DNA from: a virus
Lineage: Duplodnaviria; Caudoviricetes
Reading direction: 5' to 3' (one strand)
IMG/VR virus record: IMGVR_UViG_3300031998_000058
Location: 1-64,000 of that record
Length of the DNA: 64,000 nt
The notes below the pieces were generated by a model. That model had not been told where the DNA came from. It saw nothing but the letters and a program-made list of their open reading frames with translations, and ran no database searches. The position numbers were made by a program, and so were the translations under genes. This document shows, piece after piece, positions 1-64,000 of the stretch. Each line of letters begins with the position of its first letter. The first letter of the stretch is position 1.

Positions 1-15
1 GTAAAAGGAGGGAAC

Positions 16-237
16 ATGGTTAAAGGAAGATATGTCGCACAAGTAGAGATAGATTTTTGTTACAAAGGGAACGCTTCTACCTGTGATGAAATCAGGGAAC
101 GAATGAATAATGGTTGGCTCGACAATACAATCAAAGAACAGGTCGAACATATTGTAGACTACAGTGATCATCATGTCAGAGTCACCAGAATATTCGCAAA
201 TATTATTGATGCAACAGAGGAGAATGAAAATGATTGA
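16..237 (+). CDS. hypothetical phage protein
   Basis: GGAGGG RBS before ATG; 73 aa; part of a coupled small-gene run. Confidence 0.6.
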   Translation: MVKGRYVAQVEIDFCYKGNASTCDEIRERMNNGWLDNTIKEQVEHIVDYSDHHVRVTRIFANIIDATEENEND

Positions 238-418
238 AATTGAAAGAGGCCAATCATATAGGCGTTGCAATGTTTGCTATGGCAAGGTAGATGTATATGA
301 CATCACATTTGTATATAACGGAACCAAACAGGGTTCGCAAATAGCTTTGTGCAAAGATTGCGTAAACGATTTAATTAAAAAACTTAATGCAGTTGTTTCG
401 GGACAGGAGGACGAATAA
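230..418 (+). CDS. small Cys-motif (CxxC...CxxC) hypothetical protein
   Basis: Start re-assigned to ATG at 230, overlapping the end of the upstream gene; CNVC and CKDC motifs. Confidence 0.6.
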   Translation: MIEIERGQSYRRCNVCYGKVDVYDITFVYNGTKQGSQIALCKDCVNDLIKKLNAVVSGQEDE

Positions 419-1038
419 TGGCGAAGTATGTTGATATATCAAAACTGAAATTTGATTTATCTGGACTCGTATATATGGGTACGTGGGATATTTACAAAAC
501 AGCGGAATACTTCATGAGGCAAGTTCAAGCTTTGTCTGCCGCTGATGTTGTAGAGCGAAAACCGTTAAACTTACCAGATATATACGCGGCCAAAGAGTAT
601 GACTCCGTTGCAGATGAAGATGGCAACATGGGGTTCGGGGTGTACGTTCCGAACGAGAAGCAAATCTATATCGCAGGAGATGTACCGTTCGAGGTACGTG
701 CAAAAGCATTGTTTCATGAATTGGCGCATTGGGTTCAACACGAGACGGGAAATAAGTTTGACGAGGACGAGGCGAACCAGTTTGCCGAGAAAGTATATGA
801 AGCTTTGTCTGCCGCTGATGTTGTAGAGGTAAAGCGTGGGGAGTGGATACCTGTTACATACAGATACGAATTCAAAGACAAAGAGTTTCCAAACACAAAA
901 ATAGTATGGATGGATGCTACAGAACCGGACGATATAGAAGGGCTGAAATGTTCTGAATGCGGTACTATATATGACTTTACAGAAGCAAGAAATTGGTGTA
1001 GTGAGTGCGGCGCAAAGATGACGGAGGAAAAAGATTGA
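418..1038 (+). CDS. mosaic phage protein with inserted HExxH (ImmA/IrrE-like) metallopeptidase domain and C-terminal Zn ribbon
   Basis: ALFHELAHWVQH motif; C-terminal CSECG..CSECGAKM; insert bounded by identical 29-bp repeats. Confidence 0.65.
   Translation: MAKYVDISKLKFDLSGLVYMGTWDIYKTAEYFMRQVQALSAADVVERKPLNLPDIYAAKEYDSVADEDGNMGFGVYVPNEKQIYIAGDVPFEVRAKALFHELAHWVQHETGNKFDEDEANQFAEKVYEALSAADVVEVKRGEWIPVTYRYEFKDKEFPNTKIVWMDATEPDDIEGLKCSECGTIYDFTEARNWCSECGAKMTEEKD
527..828 (+). repeat. 29-bp perfect direct repeat (527-555 and 800-828)
   Basis: aagctttgtctgccgctgatgttgtagag occurs twice, 273 bp (91 codons) apart, in frame. Confidence 0.95.
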
Positions 1039-1283
1039 TGGACATAGGAAAGGATTTACAGACAGCTTACGATGAAGGATACAAAGATGGCGTGAAATAT
1101 GCTCAGAGGTGGATTCCCGTATCGGAACGGTTGCCAAAAGAAAAAGGCGGATATCTGGTCACAGGTGGTATATTCAAACAAGTCTTTGTTTATATCGCTC
1201 ATTGGAACGGCAGTTTTTGGGATGTAGAAGATACTGTTTGGGCATGGATGCCGTTACCAGAACCGTTCACGGATGAAAGCTGA
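1038..1283 (+). CDS. DUF551-like phage protein
   Basis: WIPVSERLP...VWAWMPLPEP signature; TGATG overlap with upstream stop. Confidence 0.75.
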   Translation: MDIGKDLQTAYDEGYKDGVKYAQRWIPVSERLPKEKGGYLVTGGIFKQVFVYIAHWNGSFWDVEDTVWAWMPLPEPFTDES

Positions 1284-1353
1284 TAAATAATCTTGTGTTT
1301 TCATTACCGACGATAATGCAAATGCCAATATGTGATATAATGGAGGAAGAAAT

Positions 1354-1551
1354 ATGAGGATGGATTTAACAACAGCACAATGGTTAGTTGAAAAAGCACA
1401 GACTGATATGTCTGTATTCCCTGTAGAATTTGACGAGTGCGAAAAATGCGGTGCAGCATATCTCCCGTTTCTGGATCACAACTGCGAACAGGTGCTAGAT
1501 GTCCCGACACACCATGTTAAAGAAACCGACAAGATTGAGCCAATAGCATGA
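1354..1551 (+). CDS. hypothetical protein (CEKC...HNC)
   Basis: GGAGG RBS; ATGA coupling to next gene. Confidence 0.55.
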   Translation: MRMDLTTAQWLVEKAQTDMSVFPVEFDECEKCGAAYLPFLDHNCEQVLDVPTHHVKETDKIEPIA

Positions 1552-1808
1552 TAGGAGAACGTAGGATGCAAGAAGTATTAGAAAAATACACTTTTGTTTT
1601 GAAACATGAACTTGTAATAACAACAGATAATGGAGAAATATCAAAAGTTCCAATCGACGAACCTTTGGTTTTCACCCATTCCACCATTAGGGGGAGCAAG
1701 TATCCTATTTCCTGCAATTCTCCAGTTCTAATAAACGAAGTGCTCGAACGCTGCAAGTGCGAAATGATTAACCGTTTAGCTGAAAAGGAAGGACTGAACA
1801 AATGTTAA
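1548..1808 (+). CDS. hypothetical protein
   Basis: coupled ORF, 86 aa. Confidence 0.55.
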   Translation: MIGERRMQEVLEKYTFVLKHELVITTDNGEISKVPIDEPLVFTHSTIRGSKYPISCNSPVLINEVLERCKCEMINRLAEKEGLNKC

Positions 1809-1978
1809 AAACTAATGTAATCAAAAAGGAATATATACTGATGATCCGCAATTCGGATAGCAACGAAAAGAAAATGATAACAGTCAATGCCGAAAGCCTG
1901 GAGTCTGCAAAGCTGAAGATTCCGGTTGGATGGGTGTTCATGGAATACGCAAGGAGTGAGGCGAATGAACAATCATAG
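1802..1978 (+). CDS. small hypothetical protein (58 aa, below ORF-track cutoff)
   Basis: ATG at 1802 gives MLKTNVIKKEY...EQS*; fills the gap between neighbours. Confidence 0.45.
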   Translation: MLKTNVIKKEYILMIRNSDSNEKKMITVNAESLESAKLKIPVGWVFMEYARSEANEQS

Positions 1979-2246
1979 CGACAATCAGGACGATTTCTGG
2001 AAACGCACCTGGGAAGTTGATGACTTCATTGAAGAGTATAACTGGGAAGTTGACCGCTGCAAGCGTAAGGAGAAACAGTCTTCGTTTTTCGTGGAAGACA
2101 AACCGAAGAAAAAGAAGGATGTTCGGGATCACTTCATCGTCAAGCATACTGTAATAGCCCTGTGCATACTTGGCGGTATTTTTGCGCTGACATTCTGGAA
2201 TCCGTTCTTCTGGATCTTGTTTTTCGTGGTTTTATTCCTAGTGTGA
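1965..2246 (+). CDS. small membrane protein
   Basis: AAGGAGTGAGG RBS before ATG 1965; hydrophobic C-terminus. Confidence 0.6.
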   Translation: MNNHSDNQDDFWKRTWEVDDFIEEYNWEVDRCKRKEKQSSFFVEDKPKKKKDVRDHFIVKHTVIALCILGGIFALTFWNPFFWILFFVVLFLV

Positions 2247-2249
2247 CAA

Positions 2250-2281
2250 AGCGGGGCTATTGAATGCCCCGCTATTTTTTT
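2250..2281. terminator. intrinsic terminator between convergent arms
   Basis: 8-bp stem agcggggc/gccccgct followed by a T-run on +; short A-run on the other side. Confidence 0.8.
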
Positions 2282-2283
2282 GG

Positions 2284-2715
2284 TTATTTCCCGAAATACA
2301 TAATGTCAAATCTTGGGCACACATCCTGATCGGTTCCCCATACTTCCACTGAAATCACTCCTGTTGTTTGAACGAACACGCAGGCATAGCCCTCAATAGG
2401 CGCCTGGCCTCCAGCCCCAACACTTGCATAAATCGGAGCTATCATGTGAAAATTATTCATTGACGGGGCATACATTGCCGGAATCTGAGTGCTGCCACTA
2501 CTGTACTTTGTCTTAGCCCTGTATGATAGCAAGACTAATTTTCCAAACTTATAAATCGTTACCTCTTCATCTACGACAATCTGTTCTACGTCAAATGTCC
2601 CCGTGGAAAGGGCAGCAAGCGTATCAGCAATAGCATTCATCTCTGAAGCATTAAGCTCCGGTGCTGTATCATTTACAAATCCAGGATTGACATATTTTCC
2701 ATCTTGTATTGGCAT
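2284..2715 (-). CDS. putative tail-tip/fibre-associated protein
   Basis: last gene of tail operon; N-terminal PELNASEMNAI motif typical of fibre-type proteins. Confidence 0.45.
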   Translation of the reverse strand: MPIQDGKYVNPGFVNDTAPELNASEMNAIADTLAALSTGTFDVEQIVVDEEVTIYKFGKLVLLSYRAKTKYSSGSTQIPAMYAPSMNNFHMIAPIYASVGAGGQAPIEGYACVFVQTTGVISVEVWGTDQDVCPRFDIMYFGK

Positions 2716-2738
2716 ATTAACTTCTCCTTTTCCAATTC

Positions 2739-3026
2739 TTAATCAATAATGTCTGACAGGTCAGGCATTTTATCAAAACCTTCTTCAAATTCTATAATTG
2801 GTTCGAATTCTTCTTTGGCTTCTTTCTGTTCTTCTGTTTCTTCCGCCTGTTCAGGCTCTTTTGGTTCTTTCGGTACAGTAATCCTCTCTACCACAACATC
2901 TGCAATATCAGAATTTGACTTGCGGTATTGTACAGAATCACAAATCCAATATTTACCTGTCTCACCGGTAACTTCTTTTTTGCGTCCGTCATGGAAGATT
3001 ATAAATTTCTTTTTCACTTTAGCCAT
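2739..3026 (-). CDS. hypothetical protein, acidic C-terminus
   Basis: AAAGGAG RBS; 95 aa. Confidence 0.55.
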   Translation of the reverse strand: MAKVKKKFIIFHDGRKKEVTGETGKYWICDSVQYRKSNSDIADVVVERITVPKEPKEPEQAEETEEQKEAKEEFEPIIEFEEGFDKMPDLSDIID

Positions 3027-3072
3027 TTCTTTTTCTAAACTCCTTTACTATTCAAATAAGTATTTTTTGTCA

Positions 3073-4299
3073 TTAAGTTCCAAGTGGTATTTCTACTACA
3101 GTGAATTCAGGAATATCCACCGTAGATATAGCGGAAATTGTCATGGCGCCGTTGCTGGCAAGCGGTCTTGAAAATCCCTGCACCAAATGTTTTTCTGTTG
3201 GGCTGCCTTCCTTGTCTGTCCGTATGATCTCTATTAGCTGATTCTCCTGTATATGAAAAATCTGAGATGCGGATACGCTTACTGCCTTGGATAATACAGT
3301 CGAGCGTTTCAGTCTCCATGTAGCCAGGTCAATGCACTGCTGATTATTAGCATATCCAGACGATGTTTCTCTTATGGTCTTTCGTCCTATGACCTGTATG
3401 CTGGTATCCGAACGGCCATCTACATTCTGTACTCTTCCGTAAGGCTGTGAACCATTGTCAAGTTTCTCGCCTACGATGATATAATCATTGAACACTTCTT
3501 CATTTCTGATGTCATAAGTCAATCCCAACAATGTCGTTTCGTTCATGTTGAACGTCCACTGCACAGGCTTTTTAATATCATCCACCTGTTCGTTGGATGG
3601 TTCTATTAAAAGGCTTCCCGATCTGTCATAACCTACGATTCCAACAAGCATCTCAGCAAAGCCTGTTATAACATCCGAAAGCGTTCCTCCGGAATCTATC
3701 AACAACGTATATGGTGTCGATTCCCATTCGGTGTACATATTGGTGATCGGAGTCGAATCTACCGGAATCCCATTTCCCTTATCTTCTTGCAGCAAAGCCT
3801 TAATCGCATCAAACGGGTCTGAATCTACTGGAATCTGGTACGAACCTTCAAGTTTCCCATATAGCGTTCCGTCCAGGTTCGCCCATTTATCTACGAGGCT
3901 GTATTCTATTGTCTTTCCTACGGGCTGTATAGACTCAACAGGTCTGGTAAGCAGGAACACTCCCTGTTGTATGTAATAGTCCGTCCCATCAGGAAGAATC
4001 AAGCCTTCGTCTATTGCTATTTCCTGTCCGAACCATAAGTGCTTCACACTGAAATCAAATTCGCCATCAATATTATCGAACAATACGCTTGCCGTTCTTC
4101 TCTGTCCGCTCTGGAAGTTTACAGACAGATTTCCCTGGGCAATGAATGCTTTGCTCCTCCGTTCGCTGGTTGGATTGTTCACGTTGTTGTCTATCGCGAA
4201 CGCTACGCTTCCATCTGGATTCAAAAATCGTAACCGGCACAACTTCTGAAACGGCATTCTTAAAGCCTTCATGTATGCATTAATTCTTTCGTCTGTCAT
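3073..4299 (-). CDS. tail tip/baseplate hub (Tal-like, DUF5048-like) protein
   Basis: 408 aa, position in tail-tip module, hub-like C-terminus (IGRKTIRE..SGYANNQQCIDLA). Confidence 0.6.
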   Translation of the reverse strand: MTDERINAYMKALRMPFQKLCRLRFLNPDGSVAFAIDNNVNNPTSERRSKAFIAQGNLSVNFQSGQRRTASVLFDNIDGEFDFSVKHLWFGQEIAIDEGLILPDGTDYYIQQGVFLLTRPVESIQPVGKTIEYSLVDKWANLDGTLYGKLEGSYQIPVDSDPFDAIKALLQEDKGNGIPVDSTPITNMYTEWESTPYTLLIDSGGTLSDVITGFAEMLVGIVGYDRSGSLLIEPSNEQVDDIKKPVQWTFNMNETTLLGLTYDIRNEEVFNDYIIVGEKLDNGSQPYGRVQNVDGRSDTSIQVIGRKTIRETSSGYANNQQCIDLATWRLKRSTVLSKAVSVSASQIFHIQENQLIEIIRTDKEGSPTEKHLVQGFSRPLASNGAMTISAISTVDIPEFTVVEIPLGT

Positions 4300-4316
4300 T
4301 TTTCACTTCTCTCCTA

Positions 4317-5321
4317 TCAGGCGCTCGCTCTAAACCGTTCAGACATGTACTGCACAAGTCTCTCCGCATCTACAATCATTCGATCATTTATAATTACTGC
4401 ATGCGCTTCGCATCGTTCTTGCATTGCATATCTCTTTGCCTCTTCTGCCATGGAATCATATAGTGGCTTGTATCTCTGATAACATGCACTCCACATAATC
4501 AAAGACTTCTGAAGCATCTGTAAAGTTTTTGGCTCATTCCATTTCTGGAATTCCAGCTTCAGGTACAAATCGTAAATCATCCCTGCTATCATGTGCTTGG
4601 CTACATCCAGCATTCCGCGTTTCAAGAAATCTTCGATATTCATGGAATCACTGATGATATGAAGGTAATAGTCTTTCTCAAAGCGATTCTTCTTGCACCG
4701 ACAAATGCTGTCTGGATTATGTTTCCAGATATATATCGGCATCTTACATATGACTTTTTTCTTCGCCAGGTATATTGCTTGCCATAGGAAATAATTATCC
4801 CCCGATACCTTCAAGGATTCCGCCCATTGAATATGATTCTCTGTTAAGAAGTCCCGTCGAAAAACTTTTGCATGAACGAAATACGGGTCTTTCTGTCGTT
4901 CTATGTACTGGTATTTCCCTGTTTTCGAATCATACAACTCTTCAAAAAACGATGCCGTCAGCATATCAAATCCATCATTGTTATCAATCGTCTCAAATAT
5001 CTTATAGAGTCCAAGCGCATGTGAGAAGGTGTCATCCGCGTCACAACACATAACATACTCAGCAGTCGCATGATCCAAAAGTATGTTCCTTGTTGCGGAT
5101 ACTCCGCTGTGTTCATGTACCATGTATCTGACTTCGAAAGGATACTTACTCTCAAGTGTTACCGAACCCAGTAATACATCTGTGCCATCATTGCATATGA
5201 TTACGCCAACATCTTTCTCCAAGTCAATCCCCTGTTGCATAGCTATAGAATCCAATAGTCTGCAAACAAGTGCTTCACTCTCATGATAATGTGGTATCAG
5301 CATTTGTATTTTTAAAGCCAT
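4317..5321 (-). CDS. glycosyltransferase family 2 (GT-A fold), copy 1
   Basis: LIPHY start, ICNDG, HSGVSATRN, DxD motif CDADD. Confidence 0.9.
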   Translation of the reverse strand: MALKIQMLIPHYHESEALVCRLLDSIAMQQGIDLEKDVGVIICNDGTDVLLGSVTLESKYPFEVRYMVHEHSGVSATRNILLDHATAEYVMCCDADDTFSHALGLYKIFETIDNNDGFDMLTASFFEELYDSKTGKYQYIERQKDPYFVHAKVFRRDFLTENHIQWAESLKVSGDNYFLWQAIYLAKKKVICKMPIYIWKHNPDSICRCKKNRFEKDYYLHIISDSMNIEDFLKRGMLDVAKHMIAGMIYDLYLKLEFQKWNEPKTLQMLQKSLIMWSACYQRYKPLYDSMAEEAKRYAMQERCEAHAVIINDRMIVDAERLVQYMSERFRASA

Positions 5322-5349
5322 TAATATCCCCCTGTATTTTTCTTTTGAC

Positions 5350-7176
5350 TCACGACTGCGACCATGACATGATTCGATCCGAAAGCGTTCCCCAATCCGA
5401 ATCTGCTAAATAAGCCGAATAAAGGCTTGCCGGAACTACAATAGAACCATATTGTCCTTCTAGGTAAGTAGAATCCATAATCGGAGTATTGTAAAAAATA
5501 CCACTTATATTGTTTGTGGTAACTACGCTTGATGCCATGAACCAAACAGAAGTCAGGTGTTCGCATGCTTCAAACGCACCATCATCTATATAACTCACCA
5601 TCGGAAACTTAGCTGTAGTCAACGAATAGCATCCGTAAAAAGGACCTATCCCTATAACTTGTGCGGAAGGGAATGCAACGCTGGTTAGCATTGTATTTTG
5701 AAACATTCCCTCTGCTATCGAAATAAGGCTATCAAAATTAATTGACGATAATGACGTTTTGTATGCAAGTGCGTTGCTTACGGCCTCTTGTATCAAAGGA
5801 AAATATACTTCTTCTACGGAATCTGGAACGAATGGGTCAGGCAAGGAACCACTTAAAGCCGGAAAGTCCATTATGCGTATGCTATAGCATCCGTAGAACA
5901 CGTTGCTTACAGCAGTTGTACACACTGGGAAGGAGGCCACTTCAAGATTAGTACAACCTGCAAACGCATTTTCATTAAGGTATTCACACGCTGGGAAATA
6001 AGCTAACGAAATACCACAGTTTTCAAAAGCAAACGCACTGATCTCTGTACAGGCAGGAAAGGATATGCTCTCTAATGCGTTACATTCAGCAAACGCTGAT
6101 CCCGGTATAACGGTCAGCAACGGGAACGTCGCTTCTGACAGTGAACTGCATGATTGGAAAGCCTCTCTATTCATAAACGTACATGACGGGAATTCGACTG
6201 TCTGCAATGAATAGCATCCATAAAACGCCCCATTTTCTATGTATGAGCAGTACGGAAAGCTCACGCTGCTTAAAGATTCACACTGCGAAAAAGCACCACT
6301 CTCTATTTTTGTGCATGCAGGAAAACTTGCTGTTTCAAGGCTATAACACCCAGACATCATTTCGCTTGGTATAACGGATAACAGCGGAAATTCCACATAT
6401 GATAAGGAAGTACAATCCTGGAAAGCATTAGCACCTACATCAATACAAGATGGAAATATTGCTACTGACAATGCGGAACAGAATATAAACGCATCACTTG
6501 CTATATATGCACATGCGGAAAAACTTATTGTCTCTAAGTTCGTGCATCCCGCAAACGCACCGGCTGGAACGGATGGTAGGGCGTTAAAATATACACTTCG
6601 CAGTCCGTCACAATCAGGAAATCCATCTATTTCCGTGCAATAAGGAAAGCTCAGTACATTTATTGTTGACGCTACATCTGCGCTATATAGCGATGAAGCA
6701 TTTCCTATCATCATTAGCGGCTGGTCAAGTGCGATTCCACTACCTGAAACATTTACGGTCACTTGCGAGTATCCGTCATAACCGTCTGTTGAAGCATTGA
6801 AAATACCATTGTTCGAAATGAATTTTGAACCTAAATTTCCTGCTCCCGATACACTCACCGTTATATTTACGCTTGCATAATCTTTAATGTCTCGAATGTA
6901 AGTGCCATTGGACTCAAATGATAGTGATGTTGTTCCGCTCGGAAGAGGCACGTTAACATTAACCGGAGAATACCCATCAACACCGCTAGGCGCGGAATAC
7001 GTTCCATTAGCGGAAACGCTTAACGGCTGTATCACTCCACCTCCACCAGAAATCGCATCAATGGCAGACATATATCCTTGTGGAAACGATAATAAGGCGC
7101 TTGTTCCGCCCTTTGTACGAATCTTATTTGCTACTGCTGTCATATCACTCTTAGATACTATATATTCGTCTGCCAT
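5350..7176 (-). CDS. BspA-type (LRR_5) leucine-rich repeat protein with fibre-like N-terminus; putative receptor-binding protein
   Basis: N-terminal MTAVANKIRTKGGTSALLSFPQG anchor; NGTY repeats; many ~22-aa L.s..FP.C..I...AF..C repeats; C-cap TPI..GQYGSIVVPASLY..W..RI. Confidence 0.85.
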   Translation of the reverse strand: MADEYIVSKSDMTAVANKIRTKGGTSALLSFPQGYMSAIDAISGGGGVIQPLSVSANGTYSAPSGVDGYSPVNVNVPLPSGTTSLSFESNGTYIRDIKDYASVNITVSVSGAGNLGSKFISNNGIFNASTDGYDGYSQVTVNVSGSGIALDQPLMMIGNASSLYSADVASTINVLSFPYCTEIDGFPDCDGLRSVYFNALPSVPAGAFAGCTNLETISFSACAYIASDAFIFCSALSVAIFPSCIDVGANAFQDCTSLSYVEFPLLSVIPSEMMSGCYSLETASFPACTKIESGAFSQCESLSSVSFPYCSYIENGAFYGCYSLQTVEFPSCTFMNREAFQSCSSLSEATFPLLTVIPGSAFAECNALESISFPACTEISAFAFENCGISLAYFPACEYLNENAFAGCTNLEVASFPVCTTAVSNVFYGCYSIRIMDFPALSGSLPDPFVPDSVEEVYFPLIQEAVSNALAYKTSLSSINFDSLISIAEGMFQNTMLTSVAFPSAQVIGIGPFYGCYSLTTAKFPMVSYIDDGAFEACEHLTSVWFMASSVVTTNNISGIFYNTPIMDSTYLEGQYGSIVVPASLYSAYLADSDWGTLSDRIMSWSQS

Positions 7177-10067
7177 TAGAACTCCTCTCCGCTCGCCGCA
7201 GGAATGTTGATAACTACGCTGTTATACGCAGTCGTGTCATAGGTTCCGCTCTCTGTTATGATCAGTGTTGTCTGTGATACTAATGTTCCGTTCTGAACCA
7301 CTTTACCTTCATCCGATGCCGTGTACGTATTTGGGACATTTACAATTACAGAATTGTTCTGTGTCGTATCGTAAGTCCCGTTACTCCCGATGTTCTTGCT
7401 GGTCTGAGCAACCAAAGCATTTCCGCTGACGACTTTTCCCTGGTCTGCGGAACCATAAGTGTTTGGCACATTGACAACAGCTGAATTATTCAGAGTGGTA
7501 TCAAAGGTTCCGTTGCTTCCAATGTTTGTAGTAGTCTGGCTTACAAGCCCATCTCCGCTTACAACCTTGCCCTGGTCTTCCGCAGTGTATGTGTTCGGAA
7601 CGTCAACAACCACTTCGTTATTCAGTGTAGTGTCATAGGTCCCGTTCGATTCGACGTTCATACTGGTCTGCGGTTCGAGCACGTTTCCATTAACGACTTT
7701 TCCCTGGTCGCTGTCGCTATAAGTATTCGGCACATTGACATTAGCCTGTGCGTACTGCCTGATCTCATACAATCCGTTCACTTTGATAGGTATCGTTCCA
7801 GTCGGGATAATCGGAGTGCCGGTATCATCTTCATAGTAATCTTCACTATGCTCAATATCTTCATAGGAAACAATGTGTTCCTTGTTCGAAAGGCTCCCAA
7901 CTTCTACCCATGAGATAGATACTTCCTGTGCCTGAGACAGCGTATTATCCATTGATGTCATTCCTATTGCATCTGAAATTCGAATCTTCAGAATGTCTCC
8001 CTTTCTGGTCTTCAGGAACAACGGATTTGTCGTGATGGACAGTTCGTATATAGCATCCCTCTGCTGCCTCGTATCCATGTAATTGATTTCTGAATACTCA
8101 GTCAGATTCAGAACGCCTATCAGACTGGAAAGATTTCCGCTCTTATAGTTTTGCGGAGCAAGCTGTACAGTCGGATATTTTGTAAAGTTCGGAAGTACGG
8201 AAGGTTTGTTGTTATTGGATACCTGTCCAGTTTTAACATTCTTATCAAAATCAAATTCTTTAAGGGCGATATAACATTCTCTTTCCTCGTCATACACACA
8301 TTCAATAATCGAGTACACAGAGTTCTTTATCCCGAAAGGAGTATCACTTCGGATCGCCGTACCAGTCGTATGCCCTTCCTCGCCAACAAACACGGGTGCG
8401 ATTTCATACAGATACTTTGTACCATCGGTTCGTGCCGTGTAGTCATAGAATCCGGTAGCACTCACAGGGAGAAGTGCCATTGGCTCTGAAATCTGATCGT
8501 TCTCTTCCGTTCTGTAAATAGCCCATCCAGATAACTCTTTCCCAAAGTAATACAAAGAACCTGCATTCAGCCCTGCTTCAAAAGTGGCGTAGAACACCAG
8601 ACCATCTACCGAAATAGGCTTAGATGCTTTTTTATCGTACATGGCTTTCACGATAGCCGGAAGCAACTCTTCGTTCGTAATCATCACTTCCAGGAAATAA
8701 CACAGTTGAGTTCCATATACTCTCACGGAAGTAATGTCACTGAATGTTACTCCAGTAAGCGTATCAGTTGTCTTGTCTGTGACATACATGGTGTCTTCTT
8801 GCGGATAAAGGTCATCAGCAGGATACAATGTTTCTGACGGATATAAACCACCTGTCATATAGTCTATCCGCAGATAGAACGTCGGGTCTCCGTTTTCGGG
8901 AACCACAAGTATCGTTGATATGGTAGACTCCCACCATATCGGGCTATATGATTGCAGAACGGTGCTACCCTTCTTTAATTTCAACGTCCTTGTGGAGTGC
9001 GTATAAACAAGGCTCACTACATCGGAACTATTGGAAGCACCAAGTTCCCAAAGAATCGCATCAGCCTTATTAAGTTTTCCCTTATACATGAGTGTCCACG
9101 GAGTATCAAAATCCATTGGGCGTTCGCTCACGGTGTCCCATGTTACATAATCGTCCGTTGAATAAAGCCGCAGATTATCTTTCGCAGTGATTTTGTATTT
9201 ACCGGTCGGAACTCCTGGAATCGTAAATGCACCTTTCCATTCGACACGTATTGCCGACTTTGTTTGAGATGGCGTTACAGCAATCGGAAAGTCCATGGTT
9301 ATCTGTTCGTAATCTGCTATGAAACTATGCAGGTCGGATGTGTACGGTCTTCCGTACCGGTCTCTCGCTGTACACTGTAAGACATATGACACACCATTAA
9401 TAAAGCCTGAATAATACAGAGACAAATCCCCAGACCCATATATTTTGCCAGTGTCATAAATCGTGTCTCCGACTATGGGGTTCTGTATATCTCCATCATT
9501 GATTGACAGAACCCACCGGAACCACTGCAAGTTGGTATCTGTGAACGAAAGAAAGTCGAAAGTTTTTTCTCGTGCTGTGATTGTATAGCATTGCGGGTCT
9601 GTGGGATCATAACCACTTTTTCGCACAAAAGTAGCAGGGTATGCTGTTTGAAAAGAAACCGGTCCGGTTTTAATTCCATGCCTTTCTACATCATAAAGGC
9701 TTAGTCTTTCCTCATACCACTGTGTAATCACAAGGCTATATTGACGGCCGTTTCCATAACCCTTTCCATCCGATACCGGTGGCAATTCACTATTCGGAAT
9801 CGTATGTGAGTACCGCTGTATTTCTCCAAGGCTGTCTCTTCCGTAGAACGGACACCCTTCTTCAATCCAGGGAGATTCATATATGAGCCGACTTTCAAAA
9901 TCATCAGCTTCCATCGTCATGTCATATATTCTGAGTATGCAATCTTCCATTGGGGAAGGCCCATTAACTTGCCAAGATATTGTGAGGTCTTCCCTTGCAT
10001 CAACCGTTCCATCCTCAGTGCTATTCATTAGACTTGGTATGATATTTGTCGCCTTATATAAAGCCAT
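7176..10067 (-). CDS. minor tail protein (Dit-like/tail-tip) with C-terminal tandem repeats
   Basis: directly after tape measure; LYPSETLYPADDLYP motif; four 44-aa repeats. Confidence 0.65.
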   Translation of the reverse strand: MALYKATNIIPSLMNSTEDGTVDAREDLTISWQVNGPSPMEDCILRIYDMTMEADDFESRLIYESPWIEEGCPFYGRDSLGEIQRYSHTIPNSELPPVSDGKGYGNGRQYSLVITQWYEERLSLYDVERHGIKTGPVSFQTAYPATFVRKSGYDPTDPQCYTITAREKTFDFLSFTDTNLQWFRWVLSINDGDIQNPIVGDTIYDTGKIYGSGDLSLYYSGFINGVSYVLQCTARDRYGRPYTSDLHSFIADYEQITMDFPIAVTPSQTKSAIRVEWKGAFTIPGVPTGKYKITAKDNLRLYSTDDYVTWDTVSERPMDFDTPWTLMYKGKLNKADAILWELGASNSSDVVSLVYTHSTRTLKLKKGSTVLQSYSPIWWESTISTILVVPENGDPTFYLRIDYMTGGLYPSETLYPADDLYPQEDTMYVTDKTTDTLTGVTFSDITSVRVYGTQLCYFLEVMITNEELLPAIVKAMYDKKASKPISVDGLVFYATFEAGLNAGSLYYFGKELSGWAIYRTEENDQISEPMALLPVSATGFYDYTARTDGTKYLYEIAPVFVGEEGHTTGTAIRSDTPFGIKNSVYSIIECVYDEERECYIALKEFDFDKNVKTGQVSNNNKPSVLPNFTKYPTVQLAPQNYKSGNLSSLIGVLNLTEYSEINYMDTRQQRDAIYELSITTNPLFLKTRKGDILKIRISDAIGMTSMDNTLSQAQEVSISWVEVGSLSNKEHIVSYEDIEHSEDYYEDDTGTPIIPTGTIPIKVNGLYEIRQYAQANVNVPNTYSDSDQGKVVNGNVLEPQTSMNVESNGTYDTTLNNEVVVDVPNTYTAEDQGKVVSGDGLVSQTTTNIGSNGTFDTTLNNSAVVNVPNTYGSADQGKVVSGNALVAQTSKNIGSNGTYDTTQNNSVIVNVPNTYTASDEGKVVQNGTLVSQTTLIITESGTYDTTAYNSVVINIPAASGEEF
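7200..7745 (-). repeat. four 44-aa (132-bp) repeats VxVPNTY...DQGKVV...NGTYDTT
   Basis: seen directly in translation; boundaries approximate. Confidence 0.85.
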
Positions 10068-10099
10068 ATTTTACAGTGCTCCTTTCATGGCAGAATGAT

Positions 10100-13000
10100 T
10101 CATCTGGCAGTTGCCACGTAACTCTTTAATTCTCTAGACATCTTCGCAAGCTCGTATACTGTTGTGCGCTGGGCTTCAGCTTCTGACAATGAAACATCTC
10201 CGAATTTGTACACGTCTCCGTTTATCTGCTCACCCACGCTTGTTGTTGCCTTTTTCTTCATATCTTGAGTCGCGCCTGCTCCATATAGCATGTTCAACTC
10301 ATTTACACGGTCTTTGAAGATGCTGTCTGCCTTCGGGTTTAACATGGCTTTTGTCAGTTCAGGCGGAAGTACCATCTCGTCTTCTTTGGTAGCCTTGATT
10401 CCACCAAGTCCTTTTAAAATACCTCCCGAATCGTACTCAGGAACATCAAGCCACAAATTCGGAGTCGATATCGAATATCCAGTACCTTGCAGGATTTTAC
10501 TGAGTGCCTGGATGGTGGAATACATAGCTTCCGTCGCATTTTCCCCCAATGCTTTAAGAGCATGTCCTAACGACTCTGCCGGTTCTGTCAGTTCATCAAT
10601 GACTTTCTGCCATGGTTCAATCAGCTTGTCATACTTTTCATTGATTGCGGCTTCTGCAGCCTCATATTCTTTTTCCTCGTAGTATTCATCAATGTCATCC
10701 TGCGCTGATTGGACTTCTTTCTCAGCCGCTTCTACATCCTGTGCGTTCGCGACCCACTCCCACTGTCCTTTAGCAGCATTCCAGACACGGACATTCCGTT
10801 CTGCTCTGGCGTTTGCAAGCCTTTCCTTTGCTTCCGCCAATGCAAGCTCTTTTGCTTCCAGCTCATTCTGCTCTTTCTTAGCGTCACGGGCTGCTTTCAG
10901 TTTTTCCAGTTCGGCATCACGTTTTTCATTGATCTTGTCGATCTTTCGTTCTGCTGCGGCTATTACCCTGTCGTATAACTCCTGCTCTTCGTCTTTGATG
11001 TCCTGTTCTATCTGATACAGTTCCGCGCGAACTTTGTTGATTTCTTCAGCAGGAGCCTTTGCCGCTTTCATGGCTGCAATCTGTGCTTTGAGGGCAGCCT
11101 GGATCTCACGCTGTTTGGCGATTTGCTTTCTGAGTGGGGCATCTTTTGCCTCCAACACATCAAGCTGGGATTTCAGAAGCGATACCTCACCTTCTGCTTC
11201 TTCGACCGCCATGTCTTTGATATCCTGTTCTAGCTCAAGCTTTTCTTTGAGAAGACGGTTGATCTCTTCTTCATGGCCGCCCATCGTTTCCAGCAGCGCA
11301 ATCTGCTCTTCAAGGTTATCGACGATTTCCTGTTCTTTCGCCTGGCGTTCAGATAATGGACGATCCTGTGCTTCCATCAGCTCCAGTTCTGATTTCAGAA
11401 GAGACTGTTTTTCCTCAAGTTCTTTCTTGGCAAGCTCATCTGCTTCTTTCAGCATTGCAAAATACTCTGCATAGAGCTTGTTAATCTCTGCCTGGTCTCC
11501 GCCTGTCTGCTCAAGATAATGAGCCTGCTCTAAGATGGCAGCCGCTACTTGCTCAGTCAGTTCCTTCTGACGTGCATACCCTTCGTTGATGTCCCCGCAG
11601 TATTCGTAGATTGCCTTTGAGTATTCCAGCCATGATTTCGCAAGTTCGACACCGGATTTAAGCGCTTCCAACGTTTCATCAGTTGTGGTTGTAGTTGTTC
11701 CAGTCTGACGAAAGCCTTGTGAGCTGTCCGATGATTTAGATTTATCATTGCTGTCTGATGCAGGAGGAGTGTATCTTTGAGATGTTCCCTGATCATAAGC
11801 CGGGACTCCGCTGCGCTGAAGTATATCCTTCGTTTGCTCTGCATTAAAGACTTTTGCATCTTTCTGAAGCACGGTAATGACAGGCTTGCCACCACCGGCA
11901 ATCCTTGCCTGTCCATCTTCGACGATCAGTTCAGGACCATTACCATCATTTACAAGCGCCATGCCGCCGCTTGATCCTTCCGTCCCCTCTGCATCCGCTT
12001 CTATTCCTTTGAAGGGCGTTTGCTGAACGTCAATTCTTATTTTATGTGTAGTGCTTGTAAGAGCTGAAAGAACGCTTACGATTTGCGACAGTTTCTGCTG
12101 TGCCGGTGTGATGTTCGCATCAACGGTTACTTCCGGGGCTAGTTCATCAACATCATCTGCTTCCTCCGTAACCTCTTCCATGCCATCAGTAGCATTTTCA
12201 GTGTTGCTATCAACAGTTACTGTAGCATCTGCTGATCCATCACGGATGCTCTTAAGCCGCGCTTCCAGCCCTGCAAGGATTGTTTCTGCGTTTTCTAATT
12301 GTTCTGCTTTTACATCTACACTGATGTTCTCATTATTATTGAGTTCATCCATGTATTGTTTGATATAGCCTATTTGTTCGGTGAGCTTAACGACATCGGT
12401 TGTATCAAAGTTGATTTTACCCATGCGCTCCAGCAATTCGCAGACCACATGCATGTGGTCTCCAACAGATATCGCAGTATTGTCGGCCTCCTCAAGCGTT
12501 GCGTCTACATCAGCTATTAGGCCCTTATCATCAAGCTTAAAAATCTCTTCAACGGTCCACTCCCCATCTTTGAGCGCTGCATCCAATATTCCGTGAAGAT
12601 ATGAAGCAACCGCTTCCGACGTTAGCTCTTCAGGCTGTCCTGTTCCTGTTTGTAACATTGGCGAATAAGCGATTGTGATCACTTGGTCGCCTATTCCAAA
12701 CCCCATGCTTCCGCCTTTTACGGTCGAATGAGAACCGTCTTCATTGATCTGCACTTCTCTGTCGCTTAGATCAATATTTCCGAACTTAACAAATTCTTCA
12801 TAGGCTTTCTGTGCAGTGTTAATCAGGCGTTGTGTCTTCTTATCTGTTTTTTCTATGGCGGAATCAACACCGGACAGATCGAAATCCGTGTTTGTGTCTT
12901 CTGAAGCCTCTGATACCTCTGCTACATCATCATATAATTCCCGGACATGTTCTTTTGCGGTTTCGACATCACCATAATCCACAGTGAACTTTAGTTTGTC

Positions 13001-16000
13001 AGATTCGTTGATCTTATCGACGTATTCCAGCGCCTCATCCAGCTCCACCCCGGCTTCTTGGAGTGCAGTGATAAATGGCTCGAGCGCAATGGCGTCATCT
13101 GCACCTAACGCACCAGCTTCTTTAGCAAACTTCTTGATCTCGGTCTCGGACATATTGAGACCTTCGTTCCATGCAGACAACGCATCACGGATTATTTCTA
13201 TTCCTTCAGCCGACCAACCAAGTGCCTCTGCCAGCAGCTCGTAGTCTTCAATCAGCCAGTCAATCTGCCCGGTTTCTTCGTCAAGATGTATAGACGCTGC
13301 GATTTCATCACCCTTTTTGATGATGCGGTTCCCGAGGTCGTCCATCTCGCTTGTCCAACCGTTAAAGAACTCTTCTCCAGATGCGCCCCATAAAGCCTCC
13401 AGGAACTTAGCGCCCATGTCCTCTCCGCCGGTAGCCTGCCACACACCATCTTCATCAAGATAGCCAGCAAACTCTTTCATGAATGAGGACGCAATCAGGT
13501 CAGCTTTGCTCTTTCCATTCTTCTTGGCTTCGGCAATAGCTTCCGGGCTGAACAACAGATCTGCGAGAGCACTAATATAGGTAGAGTCTTTCAGACCCTT
13601 CTCAATATCTTTCAGGGCATTCTCGACAGCCTTGTTGAGTTCTTTATAATCGTCGCCCTTCATCTCTTTGATGGCTTCCTGATACTCTTCGAGGGCTGTC
13701 TTTGCATCTTCGGCGGCGTCGGTCACTTCGTTTAATGACTCAGCGAGCGGGCTGTCTGCAACTCCTTCTGCCGCATCAGCCGTTCCGTTCATAACGTCAT
13801 TCAATGTTTCCTGGGCGGCTATAAGCGGGTCTAATGTTTCCGCCCATTCATCTATCACTTTAACTGCGTCATCGTATTTTTTCTTTGCTTCCGGCGCAGA
13901 CTTAGCCAGATTCGTAAAGAAATCTATCTTCCCTGCCGCTTTCTTATCTAATGCGTCTCTATATTCGATAGCGCGTTTATACGCATCTATCAGTGCATCT
14001 ATCTCTTCGTCGGTGTCAAATCGCTCAGACAAAGTTTTTTGCCATCCGGATGCCGCCATCCTGGACGCGGGATTACCCCATACTTTAGCAAGGTCCCAAG
14101 CATAATCCGGCATGCCCTGAGTTTTTTCCTGTAACGCCTGTTTTGCTTTCAGCACTGCTTGTTCAGCACTTGTCTGCATATCCTCACGTTTTTTCGCGAT
14201 GAGGTCTTCGTATGCGCCGGTCAAATCGACAACCGCACCTTTTTCAATCCCCATTGCATCTTTAAGGGCCGCAGATGCAGAGTTCAGTTCTTGGCTTGTT
14301 GCCAAGCCTTTCTCGTGTAATGCTTCGGTTTCCTGATATGCTTCATATAGTTCTTCAAGCGTGGCAATTTCGCTCTGCGCTGATTCGGCGCTTTCTCGAA
14401 ATGCTTTAGACTCTTCTATCAAGCCATCAACGACTTCTTGCTGTTCTTGTGTGAATTTGTTATACAACATTATCGTTGTGGTAAATGCTGCCGTAACAGC
14501 CGTTATACCCAACGCAACCATATTGAAGGTATTCGCTTGAATTGTTGCTTTACGATATTCCTCTTTAGTCAGTTCCAGGTTGTTCTTTAACCCGGCATAC
14601 GATCCTTTAAGCGTTTCTAACTGAGCTGAAAGTTTTTGATACTCTGCGCTGTTTTGCTGGCCGTTCTGTGCCAAGAGCTGCATCTGTTGCGTAACAGACG
14701 AAACTTCTCGTGTATACTGATAAATAGCATTTTTTGCAGCAGAAAAGTCTTGGGCCATCTCTTTCGCAACGTTACCCAGTGAAATTGCCTTCTTGAACGC
14801 TTTAATAGATGCTAAGACTCCGCCTGTAGTAGCAAGCATGTTTCCAAGGTTCCCATATAAGTCAAGCACCTTAGTAAGCCCTTCGATAACGCCTTTAAAG
14901 AAATCGCTCTTTAATGTCTTTGCGACAAACTCTGTCCATGTATTGCTAAGGATTTTGGTTTTTGCTTCCCATGAATCAAGCATTGTGGAAACTTCTGCAT
15001 CTGCAGTTCCGGCAGCTGTCCCCATGCCTTCAAGCATCTCTTTATAAGTGCCCCACTGTTTCAGCAAGGCGTCTAACTGGTTTACACGTAGCTTTCCGCC
15101 CAGAGCCATTTCAATCTGTGCCAGCCCAGACTTTGTAAGATCATGCTTTTCATACGCAGTGGCCAAGGCATCTAAAGCCTTCATGGGATTGATCAGATCA
15201 CCGGTGGCTTCAGCCGCTTTTACGACATCAGGAGCATACTTATTCAAGGCATCACGGAGACCGTTGATTTGATCCTTAGTAACCGTAACACCCTCTTCTA
15301 CTTCCTCAGTTGTATCTCCCAGAATGTTCAGGATCAGAGCACGAGATGCCGTAGCCGCCCTGGAAGCAGTCTCCTGCGTGGTAGCGGTAATTGTTCCGAG
15401 CATCGCCATAGTTTCTTCAGCAGTCATTCCGGCCATGCTTGCAACGGAAGCAACCCTCGGAAAACCTTCTGCAAGTTTATCAAGGGTTGTAGCGTAATTG
15501 TTGTTGATATAGTCAGCCTGGTCTACCAGCATAGACAGCTGCTCTATATTCCCTCCAAAGCCAAAAGCCTTATCTCCGGCAATCAGGAACTTATCAGCTA
15601 CTTCCTGAGTGGTATCACCAACGAGCATAGTCTTAGTGGACAGCTCGGCCATTTCATCAGCGGTATCCGCAAATCCGGCTTTCGTATATTCATATACTGC
15701 CGCCATGTATTCGCTGGCCAGAATCCCGTATCTGCTGGCTGTTTCATATGCAGTGTCTTCCAGCCACTTTACGTCTTCTTTGCTTTGCCCTGTGACTTTT
15801 CGAATGTTGGTCAACTCTGTGTCAACCTTTTGCATTTCCTGAACAGCGTTTGCAAAGGCAGAAGCCACACCATTAATAGCCCCCTGGATCGCGGACCACT
15901 TTATTTTTGAAGTGATGGCTGTACCAAGATCAGATACGCTTCTTGTTGTGTCCTTAGTGATACTGTTCATCTTGCCCATGGTGTTCGCTGTGTTGTCGAG

Positions 16001-16366
16001 CTGCTGAGCGTTGACACCTATGTTGACAGTCCTTGGTTTTTCAAGTTCCTTAATGCGTGCTTCGAATGGCTCAAGTTTTGACGTATCTGCCTGGACATTG
16101 ACTTTGGCCGTATGATCCTTTTGAACGGCCTTTAGGCGCCCCTCAAGAGTTTTCAGTTTTCCCTCGTTAGTGTTGACTTTGACGTTAACGCCATGTGCTT
16201 TTTCAAGCGCTTTAATCCGAGTCTCTAATGTACGTAAAGACTCGGTTTTTGCCTCAACCTTAACAGTGACAATATGCTGCTTCCCTGTCAGGGTCTTCAG
16301 CTTGTTTTCTAAGGTCTTTAAACTTGAATCATTTACTTGAACTCTAAGGGTAAGTGTGGCTGCCAT
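10100..16366 (-). CDS. tail tape measure protein
   Basis: 2088 aa, Ala/Glu/Lys-rich helical; TP901-like segment (VDTELTNIRKVTG); coiled-coil C-half. Confidence 0.92.
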   Translation of the reverse strand: MAATLTLRVQVNDSSLKTLENKLKTLTGKQHIVTVKVEAKTESLRTLETRIKALEKAHGVNVKVNTNEGKLKTLEGRLKAVQKDHTAKVNVQADTSKLEPFEARIKELEKPRTVNIGVNAQQLDNTANTMGKMNSITKDTTRSVSDLGTAITSKIKWSAIQGAINGVASAFANAVQEMQKVDTELTNIRKVTGQSKEDVKWLEDTAYETASRYGILASEYMAAVYEYTKAGFADTADEMAELSTKTMLVGDTTQEVADKFLIAGDKAFGFGGNIEQLSMLVDQADYINNNYATTLDKLAEGFPRVASVASMAGMTAEETMAMLGTITATTQETASRAATASRALILNILGDTTEEVEEGVTVTKDQINGLRDALNKYAPDVVKAAEATGDLINPMKALDALATAYEKHDLTKSGLAQIEMALGGKLRVNQLDALLKQWGTYKEMLEGMGTAAGTADAEVSTMLDSWEAKTKILSNTWTEFVAKTLKSDFFKGVIEGLTKVLDLYGNLGNMLATTGGVLASIKAFKKAISLGNVAKEMAQDFSAAKNAIYQYTREVSSVTQQMQLLAQNGQQNSAEYQKLSAQLETLKGSYAGLKNNLELTKEEYRKATIQANTFNMVALGITAVTAAFTTTIMLYNKFTQEQQEVVDGLIEESKAFRESAESAQSEIATLEELYEAYQETEALHEKGLATSQELNSASAALKDAMGIEKGAVVDLTGAYEDLIAKKREDMQTSAEQAVLKAKQALQEKTQGMPDYAWDLAKVWGNPASRMAASGWQKTLSERFDTDEEIDALIDAYKRAIEYRDALDKKAAGKIDFFTNLAKSAPEAKKKYDDAVKVIDEWAETLDPLIAAQETLNDVMNGTADAAEGVADSPLAESLNEVTDAAEDAKTALEEYQEAIKEMKGDDYKELNKAVENALKDIEKGLKDSTYISALADLLFSPEAIAEAKKNGKSKADLIASSFMKEFAGYLDEDGVWQATGGEDMGAKFLEALWGASGEEFFNGWTSEMDDLGNRIIKKGDEIAASIHLDEETGQIDWLIEDYELLAEALGWSAEGIEIIRDALSAWNEGLNMSETEIKKFAKEAGALGADDAIALEPFITALQEAGVELDEALEYVDKINESDKLKFTVDYGDVETAKEHVRELYDDVAEVSEASEDTNTDFDLSGVDSAIEKTDKKTQRLINTAQKAYEEFVKFGNIDLSDREVQINEDGSHSTVKGGSMGFGIGDQVITIAYSPMLQTGTGQPEELTSEAVASYLHGILDAALKDGEWTVEEIFKLDDKGLIADVDATLEEADNTAISVGDHMHVVCELLERMGKINFDTTDVVKLTEQIGYIKQYMDELNNNENISVDVKAEQLENAETILAGLEARLKSIRDGSADATVTVDSNTENATDGMEEVTEEADDVDELAPEVTVDANITPAQQKLSQIVSVLSALTSTTHKIRIDVQQTPFKGIEADAEGTEGSSGGMALVNDGNGPELIVEDGQARIAGGGKPVITVLQKDAKVFNAEQTKDILQRSGVPAYDQGTSQRYTPPASDSNDKSKSSDSSQGFRQTGTTTTTTDETLEALKSGVELAKSWLEYSKAIYEYCGDINEGYARQKELTEQVAAAILEQAHYLEQTGGDQAEINKLYAEYFAMLKEADELAKKELEEKQSLLKSELELMEAQDRPLSERQAKEQEIVDNLEEQIALLETMGGHEEEINRLLKEKLELEQDIKDMAVEEAEGEVSLLKSQLDVLEAKDAPLRKQIAKQREIQAALKAQIAAMKAAKAPAEEINKVRAELYQIEQDIKDEEQELYDRVIAAAERKIDKINEKRDAELEKLKAARDAKKEQNELEAKELALAEAKERLANARAERNVRVWNAAKGQWEWVANAQDVEAAEKEVQSAQDDIDEYYEEKEYEAAEAAINEKYDKLIEPWQKVIDELTEPAESLGHALKALGENATEAMYSTIQALSKILQGTGYSISTPNLWLDVPEYDSGGILKGLGGIKATKEDEMVLPPELTKAMLNPKADSIFKDRVNELNMLYGAGATQDMKKKATTSVGEQINGDVYKFGDVSLSEAEAQRTTVYELAKMSRELKSYVATAR

Positions 16367-16383
16367 TGATTATCTCCTGCTTT

Positions 16384-16827
16384 TCAAAAGCCCCTAAGAA
16401 CTAATTGATGTTTAAGTTCGTTTGCGAACCTTTCCTCGTACTTTTCTTCTGCGTCTTCCATGAATGGACGAGCCCCCGCGCCGTGCATCTCCTCACCGAT
16501 TTCAACAGCCTCTCCCAAAGGTATTCCGGTTTTCTGTGCATCTTCACTTGTTTGCCATGGGGCAGTCGCTTCAATTATCAATGTCATTTCAAGAGAATCC
16601 CCAATGTAAGTGGTGGTTAATTTAGGAGTTAGGTTGGCTCGATCCTGCAAGCCGCCTTGTTTTTTTCGTCTATAAGGATCAAGTTCTTCCCGTTTATACG
16701 AATAGACGTTTTCGTCCATGACTTCCTGAATGGTTTCCTGTACGCTCCGTTCAATTTCATGCGTCATGGCTCCTTCAATCGCATGTATCAAAGTGCCTTG
16801 GTATTCCGCAACTGATGAAAAGTCCAT
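16384..16827 (-). CDS. HK97 gp10-like tail/neck component
   Basis: start moved to MDFSS (AAGAGGTG RBS); C-terminal GARPFMEDA motif. Confidence 0.6.
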   Translation of the reverse strand: MDFSSVAEYQGTLIHAIEGAMTHEIERSVQETIQEVMDENVYSYKREELDPYRRKKQGGLQDRANLTPKLTTTYIGDSLEMTLIIEATAPWQTSEDAQKTGIPLGEAVEIGEEMHGAGARPFMEDAEEKYEERFANELKHQLVLRGF

Positions 16828-16846
16828 GTGATCACCTCTTCTTTCA

Positions 16847-16913
16847 CATATGCGATAACACAACGCTTTGTGTTATCGCATATGCCTCTGTCCCCGCGAA
16901 AAGGGACAGAGGC
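16847..16913 (-). promoter_or_regulatory. tandem hairpins 3' of the major tail gene (11-bp stem plus perfect 16-bp inverted repeat)
   Basis: gcctctgtccc/gggacagaggc (16884-16913) and catatgcgataacaca/tgtgttatcgcatatg (16847-16884); no U-tract. Confidence 0.8.
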
Positions 16914-16942
16914 TACAGGGGGAGATGTATGGATAACTGCTG

Positions 16943-18067
16943 TTATGAAGCAGCTTCCACGCTGATATTTACCGGACAGGTGAATTCATTGCCGGCACTG
17001 TCGGTATACTTGACAGTGACTTCTGTATCACCTTCCGCTATGCCTTCTACTAACCCGGAAGTGCTTACGCTTGCATAGGTGTTTCCGCCACTCGCAAGCG
17101 TGTAAGTGAAGCCCTGGGAATAGCTGGAGGGTTTCGCTGTTGATCCGTCACCGTAAACGAACACGGTCGGAATACGTGCTTCCTCACCAACCACTACAGA
17201 AACCTCTCCGCCCATTACAGCAAGTCCCTGAAGCGCCTGTGCGTCATCATCGGGAGCATATACGTAGTAAGCAAGTGTAGAGGTATCGCAGTCTGAGCAG
17301 ACAGAAGATACGACAGACGCATCATAGGCAAGAGCCTGACCGGAAACCTTAGTGGTATCGTTCTGGCCCTGGTCGCCGGTGATTCCACCATCAGCCTGCA
17401 GTTTGAGGAACGGGATAGTCAGATAGATCCAGCCTACTCTGGTGCCCTGAGTAGATCCACCGGAAAGGTTGCTGTAAACAGCAATCTGCGCTTCGAAACG
17501 AACCACTTTCGGGTCGATCAGAGACTGGATGGTAGCAATCTGCGCAGAGGTGTTCTGTACATCGTACCATACCTTATATGTCTTTCCTGAAACAGCTGTA
17601 AAACCACTGATATCACCTTCCTCGCTGATCTGATAAGCAACACCATCGGTGAGCATAAGGCTCTTCGCACCGACTTCCTGGACGTAGCAGATGGCCTCGC
17701 TGTTTCCCAGTTTCGCAACCGGAACGCCTTCTGATACGTTGATACTGAGTGATTCTCCGGAAGCAGTAACAATCTGGCATCTCGGGACCGGAGCTGAATA
17801 GCTGAAGCGTGCTCCCATCTGGGCAGCCTTCGCCCACAGGGAGAAGTCAGCCGCTTCGAAGCCAACCGCGATGCTTGAGTCTGAGGGGATCATGGCAGCA
17901 ATGGGGTTGCCTAATCCAGCCCTGATCTCGTTTAAGTTGGTGCTGGGTGTGATTGATCCCACGCTTGTCTTATTAGTTTGGTAATAGATATCCCCTGTTT
18001 TTACGTCTGAAAGAATGACGTTACAAGTACCCTTTGCATAGAGTCTCTCATCATTAAATGTAATCAT
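16943..18067 (-). CDS. major tail (tube) protein with C-terminal Ig-like (Big_2) domain
   Basis: 374 aa, position; C-terminal ASVSTSGLVEGIAEGDTEVTVKY Ig motif. Confidence 0.75.
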   Translation of the reverse strand: MITFNDERLYAKGTCNVILSDVKTGDIYYQTNKTSVGSITPSTNLNEIRAGLGNPIAAMIPSDSSIAVGFEAADFSLWAKAAQMGARFSYSAPVPRCQIVTASGESLSINVSEGVPVAKLGNSEAICYVQEVGAKSLMLTDGVAYQISEEGDISGFTAVSGKTYKVWYDVQNTSAQIATIQSLIDPKVVRFEAQIAVYSNLSGGSTQGTRVGWIYLTIPFLKLQADGGITGDQGQNDTTKVSGQALAYDASVVSSVCSDCDTSTLAYYVYAPDDDAQALQGLAVMGGEVSVVVGEEARIPTVFVYGDGSTAKPSSYSQGFTYTLASGGNTYASVSTSGLVEGIAEGDTEVTVKYTDSAGNEFTCPVNISVEAAS

Positions 18068-18119
18068 GTATCTATTCTCCTTAATATGATCAGATAATCT
18101 TCGGTTACGTCTTGAGGAC

Positions 18120-18953
18120 TTATATCGCCCCGGCGTCTTTCATCGCCTGCATTCCTGCTCCGTTTGCAAATTTATTCAGGTCCACCAAGGCATCTGAGCT
18201 GTCCTTAATCCTCTGGAAGAATGGATGTGGTGTCGGATTTCCGCCTTTCCACTTTGCGCCTGATCCTTCTGCGATAGCGCATACCTGATAATCAATGATC
18301 CGTTTGTGCATCTTCAGAAGTCTCGTCAACCGCAGTACCGGCCATTGGTAAATCTCTTTTTCAGAGACACCGCTCAGCACTACGGCAGCATCGACCATAT
18401 CAGTCTTTTTGGCGTCAAGCTTTACTGCTCCTTTTTCCGCCAGGTCCTTCTCCGCTTGTACGAGTTCCGGGTTATCGAGCTCGTCCCGGATCTCGATTCC
18501 GTTCTGAGCTGCAATAATCGGCCTCATCTTCGCAAACTGCGAAGGCGTTATTGTCCTCGTTTCGCCCTGTGCATCTGTAAACATCAGGGCCTTCAGGTTC
18601 GTCGGGTCGTCCACTGAAACTACTTGTTGAAATTGCTCGCATTGTGTTCGTACATCGTCCTGGTCTTTAGCAAGCCGCAGAGCTAAGACCAAAGCAATGA
18701 CTACGCTTGTGAGCAACCCCGTTGCGTTTTTTCCCGCGACAACCCTTTCACGATCCATCTTGAAGAATGCAGATAGCAGTGGGACTGACATTAAATCTAT
18801 CGGCAGTGATTGCTGCATATAGCCGATTCCCGCACTCGCTATCAGATACTCTTCATAGAACTCCACCGTAAATGGGTAGAGTGTGAAGCCTGCTATTTCG
18901 ATTGGTTCATACATTTCAACAAGCTTCTTGTATTTAGCAGGAAGTTCTTTCAC
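18120..18953 (-). CDS. putative tail assembly chaperone
   Basis: 277 aa helical protein next to the MTP; positional inference. Confidence 0.4.
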   Translation of the reverse strand: MKELPAKYKKLVEMYEPIEIAGFTLYPFTVEFYEEYLIASAGIGYMQQSLPIDLMSVPLLSAFFKMDRERVVAGKNATGLLTSVVIALVLALRLAKDQDDVRTQCEQFQQVVSVDDPTNLKALMFTDAQGETRTITPSQFAKMRPIIAAQNGIEIRDELDNPELVQAEKDLAEKGAVKLDAKKTDMVDAAVVLSGVSEKEIYQWPVLRLTRLLKMHKRIIDYQVCAIAEGSGAKWKGGNPTPHPFFQRIKDSSDALVDLNKFANGAGMQAMKDAGAI

Positions 18954-19014
18954 CTGATTGTCTCCTTCCGATGCTGCGTGTAATAAACGAAACTGCTATC
19001 TTCCGTATATGTGC

Positions 19015-19728
19015 TTACCAGCTGACTACCACATCAGTTGGCGTTCCGCTTTCCTGCCAGTCAATAGCAAATATCGTATCCGAATAAATTTGGTCCCCCT
19101 CCGAATGGTACGTCGTATATCCACTGTCTCCGTGAATCGGTTTGCTGTAATGGATCGTACCGATTCCGGCAATGTCTACTCCATGCAATGCCTCAACAAG
19201 ACATTGATGAATAGCAAACGACCTGCTATACGTTGGGGATTTTGTTATATTGTCCAGTGCATAATTCGTTATGATCTGGAAGTCCACTCCCAGGATGACC
19301 TTCAGGTCTGACCTTGGGATGGCATGCGTCATAAAGCACTTAACCAAGATCCTAGCGTCCGTCTCGCTCGGCTTCGTGTATATCTGTCCCATCAGCCTAT
19401 AGCCTTTAGGATGCTTTTCCCGCGACTCTTCCGTAGACAATGTGACATCATCTCCGTTGTAGAGTAAGGACCGTTTCTGATCTGGTGTTGGCAATGGCTG
19501 CGCAAGCGGATTGGCTTCGTCGTACCACAGATATTTCGCAAGCCTTACCCTTGGACGCGTATTGTCATCTTTTGGCACGTATCCATACTTATCAGGAAGA
19601 TCAAGCAGATAAGTCAATAATCTATACGGAATCAGTTCTGCCCCTTTCAGAGACGTAAACTGGTTCGGCTTCTCGTATGGATAGTAAGGACTGTCAAAGT
19701 TCCTCGGTTTCTGATAAGCCATCGGCAT
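19015..19728 (-). CDS. putative tail terminator/completion protein
   Basis: position upstream of MTP; alpha/beta pattern. Confidence 0.45.
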   Translation of the reverse strand: MPMAYQKPRNFDSPYYPYEKPNQFTSLKGAELIPYRLLTYLLDLPDKYGYVPKDDNTRPRVRLAKYLWYDEANPLAQPLPTPDQKRSLLYNGDDVTLSTEESREKHPKGYRLMGQIYTKPSETDARILVKCFMTHAIPRSDLKVILGVDFQIITNYALDNITKSPTYSRSFAIHQCLVEALHGVDIAGIGTIHYSKPIHGDSGYTTYHSEGDQIYSDTIFAIDWQESGTPTDVVVSW

Positions 19729-20290
19729 TACCTTCTCTTTGCTTTTTATATTCTCTGAGTTGTTTTTCGCTCTTCTCTGCCTGCTGAATCACTTTCTCCA
19801 AAGCCTCTGGTGTTGATGATGCTTCCAAATACGCCAGCAGTCGTGTCGCAGAACTGTTCATTGCTTCCAGCAACCCTTTAATATCAGAGTCAAGCCTGTA
19901 TTTCAGTTCTGAATAGTCCGTCAGGATATCAAAACAAGTGTCTCTCAGCGCCGCATTATTCTTCATGCGGTTCATATCTTCAAACACATGCCCTCCGGCA
20001 TACATATCGTACTCAGGTATAGACATTAACCATGGATCATCATCCTCTGTTTCAATCTCTTTCCCGAGATACATCTTGACGAATGCACCCATCAAGAAGC
20101 GGCTGCGCCGATCCGTGTTGACTTTGTAACAGGACGGTAATGCGCTGTTCAGGCTTTCGCTGTTGGCCGTGATATCCAAAGTGTCAAAGCACTTGGTTGC
20201 CGTCTCGTTGATAAAAGCCATCTTGTCTACGGTCGATACATACGTAACTGCATTCCTCACATCATCATCAGTAAGCTTGTAAAACTCCAT
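19694..20290 (-). CDS. hypothetical tail-operon protein
   Basis: start moved to MEFYKL (GGAGG RBS). Confidence 0.55.
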   Translation of the reverse strand: MEFYKLTDDDVRNAVTYVSTVDKMAFINETATKCFDTLDITANSESLNSALPSCYKVNTDRRSRFLMGAFVKMYLGKEIETEDDDPWLMSIPEYDMYAGGHVFEDMNRMKNNAALRDTCFDILTDYSELKYRLDSDIKGLLEAMNSSATRLLAYLEASSTPEALEKVIQQAEKSEKQLREYKKQREGNADGLSETEEL

Positions 20291-20347
20291 GCGTCTTTCC
20301 TCCATCTTCTTCTCGCATAAGTTTATTGATGTATATATCAACGCCGA

Positions 20348-20527
20348 TTATTTAACGGCGGGTTTTTCTTTTTTGGGGCAGGATACGCCGGTGCAATTTA
20401 TCTCCCACTGACCTGTATTCTGGCAAAACTTCTGATGACCGCAGTAATCCATTTTGCCCTCGATAGCCCTACAGTGGATGGATACATCTCCCCGTTTCTT
20501 GTAAGCGTGTTTGCATTTGCAAGCCAT
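20348..20527 (-). CDS. small Cys/His-rich protein (59 aa)
   Basis: start moved to MACKCKH (GGAG RBS) downstream of leader terminator. Confidence 0.6.
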   Translation of the reverse strand: MACKCKHAYKKRGDVSIHCRAIEGKMDYCGHQKFCQNTGQWEINCTGVSCPKKEKPAVK

Positions 20528-20554
20528 TGTTTGTAATCTCCGATTTATCAAAAT

Positions 20555-20634
20555 AAAAAAGGGCCAACGCACCCTGGAACTAACCAAAGTGAGTTGACCC
20601 TTGTTGGTCGTTGCTGTGTCCTTGTTGACAGAGC
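20555..20634 (-). promoter_or_regulatory. late-region hairpin-linker-terminator element, copy 1
   Basis: GCUCUGUC-AACAAG-GACACAGC, linker AACGACCAACAA, GGG-started long stem, U6. Confidence 0.85.
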
Positions 20635-20660
20635 CAAATATATAAACTATATCATATTGA

Positions 20661-20689
20661 ATTATAACATAACATAATGCAATTTGTAT
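20661..20689 (-). promoter_or_regulatory. putative extended -10 promoter (TATGTTATAAT; ATACAA at -35 position, 17-bp spacer)
   Basis: read on - strand; same layout as promoter at 28102-28130. Confidence 0.65.
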
Positions 20690-20698
20690 AGTGTTTAT

Positions 20699-21988
20699 TT
20701 ACATTGCTACGATTCTAGAACGATATGTTCCCCAATTTGATGCATTCATAAAGGCATTATATAAACTAGATGGCACAAATATACTTCCACTTTGTCCTGC
20801 TACTGCTCTATAACCACCGATAGGGGTGCTACTAAAAGCGTCGGTATTTTTCAATTCAGGAACCGCGGAAACTTCATTCAAATACAGAGACACCAAACGC
20901 CAGCAACTTTCAAACGCTCCCTTTCCGATGTATGCGCATTTTGGAAGGCTTAAAGTTGTGATTGAATGACAATTTGCAAAAGCCCACAGTTCAATAGTTG
21001 TGCACGCAGGAATACTAATGCTATTTAGATTTGTGCATCGTTCAAATGCACGGCTTCCTATAGACCCGCAAACCGAAAGGTTAATAGTTGTTAAAGAACT
21101 ACAATATTGAAACGCCTGGTCTCCAGTAACAATGCAGTTCGGAATGCTGATATTCGTTAAAGTGCGGCAATATTGAAATGCTGCTGAATCAACCGCTGTG
21201 CATGCGGGAAGGTTTACGCTTGTTAGGGCGTAGCACTCTGCAAAAGCCATGTATCCAATAGTTGTGCAGGCAGGAAAGCTTGCCGATTCCAAAGAAGAAC
21301 ATAGTTCAAACGCAGCTTCTCCGATGTCTGTACACACTGGTAGGTTAATTGATGCCAAGGAATAACATGCGTAAAACGCTTCACTCCCCACATTTAAACA
21401 CGATGGCAAAAACACTTCACTTAATCCAGAGCATCCCAAAAATGCCCCTGATCCGACCATCGAACATACTGGAAAAGATATGGATGTAAGGTTTGTGCAT
21501 GAACAGAAAGCTCTTTCCCCAATTTCTTGTACTCGTTCCATACTAATTGAAGTAAGACCGCTATTACGATAAACCGCATAATCTCTTACTTTCTTTAATG
21601 TATTTTCGGTCACGCTTCCAGATACCGAATATCCTCCCAGTAATACTTTCATTCCAGTACCACCTTCTGTCTGCCCGCTTGCTATTTTGAAGTCTGGATT
21701 AATATCATCCATCTCTGCTATGGCTATATGATTATCCCCAGCGTTTCCGTTTCCCATTCGCAAAACCAGAACATTCGCGGATGATTCCACGTTGAATAGT
21801 TCCCTGGTGCATTGTATGGTTCTCTCACCGTCAAATGGAATCGTAACTGCAAGTGTTCCATCTCCATTATTCGTTGCTACCGTAGCACGATAGAAAGAAA
21901 CATCATTTGAACATTCCTCTTCCAGTTTTGGCTTTATATAGTTTTTCCATAAGTTCTCAGCGAACTCGGTCATGTCTTGATTGTTCAT
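20699..21988 (-). CDS. BspA-type LRR protein A (429 aa) with shared N-terminal anchor domain
   Basis: start moved to MNNQDM (ATGA overlap with LRR-B stop); ~22-aa LRR units; shared C-cap. Confidence 0.85.
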   Translation of the reverse strand: MNNQDMTEFAENLWKNYIKPKLEEECSNDVSFYRATVATNNGDGTLAVTIPFDGERTIQCTRELFNVESSANVLVLRMGNGNAGDNHIAIAEMDDINPDFKIASGQTEGGTGMKVLLGGYSVSGSVTENTLKKVRDYAVYRNSGLTSISMERVQEIGERAFCSCTNLTSISFPVCSMVGSGAFLGCSGLSEVFLPSCLNVGSEAFYACYSLASINLPVCTDIGEAAFELCSSLESASFPACTTIGYMAFAECYALTSVNLPACTAVDSAAFQYCRTLTNISIPNCIVTGDQAFQYCSSLTTINLSVCGSIGSRAFERCTNLNSISIPACTTIELWAFANCHSITTLSLPKCAYIGKGAFESCWRLVSLYLNEVSAVPELKNTDAFSSTPIGGYRAVAGQSGSIFVPSSLYNAFMNASNWGTYRSRIVAM

Positions 21989-24203
21989 ACAGGTACGATC
22001 CTTTCTGATATCGAAGCCCAATTAGACGCAGCAACAAATGCACCGTATAAACTGGTCGGCACATATACTGATCCATATTGACCAGCAACATCGCTGTATC
22101 CCCCAATTGGTGTGGAGAAGAAAGCAGAGGTTCCAATTGATGTCACTTGCGATACTTTATCCAAGTATAGTGCAATCAAGTTGTAGCAACCGGAAAATAT
22201 GCGCTGACCCAGATAAGTGCATCTGGAAAGATACACCGTTGTCAGATTATGGCAAAGATAAAGCGCGTAAGCATCGGTCGATTGGCAGATTGGAAGGCTC
22301 ACTGTTGTAAGATTATCGCAAACGCCAAGCGCCGCGTTCCCCAGAAATTCACATGCTGGAAAATACACCGATGTTAAACCTGTTCTGTTAAACGCCCCAG
22401 CTCTGATTGCAGAGCATACTGGAAAAGAAACCACGCTTATGTTTGAACAGTTCGCGAATGCATTATCGCCTAAATATTCACACGTTGGGAAATTAGCAGA
22501 TTCCAAATTCATACATTCATCAAACGCATAACTTCCGATATAAGAACACGTAGGAAAATTAATTGATTCTAGTCCTGCGCATCCACGAAATGCGCTGTTT
22601 CCAATATAAGAACATACTGGGGAAGATGCTTGTGTTATCGAGCATAGATAAAAAGCCTCCGCTCCAATATATTCACATGATGGAAAATGTGCATACGACA
22701 AGCTTGTACACCCAAAAAATGCGCCCGCTTCAATGGATTTACATTTTGGAAAATAAGCGGACACCAATCTTGTGCAATCACGAAATGCACTGGTTCCAAT
22801 ATTCGAGCACAGTGGAAAAGATGCCACAGTTATACCACAATACCGAAAAGCCTGATTCGATATCGTAGTACACGCTGGGAAGTCTGCGGATTCTAAACTC
22901 TGGCACTGGAAAAATGCACCTGCGCCTATATAAGAGCATTGAGGAAATGAAGCATATCTTAACGTATTACAATATGTGAATGCGGTTGCCCCAACATATG
23001 AGCACATAGGAAAATTGGCCGATACCAGATCAAAACAACTCCAAAACGCAGAACTTCCGATATAAGAACACACAGGAAAATCAGCTGACGCCAATTCGGT
23101 GCATTGATAAAACGCACCTACTCCAATTGAAGAGCATCGTGGAAATGATATTGTATTTAAACCAAAACAAGACCGAAACGCATAAGCTCCAATTGTTTCA
23201 CATAAAGGGAAATTGACGGACGACAAACTCGTACACTGTGAAAAAGCACTACCGCCGATATAAGAGCACAGTGGAAATGAGACCTCCGTCAAGCTCGAAC
23301 AATATCCGAATGCATACGACCCAATATATTTGCACGAAGGAAAATGCGCAGATTCTAAGCCTGTGCAATTTGTAAATACCGTCTCACCAATATAAGAACA
23401 CATTGGAAATAGAACATTGGTTAATCTAGAACAATACCAAAATGCATAGTTCCCAATATAAGTACATTGTGGGAAAGATACCGTTTCCAAATTCGAACAC
23501 GATCCAAATGCTGTACTGCTAATATAAGTACACAACGGAAAGGAAGCCGTCGTCAGATTCGAACAAAATGCAAACGCGGTGTCTCCAATATGAGTGCACG
23601 ACGGAAAAGAGACCGTCTCCAAACCAATACATGACGCGAATGCCGCCCCGCCAACATTAGTGCATACGGGGAATAAGGCTGCTGTCAAATTCGAACAGTA
23701 TGCAAACGCAACACTACCGATGTTGGTCACTTGTGGCATACTAATCGAGAGTAGACCAGAATTCGAATACGCTGCATAAGAACGAATGCTCAATAATGTG
23801 CTTTCAGAAACCAGTCCAGATACCGAATATCCGCCAAGCAAAACTCTCAGTCCTATTTCTGTTTCAACAGGCTCTGCGGTTCCACCAAGCATCCATTCAT
23901 CATCATCAGTAGCTTTGGCAACGACCACATGGTTGTTTGCGACATTTCCATTTCCAAACCTACAGATTATAACCTGCTCTCCTTCGTTGACATCTTCAAG
24001 CGCCACTGTCCTGTTGATTGTTCTTTCTCCATCGAACGGTACTTTGACAGTCAAGGTTCCATCATCGTTCTTCGATACCACTGTAGCACGGTAATATGAA
24101 ACGTCATTCGTGAACTCCTGCTCTATCTTCGGCTTTATGTAGTTGTTCCATAAGTTCTCAGCGAACTCGGTCATGTCATGATTGTTCATACAGGTACGAT
24201 CCT
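21945..24203. repeat. 58-bp direct repeat (57/58 identical) spanning gene junctions: 21945-22002 and 24146-24203
   Basis: ttccataagttctcagcgaactcggtcatgtc[t/a]tgattgttcatacaggtacgatcct. Confidence 0.95.
21985..24189 (-). CDS. BspA-type LRR protein B (734 aa) with shared N-terminal anchor domain
   Basis: start moved to MNNHDM (ATGA overlap with LRR-C stop); roughly 25 LRR units. Confidence 0.85.
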   Translation of the reverse strand: MNNHDMTEFAENLWNNYIKPKIEQEFTNDVSYYRATVVSKNDDGTLTVKVPFDGERTINRTVALEDVNEGEQVIICRFGNGNVANNHVVVAKATDDDEWMLGGTAEPVETEIGLRVLLGGYSVSGLVSESTLLSIRSYAAYSNSGLLSISMPQVTNIGSVAFAYCSNLTAALFPVCTNVGGAAFASCIGLETVSFPSCTHIGDTAFAFCSNLTTASFPLCTYISSTAFGSCSNLETVSFPQCTYIGNYAFWYCSRLTNVLFPMCSYIGETVFTNCTGLESAHFPSCKYIGSYAFGYCSSLTEVSFPLCSYIGGSAFSQCTSLSSVNFPLCETIGAYAFRSCFGLNTISFPRCSSIGVGAFYQCTELASADFPVCSYIGSSAFWSCFDLVSANFPMCSYVGATAFTYCNTLRYASFPQCSYIGAGAFFQCQSLESADFPACTTISNQAFRYCGITVASFPLCSNIGTSAFRDCTRLVSAYFPKCKSIEAGAFFGCTSLSYAHFPSCEYIGAEAFYLCSITQASSPVCSYIGNSAFRGCAGLESINFPTCSYIGSYAFDECMNLESANFPTCEYLGDNAFANCSNISVVSFPVCSAIRAGAFNRTGLTSVYFPACEFLGNAALGVCDNLTTVSLPICQSTDAYALYLCHNLTTVYLSRCTYLGQRIFSGCYNLIALYLDKVSQVTSIGTSAFFSTPIGGYSDVAGQYGSVYVPTSLYGAFVAASNWASISERIVPV

Positions 24204-25237
24204 CGATGATATATTTGACCAGTTGTTTGCACTGCAAAAATTACTGTATAGACTTGCGGGTACAAACACACTTCCGTATCTACCAGCCGATCCGCTATAT
24301 CCTCCAATGGGAGTTGAATTAAAAGTGTCATATTGTAAAGTTGTTACTTGAGATACACTTTGCAAGTATAATGAAATCAAATTAGTGCATTTGTAAAACA
24401 CACTATATCCGATGCTGCTACATTTCTGAATTTCAGCTACAGATAAAAGTGTACAATTTTCAAATGCATGACTCTCAATACTTTCACAAACAGGCATGGA
24501 TATCTCTTTCAATGATACACAATTTGCGAAATCATAGTCGAACACATGCTTACACTTTGGCAAGTATACAGAGGCTAAATTCGAACAATTTTCAAACGTA
24601 TGCCCTCCAAGCCCAGAACATACTGGCAACGATACTTCACTAAGGTTTGTACAGAAACTAAACGCCCTACCAGCAACATTTTCACACGCAGGTAAGTGTA
24701 CCGTAGTTAAAGCTCTACAGTTTATGAATGCATCGTGCCTTACAGTCTCGCATAAGGGAAAATATATTGACGCTAGGCTGATGCAGCTTTGAAAAGCACC
24801 GCTTCCCACATAGGTACAAGCTGGAAAGCTGATATTTTCCAGGGAACTACATCCATTAAAAGCATACATGCTAATACTTGTGCATGCAGGAAAACTAATT
24901 GTTTTCAGACTGCTACATTGAGTAAAAGCCATCTCTCCTACCTTCATGCACTTAGGAAATAGAGCTGTCGATATTCGATAACAACTTCGAAAAGCACTGC
25001 TCTCAATTTCTGTACACTTAGACAAGCTAACATATGTCAAATAACTCTTTCCGCTAAATGAACTGTACTCAACGCTTGGTGCAGTGCCAGTCAGCATAAA
25101 TGTTGTATCTATTTCTATCGGTTCAGCTCCTCCGAGCGACCACGTTAATAGTTCTTCAGGCATGTTTTCTCCTTGTTGATTACACAGGAACAATCCTTTC
25201 TGATATCGAAACCCAATTAGACGCAGCAACAAATGCA
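21998..25237. repeat. 45-bp direct repeat (44/45) at 3' ends of LRR-B and LRR-D: 21998-22042 and 25193-25237
   Basis: atcctttctgatatcgaa[g/a]cccaattagacgcagcaacaaatgca. Confidence 0.95.
24186..25163 (-). CDS. BspA-type LRR protein C (325 aa), lacking the anchor domain
   Basis: start moved to MPEELL (AGGAG RBS); the longer track ORF overlaps LRR-D. Confidence 0.8.
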   Translation of the reverse strand: MPEELLTWSLGGAEPIEIDTTFMLTGTAPSVEYSSFSGKSYLTYVSLSKCTEIESSAFRSCYRISTALFPKCMKVGEMAFTQCSSLKTISFPACTSISMYAFNGCSSLENISFPACTYVGSGAFQSCISLASIYFPLCETVRHDAFINCRALTTVHLPACENVAGRAFSFCTNLSEVSLPVCSGLGGHTFENCSNLASVYLPKCKHVFDYDFANCVSLKEISMPVCESIESHAFENCTLLSVAEIQKCSSIGYSVFYKCTNLISLYLQSVSQVTTLQYDTFNSTPIGGYSGSAGRYGSVFVPASLYSNFCSANNWSNISSRIVPV

Positions 25238-26493
25238 TTGTATAAACTTGCTGGTACAAATACGCTTCCATATCTCCTGGCTTCCACACTGTATCCACCG
25301 ATAGGTGTGCTTGAAAATGTATTATTACTAATAACAGGAACTGTAGATACTTCATTCAGGTACAGTGAGATCAATCGAAAGCATGCGCTAAATGGCAAGG
25401 TTCCAAAACCAGTACAGACCGGAAGGCTGACAGTTTCCAGTGATGCACAATATACAAATGTGCTACTACCAATCGAGGTACAAGCCGGAAGATTAACAGA
25501 CCGTAAAGAACTACAGAAACCAAAGGCCATGCTTCCAACATATGTACATGCCGGAAAACTAATTGTTTCCACAGCAGAGCATGCATAAAACGCATGGCTT
25601 GAAATAGTCTTACAGGTAGGCAGGCTGATGTTTTCCAGAGCTATACACCACCCGAACGCATCACTCCCAATAACTGAACAAACAGGAAGACTGACAGTTT
25701 TTAGCTTTGTACAAGCCTCAAATGCACTCATCCCAACAGATGTACAATTTGGAATATTGACAGTTTCCAAGGAACTACATTTAGAAAATGCTTCTGATTC
25801 CACACGCGTACAGACCGGAAGGCTAAGAGTTGAAATGTTAATGCACCCTAAAAACGCACGAGTTCCAACAAAGGAACACGAAGGAAGATTTATTTCCGTA
25901 AATGAAGAGCAATCCACAAACGCATCATGGTCGATGTATGTACAGACTGGAAGACTTATTTCTGCAAGTGACAAGCACCATCTGAATGCGCTTGGCCCTA
26001 CTGACAAACATGCACTAATGTTCACTTTTGACAGAGAGTAGCATTGTGCAAACGCACGGGTTCCGATATGAGTGCATTGCGGAAGGTCTACTTCTGTTAA
26101 TGGGGTTGAATAAAACGCCACGCTTGGAACACTGGATGCATTTCCCGTTAAAAGAAATGGTGTGTCTGCCTGTATAGGTCCTGGTCCTGGAACAGACCCA
26201 TCACTATAGGTCATCATGGCAATATGGTTATCCGCAGCATTGCCGTTGCCATATCTCCAGACAATGACTTCTGAACCTTCTTCGATAGCATTCAGTTCCT
26301 TCGTGACTCTGATGGTCTTTTCACTGTCAAAAGGTGCTTTTACATTCAAAGTCCCGTTTCCATTATTAGCAATAACGACAGCACGGTAATAAGAAACCTT
26401 ATCTTTGGCAAAAGTTTCCCTGTACTTTGGCTTGATGTAATTATTCCAAAGGTTTTCGGCAAGTTCTGCCATTGCTGCGCTGTCGTTATCCAT
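25180..26493 (-). CDS. BspA-type LRR protein D (437 aa) with shared N-terminal anchor domain
   Basis: ELAENLWNNYIKPK..YYRAVV..NGNGTLNVKAPFD N-terminus; LRR units; C-cap. Confidence 0.85.
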   Translation of the reverse strand: MDNDSAAMAELAENLWNNYIKPKYRETFAKDKVSYYRAVVIANNGNGTLNVKAPFDSEKTIRVTKELNAIEEGSEVIVWRYGNGNAADNHIAMMTYSDGSVPGPGPIQADTPFLLTGNASSVPSVAFYSTPLTEVDLPQCTHIGTRAFAQCYSLSKVNISACLSVGPSAFRWCLSLAEISLPVCTYIDHDAFVDCSSFTEINLPSCSFVGTRAFLGCINISTLSLPVCTRVESEAFSKCSSLETVNIPNCTSVGMSAFEACTKLKTVSLPVCSVIGSDAFGWCIALENISLPTCKTISSHAFYACSAVETISFPACTYVGSMAFGFCSSLRSVNLPACTSIGSSTFVYCASLETVSLPVCTGFGTLPFSACFRLISLYLNEVSTVPVISNNTFSSTPIGGYSVEARRYGSVFVPASLYNAFVAASNWVSISERIVPV

Positions 26494-26510
26494 AAATATT
26501 GTATTCCCTT

Positions 26511-26789
26511 TTAATGTGTTTTCTGCTCTGCCAGATGATGACCGGTTTTTTCAATAACGGTCAATCGTGTTTCATGATCCGCTATCTTATCATCGTGCTC
26601 ATCTAACTGTTCCTGAAAGTCTTTATGCTCTGCCGCATTTTCCATTTCCATTTTTTTGATCTGTTCACTAACAGTGCTCAAGATTACCGTCAGTTCGGTC
26701 ATGGCCCTGGTGTTCTTGATCAATGGTGTTGAGACAGCAATAACAAAACCTACGATGGCTATTAGCACTGTAACTATGGTCCATTCCAT
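26511..26789 (-). CDS. holin-like membrane protein (N-terminal TM plus coiled coil)
   Basis: hydrophobic N-terminal helix, HDDKIADHETRLTVIE coiled-coil tail. Confidence 0.55.
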   Translation of the reverse strand: MEWTIVTVLIAIVGFVIAVSTPLIKNTRAMTELTVILSTVSEQIKKMEMENAAEHKDFQEQLDEHDDKIADHETRLTVIEKTGHHLAEQKTH

Positions 26790-26942
26790 TGCGTTTTTCC
26801 TCCCTTCTTTTGCAAATCAACTCAGTCAATCGGCATCTGTCGGGATGCGCCGTCATGTTCTGGTTTGTTTACGGGTTCCTCAGTTCTACAAGCTCGTGTA
26901 AGATTATCCCCCATGTCGCAATACACCATTGCCATCTTCTTC

Positions 26943-27962
26943 CTACACTCCTTTAATTTCTTCGACGTGTTTCAGCCACGCGTCTATTGTTATCGTCTCC
27001 ATCGGCATTCCTTCCGCTACTGCCCTGTTTCGGATTCCGTTGGAGATAGACATCTTCTCCTGTTCGGTCAACTTCTCCCACCGATGTTTATGTTTCGCAA
27101 AGTAATCTGCGAACCGGTTCTCTACTGCATCACGATAGTCCTGGTTATTAATGTCAATCCATTCCTTCTTGTTCATGGTATAGTAAGCATCAAATATCAT
27201 GAACGCCGCATAGAAGTTTGCTTTGTCATCGTGACCTCTCCTGCTGAATTCATCAACCAGGGCATCATTGGAATCCAGCATATTATTATAGGTCTTTAAG
27301 ATATAATCCTTGTCGTGCCTGCAAACGCTTTCCTCTCTCCACTTCCAGAGATAGAACGGTGTCTGGCAATACTTGGCTTCCTTCGTTAAGTTCTGTGCAA
27401 GGATGTTGAAGTAACTGTCCTCATGGATCGTCAATTTCGGGTTGAACCTGATATTCTTGTCCAGAAGGTATGAGCGCCTGTGGAACTTACCGTGAACAAA
27501 TGTCGAATCCATATCGTGATTCATATAGACTATCTGCTTCCTGTCCGGCGTTCTGGTCTCTTCGATGAAACAACTTGTGATTGTATCAAATCCACCGTCC
27601 TTGTTCATTTCATTGAAGATAATATACAGACCGCATACGTGGCAGTACATATCGTCTATATCACACCAGGTTATGTACTCTGCTTTAGCGGCATCCAGGC
27701 AAGAGTTTCTTGCTGCCGATACTCCCGCATGTTCCTGCCTAATCTGCTTGACTTCGAACGGATACTTCCTTGCTATAACGTATTCCCCTGTAGCATCAAG
27801 GTCTGTCGTGAACTCAAAGTCATGGGATTCTTCCCCGTCATGACAAATGATTACACCGATTTCGTTGAAATCCACGGACTGCTGAACAGCTATGGAATCA
27901 AGTAACGGGATAATAACTTCTGCCGGTTCCTTGTAGTGCGGAACTAAAATCTGCAATTTCAT
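26943..27962 (-). CDS. glycosyltransferase family 2, copy 2
   Basis: ILVPHY, ICHDG, HAGVSAARN, DxD motif CDIDD; clear paralog of 4317-5321. Confidence 0.9.
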   Translation of the reverse strand: MKLQILVPHYKEPAEVIIPLLDSIAVQQSVDFNEIGVIICHDGEESHDFEFTTDLDATGEYVIARKYPFEVKQIRQEHAGVSAARNSCLDAAKAEYITWCDIDDMYCHVCGLYIIFNEMNKDGGFDTITSCFIEETRTPDRKQIVYMNHDMDSTFVHGKFHRRSYLLDKNIRFNPKLTIHEDSYFNILAQNLTKEAKYCQTPFYLWKWREESVCRHDKDYILKTYNNMLDSNDALVDEFSRRGHDDKANFYAAFMIFDAYYTMNKKEWIDINNQDYRDAVENRFADYFAKHKHRWEKLTEQEKMSISNGIRNRAVAEGMPMETITIDAWLKHVEEIKGV

Positions 27963-27996
27963 ACTTTCTTTTCCCCCTGTGAATTAAATTGCAAAT

Positions 27997-28076
27997 AAAA
28001 AAGGGACAACACATCTCGCATTTCTACGAAATGTATTGACCCTTGTTGGTCGTTACCATGCCCTCGTCGGCATAGC
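27997..28076 (-). promoter_or_regulatory. late-region hairpin-linker-terminator element, copy 2
   Basis: GCUAUGCC-GACGAG-GGCAUGGU, linker AACGACCAACAA, GGG-started stem, U6. Confidence 0.85.
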
Positions 28077-28101
28077 CTGTATACACTTTTTATTATTATA
28101 T

Positions 28102-28130
28102 ATTATAGCATACTGGTCTTACAGTTGTAC
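28102..28130 (-). promoter_or_regulatory. putative extended -10 promoter (TATGCTATAAT; GTACAA at -35 position, 17-bp spacer)
   Basis: matches 20661-20689 layout. Confidence 0.65.
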
Positions 28131-28185
28131 ATAACAATATGGTTTGGACATTATCAAGCGTAATGACAACGTGAGCGTGTTGACG

Positions 28186-28534
28186 TTATCTGTCGCCCAC
28201 AATTGCCACATCTGAACACGGCATGATAAATCTATACATTCGTGTGCTACCCGGATACACAGAGGAGCCGGTAGTACTTGGAACGGTCTGGTTGCCAATA
28301 TAAGCTTTATCAGATACCAAAGGTGGTGAAGACAAGTATCCCGAAGTATAAACAATCACGTAATCCCCGACCTGAACATTAATCGGTAAATCACTTGCCG
28401 TATATTCTTCTGTAGTGTTATCAGGGTTAGTGACTATTATTGTTGTTATTAAGGCGAGTGCCTCAGAATTAGCACTCAACTCAAAGCTACTCGTACCCCC
28501 CCCCTAAAATTGTGGTTGAAGCATTAAAAATCAT
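28186..28534 (-). pseudogene. MIFN-leader fibre accessory gene frameshifted at a G9 tract (OFF; G8 gives 115 aa)
   Basis: AGGAGG RBS, ATG 28534, MIFNASTTIL-GGG-YE* stop at 28487; removing one G reads GGGTSSFELSANSEAL into ORF 28186-28479. Confidence 0.85.
28496..28504 (-). repeat. poly-G tract (G9)
   Basis: 9 C on + strand. Confidence 0.95.
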
Positions 28535-28603
28535 ATTGTTCCTCCTAACTGATTACTTAAAAATATTATCGTTGTTATAATGTATTGGCGTTAACATTAT
28601 TAA

Positions 28604-28996
28604 TTATTCTGAGCTTTCACGCTGTAAAATAAGTAAAACATCTGTAAGTCCCTGTTCAAAGGATATATCTATTGAAGAACCGTAAAAAACTGACTGTATG
28701 ACTGAAAAAGTTACTTGATACTCTTGTTCGTCGAAATCATCACCTTCCATTCTTAGAGGCACACTATACGTATCCTCCGCGTAGCTTGTTGCGATACCTA
28801 CATCGTTATAAAGTTCACCATTCAGGTATCCAATTCCATAAACCCACATAGGTTTATCTGTTAAAATCGTAACGCCCGGCAATTCCACAAATTTACCAGA
28901 ATAATCCTCTGATGTGAAATGTAAGACAACTAAATTAGGGCTGTCTATACCCCCCCCTTTTTTTTGAGTCACAGTTGTAGTCATATTGAATATCAT
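28604..28996 (-). CDS. MIFN-leader fibre accessory protein, in frame through an A8G8 tract
   Basis: MIFNMTTTVTQKKGGG; CAA AAA AAA GGG GGG GGT at ~28950-28966. Confidence 0.75.
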   Translation of the reverse strand: MIFNMTTTVTQKKGGGIDSPNLVVLHFTSEDYSGKFVELPGVTILTDKPMWVYGIGYLNGELYNDVGIATSYAEDTYSVPLRMEGDDFDEQEYQVTFSVIQSVFYGSSIDISFEQGLTDVLLILQRESSE

Positions 28997-29009
28997 ATAT
29001 GCCTCCTTA

Positions 29010-29297
29010 TCAATCCCTGCTCCATGTCACTGTTATATCCGAACTTGGCATTTCGTAAAAATCATAAAAGATCATATCATAGAGCGATTTAATCGGATTT
29101 AATGTGTCACCTCCGGCAGTAACAGTCGCAGTTCCACGTGCATAAGTGACTACAATGATAGTACCGGCCTCCTCTTGAGTTAACGTCGTTTCGAAATCTC
29201 TGATGGAAAGAATTCCTACTGACCCAGATTTTGCTATGTTGTAGAGCGTCCCTCCGCCCCCGCCGCTATTAGTCTCGCTCAAATTAAAAATTGCCAT
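29010..29297 (-). CDS. MAIFN-leader fibre accessory protein with InlB B-repeat-like domain
   Basis: SGGGGGT linker in mixed codons; C-terminal YEMPSSDITVTW. Confidence 0.7.
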   Translation of the reverse strand: MAIFNLSETNSGGGGGTLYNIAKSGSVGILSIRDFETTLTQEEAGTIIVVTYARGTATVTAGGDTLNPIKSLYDMIFYDFYEMPSSDITVTWSRD

Positions 29298-29358
29298 AGT
29301 TACCTCCTAAGAACCTGCCACGGTGTTACCCGTAGCAGGAAATAATCGTTTTGTGTTG

Positions 29359-29603
29359 TTAACTTTTTCCTGCGCTTACAAATACATCATAATCTGGCAT
29401 TGTAAACGTCCATGTGTCCCCAGTAGCGAGTGTTCCGCTGGATGCTATTGTTTGACTGGATGAATTTGTTACCCAAGCAGAACAGTTCCTTATTGCAGTG
29501 ACTGTTACTATTTCCCCAGCTACTGCACTTTGTTTATCCAACGCAACATAGCCTGTATTATTATTTGTAATGCTATGAGGGACTAGCTGCTCAGCCCCCC
29601 CCC
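29359..29603 (-). other. out-of-frame C-terminal extension (InlB B-repeat-like) of the 474-aa fibre protein
   Basis: no own RBS/ATG; joins upstream CDS if G9 becomes G8; TFTMPDYDVFVSA motif. Confidence 0.75.
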
Positions 29604-31015
29604 TCAATAATCATCACATTGACAGCTACAGCAGCCGTGGGAGTTGTTGAGCAGTTAAAGGTAAGCGAATTAGCCGCCTGTGCCGAGCAGTAAACATCCG
29701 CTGCCGTGTATACATCCTTGCTTGCCGGAGCGTATGTAACGATGATTCCTGAGTTCGCAGTAACGCCTGAAACGGTCTTCGTACAAGAGCCGTTAGACCA
29801 GTCAGAAGTGGCGATATTTACAGTAGCATAGGTAATGGAAACACCACCGGACGCTGCCGCCGCTGCCCATGCTCCGCTGACTACTGTAAGCACCTTGTCA
29901 TTGTCGGACGATGTTACTGACGGAAGTGCCGGGATTGATATATTTCCGCTTCCAAGTAAGCTGGTGCTGTTGATAGTCTTAATATTTGTTCCGCTTACCA
30001 GTGTGTCCTGCTTGTCCTCTACCATCTCAAGCAGAGACTTTTCTGCCGTCCAATGTGCCTCTGTCCATGACTCTGCCGTGGTAATAGCCGTATTGCACTT
30101 ATAGATGCCATAACTGTATCTTACTCTGTCTCCAACAGCGTATGTCTCAGATGAAGAGTAAGCAGGAATATTCGTAATCAAAGTTCCAGCTATCGAGTTC
30201 ATTGCTTTCGGTGTTAAAGCTAACGCCTCACTGGTACTGGTTGCCGATGAACTCAGCTTCGTCAGGCCGTAATAAGTAGTCGTAGCAGTTCCTTTTGCAC
30301 TCATGACAAAATTCGTGCCGTCATACACAAAGTCAATTACTTCACCTGATACCCAGTAATATCTGTCAGTAGTTGTAGTTCCTACTCTGGCGATGTTAGA
30401 TGCGCCTGTTCCATCTACGTTCAGAGTGGCGGTGCCATTATATGAGTTACCGCTGGTCATCTTTATACGAACCATTGCGCCGGTGGTCTTGACAAAATCG
30501 CCATTGGTCGTGGTTGCTACTTTAGCCGCTGTACCGGCACTGGTAGCACAAGTTGCGTAATATGTCTTATATGATCCAGGTGACTGACAGATATATCTGT
30601 AGTAAGTCCCATCATACATAAAGTAGACGACATTGTTTGCCGCCCACTTACAGAAGTTGGTCGCGCTTGCTACAGCGGAACCAACATAGATTGCCGCCGC
30701 ACCTGTGGAGTTGATGTTCAATGTAGGCGCGGCTGCCGTGTTTGCTGTTGAGAATAATACGCCGATGATCGCTCCCTTTTCTTTGGCGTATCCCGAACAG
30801 GTCACGGCTTTTGCCGCTGTCGATGCCGTTGTGGAGCAGGTTCCGTACCATGTGGTCGTACCGCCAACGGATATGTCCCCTGATCCCAACAGGCTTGTAT
30901 TATTAATGGTCTTGATATTTGTGCCGCTGGTCAGAATCGGCTGATAGGTTGCATCAGCTTTATCTTTGATGTCGCCGACCAAATATTCAACACCTGTGTT
31001 GTCTATGTATGCCAT
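29591..31015 (-). CDS. tail fibre/whisker-like protein with fibre repeat and CBM5/12-like module
   Basis: ATTTYYGLTKLSSSATSTSEALALTPKA fibre repeat; YSSSETYAVGDRVRY..IYKC..W module; duplicated SGTNIKTIN.TSLLGSG. Confidence 0.75.
   Translation of the reverse strand: MAYIDNTGVEYLVGDIKDKADATYQPILTSGTNIKTINNTSLLGSGDISVGGTTTWYGTCSTTASTAAKAVTCSGYAKEKGAIIGVLFSTANTAAAPTLNINSTGAAAIYVGSAVASATNFCKWAANNVVYFMYDGTYYRYICQSPGSYKTYYATCATSAGTAAKVATTTNGDFVKTTGAMVRIKMTSGNSYNGTATLNVDGTGASNIARVGTTTTDRYYWVSGEVIDFVYDGTNFVMSAKGTATTTYYGLTKLSSSATSTSEALALTPKAMNSIAGTLITNIPAYSSSETYAVGDRVRYSYGIYKCNTAITTAESWTEAHWTAEKSLLEMVEDKQDTLVSGTNIKTINSTSLLGSGNISIPALPSVTSSDNDKVLTVVSGAWAAAAASGGVSITYATVNIATSDWSNGSCTKTVSGVTANSGIIVTYAPASKDVYTAADVYCSAQAANSLTFNCSTTPTAAVAVNVMIIEGGG
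29595..29603 (-). repeat. poly-G tract (G9)
   Basis: GAG GGG GGG GGC TGA at the end of the CDS. Confidence 0.95.
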
Positions 31016-31071
31016 TGCATTCCTCCTTTGTTAGAAATGTTTAATTGGCGTGTTGGTTGTATAATGTTGTT

Positions 31072-31354
31072 TTATCTAGGGTCGCTATCAGTAATAGTAA
31101 TATTGCTTTCTGGCATTTCAAAATAATATATCCTCTGGTAATCCTGAGGAGCCATAAATCCTGTGTCTACAAATGTCACCTCTGGAACAGATGTAATATC
31201 TCCACTCATATCTGCACATATATACACGGTATCACCGGCATAGGCCTCAGTGATTATATCGCTTACTTGCCCTCTATCGCCTGGTCTTGATCCGGGCGTA
31301 AAACTCGCATAAGCCGTAGTTCCACTAATCGAGTAGGCTGTCACTGCCCCCCCC
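31072..31354 (-). other. out-of-frame C-terminal extension (InlB B-repeat-like) of the 164-aa fibre protein
   Basis: joins upstream CDS if G8 becomes G9; YYFEMPESNITIT motif. Confidence 0.75.
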
Positions 31355-31835
31355 ACGCAGAATTGACTGCTGTCGCAATCTCCTGTTCTGTCATGGCGGT
31401 CATGCTGGTTCCTACACTCCCGACATACTGATAATGACTCCCGTCATAAACAAACTCATGCGCTCCGGCTGCCAGAACCTCCGCACTGATTGCCGAAGAG
31501 CCACGGTATACCGCCACTGCGCCAGTGGAATTGACGTTCAGGGTGGGTGAAGCCGCCGTGTTGCCATTACTGAACGTAATGATAATAGACTTGCCTGAAG
31601 CCAGCGTGAATCCAGAACAAGTCACAGTTTTGGCAGCCGTCCCTGCTGCCGTAGTACATGTACCATAATCGGGGCCTCCGCTTGCCGCTGAGATTACCCC
31701 GTTGTTGTCAACATTAATCGTAGTGCCGTCCGGCTGAACCACGCCCAAGCTGGACGTGGTTGCCGGTACAACACGACTATCTTTCAAATCATATGATTGA
31801 TTGTTTGGGAGGACGATTGCTTTGATATTCGCCAT
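31341..31835 (-). CDS. fibre/collar-type protein
   Basis: ATTSSLGVVQPDGTTINVD; YGTCTTAAGTAAKTVTCSG domain shared with 29591-31015. Confidence 0.7.
   Translation of the reverse strand: MANIKAIVLPNNQSYDLKDSRVVPATTSSLGVVQPDGTTINVDNNGVISAASGGPDYGTCTTAAGTAAKTVTCSGFTLASGKSIIITFSNGNTAASPTLNVNSTGAVAVYRGSSAISAEVLAAGAHEFVYDGSHYQYVGSVGTSMTAMTEQEIATAVNSAWGGQ
31347..31354 (-). repeat. poly-G tract (G8)
   Basis: TGG GGG GGG CAG TGA at the end of the CDS. Confidence 0.95.
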
Positions 31836-31873
31836 GATTCCCTCCTAATATAGTCTGTGTGATGTGTAGTAAA

Positions 31874-33250
31874 TTATTCGCTATCGGGTGTAACCGTGAT
31901 CTTAGCCGCAGAGCCGGAGAAGGTTGCCGCAGACGGTACAGTAATGTTGCCGGTTTCCAGTCTGACCGCAGAACCAGAGAAGGAAGCAGCAGAAGGAACA
32001 GCAATAGCTCCAGTTTCGAGACGTACACCAGTGCCGCTGAAGGAAGCGGAAGCCGGTACGCTGATGTTTCCGGTGACAAGCCTTGCGCCAGTACCAGAGA
32101 AGGAAGCTGCGGACGGAACACTGATGTTGCCAGTCTCAAGCCTTACAGCAGAACCTGAGAAGGAACCAGCTGTCGGAAGGTCGAACGCAGCATTCGCCAG
32201 GGTCATGTAATCGCCAGCGAACTCGTAAGCAGCATCGCCAGTCTTAACAGTGACATCAGTTGCAGTGATGGAATCGCCAGTGGTGAATCCAAGCTGATAG
32301 AACGTAAGGACTTCATCAGCTACATTGTAGTAGGTGATGGCATTGTCCGGAGCAGAAGCAGTCGGAGCCGCCGCTACTACGCTCTTGGCTACAGTGACAG
32401 CAGACGGATTGTGGATCGTGGATGTAGCGCCTGCGCTTGCAGTGGAAATAGTACCTGCGCACTGGAAGGTGTGAGCCGCAGATGTGCCAGCCGAAGCAGT
32501 GATGGCCGGAGCTGTGCTGGAAGTCGTGAAGGATACAGTACCAGCAGGTGTGTAAGTAGCATCTCCAGAATCAGCTACAGAGACAGCAGCCTTTCTGCCT
32601 TCTTCTGTCAGAGTTATGGAGCCAGCAGGTGTGTAGGTCGCATCTCCTGAAGAAGCAGCCGATACGGTCGCAGTCCTTGCTTCCTCTGTCAGAGTGATCG
32701 AACCTGCGGGAGTGTAGGTCGCTGCACCAGAAGCTGCGGGGCTGACCGCTGCACTTCTGTTTTCCTCGGTAAGAGTGATGGAACCAGCCGGTGTATAAGT
32801 AGCTTCACCGGTAGCTGCCTGACTGACCGCTACAGTCTCAGTGCCATTGGTAAGAGTAATCGTACCGGCAGGAGTGTAGTTCGCAGATGCAGTATCGACA
32901 TAAGCCATGTCGCCAAGATCAGACAGGTCGATAGCTGTGGTTCCTAATTTCTCCCAGGAGTAGTTGTTGCCAACTTTTACAGTGATGTACTCATCATATA
33001 CGTTGTTCTCACGATCCTCGCCGGGAACAAGATAGATGGTGTACATTGTGGCGGACGAAGCTACCAGAGTACCAGTGATGGTCGTAGCGCCGTCTTTCCA
33101 TGTAACATCTTTCGGGGTCGTGGCAGCATCGGTACTGATAAGGTACTCAAACGAGTTTAAGCTCTCTATAGCTGACCGTGCGACTTCATCCTTGATGTCA
33201 TAGGTTACGCCATTAGGCATCGTAATTTGTTTGATTGTGGGATTAGCCAT
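31874..33250 (-). CDS. Ala/Ser/Thr-rich repetitive virion fibre/decoration protein
   Basis: start MANPTIK (AAAGGAG RBS); five 27-aa YTPAGSITLT repeats and ~five 20-aa SFSGxxxRLETGNISVP repeats. Confidence 0.7.
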   Translation of the reverse strand: MANPTIKQITMPNGVTYDIKDEVARSAIESLNSFEYLISTDAATTPKDVTWKDGATTITGTLVASSATMYTIYLVPGEDRENNVYDEYITVKVGNNYSWEKLGTTAIDLSDLGDMAYVDTASANYTPAGTITLTNGTETVAVSQAATGEATYTPAGSITLTEENRSAAVSPAASGAATYTPAGSITLTEEARTATVSAASSGDATYTPAGSITLTEEGRKAAVSVADSGDATYTPAGTVSFTTSSTAPAITASAGTSAAHTFQCAGTISTASAGATSTIHNPSAVTVAKSVVAAAPTASAPDNAITYYNVADEVLTFYQLGFTTGDSITATDVTVKTGDAAYEFAGDYMTLANAAFDLPTAGSFSGSAVRLETGNISVPSAASFSGTGARLVTGNISVPASASFSGTGVRLETGAIAVPSAASFSGSAVRLETGNITVPSAATFSGSAAKITVTPDSE

Positions 33251-33271
33251 TGTTAACAGTTCTCCTTTCAA

Positions 33272-33784
33272 TTAAAGATTGTTTTGAAATATTAGTGTTT
33301 CCGATTCGCATGAAACGGCGAGTCGCTCATTCCAGATTGCTTTTTCTTCAGGTGTAACGTGGATTGACATATCGTTGATATGAATGCCCAATCTCTCTTC
33401 CACCAGCTCGATAGCTTCCGCCATGGATACCTTGACTACATCTGTTCCTGTCCACGATCCTGTATGGTTGTTCTTGAACCGATACAAATCGTCTTCATAG
33501 ATTACGTAGTCCCCCGCCTTATACGACAAGGTGCTATCGAACTCAGGCGCAATCATGTCCTGCGTTTTTGCTAACTCTTCTACGATTTCCCCTGTGGATG
33601 ATGCCTTCATCCAGCAATCTTCGTCCCATGGACCGGTTGTGGATTTGGTGCATATATAAAGCTCATCGTCATAGATGCAGTATTCACCAGGCTTATAGCT
33701 TTTGCTCGGATCATAGTCTTCCGCCGATGGTGAGCCGCCCCCGCCAGACAAGGCTTTTATTAAGATATAATCTGTTACTTTCAT
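33272..33784 (-). CDS. protein with two CBM5/12-like modules
   Basis: YDPSKSYKPGEYCIYDDELY..W and FDSTLSYKAGDYVIYEDDLY..W. Confidence 0.65.
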   Translation of the reverse strand: MKVTDYILIKALSGGGGSPSAEDYDPSKSYKPGEYCIYDDELYICTKSTTGPWDEDCWMKASSTGEIVEELAKTQDMIAPEFDSTLSYKAGDYVIYEDDLYRFKNNHTGSWTGTDVVKVSMAEAIELVEERLGIHINDMSIHVTPEEKAIWNERLAVSCESETLIFQNNL

Positions 33785-33808
33785 CTATAGTCTCCTTCGC
33801 AGTGGCGC

Positions 33809-33976
33809 TTATCCGAGTTCGAGCCATCGTTCGTTCTCTTCATCCCAAGCAAAAATCTTTTGGGTATCCATTTCGACAAATGTGCTACCGTTTCTTATAT
33901 TTCCTGTAGGCTTATCATCCGTGCTGAGTCCTACAAACTCATCTGTTAAATGTCCATCTTCTGTGACCATGACCAT
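33809..33976 (-). CDS. small phage structural-region protein (55 aa)
   Basis: GAAAGGAG RBS; GLSTDDKPT..NGSTFVEMDT..W motif. Confidence 0.7.
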   Translation of the reverse strand: MVMVTEDGHLTDEFVGLSTDDKPTGNIRNGSTFVEMDTQKIFAWDEENERWLELG

Positions 33977-33999
33977 GCTCCTTTCTGAAAACTTGTTGT

Positions 34000-35322
34000 T
34001 TAGATTCCTTCTAACCAAAGCGTATGAGATACGCTGTGTTCTCCATATGATGCTGTTATCGTTAATGGCGTTACGCTTCCACCCCAGCATGTCACGGCCG
34101 CTTGATTGGGATATTCGGCAATCGTATATGCTTCTTCATCCGCACCATTTGCTGTCCATGTGATTGCCTGTTCTGTTGCCCGTCCTTCTTCGTAGTAATA
34201 AGCCTCAAATGTGATTGAGCTGCCATACGGCAAACGTCCCGGATAACTATTCAGAAACGCTACATGAGGATCCGCATCAATTCCTTCTACATTAACAGTG
34301 AAATTAATGTTCCGGTCGGGATTCTGATCCAGTATGACTCTGATCGTTGCGATTCCTTCGCCTACCGCAGTCACATTCCCTTCCGCGTCAACAGTCAGAA
34401 CGCTTTCATCGCTGCTCTCCCACGAATAACTTACCGGGTGTTCTTCCGTTGAAGAAACTTCCTCCGTCTCGCCCAGGTAGCTTCTGGTACTGCGTGCCAT
34501 AAACTGTTCTGTATCTCCCACTGTCAAAGTACTGCTGCCAAGGACATTTATGTCCCAAGCAAATGTCTTGCCTCCGGCCACGCGGTTGACCATATCATCC
34601 GTGTTGTCGTTTGGCTCGTCGTATCTAAGTGCAAATTCCATCAATCCGACGGAATCGTCTTCAAAAGTGAATTCAGCCTGAAAGTCCGAAAAGCCTGTAA
34701 GCATATATGCCGATGAGCCGAGAATGATCCTGCTGTTATGGAACAGTTGTTTTGTCGCTGCATTGGATTGGATCGCTGCAGGGAAATATCCTTTCGTGAT
34801 CATGGTTGATCTCTGTGAATCCGGAGTGCTGGCCCTCATCATGTCAAGGTTCACGGCCAACGGTTCCCTGCAAAGATTTCCGTAATAGTCCAGGTAATTC
34901 CAAGTGGTATCGCATCTTCTGACAACAGCTGTCCCGCCATCCCCCATGTTTCTCGGGTCATCTACCAGCCAAACGCTTCCCAGCGCAATAATCTTTGCCC
35001 CTTTCCGCAGATACTCATATTGACGTTCTGCTATTAGGATCCGTTTATGATCATCGGCTGTAGATGTAAGCGTTGCGTTACTTACGATATCCGTGAACCG
35101 CAGATGAACTTTCGTATATTCAAACGGTTCTTCCGGGTTTAATCCCTGGACTTCTGCCTCAACGTAATTGCTGGAGTATTTTGCTTTTTCCTGTATGAAT
35201 GTTCTTGTCTCCGGGGCGTTATATTCCTTTTGCTTACCGCTGTATTGTTTTGGACGATAGCTCCTATAAGAAAGAGAGGCGCTGTTTATTATTCTTGTTT
35301 TAGCAAGTTCATCTTTGAGCAC
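34000..35322 (-). CDS. head-closure/neck protein fused to Ig-like (Big_2) domain
   Basis: position after adaptor; SWESSDESVLTVDAEGNVTAVGEGIATI Ig motif. Confidence 0.6.
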   Translation of the reverse strand: MLKDELAKTRIINSASLSYRSYRPKQYSGKQKEYNAPETRTFIQEKAKYSSNYVEAEVQGLNPEEPFEYTKVHLRFTDIVSNATLTSTADDHKRILIAERQYEYLRKGAKIIALGSVWLVDDPRNMGDGGTAVVRRCDTTWNYLDYYGNLCREPLAVNLDMMRASTPDSQRSTMITKGYFPAAIQSNAATKQLFHNSRIILGSSAYMLTGFSDFQAEFTFEDDSVGLMEFALRYDEPNDNTDDMVNRVAGGKTFAWDINVLGSSTLTVGDTEQFMARSTRSYLGETEEVSSTEEHPVSYSWESSDESVLTVDAEGNVTAVGEGIATIRVILDQNPDRNINFTVNVEGIDADPHVAFLNSYPGRLPYGSSITFEAYYYEEGRATEQAITWTANGADEEAYTIAEYPNQAAVTCWGGSVTPLTITASYGEHSVSHTLWLEGI

Positions 35323-35344
35323 AGCTATCCCCTCCTTCCACTTC

Positions 35345-36049
35345 TTATATCAACGTCTTTGCACTTGTTTTAAGAGTTACTGGCATGATCCGGTTGTATG
35401 CAACATCCTGTTCGTATTTTCGCAGTTCAGCATTGAACGTCTGGATCTTTGTCTGAACCTTGTCGCTCAACTTGGCCGTATAAGTAGACTCGTTAACAGT
35501 GCTATAGTTCGAGTCGTGAATCTTCGGCGTCTGATTGAGCCAGTTATTATCGAACCGGTCGTACCATACAAGCGTTACAGCTTGTCCGAACAGCCTGAGC
35601 ATTGACAGGGTAAGGTCCGCAAACGATCCATCCGTATAAACGAATATCTCGTATTGCGCACCAACCTGTGTCTGGACCGTGAACGTGATGTCTCCCGTCT
35701 CTGCATCGTATGAAAAGTCTTCGTATGGAATTGCATACGTACCATCTTCCGAACGCAAGACGACCGAGCACAGCTCATATCCAATAAGCCCTGTGTGTAC
35801 TACGGTCTCCTCGGTGAGGCTCTCGTCTGTTGCGGTCCATTCCGCCGAATCGAATTTGGCTTCTATGTAATTACTGTTGATATAATCAAACAGCTCAGGC
35901 GGACGATTGAGTAATGGCATGGCAGCAGAAACATAAGCGCTCATCGTTCTGTAAAACGCAGCCGGATTTACGTTTAGTTCTTCGGTCAGCCGAATATCAT
36001 CGATGTATATCATGGCTTGGCTGATTACTTCTGATACTGTCGTTGCCAT
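35345..36049 (-). CDS. putative head-tail adaptor
   Basis: positional; helical N- and C-termini. Confidence 0.5.
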   Translation of the reverse strand: MATTVSEVISQAMIYIDDIRLTEELNVNPAAFYRTMSAYVSAAMPLLNRPPELFDYINSNYIEAKFDSAEWTATDESLTEETVVHTGLIGYELCSVVLRSEDGTYAIPYEDFSYDAETGDITFTVQTQVGAQYEIFVYTDGSFADLTLSMLRLFGQAVTLVWYDRFDNNWLNQTPKIHDSNYSTVNESTYTAKLSDKVQTKIQTFNAELRKYEQDVAYNRIMPVTLKTSAKTLI

Positions 36050-36069
36050 TTTGTTACTCCTGTTCTTGA

Positions 36070-37050
36070 TTAAAAGCCGATCAGCTTCTTAAAGGTCGTC
36101 GGGCCACAAACACCATCCACGGCAATTTTCTTTTTCTTCTGGAACGCACGAACCGACGCTTCCGTAGCACGACCGTATGACTGGTCGCACACGCCCTGGT
36201 AATAACCATCAGCACTCAGCAGTTCCTGTGCCAGATATACGTAGATGTTCTTATCTCCAGCCTGTACCTGATGCACGACCTTCGGATTTCCTGCTATGCC
36301 AAGGATGTTCGTCCATGTAGCGGAATCGCATTCACCAGTGACCTTCAGTTTTCCGCCATGGTCTTTGATATACTGCTGATACTTTATGACTGCCTTGATC
36401 GTGAGGTCTCCGTAGCTTCCGTCAATCTTCTTCTGCGGATACATACCTCTGCTGCATAGCAGTCTCTGTAACAGCTTGACCTTCTTCCCCTGGCTTCCAC
36501 CTTTGATCTTCGATACTTTGAAACTGTGCGTATCATCCGGTTCCGGCTCTCCCCATCTGCAAGAGGATGTGTATAAGCAGCAGATATTTCCTGCGAAATC
36601 GCTGAACGGATGCCATCCTGTTCTAACGGTCGATGCCGGATCATACACAAGATACTGGTCTGTGTTTGCATCGTATCCGACAACCGCAATGTAGTGGCCG
36701 CTCGTCGTCCACATGGGACTGACTACGTTATGCATCAGGAGTACACCTTCGCATCCGCTTTTGATCACGTTCTTCCACTGTTCGAATATGGAGCAGTCAT
36801 ACGTACCGTCCATACTGGATCCAAGCATCTTTCCGTCTTTGCCATAAGCGGCAAGCGCAGCATTGATGCCTCCCCAATATGTTCCGTGACCATCCGTAGT
36901 GGCATAGCCATTAGCGGTCATCCAGTCAGCCACCGTAAGTGGAGAGATTTCCAGAAGGTCTGCTACGGAAGTAGGTCCGCATCCTTGAGAAGCAAATGAC
37001 CCTCCACAATATGTAGCGTTGTAGTTATATTGTTTGTAATCACAAGACAT
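36070..37050 (-). CDS. endolysin: C39-like cysteine peptidase plus two PG-binding domains
   Basis: QGCGPTS (Cys), SGHYIAV (His), YDPAS (Asp); two DGxYG.xT.xAV.xFQ PG_binding_1 motifs; next to holin. Confidence 0.85.
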   Translation of the reverse strand: MSCDYKQYNYNATYCGGSFASQGCGPTSVADLLEISPLTVADWMTANGYATTDGHGTYWGGINAALAAYGKDGKMLGSSMDGTYDCSIFEQWKNVIKSGCEGVLLMHNVVSPMWTTSGHYIAVVGYDANTDQYLVYDPASTVRTGWHPFSDFAGNICCLYTSSCRWGEPEPDDTHSFKVSKIKGGSQGKKVKLLQRLLCSRGMYPQKKIDGSYGDLTIKAVIKYQQYIKDHGGKLKVTGECDSATWTNILGIAGNPKVVHQVQAGDKNIYVYLAQELLSADGYYQGVCDQSYGRATEASVRAFQKKKKIAVDGVCGPTTFKKLIGF

Positions 37051-37329
37051 TTACTGTCCCTCCGTTTTCTTAGTCTCTTTAGCAGCCAGACGTTCTTCTT
37101 TCATAACGGCATCGCCTTTTAGCGCCGCTTTCGTATAGCTGTTGTTAAACCAGAAGGTAACTACAGACGTAACGATCAAGAAGAGTGTGCTTACCAGTTC
37201 GGATACCGTTGCTTCTTCGAACGGAAGTATAGGTTTTCCGGCTGCGGTCAGTGCCTGATTGATGATCGCAATGATCAGAACGACTGTTCTCGCTATGGTT
37301 GCACCGGTAATCTTATATTCTCCCTGCAT
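37051..37329 (-). CDS. phage holin, SPP1 family
   Basis: TIARTVVLIIAIINQAL..GK.ILP...FWFNNSYTKAA signature. Confidence 0.85.
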   Translation of the reverse strand: MQGEYKITGATIARTVVLIIAIINQALTAAGKPILPFEEATVSELVSTLFLIVTSVVTFWFNNSYTKAALKGDAVMKEERLAAKETKKTEGQ

Positions 37330-37345
37330 TCCAACTCCTTCCCGA

Positions 37346-38083
37346 TTACTCGATCAGATCCTGTTTGTTCATCCCCTCAAGAATCGCCTTGAACCCAGGC
37401 TGCGGAGCAATCTTATTCATTTTCACGACGACATCCCTTGATACCTTTCTTTTGGTTTCGGGATTCATCCATGATTCGTAATAAACTTTGGCAACAACCT
37501 TTTTGCTGGCGTCACACAGATCGGTATATATGTTTACAATGTCATCTGAGCATTCGAGCATGCGTGTGAAGACCTGTTTATCAAGGACTTCACCGGGTTT
37601 ATAATTGACTCCGTACATCTCCCGTTCTTCATCTGTGAATCCGCCAAGAACGATCAACCATCTGTCTTTAATGAAGTCTCTCGTCATGGAATCAAGGATC
37701 CTCGACAGGTCGTTCTTCGGAACGCTGAAGTTTCCAACCTTTCCGGTGATTTTTCCATACTCGCCTCGTTCTCCAATGAGAAGCTCGTTCTCGTCTGCGA
37801 CCGGTGCCAGCCATAAAAAGTCAACTCTTTCCCTGTCCTGGCTCACAAAGATAGTCTGCGGAACTGTATTCACCTGTGTTTTGAGCTGATTCATCTGCTC
37901 CTGAAGCATGTTGTTCTGCTCTTGTGACATCTCGAACTGTTTCTGCAGCATCTCGTTCTGTTTCTTCAGTTCTTCCAATAGCGCATTCTGTTTCTGCTCA
38001 TCGGTTGTTGTAACCTCAGTTTTCGCCGGTTCCGCTTTTGCGGTCTGGTTAACTTCATTCTTCTTTGTTGATCTGGTTGCCAT
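37346..38083 (-). CDS. hypothetical head-region protein
   Basis: start moved to MATRSTKK (AAAGGAG RBS); coiled-coil N-half. Confidence 0.55.
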   Translation of the reverse strand: MATRSTKKNEVNQTAKAEPAKTEVTTTDEQKQNALLEELKKQNEMLQKQFEMSQEQNNMLQEQMNQLKTQVNTVPQTIFVSQDRERVDFLWLAPVADENELLIGERGEYGKITGKVGNFSVPKNDLSRILDSMTRDFIKDRWLIVLGGFTDEEREMYGVNYKPGEVLDKQVFTRMLECSDDIVNIYTDLCDASKKVVAKVYYESWMNPETKRKVSRDVVVKMNKIAPQPGFKAILEGMNKQDLIE

Positions 38084-38131
38084 AAGTGATATCTCCTTTC
38101 TATCCTCTTTTCTCGATATCATTATTCAAAC

Positions 38132-38176
38132 GGCTGTGGGGAGGGCTTGCACCTCCCCTGCGAAATATCTCCAGCC
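38132..38176 (-). promoter_or_regulatory. structured element 3' of capsid gene with T-arm-like hairpin
   Basis: GGCUG...CAGCC closing stem; GGGGAGG-UGCAAGC-CCUCCCC hairpin. Confidence 0.55.
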
Positions 38177-38202
38177 CTATTTCAGGAGGTCTATGAATAC
38201 GA

Positions 38203-39426
38203 TTAGATCGATGTCTGGCCTACCTTATCTGCGAATACAGCAGCAATCTCAAGCGCGACTGTCATGTTCGCACCGATCATGCCGTCACCGTTACGCATCG
38301 GGTCGAACTCGATGGTGATCGGAGTGACTGTGTTCATCGCAATCTTGAACGGCTTCCTTGCGTTGGAAGCGAGGATCCAGATTTTGTTTGTCGGAAGCAG
38401 TGTGGTTACTGCATCGTTCTGCGTTCCGGGAACCACTGCGTCTACGAGGGGCATCAGTTTGACGCCCATATATTTTCCGAGATATCCGCTGTTCACATAC
38501 TCCTGGCCGAGAAGAGTAGCGATAGCAGCATCCATATCAGCATTCGTGGTGCCAGTAGCTTCCTTCGGAAGGACCTTTGACAGAGCTACAAGTCCGCCCC
38601 ATGCAACAAGGTTTCCGATACCGGTCTGGTTAACAGCGCTCAGCTTGTTCGCCAGGGTTACCCAGTTAACAGAGCTGAACGTAGTCGTAAGACCACTGGG
38701 AATAAGGGTCGCATCTGCTGAAGCAGTTGTCAGAGCCGCAACGAACATGCCCATCGTCTTCGCGTAAAGTCCAGCAGTAAGATTCGCGAAGAAACGTCCG
38801 AAGTCCATATCGTTAGAGATCAGCTGCGTCCATTTGAATTTGAGCGCTGCGCTTCTCGGTTTCGGGTTCATGGTGATGTCCTGTGCGTACAGGGTGTTAT
38901 CCGGCACGTTCCTGATTGCGCCCCAGGAAGAATCCTGAAATACTACAATGTCATTTGATGTGACGGTAACAGAAGCAGTCTCACCAAATCCTACCGGAAT
39001 GACATCAGCAAACGGAGCAACCGCTTCGGAATAAACTCTCGGCATGATGGGGCTTTCAATCTCTTCATAGAGGCTCTGGAGCACTTTGAAGAAATCTCTG
39101 TTTGTGTAGAACTTCATGCTCTGGCGCTTGAAGTCTTCATAGGTTTCAGGAGCAGCAGCTCCAACCTGATTGCAGGCTACCTTGGCTGCATAAAGCAGAT
39201 GTTTCGCCTGGAACTTCTCGTTGTAGTCTCTGTAGTCTCCGTCAGAGATCATGGAGACACCCGATGTATCCGCGGTATGCAGAGCGTTGCACATAAGTTT
39301 TGCACCCTTACGGGAATGCTCTGTCATGAGGATACGTCCCATTGTGACCAGCTCGTCACGCTCCGGATCCTGGCTGTTGACAAGAAACAGTTTGCTTGAA
39401 ATGTTGTTAAAAGCTAATTTTGTCAT
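38203..39426 (-). CDS. major capsid protein
   Basis: 407 aa after protease/scaffold and decoration gene; followed by 3' structure. Confidence 0.75.
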   Translation of the reverse strand: MTKLAFNNISSKLFLVNSQDPERDELVTMGRILMTEHSRKGAKLMCNALHTADTSGVSMISDGDYRDYNEKFQAKHLLYAAKVACNQVGAAAPETYEDFKRQSMKFYTNRDFFKVLQSLYEEIESPIMPRVYSEAVAPFADVIPVGFGETASVTVTSNDIVVFQDSSWGAIRNVPDNTLYAQDITMNPKPRSAALKFKWTQLISNDMDFGRFFANLTAGLYAKTMGMFVAALTTASADATLIPSGLTTTFSSVNWVTLANKLSAVNQTGIGNLVAWGGLVALSKVLPKEATGTTNADMDAAIATLLGQEYVNSGYLGKYMGVKLMPLVDAVVPGTQNDAVTTLLPTNKIWILASNARKPFKIAMNTVTPITIEFDPMRNGDGMIGANMTVALEIAAVFADKVGQTSI

Positions 39427-39444
39427 TGTTCACACACTCCTTTC

Positions 39445-40026
39445 TCAGCTGCCCACAGACACTTTGCATGCCTTGACATCAATGTATGCGAAGGACTTGC
39501 GTGAGCCTTTGGTGAAGTATCCGCTGCCGACCTTCTCGAAGTAGATCGAACCTGCAGCTGTCGGTGCGCTGGCTTCCTTCTTCAGGAAACCGCCGTCGAT
39601 GCTGAAGTATGTGCCGGTCGCGTCGTCCGCGTTGCCTGCGCCAAAGCGATAAACATTGATGTTGTCGAATCTAACCAGAGTGAAGGTATCGGTATCGCCG
39701 GCGTTGATGCCAAGACCAAGGGTCTCATGGCCGATGTGATACCTGTTGTTTCCACCCTGGAGCATCTGCGACTCATAGGGGTTGCACGCATAGATCGGGG
39801 TGTCGATGTTCGCATCGGAAGTAGCGGCATTCATGATGTATGCGTTTTCGTTGTAAATTCCGGCAAAGCCTTCGCAGGGAAGCAGGCCGTTCGTCACACA
39901 AAGTGTTCCGGCACTGCAGTCAGCAGGATCATCACTGACCTTGTACAGACCTGTCACGTTGCAAAGCTTGTCCCATTCATTGTTTGAAACTCTCGCTTCA
40001 AAAGCGGTATTTGCTGTAAATGACAT
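39445..40026 (-). CDS. capsid decoration/cement protein
   Basis: 193 aa beta-rich ORF between scaffold and MCP (positional). Confidence 0.55.
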   Translation of the reverse strand: MSFTANTAFEARVSNNEWDKLCNVTGLYKVSDDPADCSAGTLCVTNGLLPCEGFAGIYNENAYIMNAATSDANIDTPIYACNPYESQMLQGGNNRYHIGHETLGLGINAGDTDTFTLVRFDNINVYRFGAGNADDATGTYFSIDGGFLKKEASAPTAAGSIYFEKVGSGYFTKGSRKSFAYIDVKACKVSVGS

Positions 40027-40044
40027 ATCTCATTACTCCTTTAC

Positions 40045-41490
40045 TCAAATTTTTTCAGCTTTCCATTTGGCCAGCAGTGATGCTACGTCATTCGCCTTGG
40101 CCGGATCTTCCTTGGCCATATCCCACAGATACTGGGACTGCGCTTTAGCAGCGTTTCTGGCAACGGCAGCCTTGTCGAACTCCATGACTGCAGCGGCGCA
40201 TTTCGCTAATACTGCATTGCAGACAGCTTCTTCTCCGCACCAGTCGCCTTCACCATTGATACACTCGGTATAAGCGCCGGCATCAACCGCGGCGTTGATA
40301 TCGTCAAGAATCGCTTCGTTGACTTTCTCTTCGCGGTTCGCGTTGAATTTAGCAAGTGCTTCTTTTGCTGCCGCTTTAGCTGCTTTCAGCCTGCGTCTCT
40401 TTTCCGCAGCCTCCATTGATTCAAGGCTTTCTTCTGCTGTGGTCAGCTTTTCCTTTGTAGCAGTAAGTTCGGTGTTTGCTTTTACGAGGTTCGCGCTCAG
40501 CATGGCGGTGAGCACGTCAGACTCAATATCAATGTGCTCTTCGCCAAACGCGAACTGCACATATAAATCGACATCCGTGATCTTCTTCGGATCAATCATC
40601 GCGTCCATGCTGTCCATCGTATAAGTAGCAGTCGATCCATCAGCAGCCATCAGACAAACATGGATGCCTGCGTCGTTCCGGCCTGCTGCAAGAACGGTGT
40701 ACCCCTCGAACTTAGGTGCTAAATCGGCAACCTGTTTCTTCGTGAATACCTGCATCGTTGATTCTCCTTTACGATTTAATTGTGTTTGCGGCTTTTTGGT
40801 TTCTGTGCCTTCATCCGGTTCTTTGTTCTCTCCCGGATCGACAGTGACGTTATCATCGTCTTCATCGTCATCGTCTTCGGCATTTATTAATGAAGCGGCC
40901 CGGAGCTTCAGCTCCTGGAACTCACTTTCAATCTCTTGTAACGCTTTGATATTTGCGCCTGGGATCGCAGGTGCTACACCCGATCCGAGAATAGTGACGC
41001 CGATTATGTTATAGTTGGTAAACACCTCTACATTCGGATCGTCTTGATCTATATGACCCTCTATAACCTCCGTCTCTACCGAAACTTCCATAACACCTTG
41101 TCGCTTGATATACTCCACTAATTCATGAGCGTAAAAATCAAACAAACGACCTTCTGCGACCAACCAGGTCTCACCATCTTCTTCTATAAGTTTCAAATCC
41201 TTTGGGTCGTCACTAATGGTTCCCACCACTTGTTCCAATCCAGGCTTGCTTATGAAGCTGTAGTATTTTTCTCCGTTGGCATCTATGCGCTCCTCCATAA
41301 GGTGGCCGTCACCAATGCGTCCGCCCGGAAAAGCGCATAATATTGGGCATCCAAGGGCAGACATGTAATGCTCGTCTAAGTTCTGGTAATTCCATTTATT
41401 CCTGTTAAGTCCAGAGCGCATCATTCTCAGCGAAACTCCAAACTCATACTTGTTTAGTTTTTGTGTGATTCTTAACTCCGCTATTGCCAT
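40045..41490 (-). CDS. prohead protease-scaffold fusion
   Basis: start MAIAELR; GLNRN, GDGH, EVSVE, GVTILG..VAPAIPGA motifs; acidic linker and helical C-terminus. Confidence 0.75.
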   Translation of the reverse strand: MAIAELRITQKLNKYEFGVSLRMMRSGLNRNKWNYQNLDEHYMSALGCPILCAFPGGRIGDGHLMEERIDANGEKYYSFISKPGLEQVVGTISDDPKDLKLIEEDGETWLVAEGRLFDFYAHELVEYIKRQGVMEVSVETEVIEGHIDQDDPNVEVFTNYNIIGVTILGSGVAPAIPGANIKALQEIESEFQELKLRAASLINAEDDDDEDDDNVTVDPGENKEPDEGTETKKPQTQLNRKGESTMQVFTKKQVADLAPKFEGYTVLAAGRNDAGIHVCLMAADGSTATYTMDSMDAMIDPKKITDVDLYVQFAFGEEHIDIESDVLTAMLSANLVKANTELTATKEKLTTAEESLESMEAAEKRRRLKAAKAAAKEALAKFNANREEKVNEAILDDINAAVDAGAYTECINGEGDWCGEEAVCNAVLAKCAAAVMEFDKAAVARNAAKAQSQYLWDMAKEDPAKANDVASLLAKWKAEKI

Positions 41491-41539
41491 ATGACTTGTG
41501 CCTTTCTGAATCTGTTCTCCTATCACTGGATAATTTTTC

Positions 41540-41616
41540 AAAAACAAAAGGACTCAGAAACACACCCTGTGTTTCTAAGCCCTTGTTGGCTATTCTGCCC
41601 ATCTCGTTATGAACAG
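41540..41616 (-). promoter_or_regulatory. late-region hairpin-linker-terminator element, copy 3
   Basis: CUGUUCAU-AACGAG-AUGGGCAG, linker AAUAGCCAACAA, 15-bp stem, UUUUGUUUUU. Confidence 0.85.
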
Positions 41617-41623
41617 TAATTAT

Positions 41624-41803
41624 TTAGTTTCTCTGTTTACCTCTTCCGCACGGCGGCGTTTCGAATTCTTTTTTTCTCGCTATCCTCACGTTCTCCTCGA
41701 ATATCAGTGTGCGATACGAAGTCCGTGTAATTCTGACGTCAGCGTGCTTGGCCAATATTTGGTTGATGACCGGCAAATCTTCTGCGCCTATGTATTCTCG
41801 CAT
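41624..41803 (-). CDS. small basic protein (59 aa, missed by ORF track)
   Basis: GAGGGG RBS; MREYIGAEDLPVINQILAKHADVRITRTSYRTLIFEENVRIARKKEFETPPCGRGKQRN*. Confidence 0.6.
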   Translation of the reverse strand: MREYIGAEDLPVINQILAKHADVRITRTSYRTLIFEENVRIARKKEFETPPCGRGKQRN

Positions 41804-41814
41804 TCATTGTCCCC

Positions 41815-43614
41815 TCAACCACCATAACTATCCTGATCTTTTTCCTGGCCTTCACTGGTAATCCCTTCGCTCTGCGGTCTCCCACCCTCATCTCTTGTGG
41901 GGTCTGCATTCGGATCCGTGATTTTTCCGTGTGGCGGCAATCCAGATCCTTCCGGTGATCCGCTGAACGATGTCACAAGCGGCAGTCTCTTATCCAGTAT
42001 TCCGCTTTCGTATATCGCATCGCTCCAGGCAATATCTTCAATGATGCTTCTGTCGTTCAGTGCATTCAGCATCATGTTAGCCGGCAGGATGCCGAGCGTC
42101 ATTTCTTTTCTCGCCTCTTCCCTGAGACGTTCATCTGATTCCAGGTCACCAAACATGTAAAATCTAAAGTCGTATTTAAGATTCAGGTTATCGATGACGC
42201 TGTTCATCATCCGTTCCATGCAACGATAAATTGTTTTGGAGAACTGCGACTCTATCTTCAGTGATATCTGTGCCAGACCAGACCTTGCATCTGATGTAGT
42301 GGGGATAATTCCTCCCAGTCCGGCTTTATTCATCGTGTCCTGGTATCCCTGAGATACAATGTTCGTAGCGCCTGGAGCTTCCGGAAGAGTCTCCATCCGC
42401 ATGTTCTTAAATGGTGCTGAGTATATTCCTATGCCACTGGTATTGTTCATGTTTAAGGTGTTGTACCACAAAGCCTCAAACATCATTCGTCCAGCATTAC
42501 TAAGCTTGTACTGATCCTCTGTATATGAATCCTTGTTCTCATAATACGGTATCTCACCGGTCAAAATGGCTATCAATGGATTCTGGAGGAGCTCAAGCTG
42601 AAGGCTTTCCAGCTGCGACAGCTGAAGCATATCAAGAAGCAGGCCCGTGAAAGGTGTTGCAACATCACGCGATACATCGTCTATCTCAAACGTAAAGACC
42701 TTATCTACCGGCAGCGTTACCCAATAGAACCATCTTCCATTCTGGCAATATACATCTGCATCCGGCTTACGCTCTGCAAGCTTTACTATGTTGATAGAAT
42801 TTCCGCCCGCATAGACTATTTTGCTTCCTACGCCACGCGGTATTTCTTCCAGACTCATATCATAATCTTCAAGATACGGCAGGAACAAATCGCCAAACTG
42901 TCTGGGATCCGTCCCGTATTGCGAAAAGTACATCATGTCAAAAGCCACAGTGTACTTGGATATATTGTTGTATCCTACTATCTTCGTCCAATCACTCGGA
43001 AGCTGCTGCAGGAATGCGTGATTAACCTTGTTATGAGCTTTATCAACACTGTATCTCGGCGTGTAAAAAACCTTTCCCTCTTGTAGCGACTGTCCGGCTA
43101 TCTGGTGTGTATAAGACTTGATATCAAATGTTGTGCGAAGCTTCTCTAACAGTTTCCACTCACGCCAGAAGTCGGGTTTTGCTGCATCTTCTTTCTCTGT
43201 GAGATACGGAGCTACATAGCTGTGATAGGTTAAAAGATTCTGATATACGACTCTCGTATGGAAGAATGGATACGACGGGCTTTCGAGCCAGTGTACGGCC
43301 TGTCTGATTTCTTTCTCGTTGGAATCAACATCGTCCAACATTGACTCCACTTGGCTTTTCTTGAACTTCCGCGCCATCGATGATATGTGTTTGGCGCGAC
43401 GATTCTGTGCATATGGATCCCGATTCCCAAGTGCTCCAGTTCCGGCCGCGATTCCAAAGGCCGCGACAAGCCGATCATACGGCATATCACCATATTGTTT
43501 GGACAGTTCTTGAACTCGCCTGGTTATTTCAGGAAAGCTCGCATACTTCAAACTGTTAAGTTCGGTCTCTACGTTAACCCTGTCCATCCTTTGCCTTTTC
43601 TTCCCGTAATGCAT
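41815..43614 (-). CDS. portal protein
   Basis: 599 aa between terminase and protease; C-terminal GGRP motif. Confidence 0.7.
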   Translation of the reverse strand: MHYGKKRQRMDRVNVETELNSLKYASFPEITRRVQELSKQYGDMPYDRLVAAFGIAAGTGALGNRDPYAQNRRAKHISSMARKFKKSQVESMLDDVDSNEKEIRQAVHWLESPSYPFFHTRVVYQNLLTYHSYVAPYLTEKEDAAKPDFWREWKLLEKLRTTFDIKSYTHQIAGQSLQEGKVFYTPRYSVDKAHNKVNHAFLQQLPSDWTKIVGYNNISKYTVAFDMMYFSQYGTDPRQFGDLFLPYLEDYDMSLEEIPRGVGSKIVYAGGNSINIVKLAERKPDADVYCQNGRWFYWVTLPVDKVFTFEIDDVSRDVATPFTGLLLDMLQLSQLESLQLELLQNPLIAILTGEIPYYENKDSYTEDQYKLSNAGRMMFEALWYNTLNMNNTSGIGIYSAPFKNMRMETLPEAPGATNIVSQGYQDTMNKAGLGGIIPTTSDARSGLAQISLKIESQFSKTIYRCMERMMNSVIDNLNLKYDFRFYMFGDLESDERLREEARKEMTLGILPANMMLNALNDRSIIEDIAWSDAIYESGILDKRLPLVTSFSGSPEGSGLPPHGKITDPNADPTRDEGGRPQSEGITSEGQEKDQDSYGG

Positions 43615-43918
43615 TCTCCAGACGGTCCACCATCAACACCATATCATTCGATATTTGTTCACGGTGCTTTGCTGTCTCTTCAGCAATAATCACCGTATTG
43701 CAGTCTAAGAGCCAACGCACATCATCATCTGTCAAATAGCTAAGTTCACTTTCGCTTATTGTATTGTAGCATTTATTATATTTCTTTTTGTATCCCTTTA
43801 CGTAAAATAAGATATATGTAGGGGTAATCCGATAAAATCTTTCGTCCTGAACCACCTCTATGTTCTCCATTGTGGTTTCAAGCGCGTACAATCGATACCT
43901 CACTTTTCTCTTACTCAT
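43574..43918 (-). CDS. hypothetical protein
   Basis: coupled to terminase and portal. Confidence 0.55.
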   Translation of the reverse strand: MSKRKVRYRLYALETTMENIEVVQDERFYRITPTYILFYVKGYKKKYNKCYNTISESELSYLTDDDVRWLLDCNTVIIAEETAKHREQISNDMVLMVDRLENALREEKAKDGQG

Positions 43919-45749
43919 AATGTCGCCCTCCCATTCTGCGAGTTATCATGCGTCCACTGCCGCCTCCTGCCGGCATGACTATTCCTCCATTCTGATATTT
44001 CTCAAGCTCCTTTGCCCAATCACTTGTGCTTTTTTGTTTTACTAAATACAGACGTTCCAGTTTCTGTGCAAAACGCAGAGCATACTTCAGGGCCGACCAG
44101 CTATCTCTCTGGATTGAAGGTGTGATCCTTCGTTCGCTTATTCCGTTCCCAGACGGTACTTGTTTCAGGTTCTGGATCTGACTGACGAGCTCCTTTGTTT
44201 TTTTGAACGGCTTTGCTATGGCCACATCCGCATAATCATCTTTAATCCGGTGATATTGTTTATATGTTTTAACGCCTTCTGCTTCATCCGATGTCAGTAA
44301 CTGTACATTGTGGTTCGCAAATTGAGTCTGTGCATTACGGACCATTTCACTGTCAGGATCCGTTGCTCCTGCTCCACCTGCTTTGATCGGGTAGATGATC
44401 GGAATTGCGCCTTCCAGTTCGTAAGGTACGTATTGATCATGGTCATAAATACACAAAGGATTCAGACCGTCTCCCAGGTCTTGCATCAAGCTTTCTATGA
44501 CCGCTTTTCCGTAAGCCCATCCGTCTACAACAATATATGTTTCTGATCCTTCGTAACAAAACCGATACCATATCTCTTTCAGCTTCCTTGCCTGAAGCAT
44601 CGCATCCATTGGCGCCCAATCATCCAGCCACACAAGCTGTTTCAAATACTTGTCTCTCTTAAACCAGTCTTTCTGCTTTGTACATTTCACCACTCCACAA
44701 GCGCATTTTGCATTCATGATCGAGTCTTCATACGAAACGTCATAAGCAACAATGTAAATGACGTCTTTCGGCTTTATCTTATTATCACGGTCTTTGCAAC
44801 AATGGTGTTCTTCCATCAGGAGCAGGTTGCGGCTTTCTGCCAGGTCTTCTTCCCGAATGATGGGATTCTCCGAGGATCCTGTGTATCGACTGCACATCTC
44901 ACGCATCCATTCGCTTGCTGTGGAATCCGCTTTACGCTGCATAGCCCATTCATAAGACCTCATTTGGGACAGTACGATTACTTCCCATGGTATGTCCATG
45001 ACAAATGCTTTTTCGTTTGGATTATGCGCAATCATCAGTTTTAAATGATTCCTGCGTGAAAGATATGCTGGATTCAACTTGCTTGTGGCCGAAGTGATGG
45101 AGTGCTGTTGAAACTTAATAAAGTTCGGATCCTCTTTCTTTCCTACTCTGTACTTGTTTCGAACAGCATACAAAACAACGGTTGAATACTCTTTATGGTC
45201 AAACGCAGGGTTTTCTTCCTGGGCATACTCTTCTGCAGTAACGTCATGGATATTTTTCCCTCGAACGGCATTGATTGTAATACGTGAGTTATATTGCGTA
45301 TATATCTCCCAGTTATCGTTAGCTTCATGTTTTATCTTGTAATGGCTGGCGATTACCGGGTAATCTCGTGTAAGATCAGCGAATGCCGTAGCAGCAAGTT
45401 CTGCCTGCTGTTTGTACGACGGGCCATAATAAGACGATTTAATCCCAAGCCACATCAAATTATGCGCAGATTTTTGAAAGATTTTGCATGTGGTCTTCGT
45501 GGCAGAACGACACCCTGTAATATCAACGTATTGATTTCTTTCAAACGCACGGATCATGACCCTTTGTATCAGTTCCCACTGGTACTGCGCTTCGTCACTT
45601 CTAAAGATGTCTCCCATTACGTCCGGATACCATCGGAAAAAGCTGATAAGAAAGAACCACGCATCTGTAATATAGTCATCATATTCTCGTTCCTGTACGT
45701 CTTTCTTGGCCTTTCCTCTTGTAGCACGCCATACTTTCTTTAAAGCCAT
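43911..45749 (-). CDS. terL: terminase large subunit
   Basis: Walker-A-like GCRSATKT, Walker-B region AEEYAQEE, nuclease AYDVS, VVDGWAYG, DSWSALKY. Confidence 0.85.
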   Translation of the reverse strand: MALKKVWRATRGKAKKDVQEREYDDYITDAWFFLISFFRWYPDVMGDIFRSDEAQYQWELIQRVMIRAFERNQYVDITGCRSATKTTCKIFQKSAHNLMWLGIKSSYYGPSYKQQAELAATAFADLTRDYPVIASHYKIKHEANDNWEIYTQYNSRITINAVRGKNIHDVTAEEYAQEENPAFDHKEYSTVVLYAVRNKYRVGKKEDPNFIKFQQHSITSATSKLNPAYLSRRNHLKLMIAHNPNEKAFVMDIPWEVIVLSQMRSYEWAMQRKADSTASEWMREMCSRYTGSSENPIIREEDLAESRNLLLMEEHHCCKDRDNKIKPKDVIYIVAYDVSYEDSIMNAKCACGVVKCTKQKDWFKRDKYLKQLVWLDDWAPMDAMLQARKLKEIWYRFCYEGSETYIVVDGWAYGKAVIESLMQDLGDGLNPLCIYDHDQYVPYELEGAIPIIYPIKAGGAGATDPDSEMVRNAQTQFANHNVQLLTSDEAEGVKTYKQYHRIKDDYADVAIAKPFKKTKELVSQIQNLKQVPSGNGISERRITPSIQRDSWSALKYALRFAQKLERLYLVKQKSTSDWAKELEKYQNGGIVMPAGGGSGRMITRRMGGRHYE

Positions 45750-45776
45750 TCTTGTTTCCTCCGAGTCTACTTACAC

Positions 45777-45852
45777 AAAAAGACTAACACGCTTTGGCAT
45801 TTCAAAGCGTATTAGCCCTTGTTGGCTGTTCCCGCACCCGCGTTGGTACGAG
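45777..45852 (-). promoter_or_regulatory. late-region hairpin-linker-terminator element, copy 4
   Basis: CUCGUACC-AACGCG-GGUGCGGG, linker AACAGCCAACAA, ~16-bp stem, U5. Confidence 0.85.
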
Positions 45853-45872
45853 CAACTATATATTTTTGATTC

Positions 45873-46730
45873 TTACCGTTCTCTTACTATCCCCAGTTGC
45901 TGATATGTTCTTTCCTCAGTTTCGTTAGGCTCATCTGCGAATTCACATATGACATTCTCATCAAACTTCAGGTCTTCTCTCAACTCTGCTGTCTCCGGTA
46001 GATTGTCGTTCGCATACATGTTATTCTGTATCATGTGCAGCATCTGGTCTGCTGCATCTATGGTGTACGGATATTTCTGAGACGGCTGACCACCAAGCGC
46101 ACCGAGGCGCCTAAGCAGCTGCTCCTGTACTTCCTCGCAAGATAATAACTTTCCTCTGCGCATAAGCCCTGCCTTTGTCAAGGCATCAACAATACTGTCC
46201 AGCTTCAGTTCTTCAACCGGCTTTGTATCCTTCTTTCTGAGCTGTTCTGCAGCCAGCCTGTCCTGTATAGTCTTATTGATTTGTGAGTACATGTTGATGT
46301 CATCTTTGGTTCCTCTTTCTCGACAGTGTTCCGCAAACAGTTGATCCTGACAGGTGGCACGCAGAACATACTCTGCCTGAACGTCCATTCCACCGGACTT
46401 CAGCTGACGATCCGCATACATCTCAAACAGCTCATCTAAACGTCGATAGTCATCTTCTGTGTAGGGATTTGTTTTGCCTCCCGTCCCCCAGGTCATAGCC
46501 CAGCGTTCTTCATCATCCATATTATCTTTCAAAATAGTCTTAATATTAGTTTCGCCATCAAGAAATATCTTCTCACGTTGTTTCGCGTAATACTCTTCAA
46601 AGGTATCATACTGTACTTTGCTGCTATATTTTACATTGAACACTGCGCAAAAACAAAATAGTGCAACATCTTCCCCTATGTCTTCTGCCAGTATTTGAAA
46701 GCGTTTATCGCGCCATGTTATACCGTCCAT
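45873..46730 (-). CDS. putative terminase small subunit / packaging-associated protein
   Basis: positional only; GGAGG RBS. Confidence 0.4.
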   Translation of the reverse strand: MDGITWRDKRFQILAEDIGEDVALFCFCAVFNVKYSSKVQYDTFEEYYAKQREKIFLDGETNIKTILKDNMDDEERWAMTWGTGGKTNPYTEDDYRRLDELFEMYADRQLKSGGMDVQAEYVLRATCQDQLFAEHCRERGTKDDINMYSQINKTIQDRLAAEQLRKKDTKPVEELKLDSIVDALTKAGLMRRGKLLSCEEVQEQLLRRLGALGGQPSQKYPYTIDAADQMLHMIQNNMYANDNLPETAELREDLKFDENVICEFADEPNETEERTYQQLGIVRER

Positions 46731-46761
46731 TATGTCCTCCGTGTTTTCTGTAATGGTATTC

Positions 46762-47013
46762 TCAATTCTCGTGTTCTCTTCTCTGTTTGCTGAGTTCTTC
46801 TAAATATCTAAGAACGCCAACCGCCAAATGTTCCCCTAATCTTCCGTGACTATGACATATCTGCTTATAATCTTGTAAAAGGAATCTCCACGCATCATCA
46901 TCCGTTTGTGTGATCCGATAATACTTCTTGAGCAATTCCCATGATGCTGTGAACGCATCCTGCTCTGCCGGAATATCTTTTGCACTCACTGTCAATGATC
47001 GATATTGTTTCAT
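46762..47013 (-). CDS. hypothetical protein
   Basis: coupled ORF. Confidence 0.55.
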   Translation of the reverse strand: MKQYRSLTVSAKDIPAEQDAFTASWELLKKYYRITQTDDDAWRFLLQDYKQICHSHGRLGEHLAVGVLRYLEELSKQRREHEN

Positions 47014-47195
47014 AAGTTCCCTTTACAAGTCCTCGTATTTATTGATTCTTCTTCTGCTTCCCAGTCTATACATGAGTCATCATACCCGGTCCAGTCAGAA
47101 CAATACTCGCTTTCATTATTCACACATACCCAGTATCCGCTTTCTGTTCTTTTATGCCACTTGCAGCATCCGCATATTTGATCCGAATCACGCAT
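47010..47195 (-). CDS. small Cys-rich hypothetical protein
   Basis: CGCCKWH...CVN.ESEYC..C pattern. Confidence 0.6.
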   Translation of the reverse strand: MRDSDQICGCCKWHKRTESGYWVCVNNESEYCSDWTGYDDSCIDWEAEEESINTRTCKGNL

Positions 47196-47207
47196 GGTAA
47201 TATCCTC

Positions 47208-47858
47208 CTATGAGATTTCTTTCGCTTCTTTCATTTCTTTGAATGCTTTCGCTATGATAGCAATATCCACTCCCATATCATCTGCTATCCAGGAAAGGCT
47301 TTTTCCAGCGTCGTACAAAGCTTTTATACGTCCTCTATCCAGTTCCTCCTGCGCACTCTCTTGCTTATCTTTCGTTATGCCGATTCGTTTGAGAGTATTT
47401 GTTACATTTGCAGGTGTGCACCCAAGCTCCCTTGCTATCTCGGTGGTCCCCTTGCCGCTTTTGTACAGTTCCACCATTCTCTCTTTGCTGATTCCTTTGC
47501 TGGATCTTGACTGTTTTACCGGATCATGCACGCCTTCTTCATCGGTATCCTGGATTGTATCGAATGTTTCCAGTTCACAAAGGAAAGCACAGTTGCAAGC
47601 CACGTGCCAGAGTATCGGAAGACCACTTTCTTCATCCAGACCATGTGGGTTGTCCAGGTAGGCCATCCAGTGGCGATACATGGCATCACGATATCGTTGA
47701 ATATCTACGCGCTTCCAATTGTCAACACCTCCATCCGGATACTTCATCATTCCGAATCGACGCACTTCTGCAATATCCCATATCATTTTTCTCGGTACAG
47801 CTGTCAGCATGAGTTTCCCTGCATCTGCTTTAGCTGTCTGGTCTCTGTCTTTATCCAT
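47208..47858 (-). CDS. dATP/dGTP diphosphohydrolase domain (DUF5664-type) fused to two HTH motifs
   Basis: KADAGK..FG..KY...NWK...RY.DA..RH......D.ESGLP.L.H.ACN..FL; two C-terminal HTHs. Confidence 0.8.
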   Translation of the reverse strand: MDKDRDQTAKADAGKLMLTAVPRKMIWDIAEVRRFGMMKYPDGGVDNWKRVDIQRYRDAMYRHWMAYLDNPHGLDEESGLPILWHVACNCAFLCELETFDTIQDTDEEGVHDPVKQSRSSKGISKERMVELYKSGKGTTEIARELGCTPANVTNTLKRIGITKDKQESAQEELDRGRIKALYDAGKSLSWIADDMGVDIAIIAKAFKEMKEAKEIS

Positions 47859-47861
47859 GTA

Positions 47862-48653
47862 CTATTTCACTCCTGCTCTTTCCTTGAGCACTTCCACCTT
47901 TTCAGCAATCTCGTCTTGATAGTCTTCCATCATGTCTTTCCATCCGTCTTCGTAGTCATAGCATATATCCTCATCGCCAGCCGCAGATTCAATCGCCTCA
48001 ACATATCCTTTGAGCATATCGAAGTCCTTCTCGTAACAATGGAATGAGTTAGCCCTGTGTGTATATTGACCGACTTCTACTCCAAGTTCTTTAGCTATCC
48101 GCTCCTGTAAGCAGATCAGAGCGAATGCATTCATGAATGTTGCCTTGCAAGCATCGTTGCTGCGGAAGAGAACTACGCAGTCTAATTTGCCGTTACGGAT
48201 GAAATACTGGATATTCTGAAGACACGCAGGATCACTGGAATAAGCATCAGCACAAACATCTCTAATCACCATTACAGCTCTTCGACTTGACGGGTTATGT
48301 TTAAGTTCATAAATCACAAAATCTATCTGGTCAAGACGAGTTAGATGGCTGACAGGATAGTTCGTCATGCGATCATGATATGTGTATTCCCAATTACCGG
48401 CTGCTATCTCAAAGTCCAGGATACCGTCAAGCATCTCTTGTCGGTACTGTTCCAATTCTGCTGGCCCGCCGATAAACAGCTTAGAAATCCTTGGCTCTTC
48501 CAACGGTTTGAGGACTACCATAGTCATTGACAGTTCCTTCTGTTTCTGGCTCCAGTCTGCACAGTCGGCTATCTCACCACTAAGTTCCAGTTCATGAAGC
48601 GCCATGTGGTACGCTTCCGGTAATGTTCTACCCCTTACTAATATTTCGTACAT
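47862..48653 (-). CDS. thyA: thymidylate synthase family protein (archaeal-like ThyA)
   Basis: EYTYHDR, PSSRRA, DPACLQ (catalytic Cys), FRSND..KATFMN, SFHCY. Confidence 0.85.
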   Translation of the reverse strand: MYEILVRGRTLPEAYHMALHELELSGEIADCADWSQKQKELSMTMVVLKPLEEPRISKLFIGGPAELEQYRQEMLDGILDFEIAAGNWEYTYHDRMTNYPVSHLTRLDQIDFVIYELKHNPSSRRAVMVIRDVCADAYSSDPACLQNIQYFIRNGKLDCVVLFRSNDACKATFMNAFALICLQERIAKELGVEVGQYTHRANSFHCYEKDFDMLKGYVEAIESAAGDEDICYDYEDGWKDMMEDYQDEIAEKVEVLKERAGVK

Positions 48654-48668
48654 CTGATCTATTCCTCC

Positions 48669-48929
48669 TTAAGAGACAACGATATTTGCTTCCTTTGTAT
48701 AGGCATCCATATAAAGCTCGCCCTTGTCCCCATTGTACGTGAACTCTGCATAGGTTGAGTCTCCGTCAATATTGGTGCTACATAAGCACTTATAATTCTG
48801 CAAAGTCTTGCAGGACCAGACTACATAGGTGTTATTATAAGCGATTTGGGTGCTTCTGTGATTGTCGAACCATCTCTTCAACTCAAGCCTGCACGTAATC
48901 TGAAAATCTTCCATCCCTGTAAATTTCAT
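48669..48929 (-). CDS. DUF6275-like protein
   Basis: YVVWSCKTLQNYK...EFTYNGDKGELYMDAY.K signature. Confidence 0.75.
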   Translation of the reverse strand: MKFTGMEDFQITCRLELKRWFDNHRSTQIAYNNTYVVWSCKTLQNYKCLCSTNIDGDSTYAEFTYNGDKGELYMDAYTKEANIVVS

Positions 48930-50136
48930 TGTTCTTCTCTCCTTTTTCCCTCGCTACAATAATCCGTTTCTTTTCGTTCTTCGTGCCAGCGATAGCACCA
49001 CCAGCATTGTTCTTCCGGTACTCTGTTGTCAGTGAATTCGTAATATTGGCAATACTTACAATGTATGATAGGCTCTATATCAGCAGTGGACATATACTCA
49101 TTGCAAGGAAAACCTGCCGCTTCTCGTTCTTTATATTTCTTGAACAGTTCATCGTTGTCAAAAAACAGTGGGTTTCCAGGAACGAATATATCTCCTACGA
49201 TGTTCTTGTCACGACGGCAAACATTTGTGTGAATACAAGTCTTGCACATTTTACTTTTACTCATCACATTCCCCCGTTATAATTTCCGCAATGCTGACAA
49301 TAATGAGCCGGATACAATGCTCTTGTCTGGCAGCTTGGGCAGTAGAATGCGATTTGTCTATTCCCGTCTGCATCTGTCTCTGTACAATCCACACACCACT
49401 TTTCCCCGATATTCTTCCTTGGCTGGTTAGCAGGCATCAATAATTTTTGTACGCTCATATCCATTTTCTTCTCAATCATTTGTTTTGTCTCCTTTAAACC
49501 AAACCTCTCAGCGCAAAAACAATCTTTTGTTGGGCATATTTTTCGGTAATGCCACTCAAGGCTACAGGTTTGCAAGGAATCAATCGTTTTGCTCGAATAT
49601 GGGCAATTCTTGACATACTCATTTATTTCTTCTCTGGTCATCAGCCGTCCTCCTGCTTTCCAAATTCATCTAGCCAATACTCAATATCTTCCATAAGGCA
49701 GTTGCCGTCACATTCTGCATCGTCATAAAATACTGTTTCTGCGAGAATGTTTAAAACATATGATGATTTATCTTGTCGTTTCAATAACTGATGTGCTGCG
49801 CGTAAAAGAGTTTCTGCCCTATTTGTAGCTTCATTCATCATTCGCTATCAATTCTCCTTGATATCTCTCCAAGACCATACCCCAGTTCTTTTAGCTGCTG
49901 TAGAGCCATATCACGCTCCCACTTAACCTGAGTAAAGACTTCCCTGGATACAACATCAGCGGCTTCAGGGCATCCTTCATCCGTCCAAAAGTCAATCGCA
50001 TCTGCAATCGTCATTTCTTGCACAAAATGCTCTTCGTGCTCTTCGTCAAATATCTGCACGTGAACAAGTTTATCCGCATTAATATACTTCTTCGCCATCA
50101 GCCGTCCTCCTATTCCTCTCGCTCTTCTTGAGCCAT

Positions 50137-50397
50137 CTATTCCCAGTCCTCCGTTTCGTTCCACCGTTTTATCAAGCGCCTTCTGCATTTCTGCTGCTCG
50201 TTGTATGACATTGTTGTTAATTCTTGATACATCATGTATGTGCAGCTTTCGCATTTGATATACCAACCCGGGCTTCCGCCTAACGGATGGTCGCACAGGC
50301 TGGCAAGTCCCCCGCTCATTCCTGCTATCCATTTGATGCTGACGGGATGTTTGCAGTTGGGGCAATGTTTCAATTCATTTGTTTCCTTCGCCATCAT
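50137..50397 (-). CDS. Lar-family restriction-alleviation-like Zn-finger protein
   Basis: LKHCPNC...IKCESC...RWN pattern. Confidence 0.5.
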   Translation of the reverse strand: MMAKETNELKHCPNCKHPVSIKWIAGMSGGLASLCDHPLGGSPGWYIKCESCTYMMYQELTTMSYNEQQKCRRRLIKRWNETEDWE

Positions 50398-51570
50398 TCA
50401 TCCTCCTCGATATATTCCTCATAGTGGATACATGCTATCCCTACGTCTTTCTGCACTTCGCACTCTGCCTGACAGTTGACGTATCCTGTTCCTCTATCAT
50501 CATTCTCCACGCATTTCTGGCAATGTATGGACAGCCAATCGTTAATCAGATTTTGTCTTTCTGCGGTTGTCATGATTCGTCCTCCTTATCATTTTCGTGA
50601 CCTTACGAATATCATTTGCCATCATCTTCGTCCTGAATTATCTGAGTCATCTTCCATCCCGTTCGCTTCTTGACCACTTCCGCAACTTGTGGCTTATAGC
50701 ATCTGACGCACTTTCCGCCGTTGAACATACTGCACCAGTAATATTGTGGTTTCTGATTCGAGCGTTCTGCTTCTTCCCATTCTTGGTCTTGAAGTGGTAC
50801 ACGCCTGCGGTTATAGTACGGTCTTTTATCGTGTATCGTTTTGCGCTTTACCATTTACTTATCCCCCGTCATCCATTCTTGTGGTATTCAATTTTGTCTT
50901 CGGCAATAATGCTTCTCACCATCCAGTCATATCCGCAGAACCCTCGATTCTTCCGTCTGAGTTTCGCCGCTTCTTTAGCATCTATGATTCTGCATGATAC
51001 GCAAGCAGACCATCCGTCTTCCCACCTGTAATAGAATGATTTTCCATCAAGTTCTTGTATTCTTTTCTTATTTAAGCCAACGCTTCGGTCAGTCTTAGTG
51101 ATAATGTGAACATCGTTTTCTTCTGACCACCTGCCGTTCCCCAAAACCACGGATCATCTTGCTTTTTCTCTATTTCCTCAATAAACGCATCCCTGTCAAT
51201 AAACACACGCCGTGCGTTTTCCGTGCGTTTATCGTGTGTTTCTACCAGTTCCCCGTTCATGTGATATTCTGGAATATTCGGTATTTCTGCCGTCCAGTGT
51301 TCGCAGTCTTTTGAATCGCATTGAAAACACATACACTTTCTGTTCTCCGGGCAAGTAAACCCTTTATCGTGCGTTTCTTCTAAGATTTTCCGTGCTAACT
51401 TTCCCGGGAAAACCATATCGTTATCTACGTTGACACCGTTTTCTTTCTGAAATTTGACAATGCGTTTATCGTGTGTTTCTTCCAACGCCTTGATAGCCAT
51501 GTCAAACATTTCTTCGTTCGGCTTATATCCGCTGAACTCTTTTGCAAGGGCTTTCAACCCTTTAATTGCT

Positions 51571-51825
51571 TCATCCCTTGTCATTGTTCGTCCTCCTGTT
51601 CCACGCCTTTGCCGCTTCTCTCCACGAATCGTAAAACTCTATTCCGTTATGGTTGATGCCCGTTTCGCAGTCCACACAATTTACCGCAAAAACAAATTCA
51701 CCCGTCAACGATACCGGCCTAATTAGCTTTACCTTTGTGCTCCCACAAAACGGGCAAGACTTTAAACCGTCATATTCGCTCGTGGTGGTTTTCTTTGCAG
51801 GTTTATTACGCACGAATAATCTCAT
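51571..51825 (-). CDS. Lar-family restriction-alleviation-like Zn-finger protein
   Basis: LKSCPFCG...VNCVDC...EAAKAWNRR pattern. Confidence 0.7.
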   Translation of the reverse strand: MRLFVRNKPAKKTTTSEYDGLKSCPFCGSTKVKLIRPVSLTGEFVFAVNCVDCETGINHNGIEFYDSWREAAKAWNRRTNNDKG

Positions 51826-54399
51826 CTTCTTCCCCTCCTAACGTCCGTCATCCTTCTCTTTGGGTATCCGTGCATTTTTAGCCAGTTATTTGTGTTAAAA
51901 AGCCTGATGTATTTAAGTTCTGCGTTTTTGCTTGTGTATGGTCTTAACTGTGCCAAAACACTTTTTATTGCTTCTGTTGCCAGTTCCGCCGAATACCCTA
52001 AACGCACCATTGCCTGACAAAGCTGTTCAGTGGTCAAATTAAGACCATCAAGGCTTACATTCATTCCATCCTCCTATTTCCCATCATCAGAATCTGCTTC
52101 TTCGCTCATCCGCACAAAATCAAGTATGTCAACTAATTGTTCAGATATATATCCCTTTGAACAGTAGTTCATACCGCGGCACTCTTCGTAGATATTGTCG
52201 CATCTTTTTGCTATTGCTTCGAATAGGCCACCCTCAAGTTCCTTTTTCAACTCTTGATAATGTTCTTCTGGCGAAACAACTTTGATTGTGAATTCTGAAG
52301 TTTCTTCATTCTTCATGATCTGCCTCCTCAATTCTCGCTATCGAATCTTCAATCTGTCGCTTTGAGTACGCCCAAAAATCGCCGTCATCATAATCGGTAT
52401 CGGGTTCAAGCTCTTTCCACAACTCCAGACTGCGAATTGCCATGTCGTATGCAGCGTGCCCCACAATGCTCATGCCTGACTCTATGTGCGGTTTCATGGC
52501 TTTCAATTCACCGATTGCCTCTTCAATCTTCATGGTCTGCCTCCCTCGGAAAGTAAATAATCGCATCTCCGTTTGTTCCCCAAATAACGATTCCTTGACG
52601 GTCAGGTATATACAGTTTAAGTAACGGCCTGTAATCTGACGCTTTAAAGTGTCTGATTCTTGATGCCGCTATTTTGTAAATCTCTTCATTTGTCAGCTTC
52701 ATGGTCTGCCTCCTTCTGATAATGTGGGCAATTATATCTGACAAGCTGACCGGGTTTCGGGCAGTACTGGCAGGTTTGTTTTCGTTTACATCTGTTGCAG
52801 TCACCACTCTCAACCACATTTCTGTATGCCCTCAGTGCGTCTAAGATGTACGCCTGCTGTGCTATTGCTTCATCAAGTTTACTCATTCCTTCTCTGCCTC
52901 CTTCTCAGGGTCTATAACTTCAACGCTAATAGCGCAGGTGCTTATGCGGTGGTCTTCACTCGTAACATCATGTTCAATAATCGTTTCGGCAAAGCGTATC
53001 GCCTCCAGACGGTCTGTAAAATCAAAATACCTTGTTTGGTATCCGACCTTAAGTGTTATTCTGTAAATAAATTTGCTCATTCCTTCTCTCCTTCCTTCTG
53101 GCGAATCATTTCATTCAACGCCTTCTTAAACTTGTCCATTGATTTTCTTGCTTTATCGCTTTCTCTGAATATTTCTCTTGCTTCTTCTATCGAAAAGAAA
53201 TCTGTGCACGGTTCCCCTGTGTCTCCAGAAAACATCCATCTGTCATTTCCCTTCTCGCAGTAATTGATGTCATAGTTGAATACGTTGTGCCGTGACCAAA
53301 GGCAGTTATGACATACAGGGTTCATTATTCTTCCTCTCCTTCCTTCTGGTTGGTTAAGCCTCCCAGCCTATCTGAAAACATTCTTTAAACTTTGAAGTGT
53401 CGAACTTCTGGAAGATTGCCAGAAACTTTTCTGCTGTTTCCTTGTCATGTGTCAGAAACAAGAACGGAAGGTCAAAGCAGTGCCATTTTCCGTGTTCAAT
53501 CGGAACATCGTTTACCGGCTCCTGACGTGTATCCTTTAAGAGCTTCCTATCATCTTCCGACAATTCAATACCTAACCTCTTTTCAATCTGCTCTACTGAT
53601 AAATTCCCTAATCTGATTCCCATTCCGCTTTCTCCTTCCTATCTCTCCGACATAAATGTCGGGAACATCTTCAATCGTTCTTAAAACAGCGGTGGAATAA
53701 CGATATTATTTTCTTCCACAAAACCGATATGTTTCCTTACTGCTTTTTCAATGTCCTGTAATGCTTGCTGATACCCTTGATTGTATTTCGTATTTATGAC
53801 CTTATAATCTTGTCCTCCGTTGCACCAGAAGGACGGGGCATCATAAGCATTTTTAATACCCAAGTCGCTGATGATTCTGTCGAAAGCCTCATATTTCTCG
53901 TAAACCGCTTTCTGCTCGCCCGATAACTGTTCTATGTGTGCATAGACATTTTCAAAGTCTTTATCACTTCTGACTTTATCGTCATTCGGACACATCTTTC
54001 CGCAAGCACATCCCATAACATAATCGTCAGGTATGTCGAACACCGCTATATATTTCATTCCTTCTCTCCTTCCTATCCTTGCGGGTACTCTCGCACCGAT
54101 GCACCGTTTAACAGCCCCAGATCGTCGGGTCTCCCCTGCTCCAGACTCTGTATGCGATTTCCCCGCTATTCCTGCGCCGGTCTTTCCCGGCTGTCACAGT
54201 GTATTTTTTCGTACTTTGCCGCGCTACCTTACACTGCCACTACGTCACGCTCCCACTTGTCACGGAAATGGGCGGGAACCGGATGCCATCTCCGAGCATC
54301 ACCGGACAGGTTCTATGGTTTCCCTGCATTACCTCGGTTTTTCTCACCCTTTCGGATGGGCTATCAGGCAATAGATAGCTTGCTCAACCGAAAAGCCCG

Positions 54400-54485
54400 T
54401 GGAACCGGCAGGACTCGAACCTGCAACCCCGTCTATAGCTTATTGTGCCATTACCACGGTATCTGCCAATTAATGCTACGGTTCC
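54400..54485 (-). ncRNA. tRNA-like element 1 (non-canonical anticodon arm)
   Basis: acceptor GGAACCG/CGGUUCC+A; T-arm GCAGG-UUCGAGU-CCUGC; D-loop with GG; no 7-nt anticodon loop, no CCA. Confidence 0.7.
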
Positions 54486-54648
54486 GCATTTTGCCCTTGT
54501 CGCTATACAAGGAGTGTTATGCAAGGGATACGCCCTCGGACGAACCACACGTCGTAAAAGCCTCTGTCCTTTTGTAACCCGCTGTTGAGGTCTGCGGCTG
54601 TCTGTCTTTCCAGACTGTCAGACAAGTCCTCCAGTTGCACAACTGGAT

Positions 54649-54788
54649 TGCTCCGGGTGAGGATTTGCACCTCACATGAACATGGAATTTTTTAAGGCTC
54701 CCCTCGTTCCCTTTCGGTTACATATCAATGTTACGTACCATTGCCATATTCACGGGGAGAAAGCGTCTACCTATTCCGCCACCGGAGC
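54649..54788 (-). ncRNA. tRNA-like element 2 (Leu-like D-arm, large insertion in place of anticodon/variable arms)
   Basis: acceptor GCUCCGG/CCGGAGC+A; UGGCGGAAUAGGUAGACGC D-arm; T-arm GUGAGG-UGCAAAU-CCUCAC; 140 nt. Confidence 0.7.
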
Positions 54789-54815
54789 ATGCGCCGGTCT
54801 TTTCCGGCTGTCTGA

Positions 54816-55022
54816 TCAGAACTGCTTGTCTCTTTCCTCGTCATCGACCAGAACGATTTCAGAAAGTTCTTTGAGCGCCGCAATGTTGGAGTCCATGAAA
54901 GAAACCAAGCCCCTGATATTTTCGCTTTCATCACTGGCAAGCACCATGTTTCTTGAGTCTTTGCAGCTGTTAATCAGCTTTTCCATGTTTGATTTGAACG
55001 TTTCTCTCCTCATCAGATTCAT
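54816..55022 (-). CDS. hypothetical protein
   Basis: coupled ORF. Confidence 0.55.
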   Translation of the reverse strand: MNLMRRETFKSNMEKLINSCKDSRNMVLASDESENIRGLVSFMDSNIAALKELSEIVLVDDEERDKQF

Positions 55023-55456
55023 TTGTTTTCCTCCTTTGTTTGATCCGGCTTTCTTGTTTCAAATTTGTCGCAGGGTGTTTCGTACCCGTGGGTTAAACAA
55101 CATGTTTCAAACTCGCACCGTCCGTATTTGTCGTGCCTTGTAGCGTCCTTATCCCAATGAGCACAATCTTTGCAGAACGATGTATTAAGTCCTAATGTGC
55201 GCTCCAGTTCTTTGATAGCCTCGTCAATATATCTCCTGTGACGTTCGTTCTGACCAGGTTTCGTGAACCACTTATCCTTAAACCACTTGACGGTCTTGTT
55301 GTACTCTCCGTTCGATGTGTCGCCACTGTCTGCCCACTCTTTATCGTGGAATACTTTAGCCAGGTCTTTGACCAGATCATTGAGTTCTCTGTCACCCAAG
55401 CTGTTTGTATATTCTTCAAGCTGACAGTAGAAATAGTTTAAGCTGCCGCCGCTCAT
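55019..55456 (-). CDS. hypothetical phage protein
   Basis: MSGGSLNY..LHD.EW.DSGD-like conserved phage N-terminus. Confidence 0.65.
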   Translation of the reverse strand: MSGGSLNYFYCQLEEYTNSLGDRELNDLVKDLAKVFHDKEWADSGDTSNGEYNKTVKWFKDKWFTKPGQNERHRRYIDEAIKELERTLGLNTSFCKDCAHWDKDATRHDKYGRCEFETCCLTHGYETPCDKFETRKPDQTKEENK

Positions 55457-55674
55457 GTTTCTTTAACCTCCCATAAGTTTTCTTTCGCTGTTTGTTCAAC
55501 CTTTGCAACCATGTTCATCAGCACTTCATGAAGCTGAATTTTAATAGGTTCGTTTCCATACGACATGAACTTACATTTGATCGGAACGTCTCTTTTGTAC
55601 GGTTCTGTTCCGAGCTTGAAGTAGTCATCACCGTGGTAATAGTTATGTGTGAGAGTCAATTCATACACTTCCAT
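55453..55674 (-). CDS. hypothetical protein
   Basis: coupled ORF. Confidence 0.55.
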   Translation of the reverse strand: MEVYELTLTHNYYHGDDYFKLGTEPYKRDVPIKCKFMSYGNEPIKIQLHEVLMNMVAKVEQTAKENLWEVKET

Positions 55675-55707
55675 CTATTCGTCCTTCCATTTCAATAGCA
55701 TCAAAAA

Positions 55708-55830
55708 CTATCTTCTTTCTTCTTCGTCTTCATTCGTACCATCATCCGCTGCTTCCAGGATCCCGTGAAACACTATTCCAAGTGCGCCGCCTAAGATAAT
55801 GCCAATAAAGAATGCTACTATTGTTCCCAT
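55708..55830 (-). CDS. small single-TM protein (40 aa)
   Basis: MGTIVAFFIGIILGGALGIVFHGILEAADD...; GAGGG RBS. Confidence 0.6.
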   Translation of the reverse strand: MGTIVAFFIGIILGGALGIVFHGILEAADDGTNEDEEERR

Positions 55831-55841
55831 TGATTTCCCTC

Positions 55842-56329
55842 TTAATGAATCACAATAAAGTCATGTGTTAACAGTCCGTTACTGATCACAACACAATTCT
55901 GCCTCGGTCGGTTCAGCTCTTCTCCTGTACCCCCCCTAAAATGAAGTGTATGCGCTTTCTGAACATCATGAGCTGTGTTATATAATCAAACGGTATTCCA
56001 TCATTCAGCCATAATAACGGCATTATCAATGCATACTTCATTCCAAGAGCGTCCAGGCGTTTCACTACGTCTTTCTTCCGGCTGAATGGAGGGTTAGAAA
56101 TAACAGCCTGCGCTCCTTTGGGCGGTTCCGTTTCAAAGAAATCAGTGTCGGTACAGATACACCGGTGACCATGTTCCGTAAGGATCCGGTCAAATGCGCC
56201 TCCCTTATCGTTGAACGGAAGCCATACTGTCATCGGACGTTTAATATGCTGCGCGATAGTTTCTGCATCTTTGTCACGCGTAAAATACTCATCTCCTCTT
56301 ATACTTTCCAGATCCGTAATTCCACCCAT
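55842..56329 (-). CDS. N6-adenine DNA methyltransferase-like protein, truncated at a G7 tract (138 aa as assembled; 162 aa with G8)
   Basis: DEYFT, WLPF, DFF, ISNPPFS motifs; adding one G reads GGGTGEELNRPRQNCVVISNGLLTHDFIVIH* to 55842. Confidence 0.75.
55930..55936 (-). repeat. poly-G tract (G7)
   Basis: 7 C on + strand. Confidence 0.95.
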
Positions 56330-56331
56330 TG

Positions 56332-56772
56332 TTACTGTTCCCCTTCTTCTGTCATTCGTTCAAATTCTTCATAGCAAGCCTTGCAGCCTATCGTGTTGAT
56401 AATGTTGCAGTCTATATATCCATCTTGGAATTCACTGATATTTGCCTTCAAGCATGTTCTTACCATTTGGCCAGTGTAAGGAATGAAGCTTTTACACGCT
56501 GTCTCTGGATCAATCGGAAATAACGATCCGCCTCTGCACCAATGGTCCTGTTCTCCAGGCATTTCACAATTTGACCAGCTTGTTCTGTGATGTCCAGTTC
56601 TTTTCTCGTATGGATCATGCTTCGCCCTGTAATCGTCATAACATAGTCCGTGAGGGCATCGTGAGCTCCACCAGTACAAACATTTCCTGCAACAGTTTTT
56701 ACAGCTTGGTAATGACATGCGGTCATGCTCTATTACTGAGTCCATTCTTAAGTTCCCCTGTTTTAACAACAA
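56332..56772 (-). CDS. Cys-rich hypothetical protein
   Basis: multiple CxxC/CP motifs. Confidence 0.6.
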   Translation of the reverse strand: MLLKQGNLRMDSVIEHDRMSLPSCKNCCRKCLYWWSSRCPHGLCYDDYRAKHDPYEKRTGHHRTSWSNCEMPGEQDHWCRGGSLFPIDPETACKSFIPYTGQMVRTCLKANISEFQDGYIDCNIINTIGCKACYEEFERMTEEGEQ

Positions 56773-57860
56773 CTCAATCTCATCTGACCGGCCACCTGTT
56801 TTTCTTCTTCCATGCGCTTTGCTTTATATTCGTTGTACTGTTGCCGGTATCTGTAGCTATCTCCAAATATGTTCCATGCAGCCTTGACGACATTTGGTTC
56901 ATACGGACGGATTATTTCAAGGTCATCAACAGCTCTATACGATATCGGACATCCGCAGCATCCAGTTCTTTTTAATCCATATACTTCATAAGCATCTGAA
57001 TACCGAACACCGTAATAGTCCTTGTACCACGCCTTGTCTTTATCGCTTACGTAATACAGAGGCCGGAGCCGAAACTGACCGTTACTGGATTCCGTAAAGC
57101 AGAGCGATGTATTGTCTTTCCTTGGAACGGATCTCATGCCGCCCTCGTCTCTGCGTTCACCAGTAATGATCATCTCGTATCCCTTCTGGACCCGATGCGC
57201 TAACTGCTTCTTGCAATAGTCACAGCACTTGGCGCTGATCTGGAATGTTGGCGGGTACTCTGCAATAAAATCACGCATGTACTTTGATGAGTTGATGACC
57301 AGCTGAATGTTCGGTCTTGGTTCCCCGGCTGCATTGCAGCAGCACAGGAAGTTAATAACGCTTTCGCAGTTCGGATATCGTTCTTTCAGTTCCTTACGTT
57401 TTGCCGCCTTGTCCTCTGCCTGCTCGTATTCATCGGCTATAGACAGTGGAATTCCTTTCTTTTGCCAGTCCGACAGCCCTCCTGACATGATCTTTGAAAC
57501 GAACGGTATTCCGTGTATCCTGGCCGACTGTACGATGTTTATCTTCGGCCTTGCCTCCAAAATAGTGACCCCGTACTTTTTCTCTGTTTCCTTAACATGG
57601 TCCTTGGTAGCCTTCATCTCAAGTCCGGTGTTAAAGAACACGTAATGGATCTCAGGAAGGTCAAATGCTTTTCTGGTTCGTTCCACCAGGTCGATCATAA
57701 TATCGCTGTCCGCACCACCCGAATAACTACAAATTGCATTCGGATGTTCCTTCAATCTCTTTGCGATAATACTCTCTATTGCTGTAAATTTTCGTGCCGG
57801 CTCAAAATCTGCGTAAGCCGGTCTATCTGTATATACCCTGCTCTTAAATTCTTTTCCCAT
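56763..57860 (-). CDS. PAPS reductase-like (PP-loop, Fe-S) protein
   Basis: SYSGGADSD, KCCDYCKK, TGERRDEG, RTGCCGCP motifs. Confidence 0.85.
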   Translation of the reverse strand: MGKEFKSRVYTDRPAYADFEPARKFTAIESIIAKRLKEHPNAICSYSGGADSDIMIDLVERTRKAFDLPEIHYVFFNTGLEMKATKDHVKETEKKYGVTILEARPKINIVQSARIHGIPFVSKIMSGGLSDWQKKGIPLSIADEYEQAEDKAAKRKELKERYPNCESVINFLCCCNAAGEPRPNIQLVINSSKYMRDFIAEYPPTFQISAKCCDYCKKQLAHRVQKGYEMIITGERRDEGGMRSVPRKDNTSLCFTESSNGQFRLRPLYYVSDKDKAWYKDYYGVRYSDAYEVYGLKRTGCCGCPISYRAVDDLEIIRPYEPNVVKAAWNIFGDSYRYRQQYNEYKAKRMEEEKQVAGQMRLSCC

Positions 57861-57881
57861 GTCTTTCCTCCGATGTCGTGC

Positions 57882-58133
57882 TCAAATCGTGCTCATCTGT
57901 TTTTTCTTTCCCTTGACTTCGTTTATGAAGAAGCTCTCACAAAAGTAATAGTCGCTTCCAGGTATCGCGAATCTTGCTGTGTACCATCCATACTTGTAAT
58001 GCACATATGTCACAACACCTATGTATGTTTTTCCTGTGATGGATGACTTGTTCATTACGATGTCACCGGGGCGTACAATGCCAGTAAAAATGTCCATATA
58101 CTTTCCCTCCTGCTCAGGCAGATACGCTGCCAT
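57882..58133 (-). CDS. hypothetical protein
   Basis: ORF track; coupled. Confidence 0.5.
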   Translation of the reverse strand: MAAYLPEQEGKYMDIFTGIVRPGDIVMNKSSITGKTYIGVVTYVHYKYGWYTARFAIPGSDYYFCESFFINEVKGKKKQMSTI

Positions 58134-58812
58134 AGAGTCGATGGTTTAGTTTTTCCCCTTTGAATTCCACGATTCCACCATGGCACATTTCTATGATTCG
58201 GCTCCCTATCGCTTGATCAAAAGCAAGGATCTCCTGCACGCTTTTCTCTGTACTCACAATCACCGGAAGATAGTTCATGTATCGGTAATTGATAATCTCG
58301 TATAAGATGTTGATGTCCGCTTCTGTAAGTCTTCCTTTCAACATGTCATCAATGAACAACACCCGTGCCTCTGAATAGTGAGAAAGAATCTTCCCATAAG
58401 CTTCCTCGTCCAAAACGTTCTGCTTCAAATGAGTAGCCGCATTCCTGTACGCCATGTAAATGACGGGAATTCCTTTTTTCATTAATGCTCGCGATATTGC
58501 GATACCCAGATGAGTCTTTCCTGCTCCCACCTGTCCGCAGAACAGGATCGAGTTGGATCTATTGTGTTCATTCTTTTCGTAATCAACGGCATATTGCATG
58601 GCTCGTTGTTTCGCGTGTTCCAGGAAACGGTTCGTTCCGGTTATGTAATTGTCAAAGTTCTTTTTCTGGAATTCTTCAGAGATTCCGCTTTTCTTTAAAA
58701 GCTTCTCTGCATAACGGATCTTTAAGCAGCTGCACTGCTTTGCTACTTCCTCGCCATCCTCGTTGACCCTGAACGTATATCCCGTTCCACCGCATAAGGG
58801 GCATCTATCCAT
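58114..58812 (-). CDS. DnaC/IstB-like helicase loader ATPase
   Basis: CPLCGGTG Zn motif, GQVGAGKTH Walker A, LFIDD Walker B, SRI.EM. Confidence 0.9.
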   Translation of the reverse strand: MDRCPLCGGTGYTFRVNEDGEEVAKQCSCLKIRYAEKLLKKSGISEEFQKKNFDNYITGTNRFLEHAKQRAMQYAVDYEKNEHNRSNSILFCGQVGAGKTHLGIAISRALMKKGIPVIYMAYRNAATHLKQNVLDEEAYGKILSHYSEARVLFIDDMLKGRLTEADINILYEIINYRYMNYLPVIVSTEKSVQEILAFDQAIGSRIIEMCHGGIVEFKGEKLNHRLYGSVSA

Positions 58813-58817
58813 TCATT

Positions 58818-59693
58818 TCACCTTCTTTCCTGCTCCGAGCCTGTATCCCAGTTGTTGACCAGACGCTCGATCAATTCCGGAGGATAGTCATTTGCAGCCT
58901 GTCGTGACGACAATGACGGGGCAGATGGCCGGATCCGGTCCCAGATGATCCCCTGCCAGTTCTGGCTCATGCTGAGACGTATTACATCGATGACCGGCTG
59001 TGGACCATACTCTCGTATTTTGTTGTCAATCTGCGAGAGCAGGTTCTTTAAACCTGTAGATTTATAGTTCTGTCTCTTCTCGCACTTGTAAGCTACCCAC
59101 TCAAGAACGGTCTTCTCTACTTCGGAAGAAAATCCATGTTCCAGGATGATTTCTTTGGCAGTGGGTCCGTGCGCACCTTGTGCGCTATTACTTTTACTCT
59201 TCTCTTCTCTACTCTTCTCTTCTCTACTCTGTGTATTACTGTCAGCATTTTTTGAGTTATTGCGTACATTAACTCGGTTATTGTTTGCAGAAACCTTATT
59301 AATGTCATCGCTTATTAAAAGGTATCTTTTTTCCAGTGTTACTTTTTCTCGCCTGGCTACGGCTTTTAAATATCTCTTCTGGATCCCGGATGATGTTAGG
59401 ATCTGATATTTGCGAAAAAGTTCTTCTGAAAAAATACCTCTTCTGATGCAGGCAGCTACGATTTCCTGTATTAAGTTTTTGTCACCCCCTGTAGCACCGT
59501 GTTCCGACATAAACAGTAGTGACCTATCTTCGTCCCAGGTCATGTAGTAACCCCGCCCTCCGTAAATCTCCTGAAGCAACAGAACGACTACCGCAAACCC
59601 TTTGAGCCCAAATTCTGCCTGTATCAGCCGTACTTTCTCATCCATGTGACAGTCCAATTCAAAGTAGTCAAGACCTTCCTTGAATGGACGCAC
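58818..59693 (-). CDS. replication initiator (DUF4373/Lin1244-like N-terminus)
   Basis: GLDYFELD..MDEKV..I.AEFG.KG; LTS.GIQKRY; SREEKSREEK linker; NWQGI C-domain. Confidence 0.8.
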   Translation of the reverse strand: MRPFKEGLDYFELDCHMDEKVRLIQAEFGLKGFAVVVLLLQEIYGGRGYYMTWDEDRSLLFMSEHGATGGDKNLIQEIVAACIRRGIFSEELFRKYQILTSSGIQKRYLKAVARREKVTLEKRYLLISDDINKVSANNNRVNVRNNSKNADSNTQSREEKSREEKSKSNSAQGAHGPTAKEIILEHGFSSEVEKTVLEWVAYKCEKRQNYKSTGLKNLLSQIDNKIREYGPQPVIDVIRLSMSQNWQGIIWDRIRPSAPSLSSRQAANDYPPELIERLVNNWDTGSEQERR

Positions 59694-59763
59694 TCTGTAA
59701 TCGCCTCCCTTTCTTGCTCAGTAGCTTCGAATGCTGCAATGTTGTATGCGTTACAGACACGTC

Positions 59764-60258
59764 TTAAATTGACGGTCTGTAACTGTCAGCAGCGGAAACA
59801 GGTTCCGCTTCCGTATCGTCTCCCAGTGACTCCATTGTGTCGGCACGTTCGATCATTGCCCGAATCTCCGGTGTGGAATAGAGCGCCAGCAGAAAAGCAT
59901 CCCACGATTGCGCATGCAGCCATACAGGATTCAACTCTACCCATTCACGTTTCTCTCCCTTGTGTTCGCCCTTTTCTGCGACAAACGTTCTGGTTGACTG
60001 CAAGCCAGCGCACAAAACGGTGTCACTCTTTTCAAGAGCGCGAGCTGCAAAGGATACGTCACTGTCTCCCCAGATCACCACATTCATAAAGCAGTGAGTG
60101 TAATACTTAAGGTTGAACGATACTTTTGTGTTCTTGAAATATTCTATTTTCGGATCATCTGTCAGCCTGCCGCAGATTACGACGAATTGATATGTCTTCT
60201 CGTCATTTACGTTCTCGCTCTTGAACTTGGCAGAACGAAACAGTATACCTTCGTTCAT
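59764..60258 (-). CDS. ssb: single-stranded DNA-binding protein
   Basis: VICGRLTDDP OB-fold start; acidic tail. Confidence 0.7.
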   Translation of the reverse strand: MNEGILFRSAKFKSENVNDEKTYQFVVICGRLTDDPKIEYFKNTKVSFNLKYYTHCFMNVVIWGDSDVSFAARALEKSDTVLCAGLQSTRTFVAEKGEHKGEKREWVELNPVWLHAQSWDAFLLALYSTPEIRAMIERADTMESLGDDTEAEPVSAADSYRPSI

Positions 60259-60328
60259 AGCTCCTCCTGAATGTACTTGGTATCAGGGACGTCTTACGCG
60301 TCACGACAGACGCCCCTGTGAGTCATGA

Positions 60329-61366
60329 TTACTGTGGCATGGAAACATTTCCGTTAGAACGAATAAACTCTTCCTGTTCAAAATTGTTTTCTGGAGATTC
60401 CTGTTTGGCTTTTGCTGCAGCAGGATCTTTGCTGCTATCAGCCTCGGATACAGTCGCGGTGGACTCTACTACCGAACGAGCATTGTTCACAGTGTCTGCA
60501 TTAGCCTTTAAGACAACAGGATCGTCGGCATAAATAACACCATCGCTTCTCTCTTGGGCCAGCTCGTTATTTACCACCTCGCGCATCTGTGTGCTCAGCG
60601 GAGCCTTACCACTGTTCAGAAGCTGCATCAAAACAGTCTTCTTACACATCTTCAAATGTTCTTCTGAAAGTGGCGGTGCATACCAAGGTGATACCTTTCC
60701 GCGAAGCTTCTGTGCCATTTTCGGATCCGTTTTATCCAACTCACCGGAGATGAACTTTTCATATGTCTCACGATTGAAAGCCTGAGCGTATTTGTCCGCG
60801 TGGTTCAAAATCTTGTCATAGGACCAATAGATGGCTTTGAAGAATCCGTTCTGAAGCTCAAAGAATGCATAGATGCCGGACACCGGGAGCTTCTCACGTT
60901 CATCCTCGTCCTCGATCCATTCGACTATCGGACGGCGGGTCTTTGGGTCCCTGCCTTTGTACTCGCCCTCTCTGACGTCATATGCATCGAAATCGATATA
61001 ATATCCGGAGTTAGTGGCCAGCTGTGAAAACCCCTTATAACCAGTCTGGTAAGCTGCTGTCTTTCCATACGCAACGATGCTGTAATGGTCCAGGGCCAAG
61101 GACAACCCCATGCCTTCTCCTCTGAGTGCAGCCGCAACTACCGAACCAGGATCGCAGTCCTTGAGCTTGTCATCAGACGCAACAATAGAAATCAGTGTCG
61201 ATGCAAAGTTGGCTGAACGTTGCGGATCCTTTAATGTGTTCTGAATCAGATTGCGAAGTTTGTCACCGTTAACGGCTTCTGAGAACGTAAGCCTTTCCTG
61301 TGGCCGAGCTGACGGGGCAAGCTGTTTCTGTACAACTTTCATGTTCTTTCTCCTCCTGTTATGCAA
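60329..61366 (-). CDS. recT: RecT-family recombinase
   Basis: L..CDPGSV..AAL..GL.L..., YQTGYKG..QLA, V.EG, M.KKTV..LL. Confidence 0.85.
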   Translation of the reverse strand: MHNRRRKNMKVVQKQLAPSARPQERLTFSEAVNGDKLRNLIQNTLKDPQRSANFASTLISIVASDDKLKDCDPGSVVAAALRGEGMGLSLALDHYSIVAYGKTAAYQTGYKGFSQLATNSGYYIDFDAYDVREGEYKGRDPKTRRPIVEWIEDEDEREKLPVSGIYAFFELQNGFFKAIYWSYDKILNHADKYAQAFNRETYEKFISGELDKTDPKMAQKLRGKVSPWYAPPLSEEHLKMCKKTVLMQLLNSGKAPLSTQMREVVNNELAQERSDGVIYADDPVVLKANADTVNNARSVVESTATVSEADSSKDPAAAKAKQESPENNFEQEEFIRSNGNVSMPQ

Positions 61367-61625
61367 AGATTTGCTTTTTATATCTCAAATAGGTTGTTTT
61401 GCTGATCTGCAGTATTTGCAGGATTTCTCTACGAGTAACATGTTCTGAAAGCAGTTCTTTCAGCAGTTCTTTCTTATGCCTCGGATCATTACAGATACAG
61501 TTGTCACAATCGCTTTTCCCGCATGATAGGCATTTATTGATCTCTGCCTGCGGTGATGGTTTAAATGTCGAGACTGCTATCACTGCATCATCCGAATTCC
61601 ATGGCAAGCGTCCCCTTATCACCAT
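61359..61625 (-). CDS. Cys-cluster plus HTH hypothetical protein
   Basis: CLSCGKSDCDNC; C-terminal ILQISKTTYLRY. Confidence 0.55.
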   Translation of the reverse strand: MVIRGRLPWNSDDAVIAVSTFKPSPQAEINKCLSCGKSDCDNCICNDPRHKKELLKELLSEHVTRREILQILQISKTTYLRYKKQIFA

Positions 61626-61643
61626 TATTCACCCCTCCTGTTT

Positions 61644-62060
61644 TCATATCTCTATAAGTGTTACATCCACGCGTGGGTTTTCTCCATAGACCTTATTCAC
61701 GATCAGGCGGGATACTCCGGAATCGTCCTCAAACGCTATCTTGTTCAAGGCGTCTAACACTACTTTTGCCAGATTGTCACAGTCCACTTTCTTTGTGTGT
61801 AATATCTCGCCGGCAATCATGGCCTCGCGTTTCTTTCGGCTGACGGACTGAGGTATCGGAAAAACGCCTGTGATCCTTGCCTCAATCGGAGCGTTCAGCT
61901 TCACGAATCCAACCTGTTCCGCATATGACATCTTGATCAGGTTCTCATAAACGATGGTCTCCTCTGGTGTGTATGCCCTGGCAAACTTCCCTTGGACGCT
62001 CACCCTCGGCCTTCCCTTACCACGCGGATTCCCCGGCACGGAAAAAGTAACCTCGCTCAT
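61644..62060 (-). CDS. rusA: RusA Holliday junction resolvase
   Basis: PRGKGRPR, KKVDCDNLAKVVLDALN..DDSGV. Confidence 0.9.
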   Translation of the reverse strand: MSEVTFSVPGNPRGKGRPRVSVQGKFARAYTPEETIVYENLIKMSYAEQVGFVKLNAPIEARITGVFPIPQSVSRKKREAMIAGEILHTKKVDCDNLAKVVLDALNKIAFEDDSGVSRLIVNKVYGENPRVDVTLIEI

Positions 62061-62893
62061 ACAAACCCCCTGAGCCTGCAGGACAGGCGATTCTGCGCAC
62101 AGAAGTTAACAAGCTGTTCTTCCTCTTCTTGGGACGTGCATACTACGGAATATTCCTTTGCTCCCTTGAAGGTCTGGACCTCCGGTTCGGGTTCGGCCTC
62201 TGGTATCGGCTCAGCTTTTTGAGCACTCTTAGCCTCTTCTGCCCTCATTACTTTTGCCTTGGCATCTGCCACAGCCACAAGTCTCGTACGCATTTCAATC
62301 GCAGCTTCTAAACTGCCGGTACGCTTGTACTCATCTAACATCATCCCGCGGTATTCTTCTTCGAGACTAAGGATCATAGCTACATTATTGTCAGAACGGT
62401 ATATGGCATCATCGATTTCCTGCTGTGCAGTCTCTATGGAATACGTAGCGTTCGTCCACTTCGGGTTGACCGTCTGCTCAAACCTTATATACTCAGGGTA
62501 TTTTTTTGGAGCGTTATCAAAATACTCGGTCAGTAACTGAATCTTTTCCGCTTTTGCTCTGGCTTGATATTCTTTTACCTGCATGTCCAGATTGTTGATT
62601 GCTTCTTCGCAGATTGCGGTGAGCCCCTTGCATTTTCTTTCAAACGCATCCAGCGGAGCTGTATAGACTTTCTTGACACGCTTGCGCATGTCATCGATAT
62701 TCTTGAAGACCTTTCTTAATTTTGCCAGGTCTGTTTTTGCGTCCGGAAGGTCCTCTTTTGTGACGACCATGTTCTTATAAGGAGCAATGATCTCGGAGAG
62801 CGCAACTTCCATCTCTTCCCAGTTTGCGCTCAGCTCCAGTTCATTAATGGTGGACAGTGCGGTATTATCTATGTTGAAAGTAAATTCTGCCAT
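62057..62893 (-). CDS. DUF1351-family protein
   Basis: AKTDLAKLRK..IDDMRKRVKK.Y..PL..FE; W.NATYS. Confidence 0.75.
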   Translation of the reverse strand: MAEFTFNIDNTALSTINELELSANWEEMEVALSEIIAPYKNMVVTKEDLPDAKTDLAKLRKVFKNIDDMRKRVKKVYTAPLDAFERKCKGLTAICEEAINNLDMQVKEYQARAKAEKIQLLTEYFDNAPKKYPEYIRFEQTVNPKWTNATYSIETAQQEIDDAIYRSDNNVAMILSLEEEYRGMMLDEYKRTGSLEAAIEMRTRLVAVADAKAKVMRAEEAKSAQKAEPIPEAEPEPEVQTFKGAKEYSVVCTSQEEEEQLVNFCAQNRLSCRLRGFV

Positions 62894-62897
62894 GCCT

Positions 62898-63125
62898 TTA
62901 TCCCTCCGCCCGAACCAGCTTGTATGTTGCGAAGTTCACCTTGTTTCCGAACTTGTCTTTTCCGCTTGTATCAGTGGTCAAAATAGGGTAGCCTTCTTTT
63001 CTGAGCTTGTGAACGATATCAGCCAGGCGCGATGCTCCGAAAAAGTTCCATGCTTCTTCTGACGTTAATGTCCTGCCTTTTTGCAGGTATTCCAGTACCA
63101 TTTGCTTCTTAGTTACCTTTGTCAT
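62898..63125 (-). CDS. winged HTH protein
   Basis: VLEYLQKG.TLTS.EA...G.SRLA.IVH.LRK.GY.I. Confidence 0.75.
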   Translation of the reverse strand: MTKVTKKQMVLEYLQKGRTLTSEEAWNFFGASRLADIVHKLRKEGYPILTTDTSGKDKFGNKVNFATYKLVRAEG

Positions 63126-63352
63126 GATTTGTCTACCTCCGTTATTTTTTGTACTCTGTCAGCCCACTCCTGAGATATCGTTGACTCCGGAAGGTTGACC
63201 TGCGTTACTATAGCTCGTTTTATTTCAGGCGGATCCCCTGCCGGCGCAAGCACCTTCATCAGAGGTGTGAGCGCAAGGTCCGTCCGGTATGTATATTCCT
63301 TGCCGGAATAAAAGTTTGTATGTTTGTCCATATACTTGACTTTTATGATCAT
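63122..63352 (-). CDS. hypothetical protein
   Basis: ORF with YSGKEYTY motif. Confidence 0.55.
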   Translation of the reverse strand: MIIKVKYMDKHTNFYSGKEYTYRTDLALTPLMKVLAPAGDPPEIKRAIVTQVNLPESTISQEWADRVQKITEVDKS

Positions 63353-63454
63353 GACAGACCCCTTATTACTCCTATCGTTAAACAGACTGCTAACGCTCCT
63401 ATGGTGATCAAAAACATGTGATCAAAGAAATACTTCATGTGCTGTTCTCCCCCT

Positions 63455-64000
63455 TTAGAACAAAATTGTCATGGCCGGTATTGCTTTGTTCTGTACACTG
63501 TTCCAGAACTCGGTTTCTTTCTTCAAAAGCCATCCCATGTCCTCTTGTATGTCTTCTCTGTCAAATCGGTATTCCCGGATCGTCATATCCTCTTCACGAT
63601 TGATGAGGGCTGCGTACAGAACAACAAAGTCGTAGTCCATGACAATAATCTCGTGAAGGCACTGAAGGTAATAATTCCTCGGTATTTGACAATCCCATTT
63701 GGCCCATCCCGCTTTCCCGACAGGGGTCGATGTTTTGATTTCCAGACAGCCTTTCTTCTTATTGGCTTTATCGATGATTCTTCCATCCAACGTTACAGTC
63801 ATCCACTCTCTCCCCTTCTGATACCAGATGTCATAAGGCTCATGACGGATGCTGTACTCGGGATGTTTGGCCTTATATAAGGTCCGGAGGGCAGGCTCCA
63901 ATCTAATCCCCTGCTGTACAAAGAAATCGTTTGATACATCCCTAGGCTTCGCGCTACCAGTCTTCTCAGCCCACAACGCATCGGCGGTCTTCCATGGAGA
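63455..64000 (-). CDS. YqaJ-like viral recombinase exonuclease (5' truncated by window)
   Basis: frame open to window edge (SPWKTADALWAEKTG); TLDG, LEIKT, YYLQCLH motifs. Confidence 0.85.
   Translation of the reverse strand, partial: SPWKTADALWAEKTGSAKPRDVSNDFFVQQGIRLEPALRTLYKAKHPEYSIRHEPYDIWYQKGREWMTVTLDGRIIDKANKKKGCLEIKTSTPVGKAGWAKWDCQIPRNYYLQCLHEIIVMDYDFVVLYAALINREEDMTIREYRFDREDIQEDMGWLLKKETEFWNSVQNKAIPAMTILF

Follow-up and report, generated by a model that had tools for sequence, protein, structure and literature searches.

Several described systems allow RNA polymerase to pass terminators. The lambda N/nut and put systems are processive, and their RNA sites lie near promoters and remote from the terminators suppressed. 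BoxB consists of a pentaloop on a stem of 5 bp, boxA of a linear motif. The RAT forms one imperfect hairpin, about 29 nt long, which is recognised by a dimer of the CAT domain in proteins that also carry PRD sensor domains.

A third type of RNA site is read by ANTAR proteins, which bind dual hexaloops whose second hairpin, P2, overlaps the terminator (PMC3369931, PMC8934654). In these targets both loops carry adenine at position 1 and guanine at position 4 (PMC3369931), the guanine being the only base that EutV reads specifically (PMC8934654). The linker between the hairpins measures 5–12 nt in eut, and linkers of 3 nt and 14 nt impaired EutV induction (PMC3369931). The published search definition of ANTAR targets allowed a variable linker.

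How virion genes are switched on in temperate phages of gut and rumen Firmicutes is largely unknown, and the textbook models (lambda Q and N, activators of the RinA/ArpU type) do not fit the lineage described here. The window, that is, the whole stretch of 64,000 nucleotides analysed, belongs to a rumen phage in which four blocks of virion genes are preceded by an RNA element that looks like an undescribed on/off switch.

Structure and position of the element

The element recurs four times on the minus strand of the window, at the places where a preliminary description had put it, with the first hairpin, P1, beginning at 20634, 28076, 41616 and 45852. Each copy folds as had been proposed: the 8-bp hairpin carries a 6-nt loop, and after it come a long terminator hairpin and a U-tract. 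The four P1 loops (AACAAG, GACGAG, AACGAG and AACGCG) and the single mismatch in P1 of copy 1, a C-C, had also been read correctly. The supposed 12-nt linker, AAYRRCCAACAA, is not single-stranded filler: it contains a second hexaloop hairpin of 4 bp, P2 (RRCC / AACAAG / GGYY), with covariation of its own. The real linker between P1 and P2 is 3 nt long in all four window copies, and the claimed identity of spacing holds throughout (8+6+8, 3, 4+6+4). In every copy, the 3' arm of P2 constitutes the first four bases of the stem of a strong intrinsic terminator.

45774..45852, minus strand: copy 4, flanked by a conserved 285-aa gene and by that of the large terminase, scoring 42.4 bits with covariance model R2; P1 45852-45831 (loop AACGCG), linker 45830-45828, P2 45827-45814 (AGCC/AACAAG/GGCU); terminator stem starting inside P2, about 45820-45778, then the U-tract
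41540..41616, minus strand: copy 3, 7 nt past the stop of a 59-aa ORF and ahead of a YonD-like head gene; P1 41616-41595 (loop AACGAG), P2 41591-41578, terminator about 41588-41545, then the U-tract
27990..28076, minus strand: copy 2, leader of a GT2 glycosyltransferase / BspA-LRR unit; P1 28076-28055 (loop GACGAG), P2 28051-28038 (GACC/AACAAG/GGUC), terminator 28044-28001, then the U-tract
20548..20634, minus strand: copy 1, leader of the tail module; P1 20634-20613 (loop AACAAG, one C-C mismatch), P2 20609-20596, terminator 20602-20559, then the U-tract

The window has four exact occurrences of the 10-mer CCAACAAGGG, and the whole virus record of 72,320 bases has no others; all four are intergenic and on the minus strand, and about 0.12 exact matches are expected by arithmetic (2 x 64000 / 4^10). 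The folds of the four copies have Z-scores between -4.6 and -6.2, unmatched by any of 200 shuffles. Among these copies the stems vary while pairing is kept, with 97.9% of cells paired and compensatory changes in 9 of the 12 pairs.

Gene context, promoters and terminators

The genes behind each copy are those named in the preliminary description. Copy 4 leads into the large terminase, copy 3 into head-morphogenesis and capsid genes, copy 2 into the GT2 glycosyltransferase and an LRR array, and copy 1 into a tail module whose last gene encodes the tape measure. The position of copy 3 is conserved in all relatives, which carry positional homologues. Besides the terminators of the four elements, the late region has no strong minus-strand terminators. 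Promoter-like sites precede two copies.

28102..28131, minus strand: promoter-like site of copy 2; TGTACA, 18-nt spacer, extended -10 TGcTATAAT, 10/12 matches with TG present; a consensus match only
20661..20690, minus strand: promoter-like site of copy 1; TATACA, 18-nt spacer, extended -10 TGtTATAAT, 10/12 matches with TG present; a consensus match only

The -10 box ends 26 nt ahead of P1 in copy 2 and 27 nt ahead of it in copy 1; no nearby promoter was found for copies 3 and 4. An AT-rich, TATAAT-like box lies 2-5 nt ahead of P1 in many copies.

Relatives, covariation and energetics

A first covariance model, R1, was built from the four window copies; it proved too specific, found one relative and was replaced by R2. 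The search yielded 24 copies in 18 phage loci from rumen and human gut, 17 of these loci through R2 and one, L049, read by eye. Over all 24 copies, 95.8% of the cells of P1 and P2 pair, and 11 of the 12 pairs show compensatory changes (8/8 in P1, 3/4 in P2). No shuffle attains this level of covariation, and slid controls pair at 33-41%. The linker measures 2-3 nt in the relatives.

The preliminary description had been unable to assign the element to an Rfam family, and no named family fits: Rfam 15 gives no match at gathering score in the 64 kb, none at E <= 5 around the four window copies, and snoRNA-type noise only at E <= 10 around the copies of the relatives. An exact scan of IMG/VR with a 17-mer of copies 1 and 2 matched unrelated coding DNA only, while a degenerate pattern of the full architecture gave no match in IMG/VR and six scattered, chance-level ones in GTDB genomes.

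The terminator fold is favoured over the P1+P2 fold by 4.8-9.5 kcal/mol, and stopping is therefore the default. P2 by itself contributes no more than -3.9 to -4.3 kcal/mol, so that a stabiliser is needed for it to stand against the favoured fold. In a constrained fold with P2 formed, the residual truncated hairpin ends several nucleotides short of the U-tract.

Matching of the two loops

The loop of P1 (L1) and that of P2 (L2) resemble each other within a site, being identical at 4.75 of 6 positions, as against 3.37 of 6 between phages. None of 20000 permutations reaches the observed value, also when one site per source is used. The loops follow the rule R-A-N-N-R-G with a C-G closing pair, and the motifs differ among closely related phages. 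Both loops have changed together in close relatives, namely to GAGUGG/GAGUGG in L021 and G004 and to GAGCGG/GAGCGG in L054. Loop-loop kissing was discarded: as judged by eye, the only self-complementary loops are those with CUAG and CCGG, and most loops are not self-complementary.

Identical loops could share one complement, and a trans-acting RNA might pair with them in a T-box-like manner, the candidate being a phage tRNA-shaped RNA. The preliminary description had likewise offered a small-RNA switch as an alternative. Pairing with such a trans-acting RNA is barely credible, given that the window has no complement of CCAACAAGGG beyond chance: matches with up to two mismatches number 53 against 44 expected, the exact ones being the elements themselves. 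No complement of loop or linker was found in this phage's own DNA, which lends the small-RNA switch no support, and no loop complement was seen in the sequence of the tRNA-like island (about 54059-54815).

A different explanation dispenses with regulated antitermination. The terminators would be partial and constitutive and would set transcript stoichiometry, and P1 and P2 would be structures for RNA stability or processing, for example a 5' hairpin protecting the mRNA after cleavage in the AU-rich box. Firmicute mRNAs are stabilised by 5' hairpins, the TATAAT-like box stands just ahead of P1 in many copies, and the terminators divide gene blocks needed in different amounts. The explanation is nevertheless unlikely: it accounts neither for the covariation of the P2 5' arm with the first bases of the terminator nor for two loops kept alike. 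Furthermore, a terminator before the capsid genes would cut the output of the most-needed genes, and the strong promoters of copies 1 and 2 would be wasted.

Comparison with processive and RAT-type systems

The element resembles lambda N/nut and HK022 put in being a phage RNA signal that would let RNA polymerase pass terminators, and the protein partner in the lambda system, N, is small and basic, as is the candidate protein here. It differs from them in that each copy overlaps its own terminator and lacks a boxA-like motif. The preliminary description had read it as a boxB/boxA-like site for an RNA-binding antiterminator. One part of that reading stands, since a conserved, covarying element forms part of the intrinsic terminators that precede late transcription units, and an RNA-binding antiterminator that blocks terminator folding is the most plausible reading. 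The boxB/boxA analogy is not supported: the hexaloops sit on 8-bp stems where lambda boxB has GNRA-like pentaloops, no conserved linear motif such as boxA was found outside P2, and one element abuts each terminator, unlike the promoter-proximal, processive site of lambda N/nut.

A processive site, at which the RNA alone or with a factor modifies polymerase to ignore downstream terminators, is very unlikely for further reasons. The adjacent pair of hairpins does resemble put RNA, the candidate protein has a basic tail reminiscent of the arginine-rich N peptides, and copies 1 and 2 lie just past promoters. Copies 3 and 4, however, have no promoter nearby, an element overlapping every terminator stem would be needless if the action were processive, and the covariation between P2 and the terminator argues for direct competition. 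The presence of a separate element across the stem of each terminator points to a local competing switch and not to a processive modification of polymerase.

The element shares features with the RAT, the target of BglG, SacY and LicT: both show a hairpin, protein-stabilised in the RAT, that overlaps the 5' arm of the terminator and works as a local, terminator-specific switch. Unlike the RAT, the element has two separate hexaloop hairpins. No CAT/PRD protein is among the best 25 of 57 Pfam families listed.

Comparison with ANTAR targets

The element has the dual-hexaloop architecture of ANTAR targets (EutV/eut of Enterococcus faecalis, NasR/nasF, AmiR/amiE). It shares with them the two tandem hexaloop hairpins, each of at least 3 bp with a six-base loop (P1 8 bp, P2 4 bp, 24 copies), and the short second hairpin, which gives bases to the 5' arm of an intrinsic terminator and thereby makes the P2 and terminator folds mutually exclusive. 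In both cases, several terminators of a gene cluster each carry their own copy, and covariation of the stems goes with conserved loop identity and hairpin spacing.

It is, however, not a member of that family, because the A1/G4 rule fails, the phage records hold no ANTAR domain and Rfam gives no match. L2 is AACAAG, with A at position 4, in all four window copies, and the same loop breaks the rule in L1 of copy 1, as do GAGUGG, GAGCGG and AAACGG in both loops of relatives. A six-frame search for the ANTAR domain (PF03861) at E <= 10 found no match in the record of the window and in five relatives, nor does ANTAR appear among the best 25 of the 57 Pfam families of 55 early proteins. Other differences are the linker (3 nt here, 2-3 nt among the relatives, 5-12 nt in eut), the 8-bp P1, and the targets, which are phage virion genes and not a catabolic operon.

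The same RNA switch might instead be opened by a host regulator with an ANTAR domain, or by another host RNA-binding antiterminator, which would couple late expression to host physiology. The layout is that of ANTAR targets (PMC3369931), some loops do obey A1/G4 (AACGAG, and AAAGAG in G001 and L055), and no recognisable RNA-binding domain was found in the phage. We consider a host factor quite improbable all the same: in both loops, and throughout whole lineages, A, U or C stands in place of G4, the motifs shift between closely related phages, and 3 nt is a linker length that impaired EutV induction (PMC3369931). If a host factor were used, phage late development would be linked to host signalling.

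A small protein encoded after the portal gene

The most likely candidate for the antiterminator would be a conserved basic protein of 50-60 residues encoded after the portal gene.

41624..41803, minus strand: ORF of 59 aa, past the portal gene and ahead of copy 3; candidate trans-acting factor, linked to the RNA by co-occurrence only

Its product is predicted to consist of a helix, a beta-hairpin and a basic tail. The family comprises 41 protein clusters, all of 49-73 aa; the pI exceeds 8.8 in 14 of 17 members, and the conserved residues are mostly hydrophobic or acidic. The small ORF was found in all 18 phage loci where the element was found, and both are absent from L012 and L013. The contig of P0032 is without the small ORF and has no gap for the element. 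The co-loss in L012 and L013 is a single event in one nested clade, and since ORF and element are neighbours, one deletion explains it without a functional link.

Pfam and structure searches recognised no RNA-binding fold or family in the small protein. Pfam gave no match, comparison by sequence with solved structures returned designed alpha/beta proteins only, the best Foldseek match in the PDB had E = 1.6, the best Z in a VIA-wide structure comparison was 3.1, and the Atlas lists it as 'hypothetical' only. No other conserved small gene was found ahead of the late operon; for most relatives, early regions were sampled only in part. A conserved regulator of late genes, encoded directly before the late operon, was also considered and rejected, as different phages have unrelated genes at this place.

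Proposed mechanism

The element probably works as a two-state leader switch, terminator by terminator, opened by a factor with two equivalent loop-reading sites. By default, the long hairpin and U-tract would form and RNA polymerase would halt ahead of the virion genes; two of the four copies would stand directly behind strong sigma-A-type promoters that might otherwise be open in a lysogen of this temperate phage. For read-through, a trans-acting factor, possibly a dimer, would grip the hexaloops of P1 and P2 with its two equivalent sites and thereby stabilise the weak 4-bp P2. P2 would then hold the first four bases of the terminator 5' arm, so that the bottom of the stem beside the U-tract could not close and transcription would continue. 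Such a switch would be local, one per terminator, and not processive; it would be ANTAR-like (EutV/NasR/AmiR) with other loop rules, and may serve to time late expression.

Tentatively, and as a possibility rather than an expectation, the system may represent a new class: a phage RNA-binding antiterminator of about 55 residues without an ANTAR, CAT or N-type domain, acting as a dimer that reads two matched hexaloops and holds a 4-bp hairpin against an intrinsic terminator, with a loop specificity that drifts between phages. The gene for the small protein is itself preceded by a gated terminator, so that the circuit would commit the phage to virion-gene expression through positive feedback, and the first expression of the factor would need leak-through. 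Should the mini-protein be the factor, no smaller terminator-specific antiterminator would be known, and the loops AACAAG, GAGUGG, AAACGG and AAAGAG would offer naturally orthogonal RNA/protein pairs as genetic parts. The analysis provides an RNA family that is compact and covaries strongly, with its 24 copies in 18 phage loci, together with a mechanistic hypothesis and one candidate protein.

Two sites of a single phage, L046, differ at loop positions 4-5 (ACUAG vs ACCRG); either the reader tolerates variation or the matching of the loops has another cause.

Genomic context of the element

The virus is a temperate siphovirus-like phage. The record encodes an integrase, an S24 repressor, Cro/CI-type HTH proteins, RecT, YqaJ, DnaB and RusA. 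The minus strand carries its late genes, among them those for the large terminase (a weak match), the portal protein and a tape-measure protein of 2088 aa. In related phages, the homologues of the 500-aa and 407-aa proteins have precomputed Pfam matches to YonD_N and YonB of Bacillus phage SPbeta. The preliminary description placed four copies of an RNA element ahead of the tail operon, a GT2 gene, the protease/capsid genes and the terminase gene; all four are present on the minus strand, and the gene context agrees.

Copies of the element, with the start of the first hairpin (P1)
20548..20634, minus strand: copy 1, P1 from 20634; heads the tail module
27990..28076, minus strand: copy 2, P1 from 28076; heads a GT2 glycosyltransferase gene and an array of BspA-type LRR proteins
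41540..41616, minus strand: copy 3, P1 from 41616; follows a 59-aa ORF located behind the portal gene and precedes the 500-aa head gene
45774..45852, minus strand: copy 4, P1 from 45852; follows a conserved 285-aa gene and precedes the terminase gene

Apart from the terminators of these four copies, the late region has no strong terminator on the minus strand. Extended -10 promoter-like sites that match the consensus (TGtTATAAT and TGcTATAAT) are located 26-27 nt upstream of copies 1 and 2; no such site was found upstream of copies 3 and 4.

The conserved 285-aa helical protein encoded before the terminase gene (45873-46730, minus strand) has 32 related clusters, all metagenomic, and no Pfam family. 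It may be the small terminase subunit. In the related locus G004, its homologue is located after the portal gene instead.

Anatomy of the four copies

In every copy, folding gives an 8-bp hairpin with a 6-nt loop and, after it, a long hairpin started by G+C and a U-tract; fold Z-scores are -4.6 to -6.2 (0/200 shuffles fold equally well). Folding thus bears out the architecture first proposed, except that the supposed 12-nt linker holds a second hairpin, P2. After P1 come a 3-nt linker (AAY), RRCC, the loop AACAAG and GGYY, and the 3' arm of the 4-bp P2 coincides with the four bases that open the terminator stem. The P2 arms are GACC/GGUC in copies 1 and 2 and AGCC/GGCU in copies 3 and 4, which amounts to two compensatory pairs. 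The claimed identical spacing holds as a layout of 8+6+8 / 3 / 4+6+4 in all four copies. The stems do differ while pairing is kept, with 97.9% of cells paired in the four-copy alignment and both-sided changes at 9 of the 12 pairs. The 10-mer CCAACAAGGG has exactly four occurrences, all intergenic and minus-strand, and the rest of the 72,320-base IMG/VR record lacks it; about 0.12 exact matches would be expected by arithmetic for the window.

An AT-rich, TATAAT-like box ends 2-5 nt 5' of P1 in many of the 24 copies known from this and related phages (in the window at 20636-20648, 28078-28086, 41618-41628 and 45855-45866, minus strand). At offset 2, it reaches at least 5/6 matches in 6/24 copies. 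As a promoter, it would place the transcription start inside P1; an alternative is a role as an AU-rich, single-stranded platform or as a site of cleavage.

Conservation and covariation

Among GenBank phages, only one relative was found, the distant MT835520.1 from human faeces. Further relatives were gathered from IMG/VR and JGI metagenomes via their terminase and portal proteins, and the CCAACAAGGG word is absent from them. Inspection by eye of the intergenic space that follows the small ORF and precedes the head gene revealed equal architecture with other sequence in L020, L021, L022 and L024, and later in L045, L046, L048, L049 and L023. The covariance model R2, built from 19 copies, detects 24 copies, spread over 18 loci from 17 distinct phages; it gives no further match below E = 0.5.

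In the alignment fitted to this model, 95.8% of cells are paired, and compensatory changes affect 8/8 pairs of P1 and 3/4 pairs of P2. No shuffle reached its covariation score, and slid controls pair at 33-41%. A MAFFT-only alignment, not fitted to structure, leaves the picture unchanged (92.0% paired). The pairing in both alignments, together with the compensatory changes, shows that P2 is under selection as a structure and has not arisen by chance from the terminator sequence. A role as a purely constitutive terminator or in stability leaves unexplained both the covariation of P2 and the matching of the two loops described below.

Element positions shift among relatives, as the differing placement of the first gated terminator indicates: in close relatives, it lies upstream of the 285-aa-type gene (L045:853-901, L046:1719-1766, L047:702-749), and its window counterpart (45808-45855) lies between that gene and the terminase gene. 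G001 and the P0008 contig have no copy in this region. In L048 (9850-10000), the 304-aa gene is preceded by a different leader, a consensus TTGACA promoter and then a long G+C-rich hairpin enclosing a U-run; this leader is not the dual-hexaloop element.

Loop sequences and comparison with ANTAR targets

The loops of the family follow the pattern R-A-N-N-R-G, in most cases with a C-G closing pair. The P1 and P2 loops (L1 and L2) are identical at 4.75/6 positions within a site vs 3.37/6 between different phages, a same-site identity reached by 0/20000 permutations, also with one site per source, in a test that is inflated by kinship among the phages. A clean case is GAGUGG in both loops of L021 and G004, which is GAGCGG in both loops of their close relative L054. 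L2 follows phage identity more closely than L1 does: all four window copies have AACAAG there, G005 and L055 share AAAGAG, and L049 and L053 share AUAGG.

ANTAR regulators act on dual hexaloops whose P2 overlaps a terminator, with a separate copy at each eut terminator (PMC3369931, PMC8934654). The phage element shares these three traits, but its loops break the A1/G4 rule; its linker is 3 nt long. As there is also no match in Rfam, and no ANTAR domain was found in six phage records, membership in the ANTAR-target family was rejected. A host ANTAR-type factor opening the switch is likewise disfavoured, since loop position 4 changes.

Proposed switch mechanism

Enforcing P1 and P2 costs 4.8-9.5 kcal/mol relative to the terminator fold, and P2 alone contributes only -3.9 to -4.3 kcal/mol. 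When P2 forms, the residual hairpin ends several bases before the U-tract. In the established model of intrinsic termination, a hairpin ending short of the U-tract is incompetent, and the residual hairpin should thus not terminate. With the terminator fold favoured and P2 weak, these energies suggest that termination would be the default state and that read-through would require an agent stabilising P2. The switch would be opened by a putative factor that reads the loops at two equivalent sites.

We read the element as a probable antitermination switch that acts locally, each copy at its own terminator. The original observation is confirmed and its interpretation partly supported: an antiterminator site stands, as a probable switch competing with the terminator, but the boxA/boxB-like part does not, because each terminator has its own, directly overlapping element, an arrangement at odds with a processive N- or put-like mode of action. 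A trans-acting RNA as switch partner has no candidate, as no complement was found in this phage's own DNA. No description of such an element in a phage was found in the literature; it is a variant form of a known kind of switch, with a putative protein partner that may be of a new type.

A candidate factor

One small gene alone travels with the element: the ORF of 50-60 residues that follows the portal gene, present in 18/18 element-bearing loci. Its family is real and conserved (41 clusters, all 49-73 aa). The protein, basic in most members, is predicted to form a helix and a beta-hairpin with a disordered basic tail (pLDDT 81.5), and matches no known fold or family. L012 and L013 lack both the small ORF and the element; the P0032 contig, known from its gene table only, has no small ORF and no room for the element between portal and head genes. 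However, L012 and L013 belong to a single clade that sits within the element-bearing phages, so the co-loss is a single event, and one deletion accounts for it because ORF and element are neighbours. Genes directly upstream of the late operon are unrelated from phage to phage, so no classical late regulator is conserved there. The small protein is a tentative candidate for the factor, and a rather doubtful one.

Other features of the window

A short G+C-rich hairpin with a UGCAA(G/C)Y loop and no U-tract directly follows the major capsid gene in the window (about 38135-38165, minus strand) and in several relatives (L045:10440-10465, L046:11020-11045, L049:18700-18725); the fold of the whole post-capsid gap in the window is not significant (z = -1.2). 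At 2250-2273, A runs and T runs flank a bidirectional terminator, AGCGGGGC...GCCCCGCT, which marks the convergent late-operon end. The minus-strand gene at 47208-48653 encodes a fusion of a dATP/dGTP diphosphohydrolase N-domain with two HTH domains and adjoins a thymidylate-synthase-like gene, an arrangement that hints at a modified-nucleotide pathway.

Follow-up and report, generated by a model that had tools for sequence, protein, structure and literature searches.

Poly-G runs at module joints of a phage fibre cluster as probable replication-slippage switches

The fibre cluster and its G tracts

The stretch analysed here (the window) comprises 64,000 nucleotides, positions 1 to 64,000 of the 72,320-base IMG/VR record IMGVR_UViG_3300031998_000058, from a virus (Duplodnaviria; Caudoviricetes). 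All its genes lie on the minus strand; hence, the tracts described below read as C runs on the plus strand. Four G runs of at least 8 nucleotides fall within 3 kb of the fibre cluster and constitute the complete set in the record: C9 at 28496-28504, C8 at 28950-28957 (directly followed by T8 at 28958-28965, giving A8G8 on the gene strand), C9 at 29595-29603, and C8 at 31347-31354. Each codes for a Gly linker where modules meet, and three of the four break the reading frame ahead of intact ORFs of 81-105 codons. These positions, and the placement of four 8-9-nt runs at domain junctions, had been proposed in an initial annotation and were re-found here; rederivation also gave the same frame consequences for all four (15 or 115, 474 or 551, and 164 or 254 aa, with A8G8 in frame). 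The tracts are plainly present and their occurrence is non-random. The spectrum of C runs in the window is bimodal (C5, n=20; C6, n=0; C7, n=1; C8, n=2; C9, n=2), and the G8 pattern is matched six times against an expectation of 0.79 from dinucleotide-preserving shuffles, none of 100 such shuffles reaching six matches. Among the Gly codons of the window's genes, GGG is the least used (14%), and the codon check agrees with the earlier statement that the remaining Gly linkers are encoded by mixed codons, with G5 at most. T7 runs within genes are in frame, and long intact ORFs extend across the remaining genome.

The upstream members of the cluster (31874..33784, minus strand, as are all genes below) are a fibre-like protein of 465 aa, rich in repeats, and a CBM_5_12 protein of 170 aa, whose GGGG linker is in mixed codons. 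Next lies a 164-aa fibre protein (31341..31835), whose module "TLNVNSTGA...FVYDGT" is common to hundreds of fibre proteins and whose short form ends in ...AVNSAWGGQ. Its joint reads TGG GGG GGG CAG TGA; with G9 it would continue as ...AWGGAVTAY... into a divergent InlB-B-repeat-like module (31072..31346, ending in ...YYFEMPESNITITDSDPR) to give 254 aa, a form absent from the protein database. The second fibre protein (29591..31015, 474 aa) carries a Phage_fiber_2 repeat (PF03406, 31.2 bits; cut-off 22) and a stretch resembling CBM_5_12 that falls short of the threshold (PF02839, 21.1 bits; cut-off 26.2), and has 3,559 homologues. Its short form ends in ...VNVMIIEGGG, and "NVMII-x-stop" is a common natural C-terminal end among its relatives. 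With G8 in place of G9 at 29595-29603, it becomes a 551-aa fibre that incorporates a 78-aa InlB-B-repeat-like module (29359..29594, ending in ...TFTMPDYDVFVSAGKS; weak Pfam Flg_new_2 match, E = 0.0047). The claim that the appended ORFs lack starts of their own holds for only one of these two joints. At 29595 there is no start codon past the run, the sole candidate being a TTG before it at 29607. At 31347, a GTG (31344-31342) overlaps the TGA of the 164-aa fibre (GTGA) two bases past the run, and public gene calls present the appended ORF as a 90-aa gene.

Downstream of the fibres are three small genes, each combining an MIFN-type N-terminal leader with a module. MIFN3 (29010..29297, 95 aa) has a MAIFN... 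leader and a mixed-codon GGGGG linker; its module ends in ...YEMPSSDITVTWSRD, and the identical protein occurs in four other contigs. MIFN2 (28604..28996) joins the leader MIFNMTTTVTQKK to its module through a GGG linker coded by the A8G8 tract (28950-28965); it is in frame, with 130 aa in the window, in contig L129, and in the ENA and Logan assemblies. MIFN1 (28186..28534) is split: a GGAGG ribosome-binding site precedes an ATG at 28534-28532 (which corrects the initial annotation), and the leader MIFNASTTIL runs into the G9 tract at 28496-28504 and a stop after 15 aa. The body past the run has 105 open codons, and G8 would restore a 115-aa protein with the junction ILGGGTSSF, of which the protein database has no example. 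In homologues with mixed-codon linkers (L007), leader and module form a single ORF; therefore, frame breaks in the MIFN genes inactivate the protein.

Sequence comparison shows a distant relationship between the appended modules and the InlB B-repeat domain. None of the eight modules scanned reaches the Pfam gathering score for this family (PF18998, Flg_new_2, divergent InlB B-repeat), and only one of the eight matches it, at 17.3 bits (cut-off 23.6). A profile built from the eight retrieves 2,673 proteins. Of the hits checked, the three with multiple repeats (P0229, P0238, P0308) match PF18998 at 4.6e-70 to 6.9e-33, and the two short ones have no Pfam match. The modules share the end motif F-x-M-P-x-x-D-V-T. 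An AlphaFold model of the 31072..31346 module is all-beta (pLDDT 79); Foldseek returned no match to it below E = 1, and its best VIA-align matches are weak ones to Ig-like adhesin domains (Z 5.3-4.5).

Tract length in the same phage and in its relatives

Other assemblies of the same phage reveal a natural G8/G9 polymorphism at 29595 that, in otherwise identical DNA, yields the 551-aa and the 474-aa fibre. Contig L129 (JGI 3300028914) matches the window at 2,197 of 2,198 positions, with a single gap inside the 29595-29603 run, which reads G8 in L129 and G9 in the window. The assembly ENA ERZ27257204 encodes the 551-aa form (P0359), in which the short fibre is joined to the appended module exactly through the IEGGAEQL junction that had been predicted. 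Logan SRR9008936 has G9 and the 474-aa fibre; in Logan SRR9008937, 62 nt separate the end of the fibre ORF from MIFN3, from which spacing we infer the long form. Because each of the two JGI/Logan pairs may derive from one sample assembled twice, the independent samples number two to four. The tracts at 28496, 28950, and 31347 were not seen to vary among the comparable assemblies of this phage, each having a single length in all of them: at 31347, the 164 + 90 aa state is found in the window, ENA ERZ27257204, and Logan SRR9008936, the 164-aa protein being identical in the ENA and Logan assemblies. Contig scans of metagenomes with the tract flanks as queries found no additional contigs.

It could be objected that such differences are homopolymer-length errors of sequencing or assembly, the genes really being all in frame or fixed and the polymorphism mere noise. 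G runs of 8-10 are indeed error-prone, L129 is a short contig, and raw reads were not inspected. Nevertheless, two discrete states recur over different pipelines (G9 in IMG/VR and Logan; G8 in JGI, ENA, and Logan), and the long ORFs and in-gene T7 runs elsewhere in the genome are intact. In related phages, four contigs all have the same coding-strand C8 at the equivalent joint, whereas a nearby G8-G10 run varies. Moreover, at every joint of the window and the relatives, the alternative frame meets a stop 0-3 codons past the run, which implies that the short frame is under selection. We accordingly regard error as a very improbable explanation.

In the related phages, joints of these kinds also contain G7-G10 runs, and sequence comparison places the same joint design in both frame states among them. 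At the ...ATGATTATTGAG joint that corresponds to 29595, the closest relative (L082) carries an in-frame G8; L082 is 85% identical in the last domain of the fibre (aa), and its homology with the window stops exactly at the run. In L085, the module is fused through G7, and in L083/L084, GGAGGGGG is interrupted and the fibre has the short form. L086 repeats the 31347 design as "G7-CAGTAG" in the short state. At the MIFN1-type site, L082 reads "TCT-G8-TACGAC" in frame, and the OFF anatomy of MIFN1 recurs at L026 5226-5233 and L086 5084-5091. An MIFN-type gene in near-identical related contigs occurs with G8 (on), G9 (off), and G10 (off); two of these contigs (L078 and L080) differ over 4,242 nt only in this run, G10 versus G9. 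In the whole records of these MIFN-variant relatives, runs of G8 or more are confined to the fibre cluster. InlB-B-repeat-like modules also lie within uninterrupted ORFs (P0002, P0008, P0009, P0115, and the L026 fibre), as sequence evidence that the long architecture is real; P0009 has a homologue of the 31347 module fused in frame, and the L026 fibre has a similar module behind mixed Gly codons. A comparison of tract lengths in related genomes had been set beforehand as a test, and both the 29595 alleles and the relatives favour the switch reading.

A rival account would treat the short states as ordinary gene boundaries, with the G run providing a C-terminal Gly and a Shine-Dalgarno-like site, the downstream module being a separate gene expressed by translational coupling, and the G8/G9 difference a rare neutral or mildly deleterious allele. 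This is plausible locally, because the GTG and the RBS-like placement of the run at 31347 mean that this module may be an ordinary coupled gene, and with such a start "short" may denote a free module rather than no module. Relatives offer comparable arrangements: G7 in L008 precedes TAG, the two bases CA, and then ATG; the TAG of L086 and a GTG in its module frame have one G in common; and in L026 (4517-4524), L053, and L076, G runs serve as plain ribosome-binding sites. However, the 29595 module, without any start past the run, keeps 81 codons open and is fused in P0359; the MIFN leaders belong to single ORFs in mixed-codon homologues; and near relatives display fused and unfused states at the same joint. 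We consider this account unlikely.

Programmed recoding presents a different alternative, in which slippage by the ribosome or RNA polymerase would be the main route to a fixed short:long ratio from a single genotype and the DNA changes would be incidental. Runs of at least 7 G's allow tRNA-Gly re-pairing in any frame, and at four of the five short-state joints (window 31347, L008, L082:1059, and L086) the change required is equivalent to a -1 shift and the stop comes directly after the run. Nonetheless, the DNA itself differs between samples, where the long form is a plain ORF, and the direction is inconsistent: one G must be gained at 31347 and lost at 29595 and 28496, while MIFN genes of relatives need either. 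A stimulatory RNA structure of the T7 10A/10B type is not apparent from folding of the 92 nt past two of the window's joints, which scored no better than shuffles (z = -0.6 and +0.15; pseudoknots excluded), and with a recoding site only 10 codons from the start of a gene, most of the translation would be lost. A single programmed ribosomal frameshift, which the initial annotation had offered as an alternative, thus fits poorly because the DNA changes and the shift direction depends on the tract; as the main route, recoding seems to us quite unlikely.

A proposed slippage model for the joints

We think it likely that the four G runs are contingency loci at which replication slippage toggles distal fibre modules. 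In this model, DNA replication would add or drop one G in the Gly-linker codons between modules. At the fibre ends (29595 and 31347), this would alternate a short fibre, with its stop 1-2 codons past the run, with a long one bearing a covalently attached, adhesin-type InlB-B-repeat-like domain of ~80-90 aa. In the MIFN genes (28496 and 28950), where the run separates the conserved N-terminal leader from the variable module, it would switch the whole protein on or off. The ON/OFF and short/long switching inferred in the initial annotation is supported by the alleles at 29595 and by the relatives, not by variation at the other three tracts, and that these also vary in the same phage remains an inference, as does frequent and reversible switching. 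Because the runs could let ribosomes slip or act as Shine-Dalgarno-like sites, the "off" states may be leaky. If modules are toggled in this manner, the phage population would hold virions with different distal fibre modules, a form of bet-hedging on host surface variation. Combinatorial virion variants and an effect on receptor binding are likewise inferred, and the proposition that the modules bind host surface structures is an inference about domains whose function is unknown.

A broader version of the slippage model, which we put forward only as a doubtful possibility, is that, in a wide range of phages infecting Gram-positive bacteria of the gut and rumen, the poly-G run serves several purposes at a module joint, being at once Gly linker, recombination exchange point, ribosome-binding site, and slippage switch. 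Each joint would then have three outputs, namely a fused module, a free module produced by coupling, and no module; were this the case, a row of joints would generate many fibre-tip combinations from one genome.

Known switches and implications

Several established systems invite comparison. T7 gene 10A/10B and lambda G/GT use a programmed -1 frameshift, with a heptamer and an RNA structure, to obtain a fixed ratio of products from one genotype. They resemble the present joints in that frames overlapping close to the end of a structural gene yield both a short and a C-terminally extended product, but the window phage differs from them in that its DNA length differs between samples. Phage tropism is also switched by the invertible tail-fibre segments of Mu/P1 and the diversity-generating retroelement of Bordetella BPP-1 (both as cited in PMC10579305). 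These share with our model a built-in variation of the distal receptor-binding end of the fibre within a population; unlike them, the window phage has a simple repeat as its switch, with no invertase or reverse transcriptase. In coliphages T2/T4, contingency loci undergo homopolymer slippage with reversible frameshifts and bet-hedging; most of these loci are runs of at least 6 in non-structural genes, and repeats are under-represented in tail-fibre genes in the coliphage survey (Gomez, Barrick & Waters, bioRxiv 10.1101/2025.10.21.683753). Both cases would use homopolymer runs in phage genes as slippage switches, yet those of the window phage are concentrated in the fibre cluster.

The closest parallel is found in the Campylobacter phages of the genus Fletchervirus, which possess hypermutable poly-G in receptor-binding protein genes (Sorensen et al. 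2021, Cell Rep 35:109214, as cited in PMC10579305 and in bioRxiv 10.1101/2025.10.21.683753). The initial annotation had named this precedent, and both of these sources bear it out. In either case, several G runs of ~7-11 lie in host-recognition genes, where frame shifts would give rise to subpopulations with different fibre sets. The window phage meets the Fletchervirus-type criterion of G runs of ~7 or more in the coding sequence of fibre genes and, at 29595, that of a length difference between otherwise identical genomes that alters the product. In contrast to Fletchervirus, its lineage and likely host are different, its fibre homologues being found in Clostridia and Oscillospiraceae MAGs, and its runs are Gly linkers at module joints. 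Further, two of the tracts would add or remove a C-terminal domain rather than switch a whole gene, two others follow a conserved 10-13-aa leader of small module genes, and there are no phenotype data.

A heritable random switch of this kind has so far been published mainly for Campylobacter phages, and phase-variable host recognition through G repeats is experimentally established in one group of them. The same principle is now seen in a phage that is uncultured, unrelated to these, and apparently specific to Clostridia-type hosts, with both alleles caught in nature and a joint design that recurs across several related phage lineages. Fibres of this type will be wrongly annotated by gene callers as truncated or split, and homopolymer "errors" within fibre clusters ought to be retained instead of being removed by polishing. 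The combination of a fibre, a Gly/poly-G joint, and a small binding domain offers a natural modular scaffold in which to study the gain and loss of binding domains in phages. If switching is frequent, the genome sequence would not fix host range in gut and rumen viromes.

Poly-G tracts at the module joints of the fibre cluster

Four poly-G tracts, all on the minus strand, which is the gene strand of the window, lie at module joints of the fibre cluster. These are a G9 run (28496-28504) in MIFN1 (28186-28534), a small leader-bearing module gene; an A8G8 run (28950-28965) in a second such gene, MIFN2 (28604-28996); a G9 run (29595-29603) at the end of the 474-aa fibre, here called joint 1; and a G8 run (31347-31354) at the end of the 164-aa fibre, joint 2. 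No other G runs of at least eight exist in the full 72,320-b source record, an IMG/VR virus with an estimated completeness of 93%. The run-length spectrum of the window shows 20 runs of five, none of six and a single run of seven before these four tracts are reached. The G8 pattern has 6 matches against 0.79 expected, a count attained in 0 of 100 dinucleotide-preserving shuffles. GGG is the least used glycine codon in the window (14%), and the remaining glycine linkers are built of mixed codons. Together, the spectrum, the shuffles and the rarity of GGG indicate that the tracts are real and not a product of chance, confirming the initial annotation in placing poly-G at the joints of the fibre modules.

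Each tract provides the Gly-Gly(-Gly) linker codons at a boundary between modules, and the frame effects previously proposed for the gain or loss of a G are borne out by reading the ORFs. The 474-aa fibre ends ...VNVMIIE-GGG-stop, and with one G fewer reads ...IIEGG-AEQLVPH... to a length of 551 aa; the 164-aa fibre ends ...AW-GG-Q-stop, and with one more G continues as ...AWGG-AVTAY... to 254 aa. In MIFN1, a GGAGG ribosome-binding site and an ATG at 28534 are followed by the leader MIFNASTTIL, the G9 run and, after 15 aa, a stop; removal of one G yields 115 aa. MIFN2 is already in frame. The three out-of-frame bodies stay open for 81, 94 and 105 codons, an openness that by our uniform-codon estimate would arise accidentally in about 1-2% of cases per body, and they retain the ending motif of the module family, F-x-M-P-x-x-D. 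Directly after the MIFN1 run is a hairpin (GAGUGCU...GGCACUC, 28440-28490, minus strand; z = -1.95 for the 92-nt fold), which encloses a TTG at 28479 and the stop of the G10 frame and might influence re-initiation. We also considered whether the MIFN leader is a copy of the last strand of the fibre (...NVMIF[DE]GG); this was set aside, as the likeness extends over only 3-4 residues without DNA identity.

Reading from high to low coordinates on the minus strand, the terminase, portal and capsid-region genes are followed by a lysin (Peptidase_C39_2 with PG_binding_1; 36070-37050), an Ig-domain protein and the fibre cluster itself, comprising a 170-aa CBM_5_12 protein, a 465-aa repeat-rich protein, the 164-aa and 474-aa fibres and three MIFN/MAIFN genes. 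On its low-coordinate side are a GT2 glycosyltransferase, a small DUF7365-like coiled-coil gene, LRR genes and the tail genes, among them a tape measure of 2,088 aa. The capsid region and lysin on one side and the GT2/LRR block on the other flank the fibres of the 28186-37050 cluster, which lie far upstream of the tape-measure gene; gene order does not reveal whether they belong to the tail or the head. The 474-aa fibre matches Pfam Phage_fiber_2 with 31.2 bits. A similarity search of INPHARED phages recovered no DNA resembling the fibre cluster, PHROGs and Pfam provided no family for any of the three MIFN proteins, and an ESM Atlas search with MIFN2 was uninformative.

Outside the cluster, the window has a single G7 run (55930-55936), close to the 3' end of a minus-strand gene (55913-56329) whose 138-aa product is DNA-methyltransferase-like and contains an ISNPPF motif (phrog_799, E = 1.3e-15). 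Similarity to the family stops at the run, G8 would add 23 aa, and the flanks ATTTTA-G(n)-TAC are common to this run and the MIFN1 tract; the run could be a fifth site of slippage. In IMG/VR contigs, a phage gene beginning MIFNADCMELM, putatively a DNA methylase on the strength of its motif alone, has G9 and a broken frame of 20 aa in one contig (L068) and G8 and an intact frame of 214 aa in another (L070). It would parallel a poly-G reportedly present in the methylase gene of BPP-1.

Alleles of joint 1 in other assemblies of the same phage

Further assemblies of this phage were located by exact-sequence look-up of two window proteins. A 2,197-b contig (L129) from JGI metagenome 3300028914 aligns to window 28528-30725 with 0 mismatches and one gap, which falls in the 29595 run: G8 there as opposed to G9 in the window. 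A 24-kb ENA contig, ERZ27257204, lists genes of 458, 164, 90, 551, 95 and 130 aa, and its 551-aa protein (P0359) follows the short fibre through ...VNVMIIEGG and then runs from AEQLVPHS... to ...SAGKS, exactly the predicted long form with the anticipated junction IEGGAEQL. Among Logan assemblies, SRR9008936 has the 474-aa form, and in SRR9008937 the fibre ORF stops 62 nt before MIFN3 (29010-29297, minus strand), matching the long form. Both alleles of joint 1 therefore exist in nature in otherwise identical DNA.

The other three tracts show the state of the window in every comparable assembly of this phage, with no length variant: joint 2 is encoded as 164 + 90 aa, MIFN2 as 130 aa, and the spacing across MIFN1 is an unchanged 642 nt. 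The 254-aa and 115-aa forms are absent from the protein collection searched, and the sequences flanking the 28496 and 31347 tracts had no match when metagenomes were scanned with them. Thus, the earlier reading of the tracts as ON/OFF and short/long switches is supported directly at one tract (29595), and at the others, where no variation was seen, by family-wide analogy.

The best-supported reading is that run length would change via slipped strands during DNA replication. Were the differences in tract length mere assembly errors, one would not expect two discrete states to recur in different assembly pipelines, as they do at joint 1. Programmed frameshifting, which the initial annotation had offered as an alternative, could produce short and long forms from a single sequence. 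However, the DNA itself differs between assemblies, the direction of the shift needed is not constant across the tracts, and, by folding that leaves pseudoknots aside, no unusual RNA structure follows the two fibre-end joints. Ribosome slippage on the G runs may nevertheless leave the off states leaky.

Poly-G joints and fibre architecture in related phages

Homologues of the fibre number in the thousands and are mosaic. A single-protein query of IMG/VR found no close relatives of the whole fibre; a query with the last-domain alignment retrieved 56 IMG/VR loci, to which we added 24 genome loci sharing this domain. The named genome-derived loci are mostly MAGs labelled Oscillospiraceae, Clostridia or Clostridiales, with other labels also present. 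The common layout in these loci has a fibre end ...NV[ML]I[IV]-x-stop and a ribosome-binding site, followed by one to several small genes with an MI[FIY]N start, 5-10 residues, a Gly run (mostly of mixed codons, e.g., L007) and a variable module. Elsewhere a module is fused in frame as a plain long ORF (P0002, P0008, P0009, P0115 and the fibre of L026), indicating that the short and long architectures are both natural. No homologue of the 164-aa fibre was found with a fused long form or with a close relative of its C-terminus. A degenerate fibre-end-joint pattern had one, unrelated, match in IMG/VR (L087), and a scan for a MIIN-type leader with G8 returned mostly unrelated matches; L123 with G13 and L126 with G8, both in frame, were the only ones that appeared relevant.

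Poly-G joints in varying states recur in the related phages. The closest relative, L082 (85% identity in the last fibre domain), reads ...ATGATTATTGAG-G8-CAGTAGCC at the joint, in frame and fused to a different module; its DNA similarity to the window ends exactly at the run, which is thus also a point of module exchange. Another fibre end of L082 has G7 in the short state, and its MIFN-type gene has TCT-G8-TACGAC, in frame. L086 has a short G7 joint (...SGGQ-stop; one more G gives ...SGGAVVPEH...) sharing the G-run CAGT design with window 31347, and two MIFN-type G8 tracts, one on and one off. L026 combines a MIFN-type gene that is on with G9 and another that is off with G8. In five related contigs, a single gene, MIFNTTTPAGNAGG..., is on with G8 in one, off with G9 in two and off with G10 in two; two of them, L078 and L080, differ over 4,242 nt only at this run. 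Runs of at least eight Gs are confined to the fibre cluster in the complete records of these phages. In L085 the module is fused at a G7 joint. Two samples with an identical fibre (L083/L084, P0021) are in the short state there: L083, the one read in detail, has an interrupted GGAGGGGG at 1140-1150, in which an A breaks the run. The run is one base longer than that of L085 and puts the module in another frame, possibly as a "locked" short allele.

In four contigs (L072, L078, L080 and L081), the equivalent fibre-end joint is a coding-strand C8 encoding an in-frame Thr-Pro-Pro linker (6876-6883 in L078). It is invariant in all four while their nearby G8-G10 run varies, which again speaks against assembly error. 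A second type of simple repeat, (GA)n, also varies among related phages (L072 1289-1316, n=14; L074 8546-8589, n=22; L078 7919-7946, n=14; L081 3794-3809, n=8). It sits in a tiny ORF (MSFIRVKCLRERER...) directly downstream of the poly-G MIFN-type gene, and in L072 and L078 the stop of this ORF overlaps an ATG (ATGA).

At every joint a stop lies 0-3 codons past the run in the short-form frame, an argument for selection on the short form and against its being accidental. The short state could, however, simply be a gene boundary, with the module made separately from an ordinary coupled gene. At 31347, indeed, the TGA stop shares bases with a GTG, and the position of the run resembles that of a ribosome-binding site. 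In L008 a G7 run, followed by a TAG stop, CA and ATG, apparently serves as such a site. Intergenic G8-G11 runs 1-4 bases upstream of an ATG apparently serve as plain ribosome-binding sites in the fibre clusters of L026 (4517-4524; G8-TGTG-ATG), L076 (3521-3531) and L053 (6893-6900 and 7439-7447). Hence the short state may still give a free module. Yet coupling leaves unexplained both 29595, where no start follows the run, and the MIFN genes, whose leaders belong to single ORFs elsewhere. Translational coupling through a leader ORF was likewise set aside as the main reading, since homologues whose linkers use mixed codons consist of one ORF. Certain off frames do bring the stop of the leader into overlap with an in-frame body start, namely TTGA (the window if G10) and GTGA (L026 and L074/L078); as our rough estimate of an accidental overlap is about 30% per case, such coupling is retained merely as a possible leak beside replication slippage.

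Module identity and the inferred switching of fibre modules

Eight aligned modules (four from the window, three from L026, one from L008) share a small all-beta pattern. Their profile matched 2,673 proteins, the best matches being giant multi-repeat surface proteins, three of which were checked and scored strongly with Pfam PF18998 (divergent InlB B-repeat); scanned singly, one of the eight modules touches PF18998, below the cut-off. Judged by these sequence profiles, we assign the modules as divergent relatives of the InlB B-repeat. An AlphaFold model (pLDDT 79, seven strands) had no significant Foldseek match in the PDB and only weak, generic Ig-like adhesin matches by VIA-align, and structure-based naming was dropped. 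They are probably binding modules, a function inferred without functional data.

Receptor-binding genes of Campylobacter Fletcherviruses carry hypermutable polyG tracts of 7-11 (Sorensen et al. 2021, via PMC10579305; bioRxiv 10.1101/2025.10.21.683753), a published precedent for the tracts of the window. Contingency loci are also present in T2 and T4, and repeats are under-represented in coliphage tail fibres (bioRxiv 10.1101/2025.10.21.683753). Our literature search found no report of poly-G switches in phages whose hosts are Clostridia-type bacteria of the gut or rumen. Relative to the known systems, what is distinctive in the window is that the run forms a Gly-linker joint between modules, that the output is short or long through an added domain, that some module genes are leader-linked, and that the phage lineage is a different one. 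The pace and reversibility of switching, length changes at the remaining three tracts, the mixing of states among virions and any consequence for adsorption are inferences. Under the slippage reading, the tracts would act as contingency loci through which a distal module is added to or removed from two fibres, and two leader-linked modules would be toggled on and off by their own tracts.
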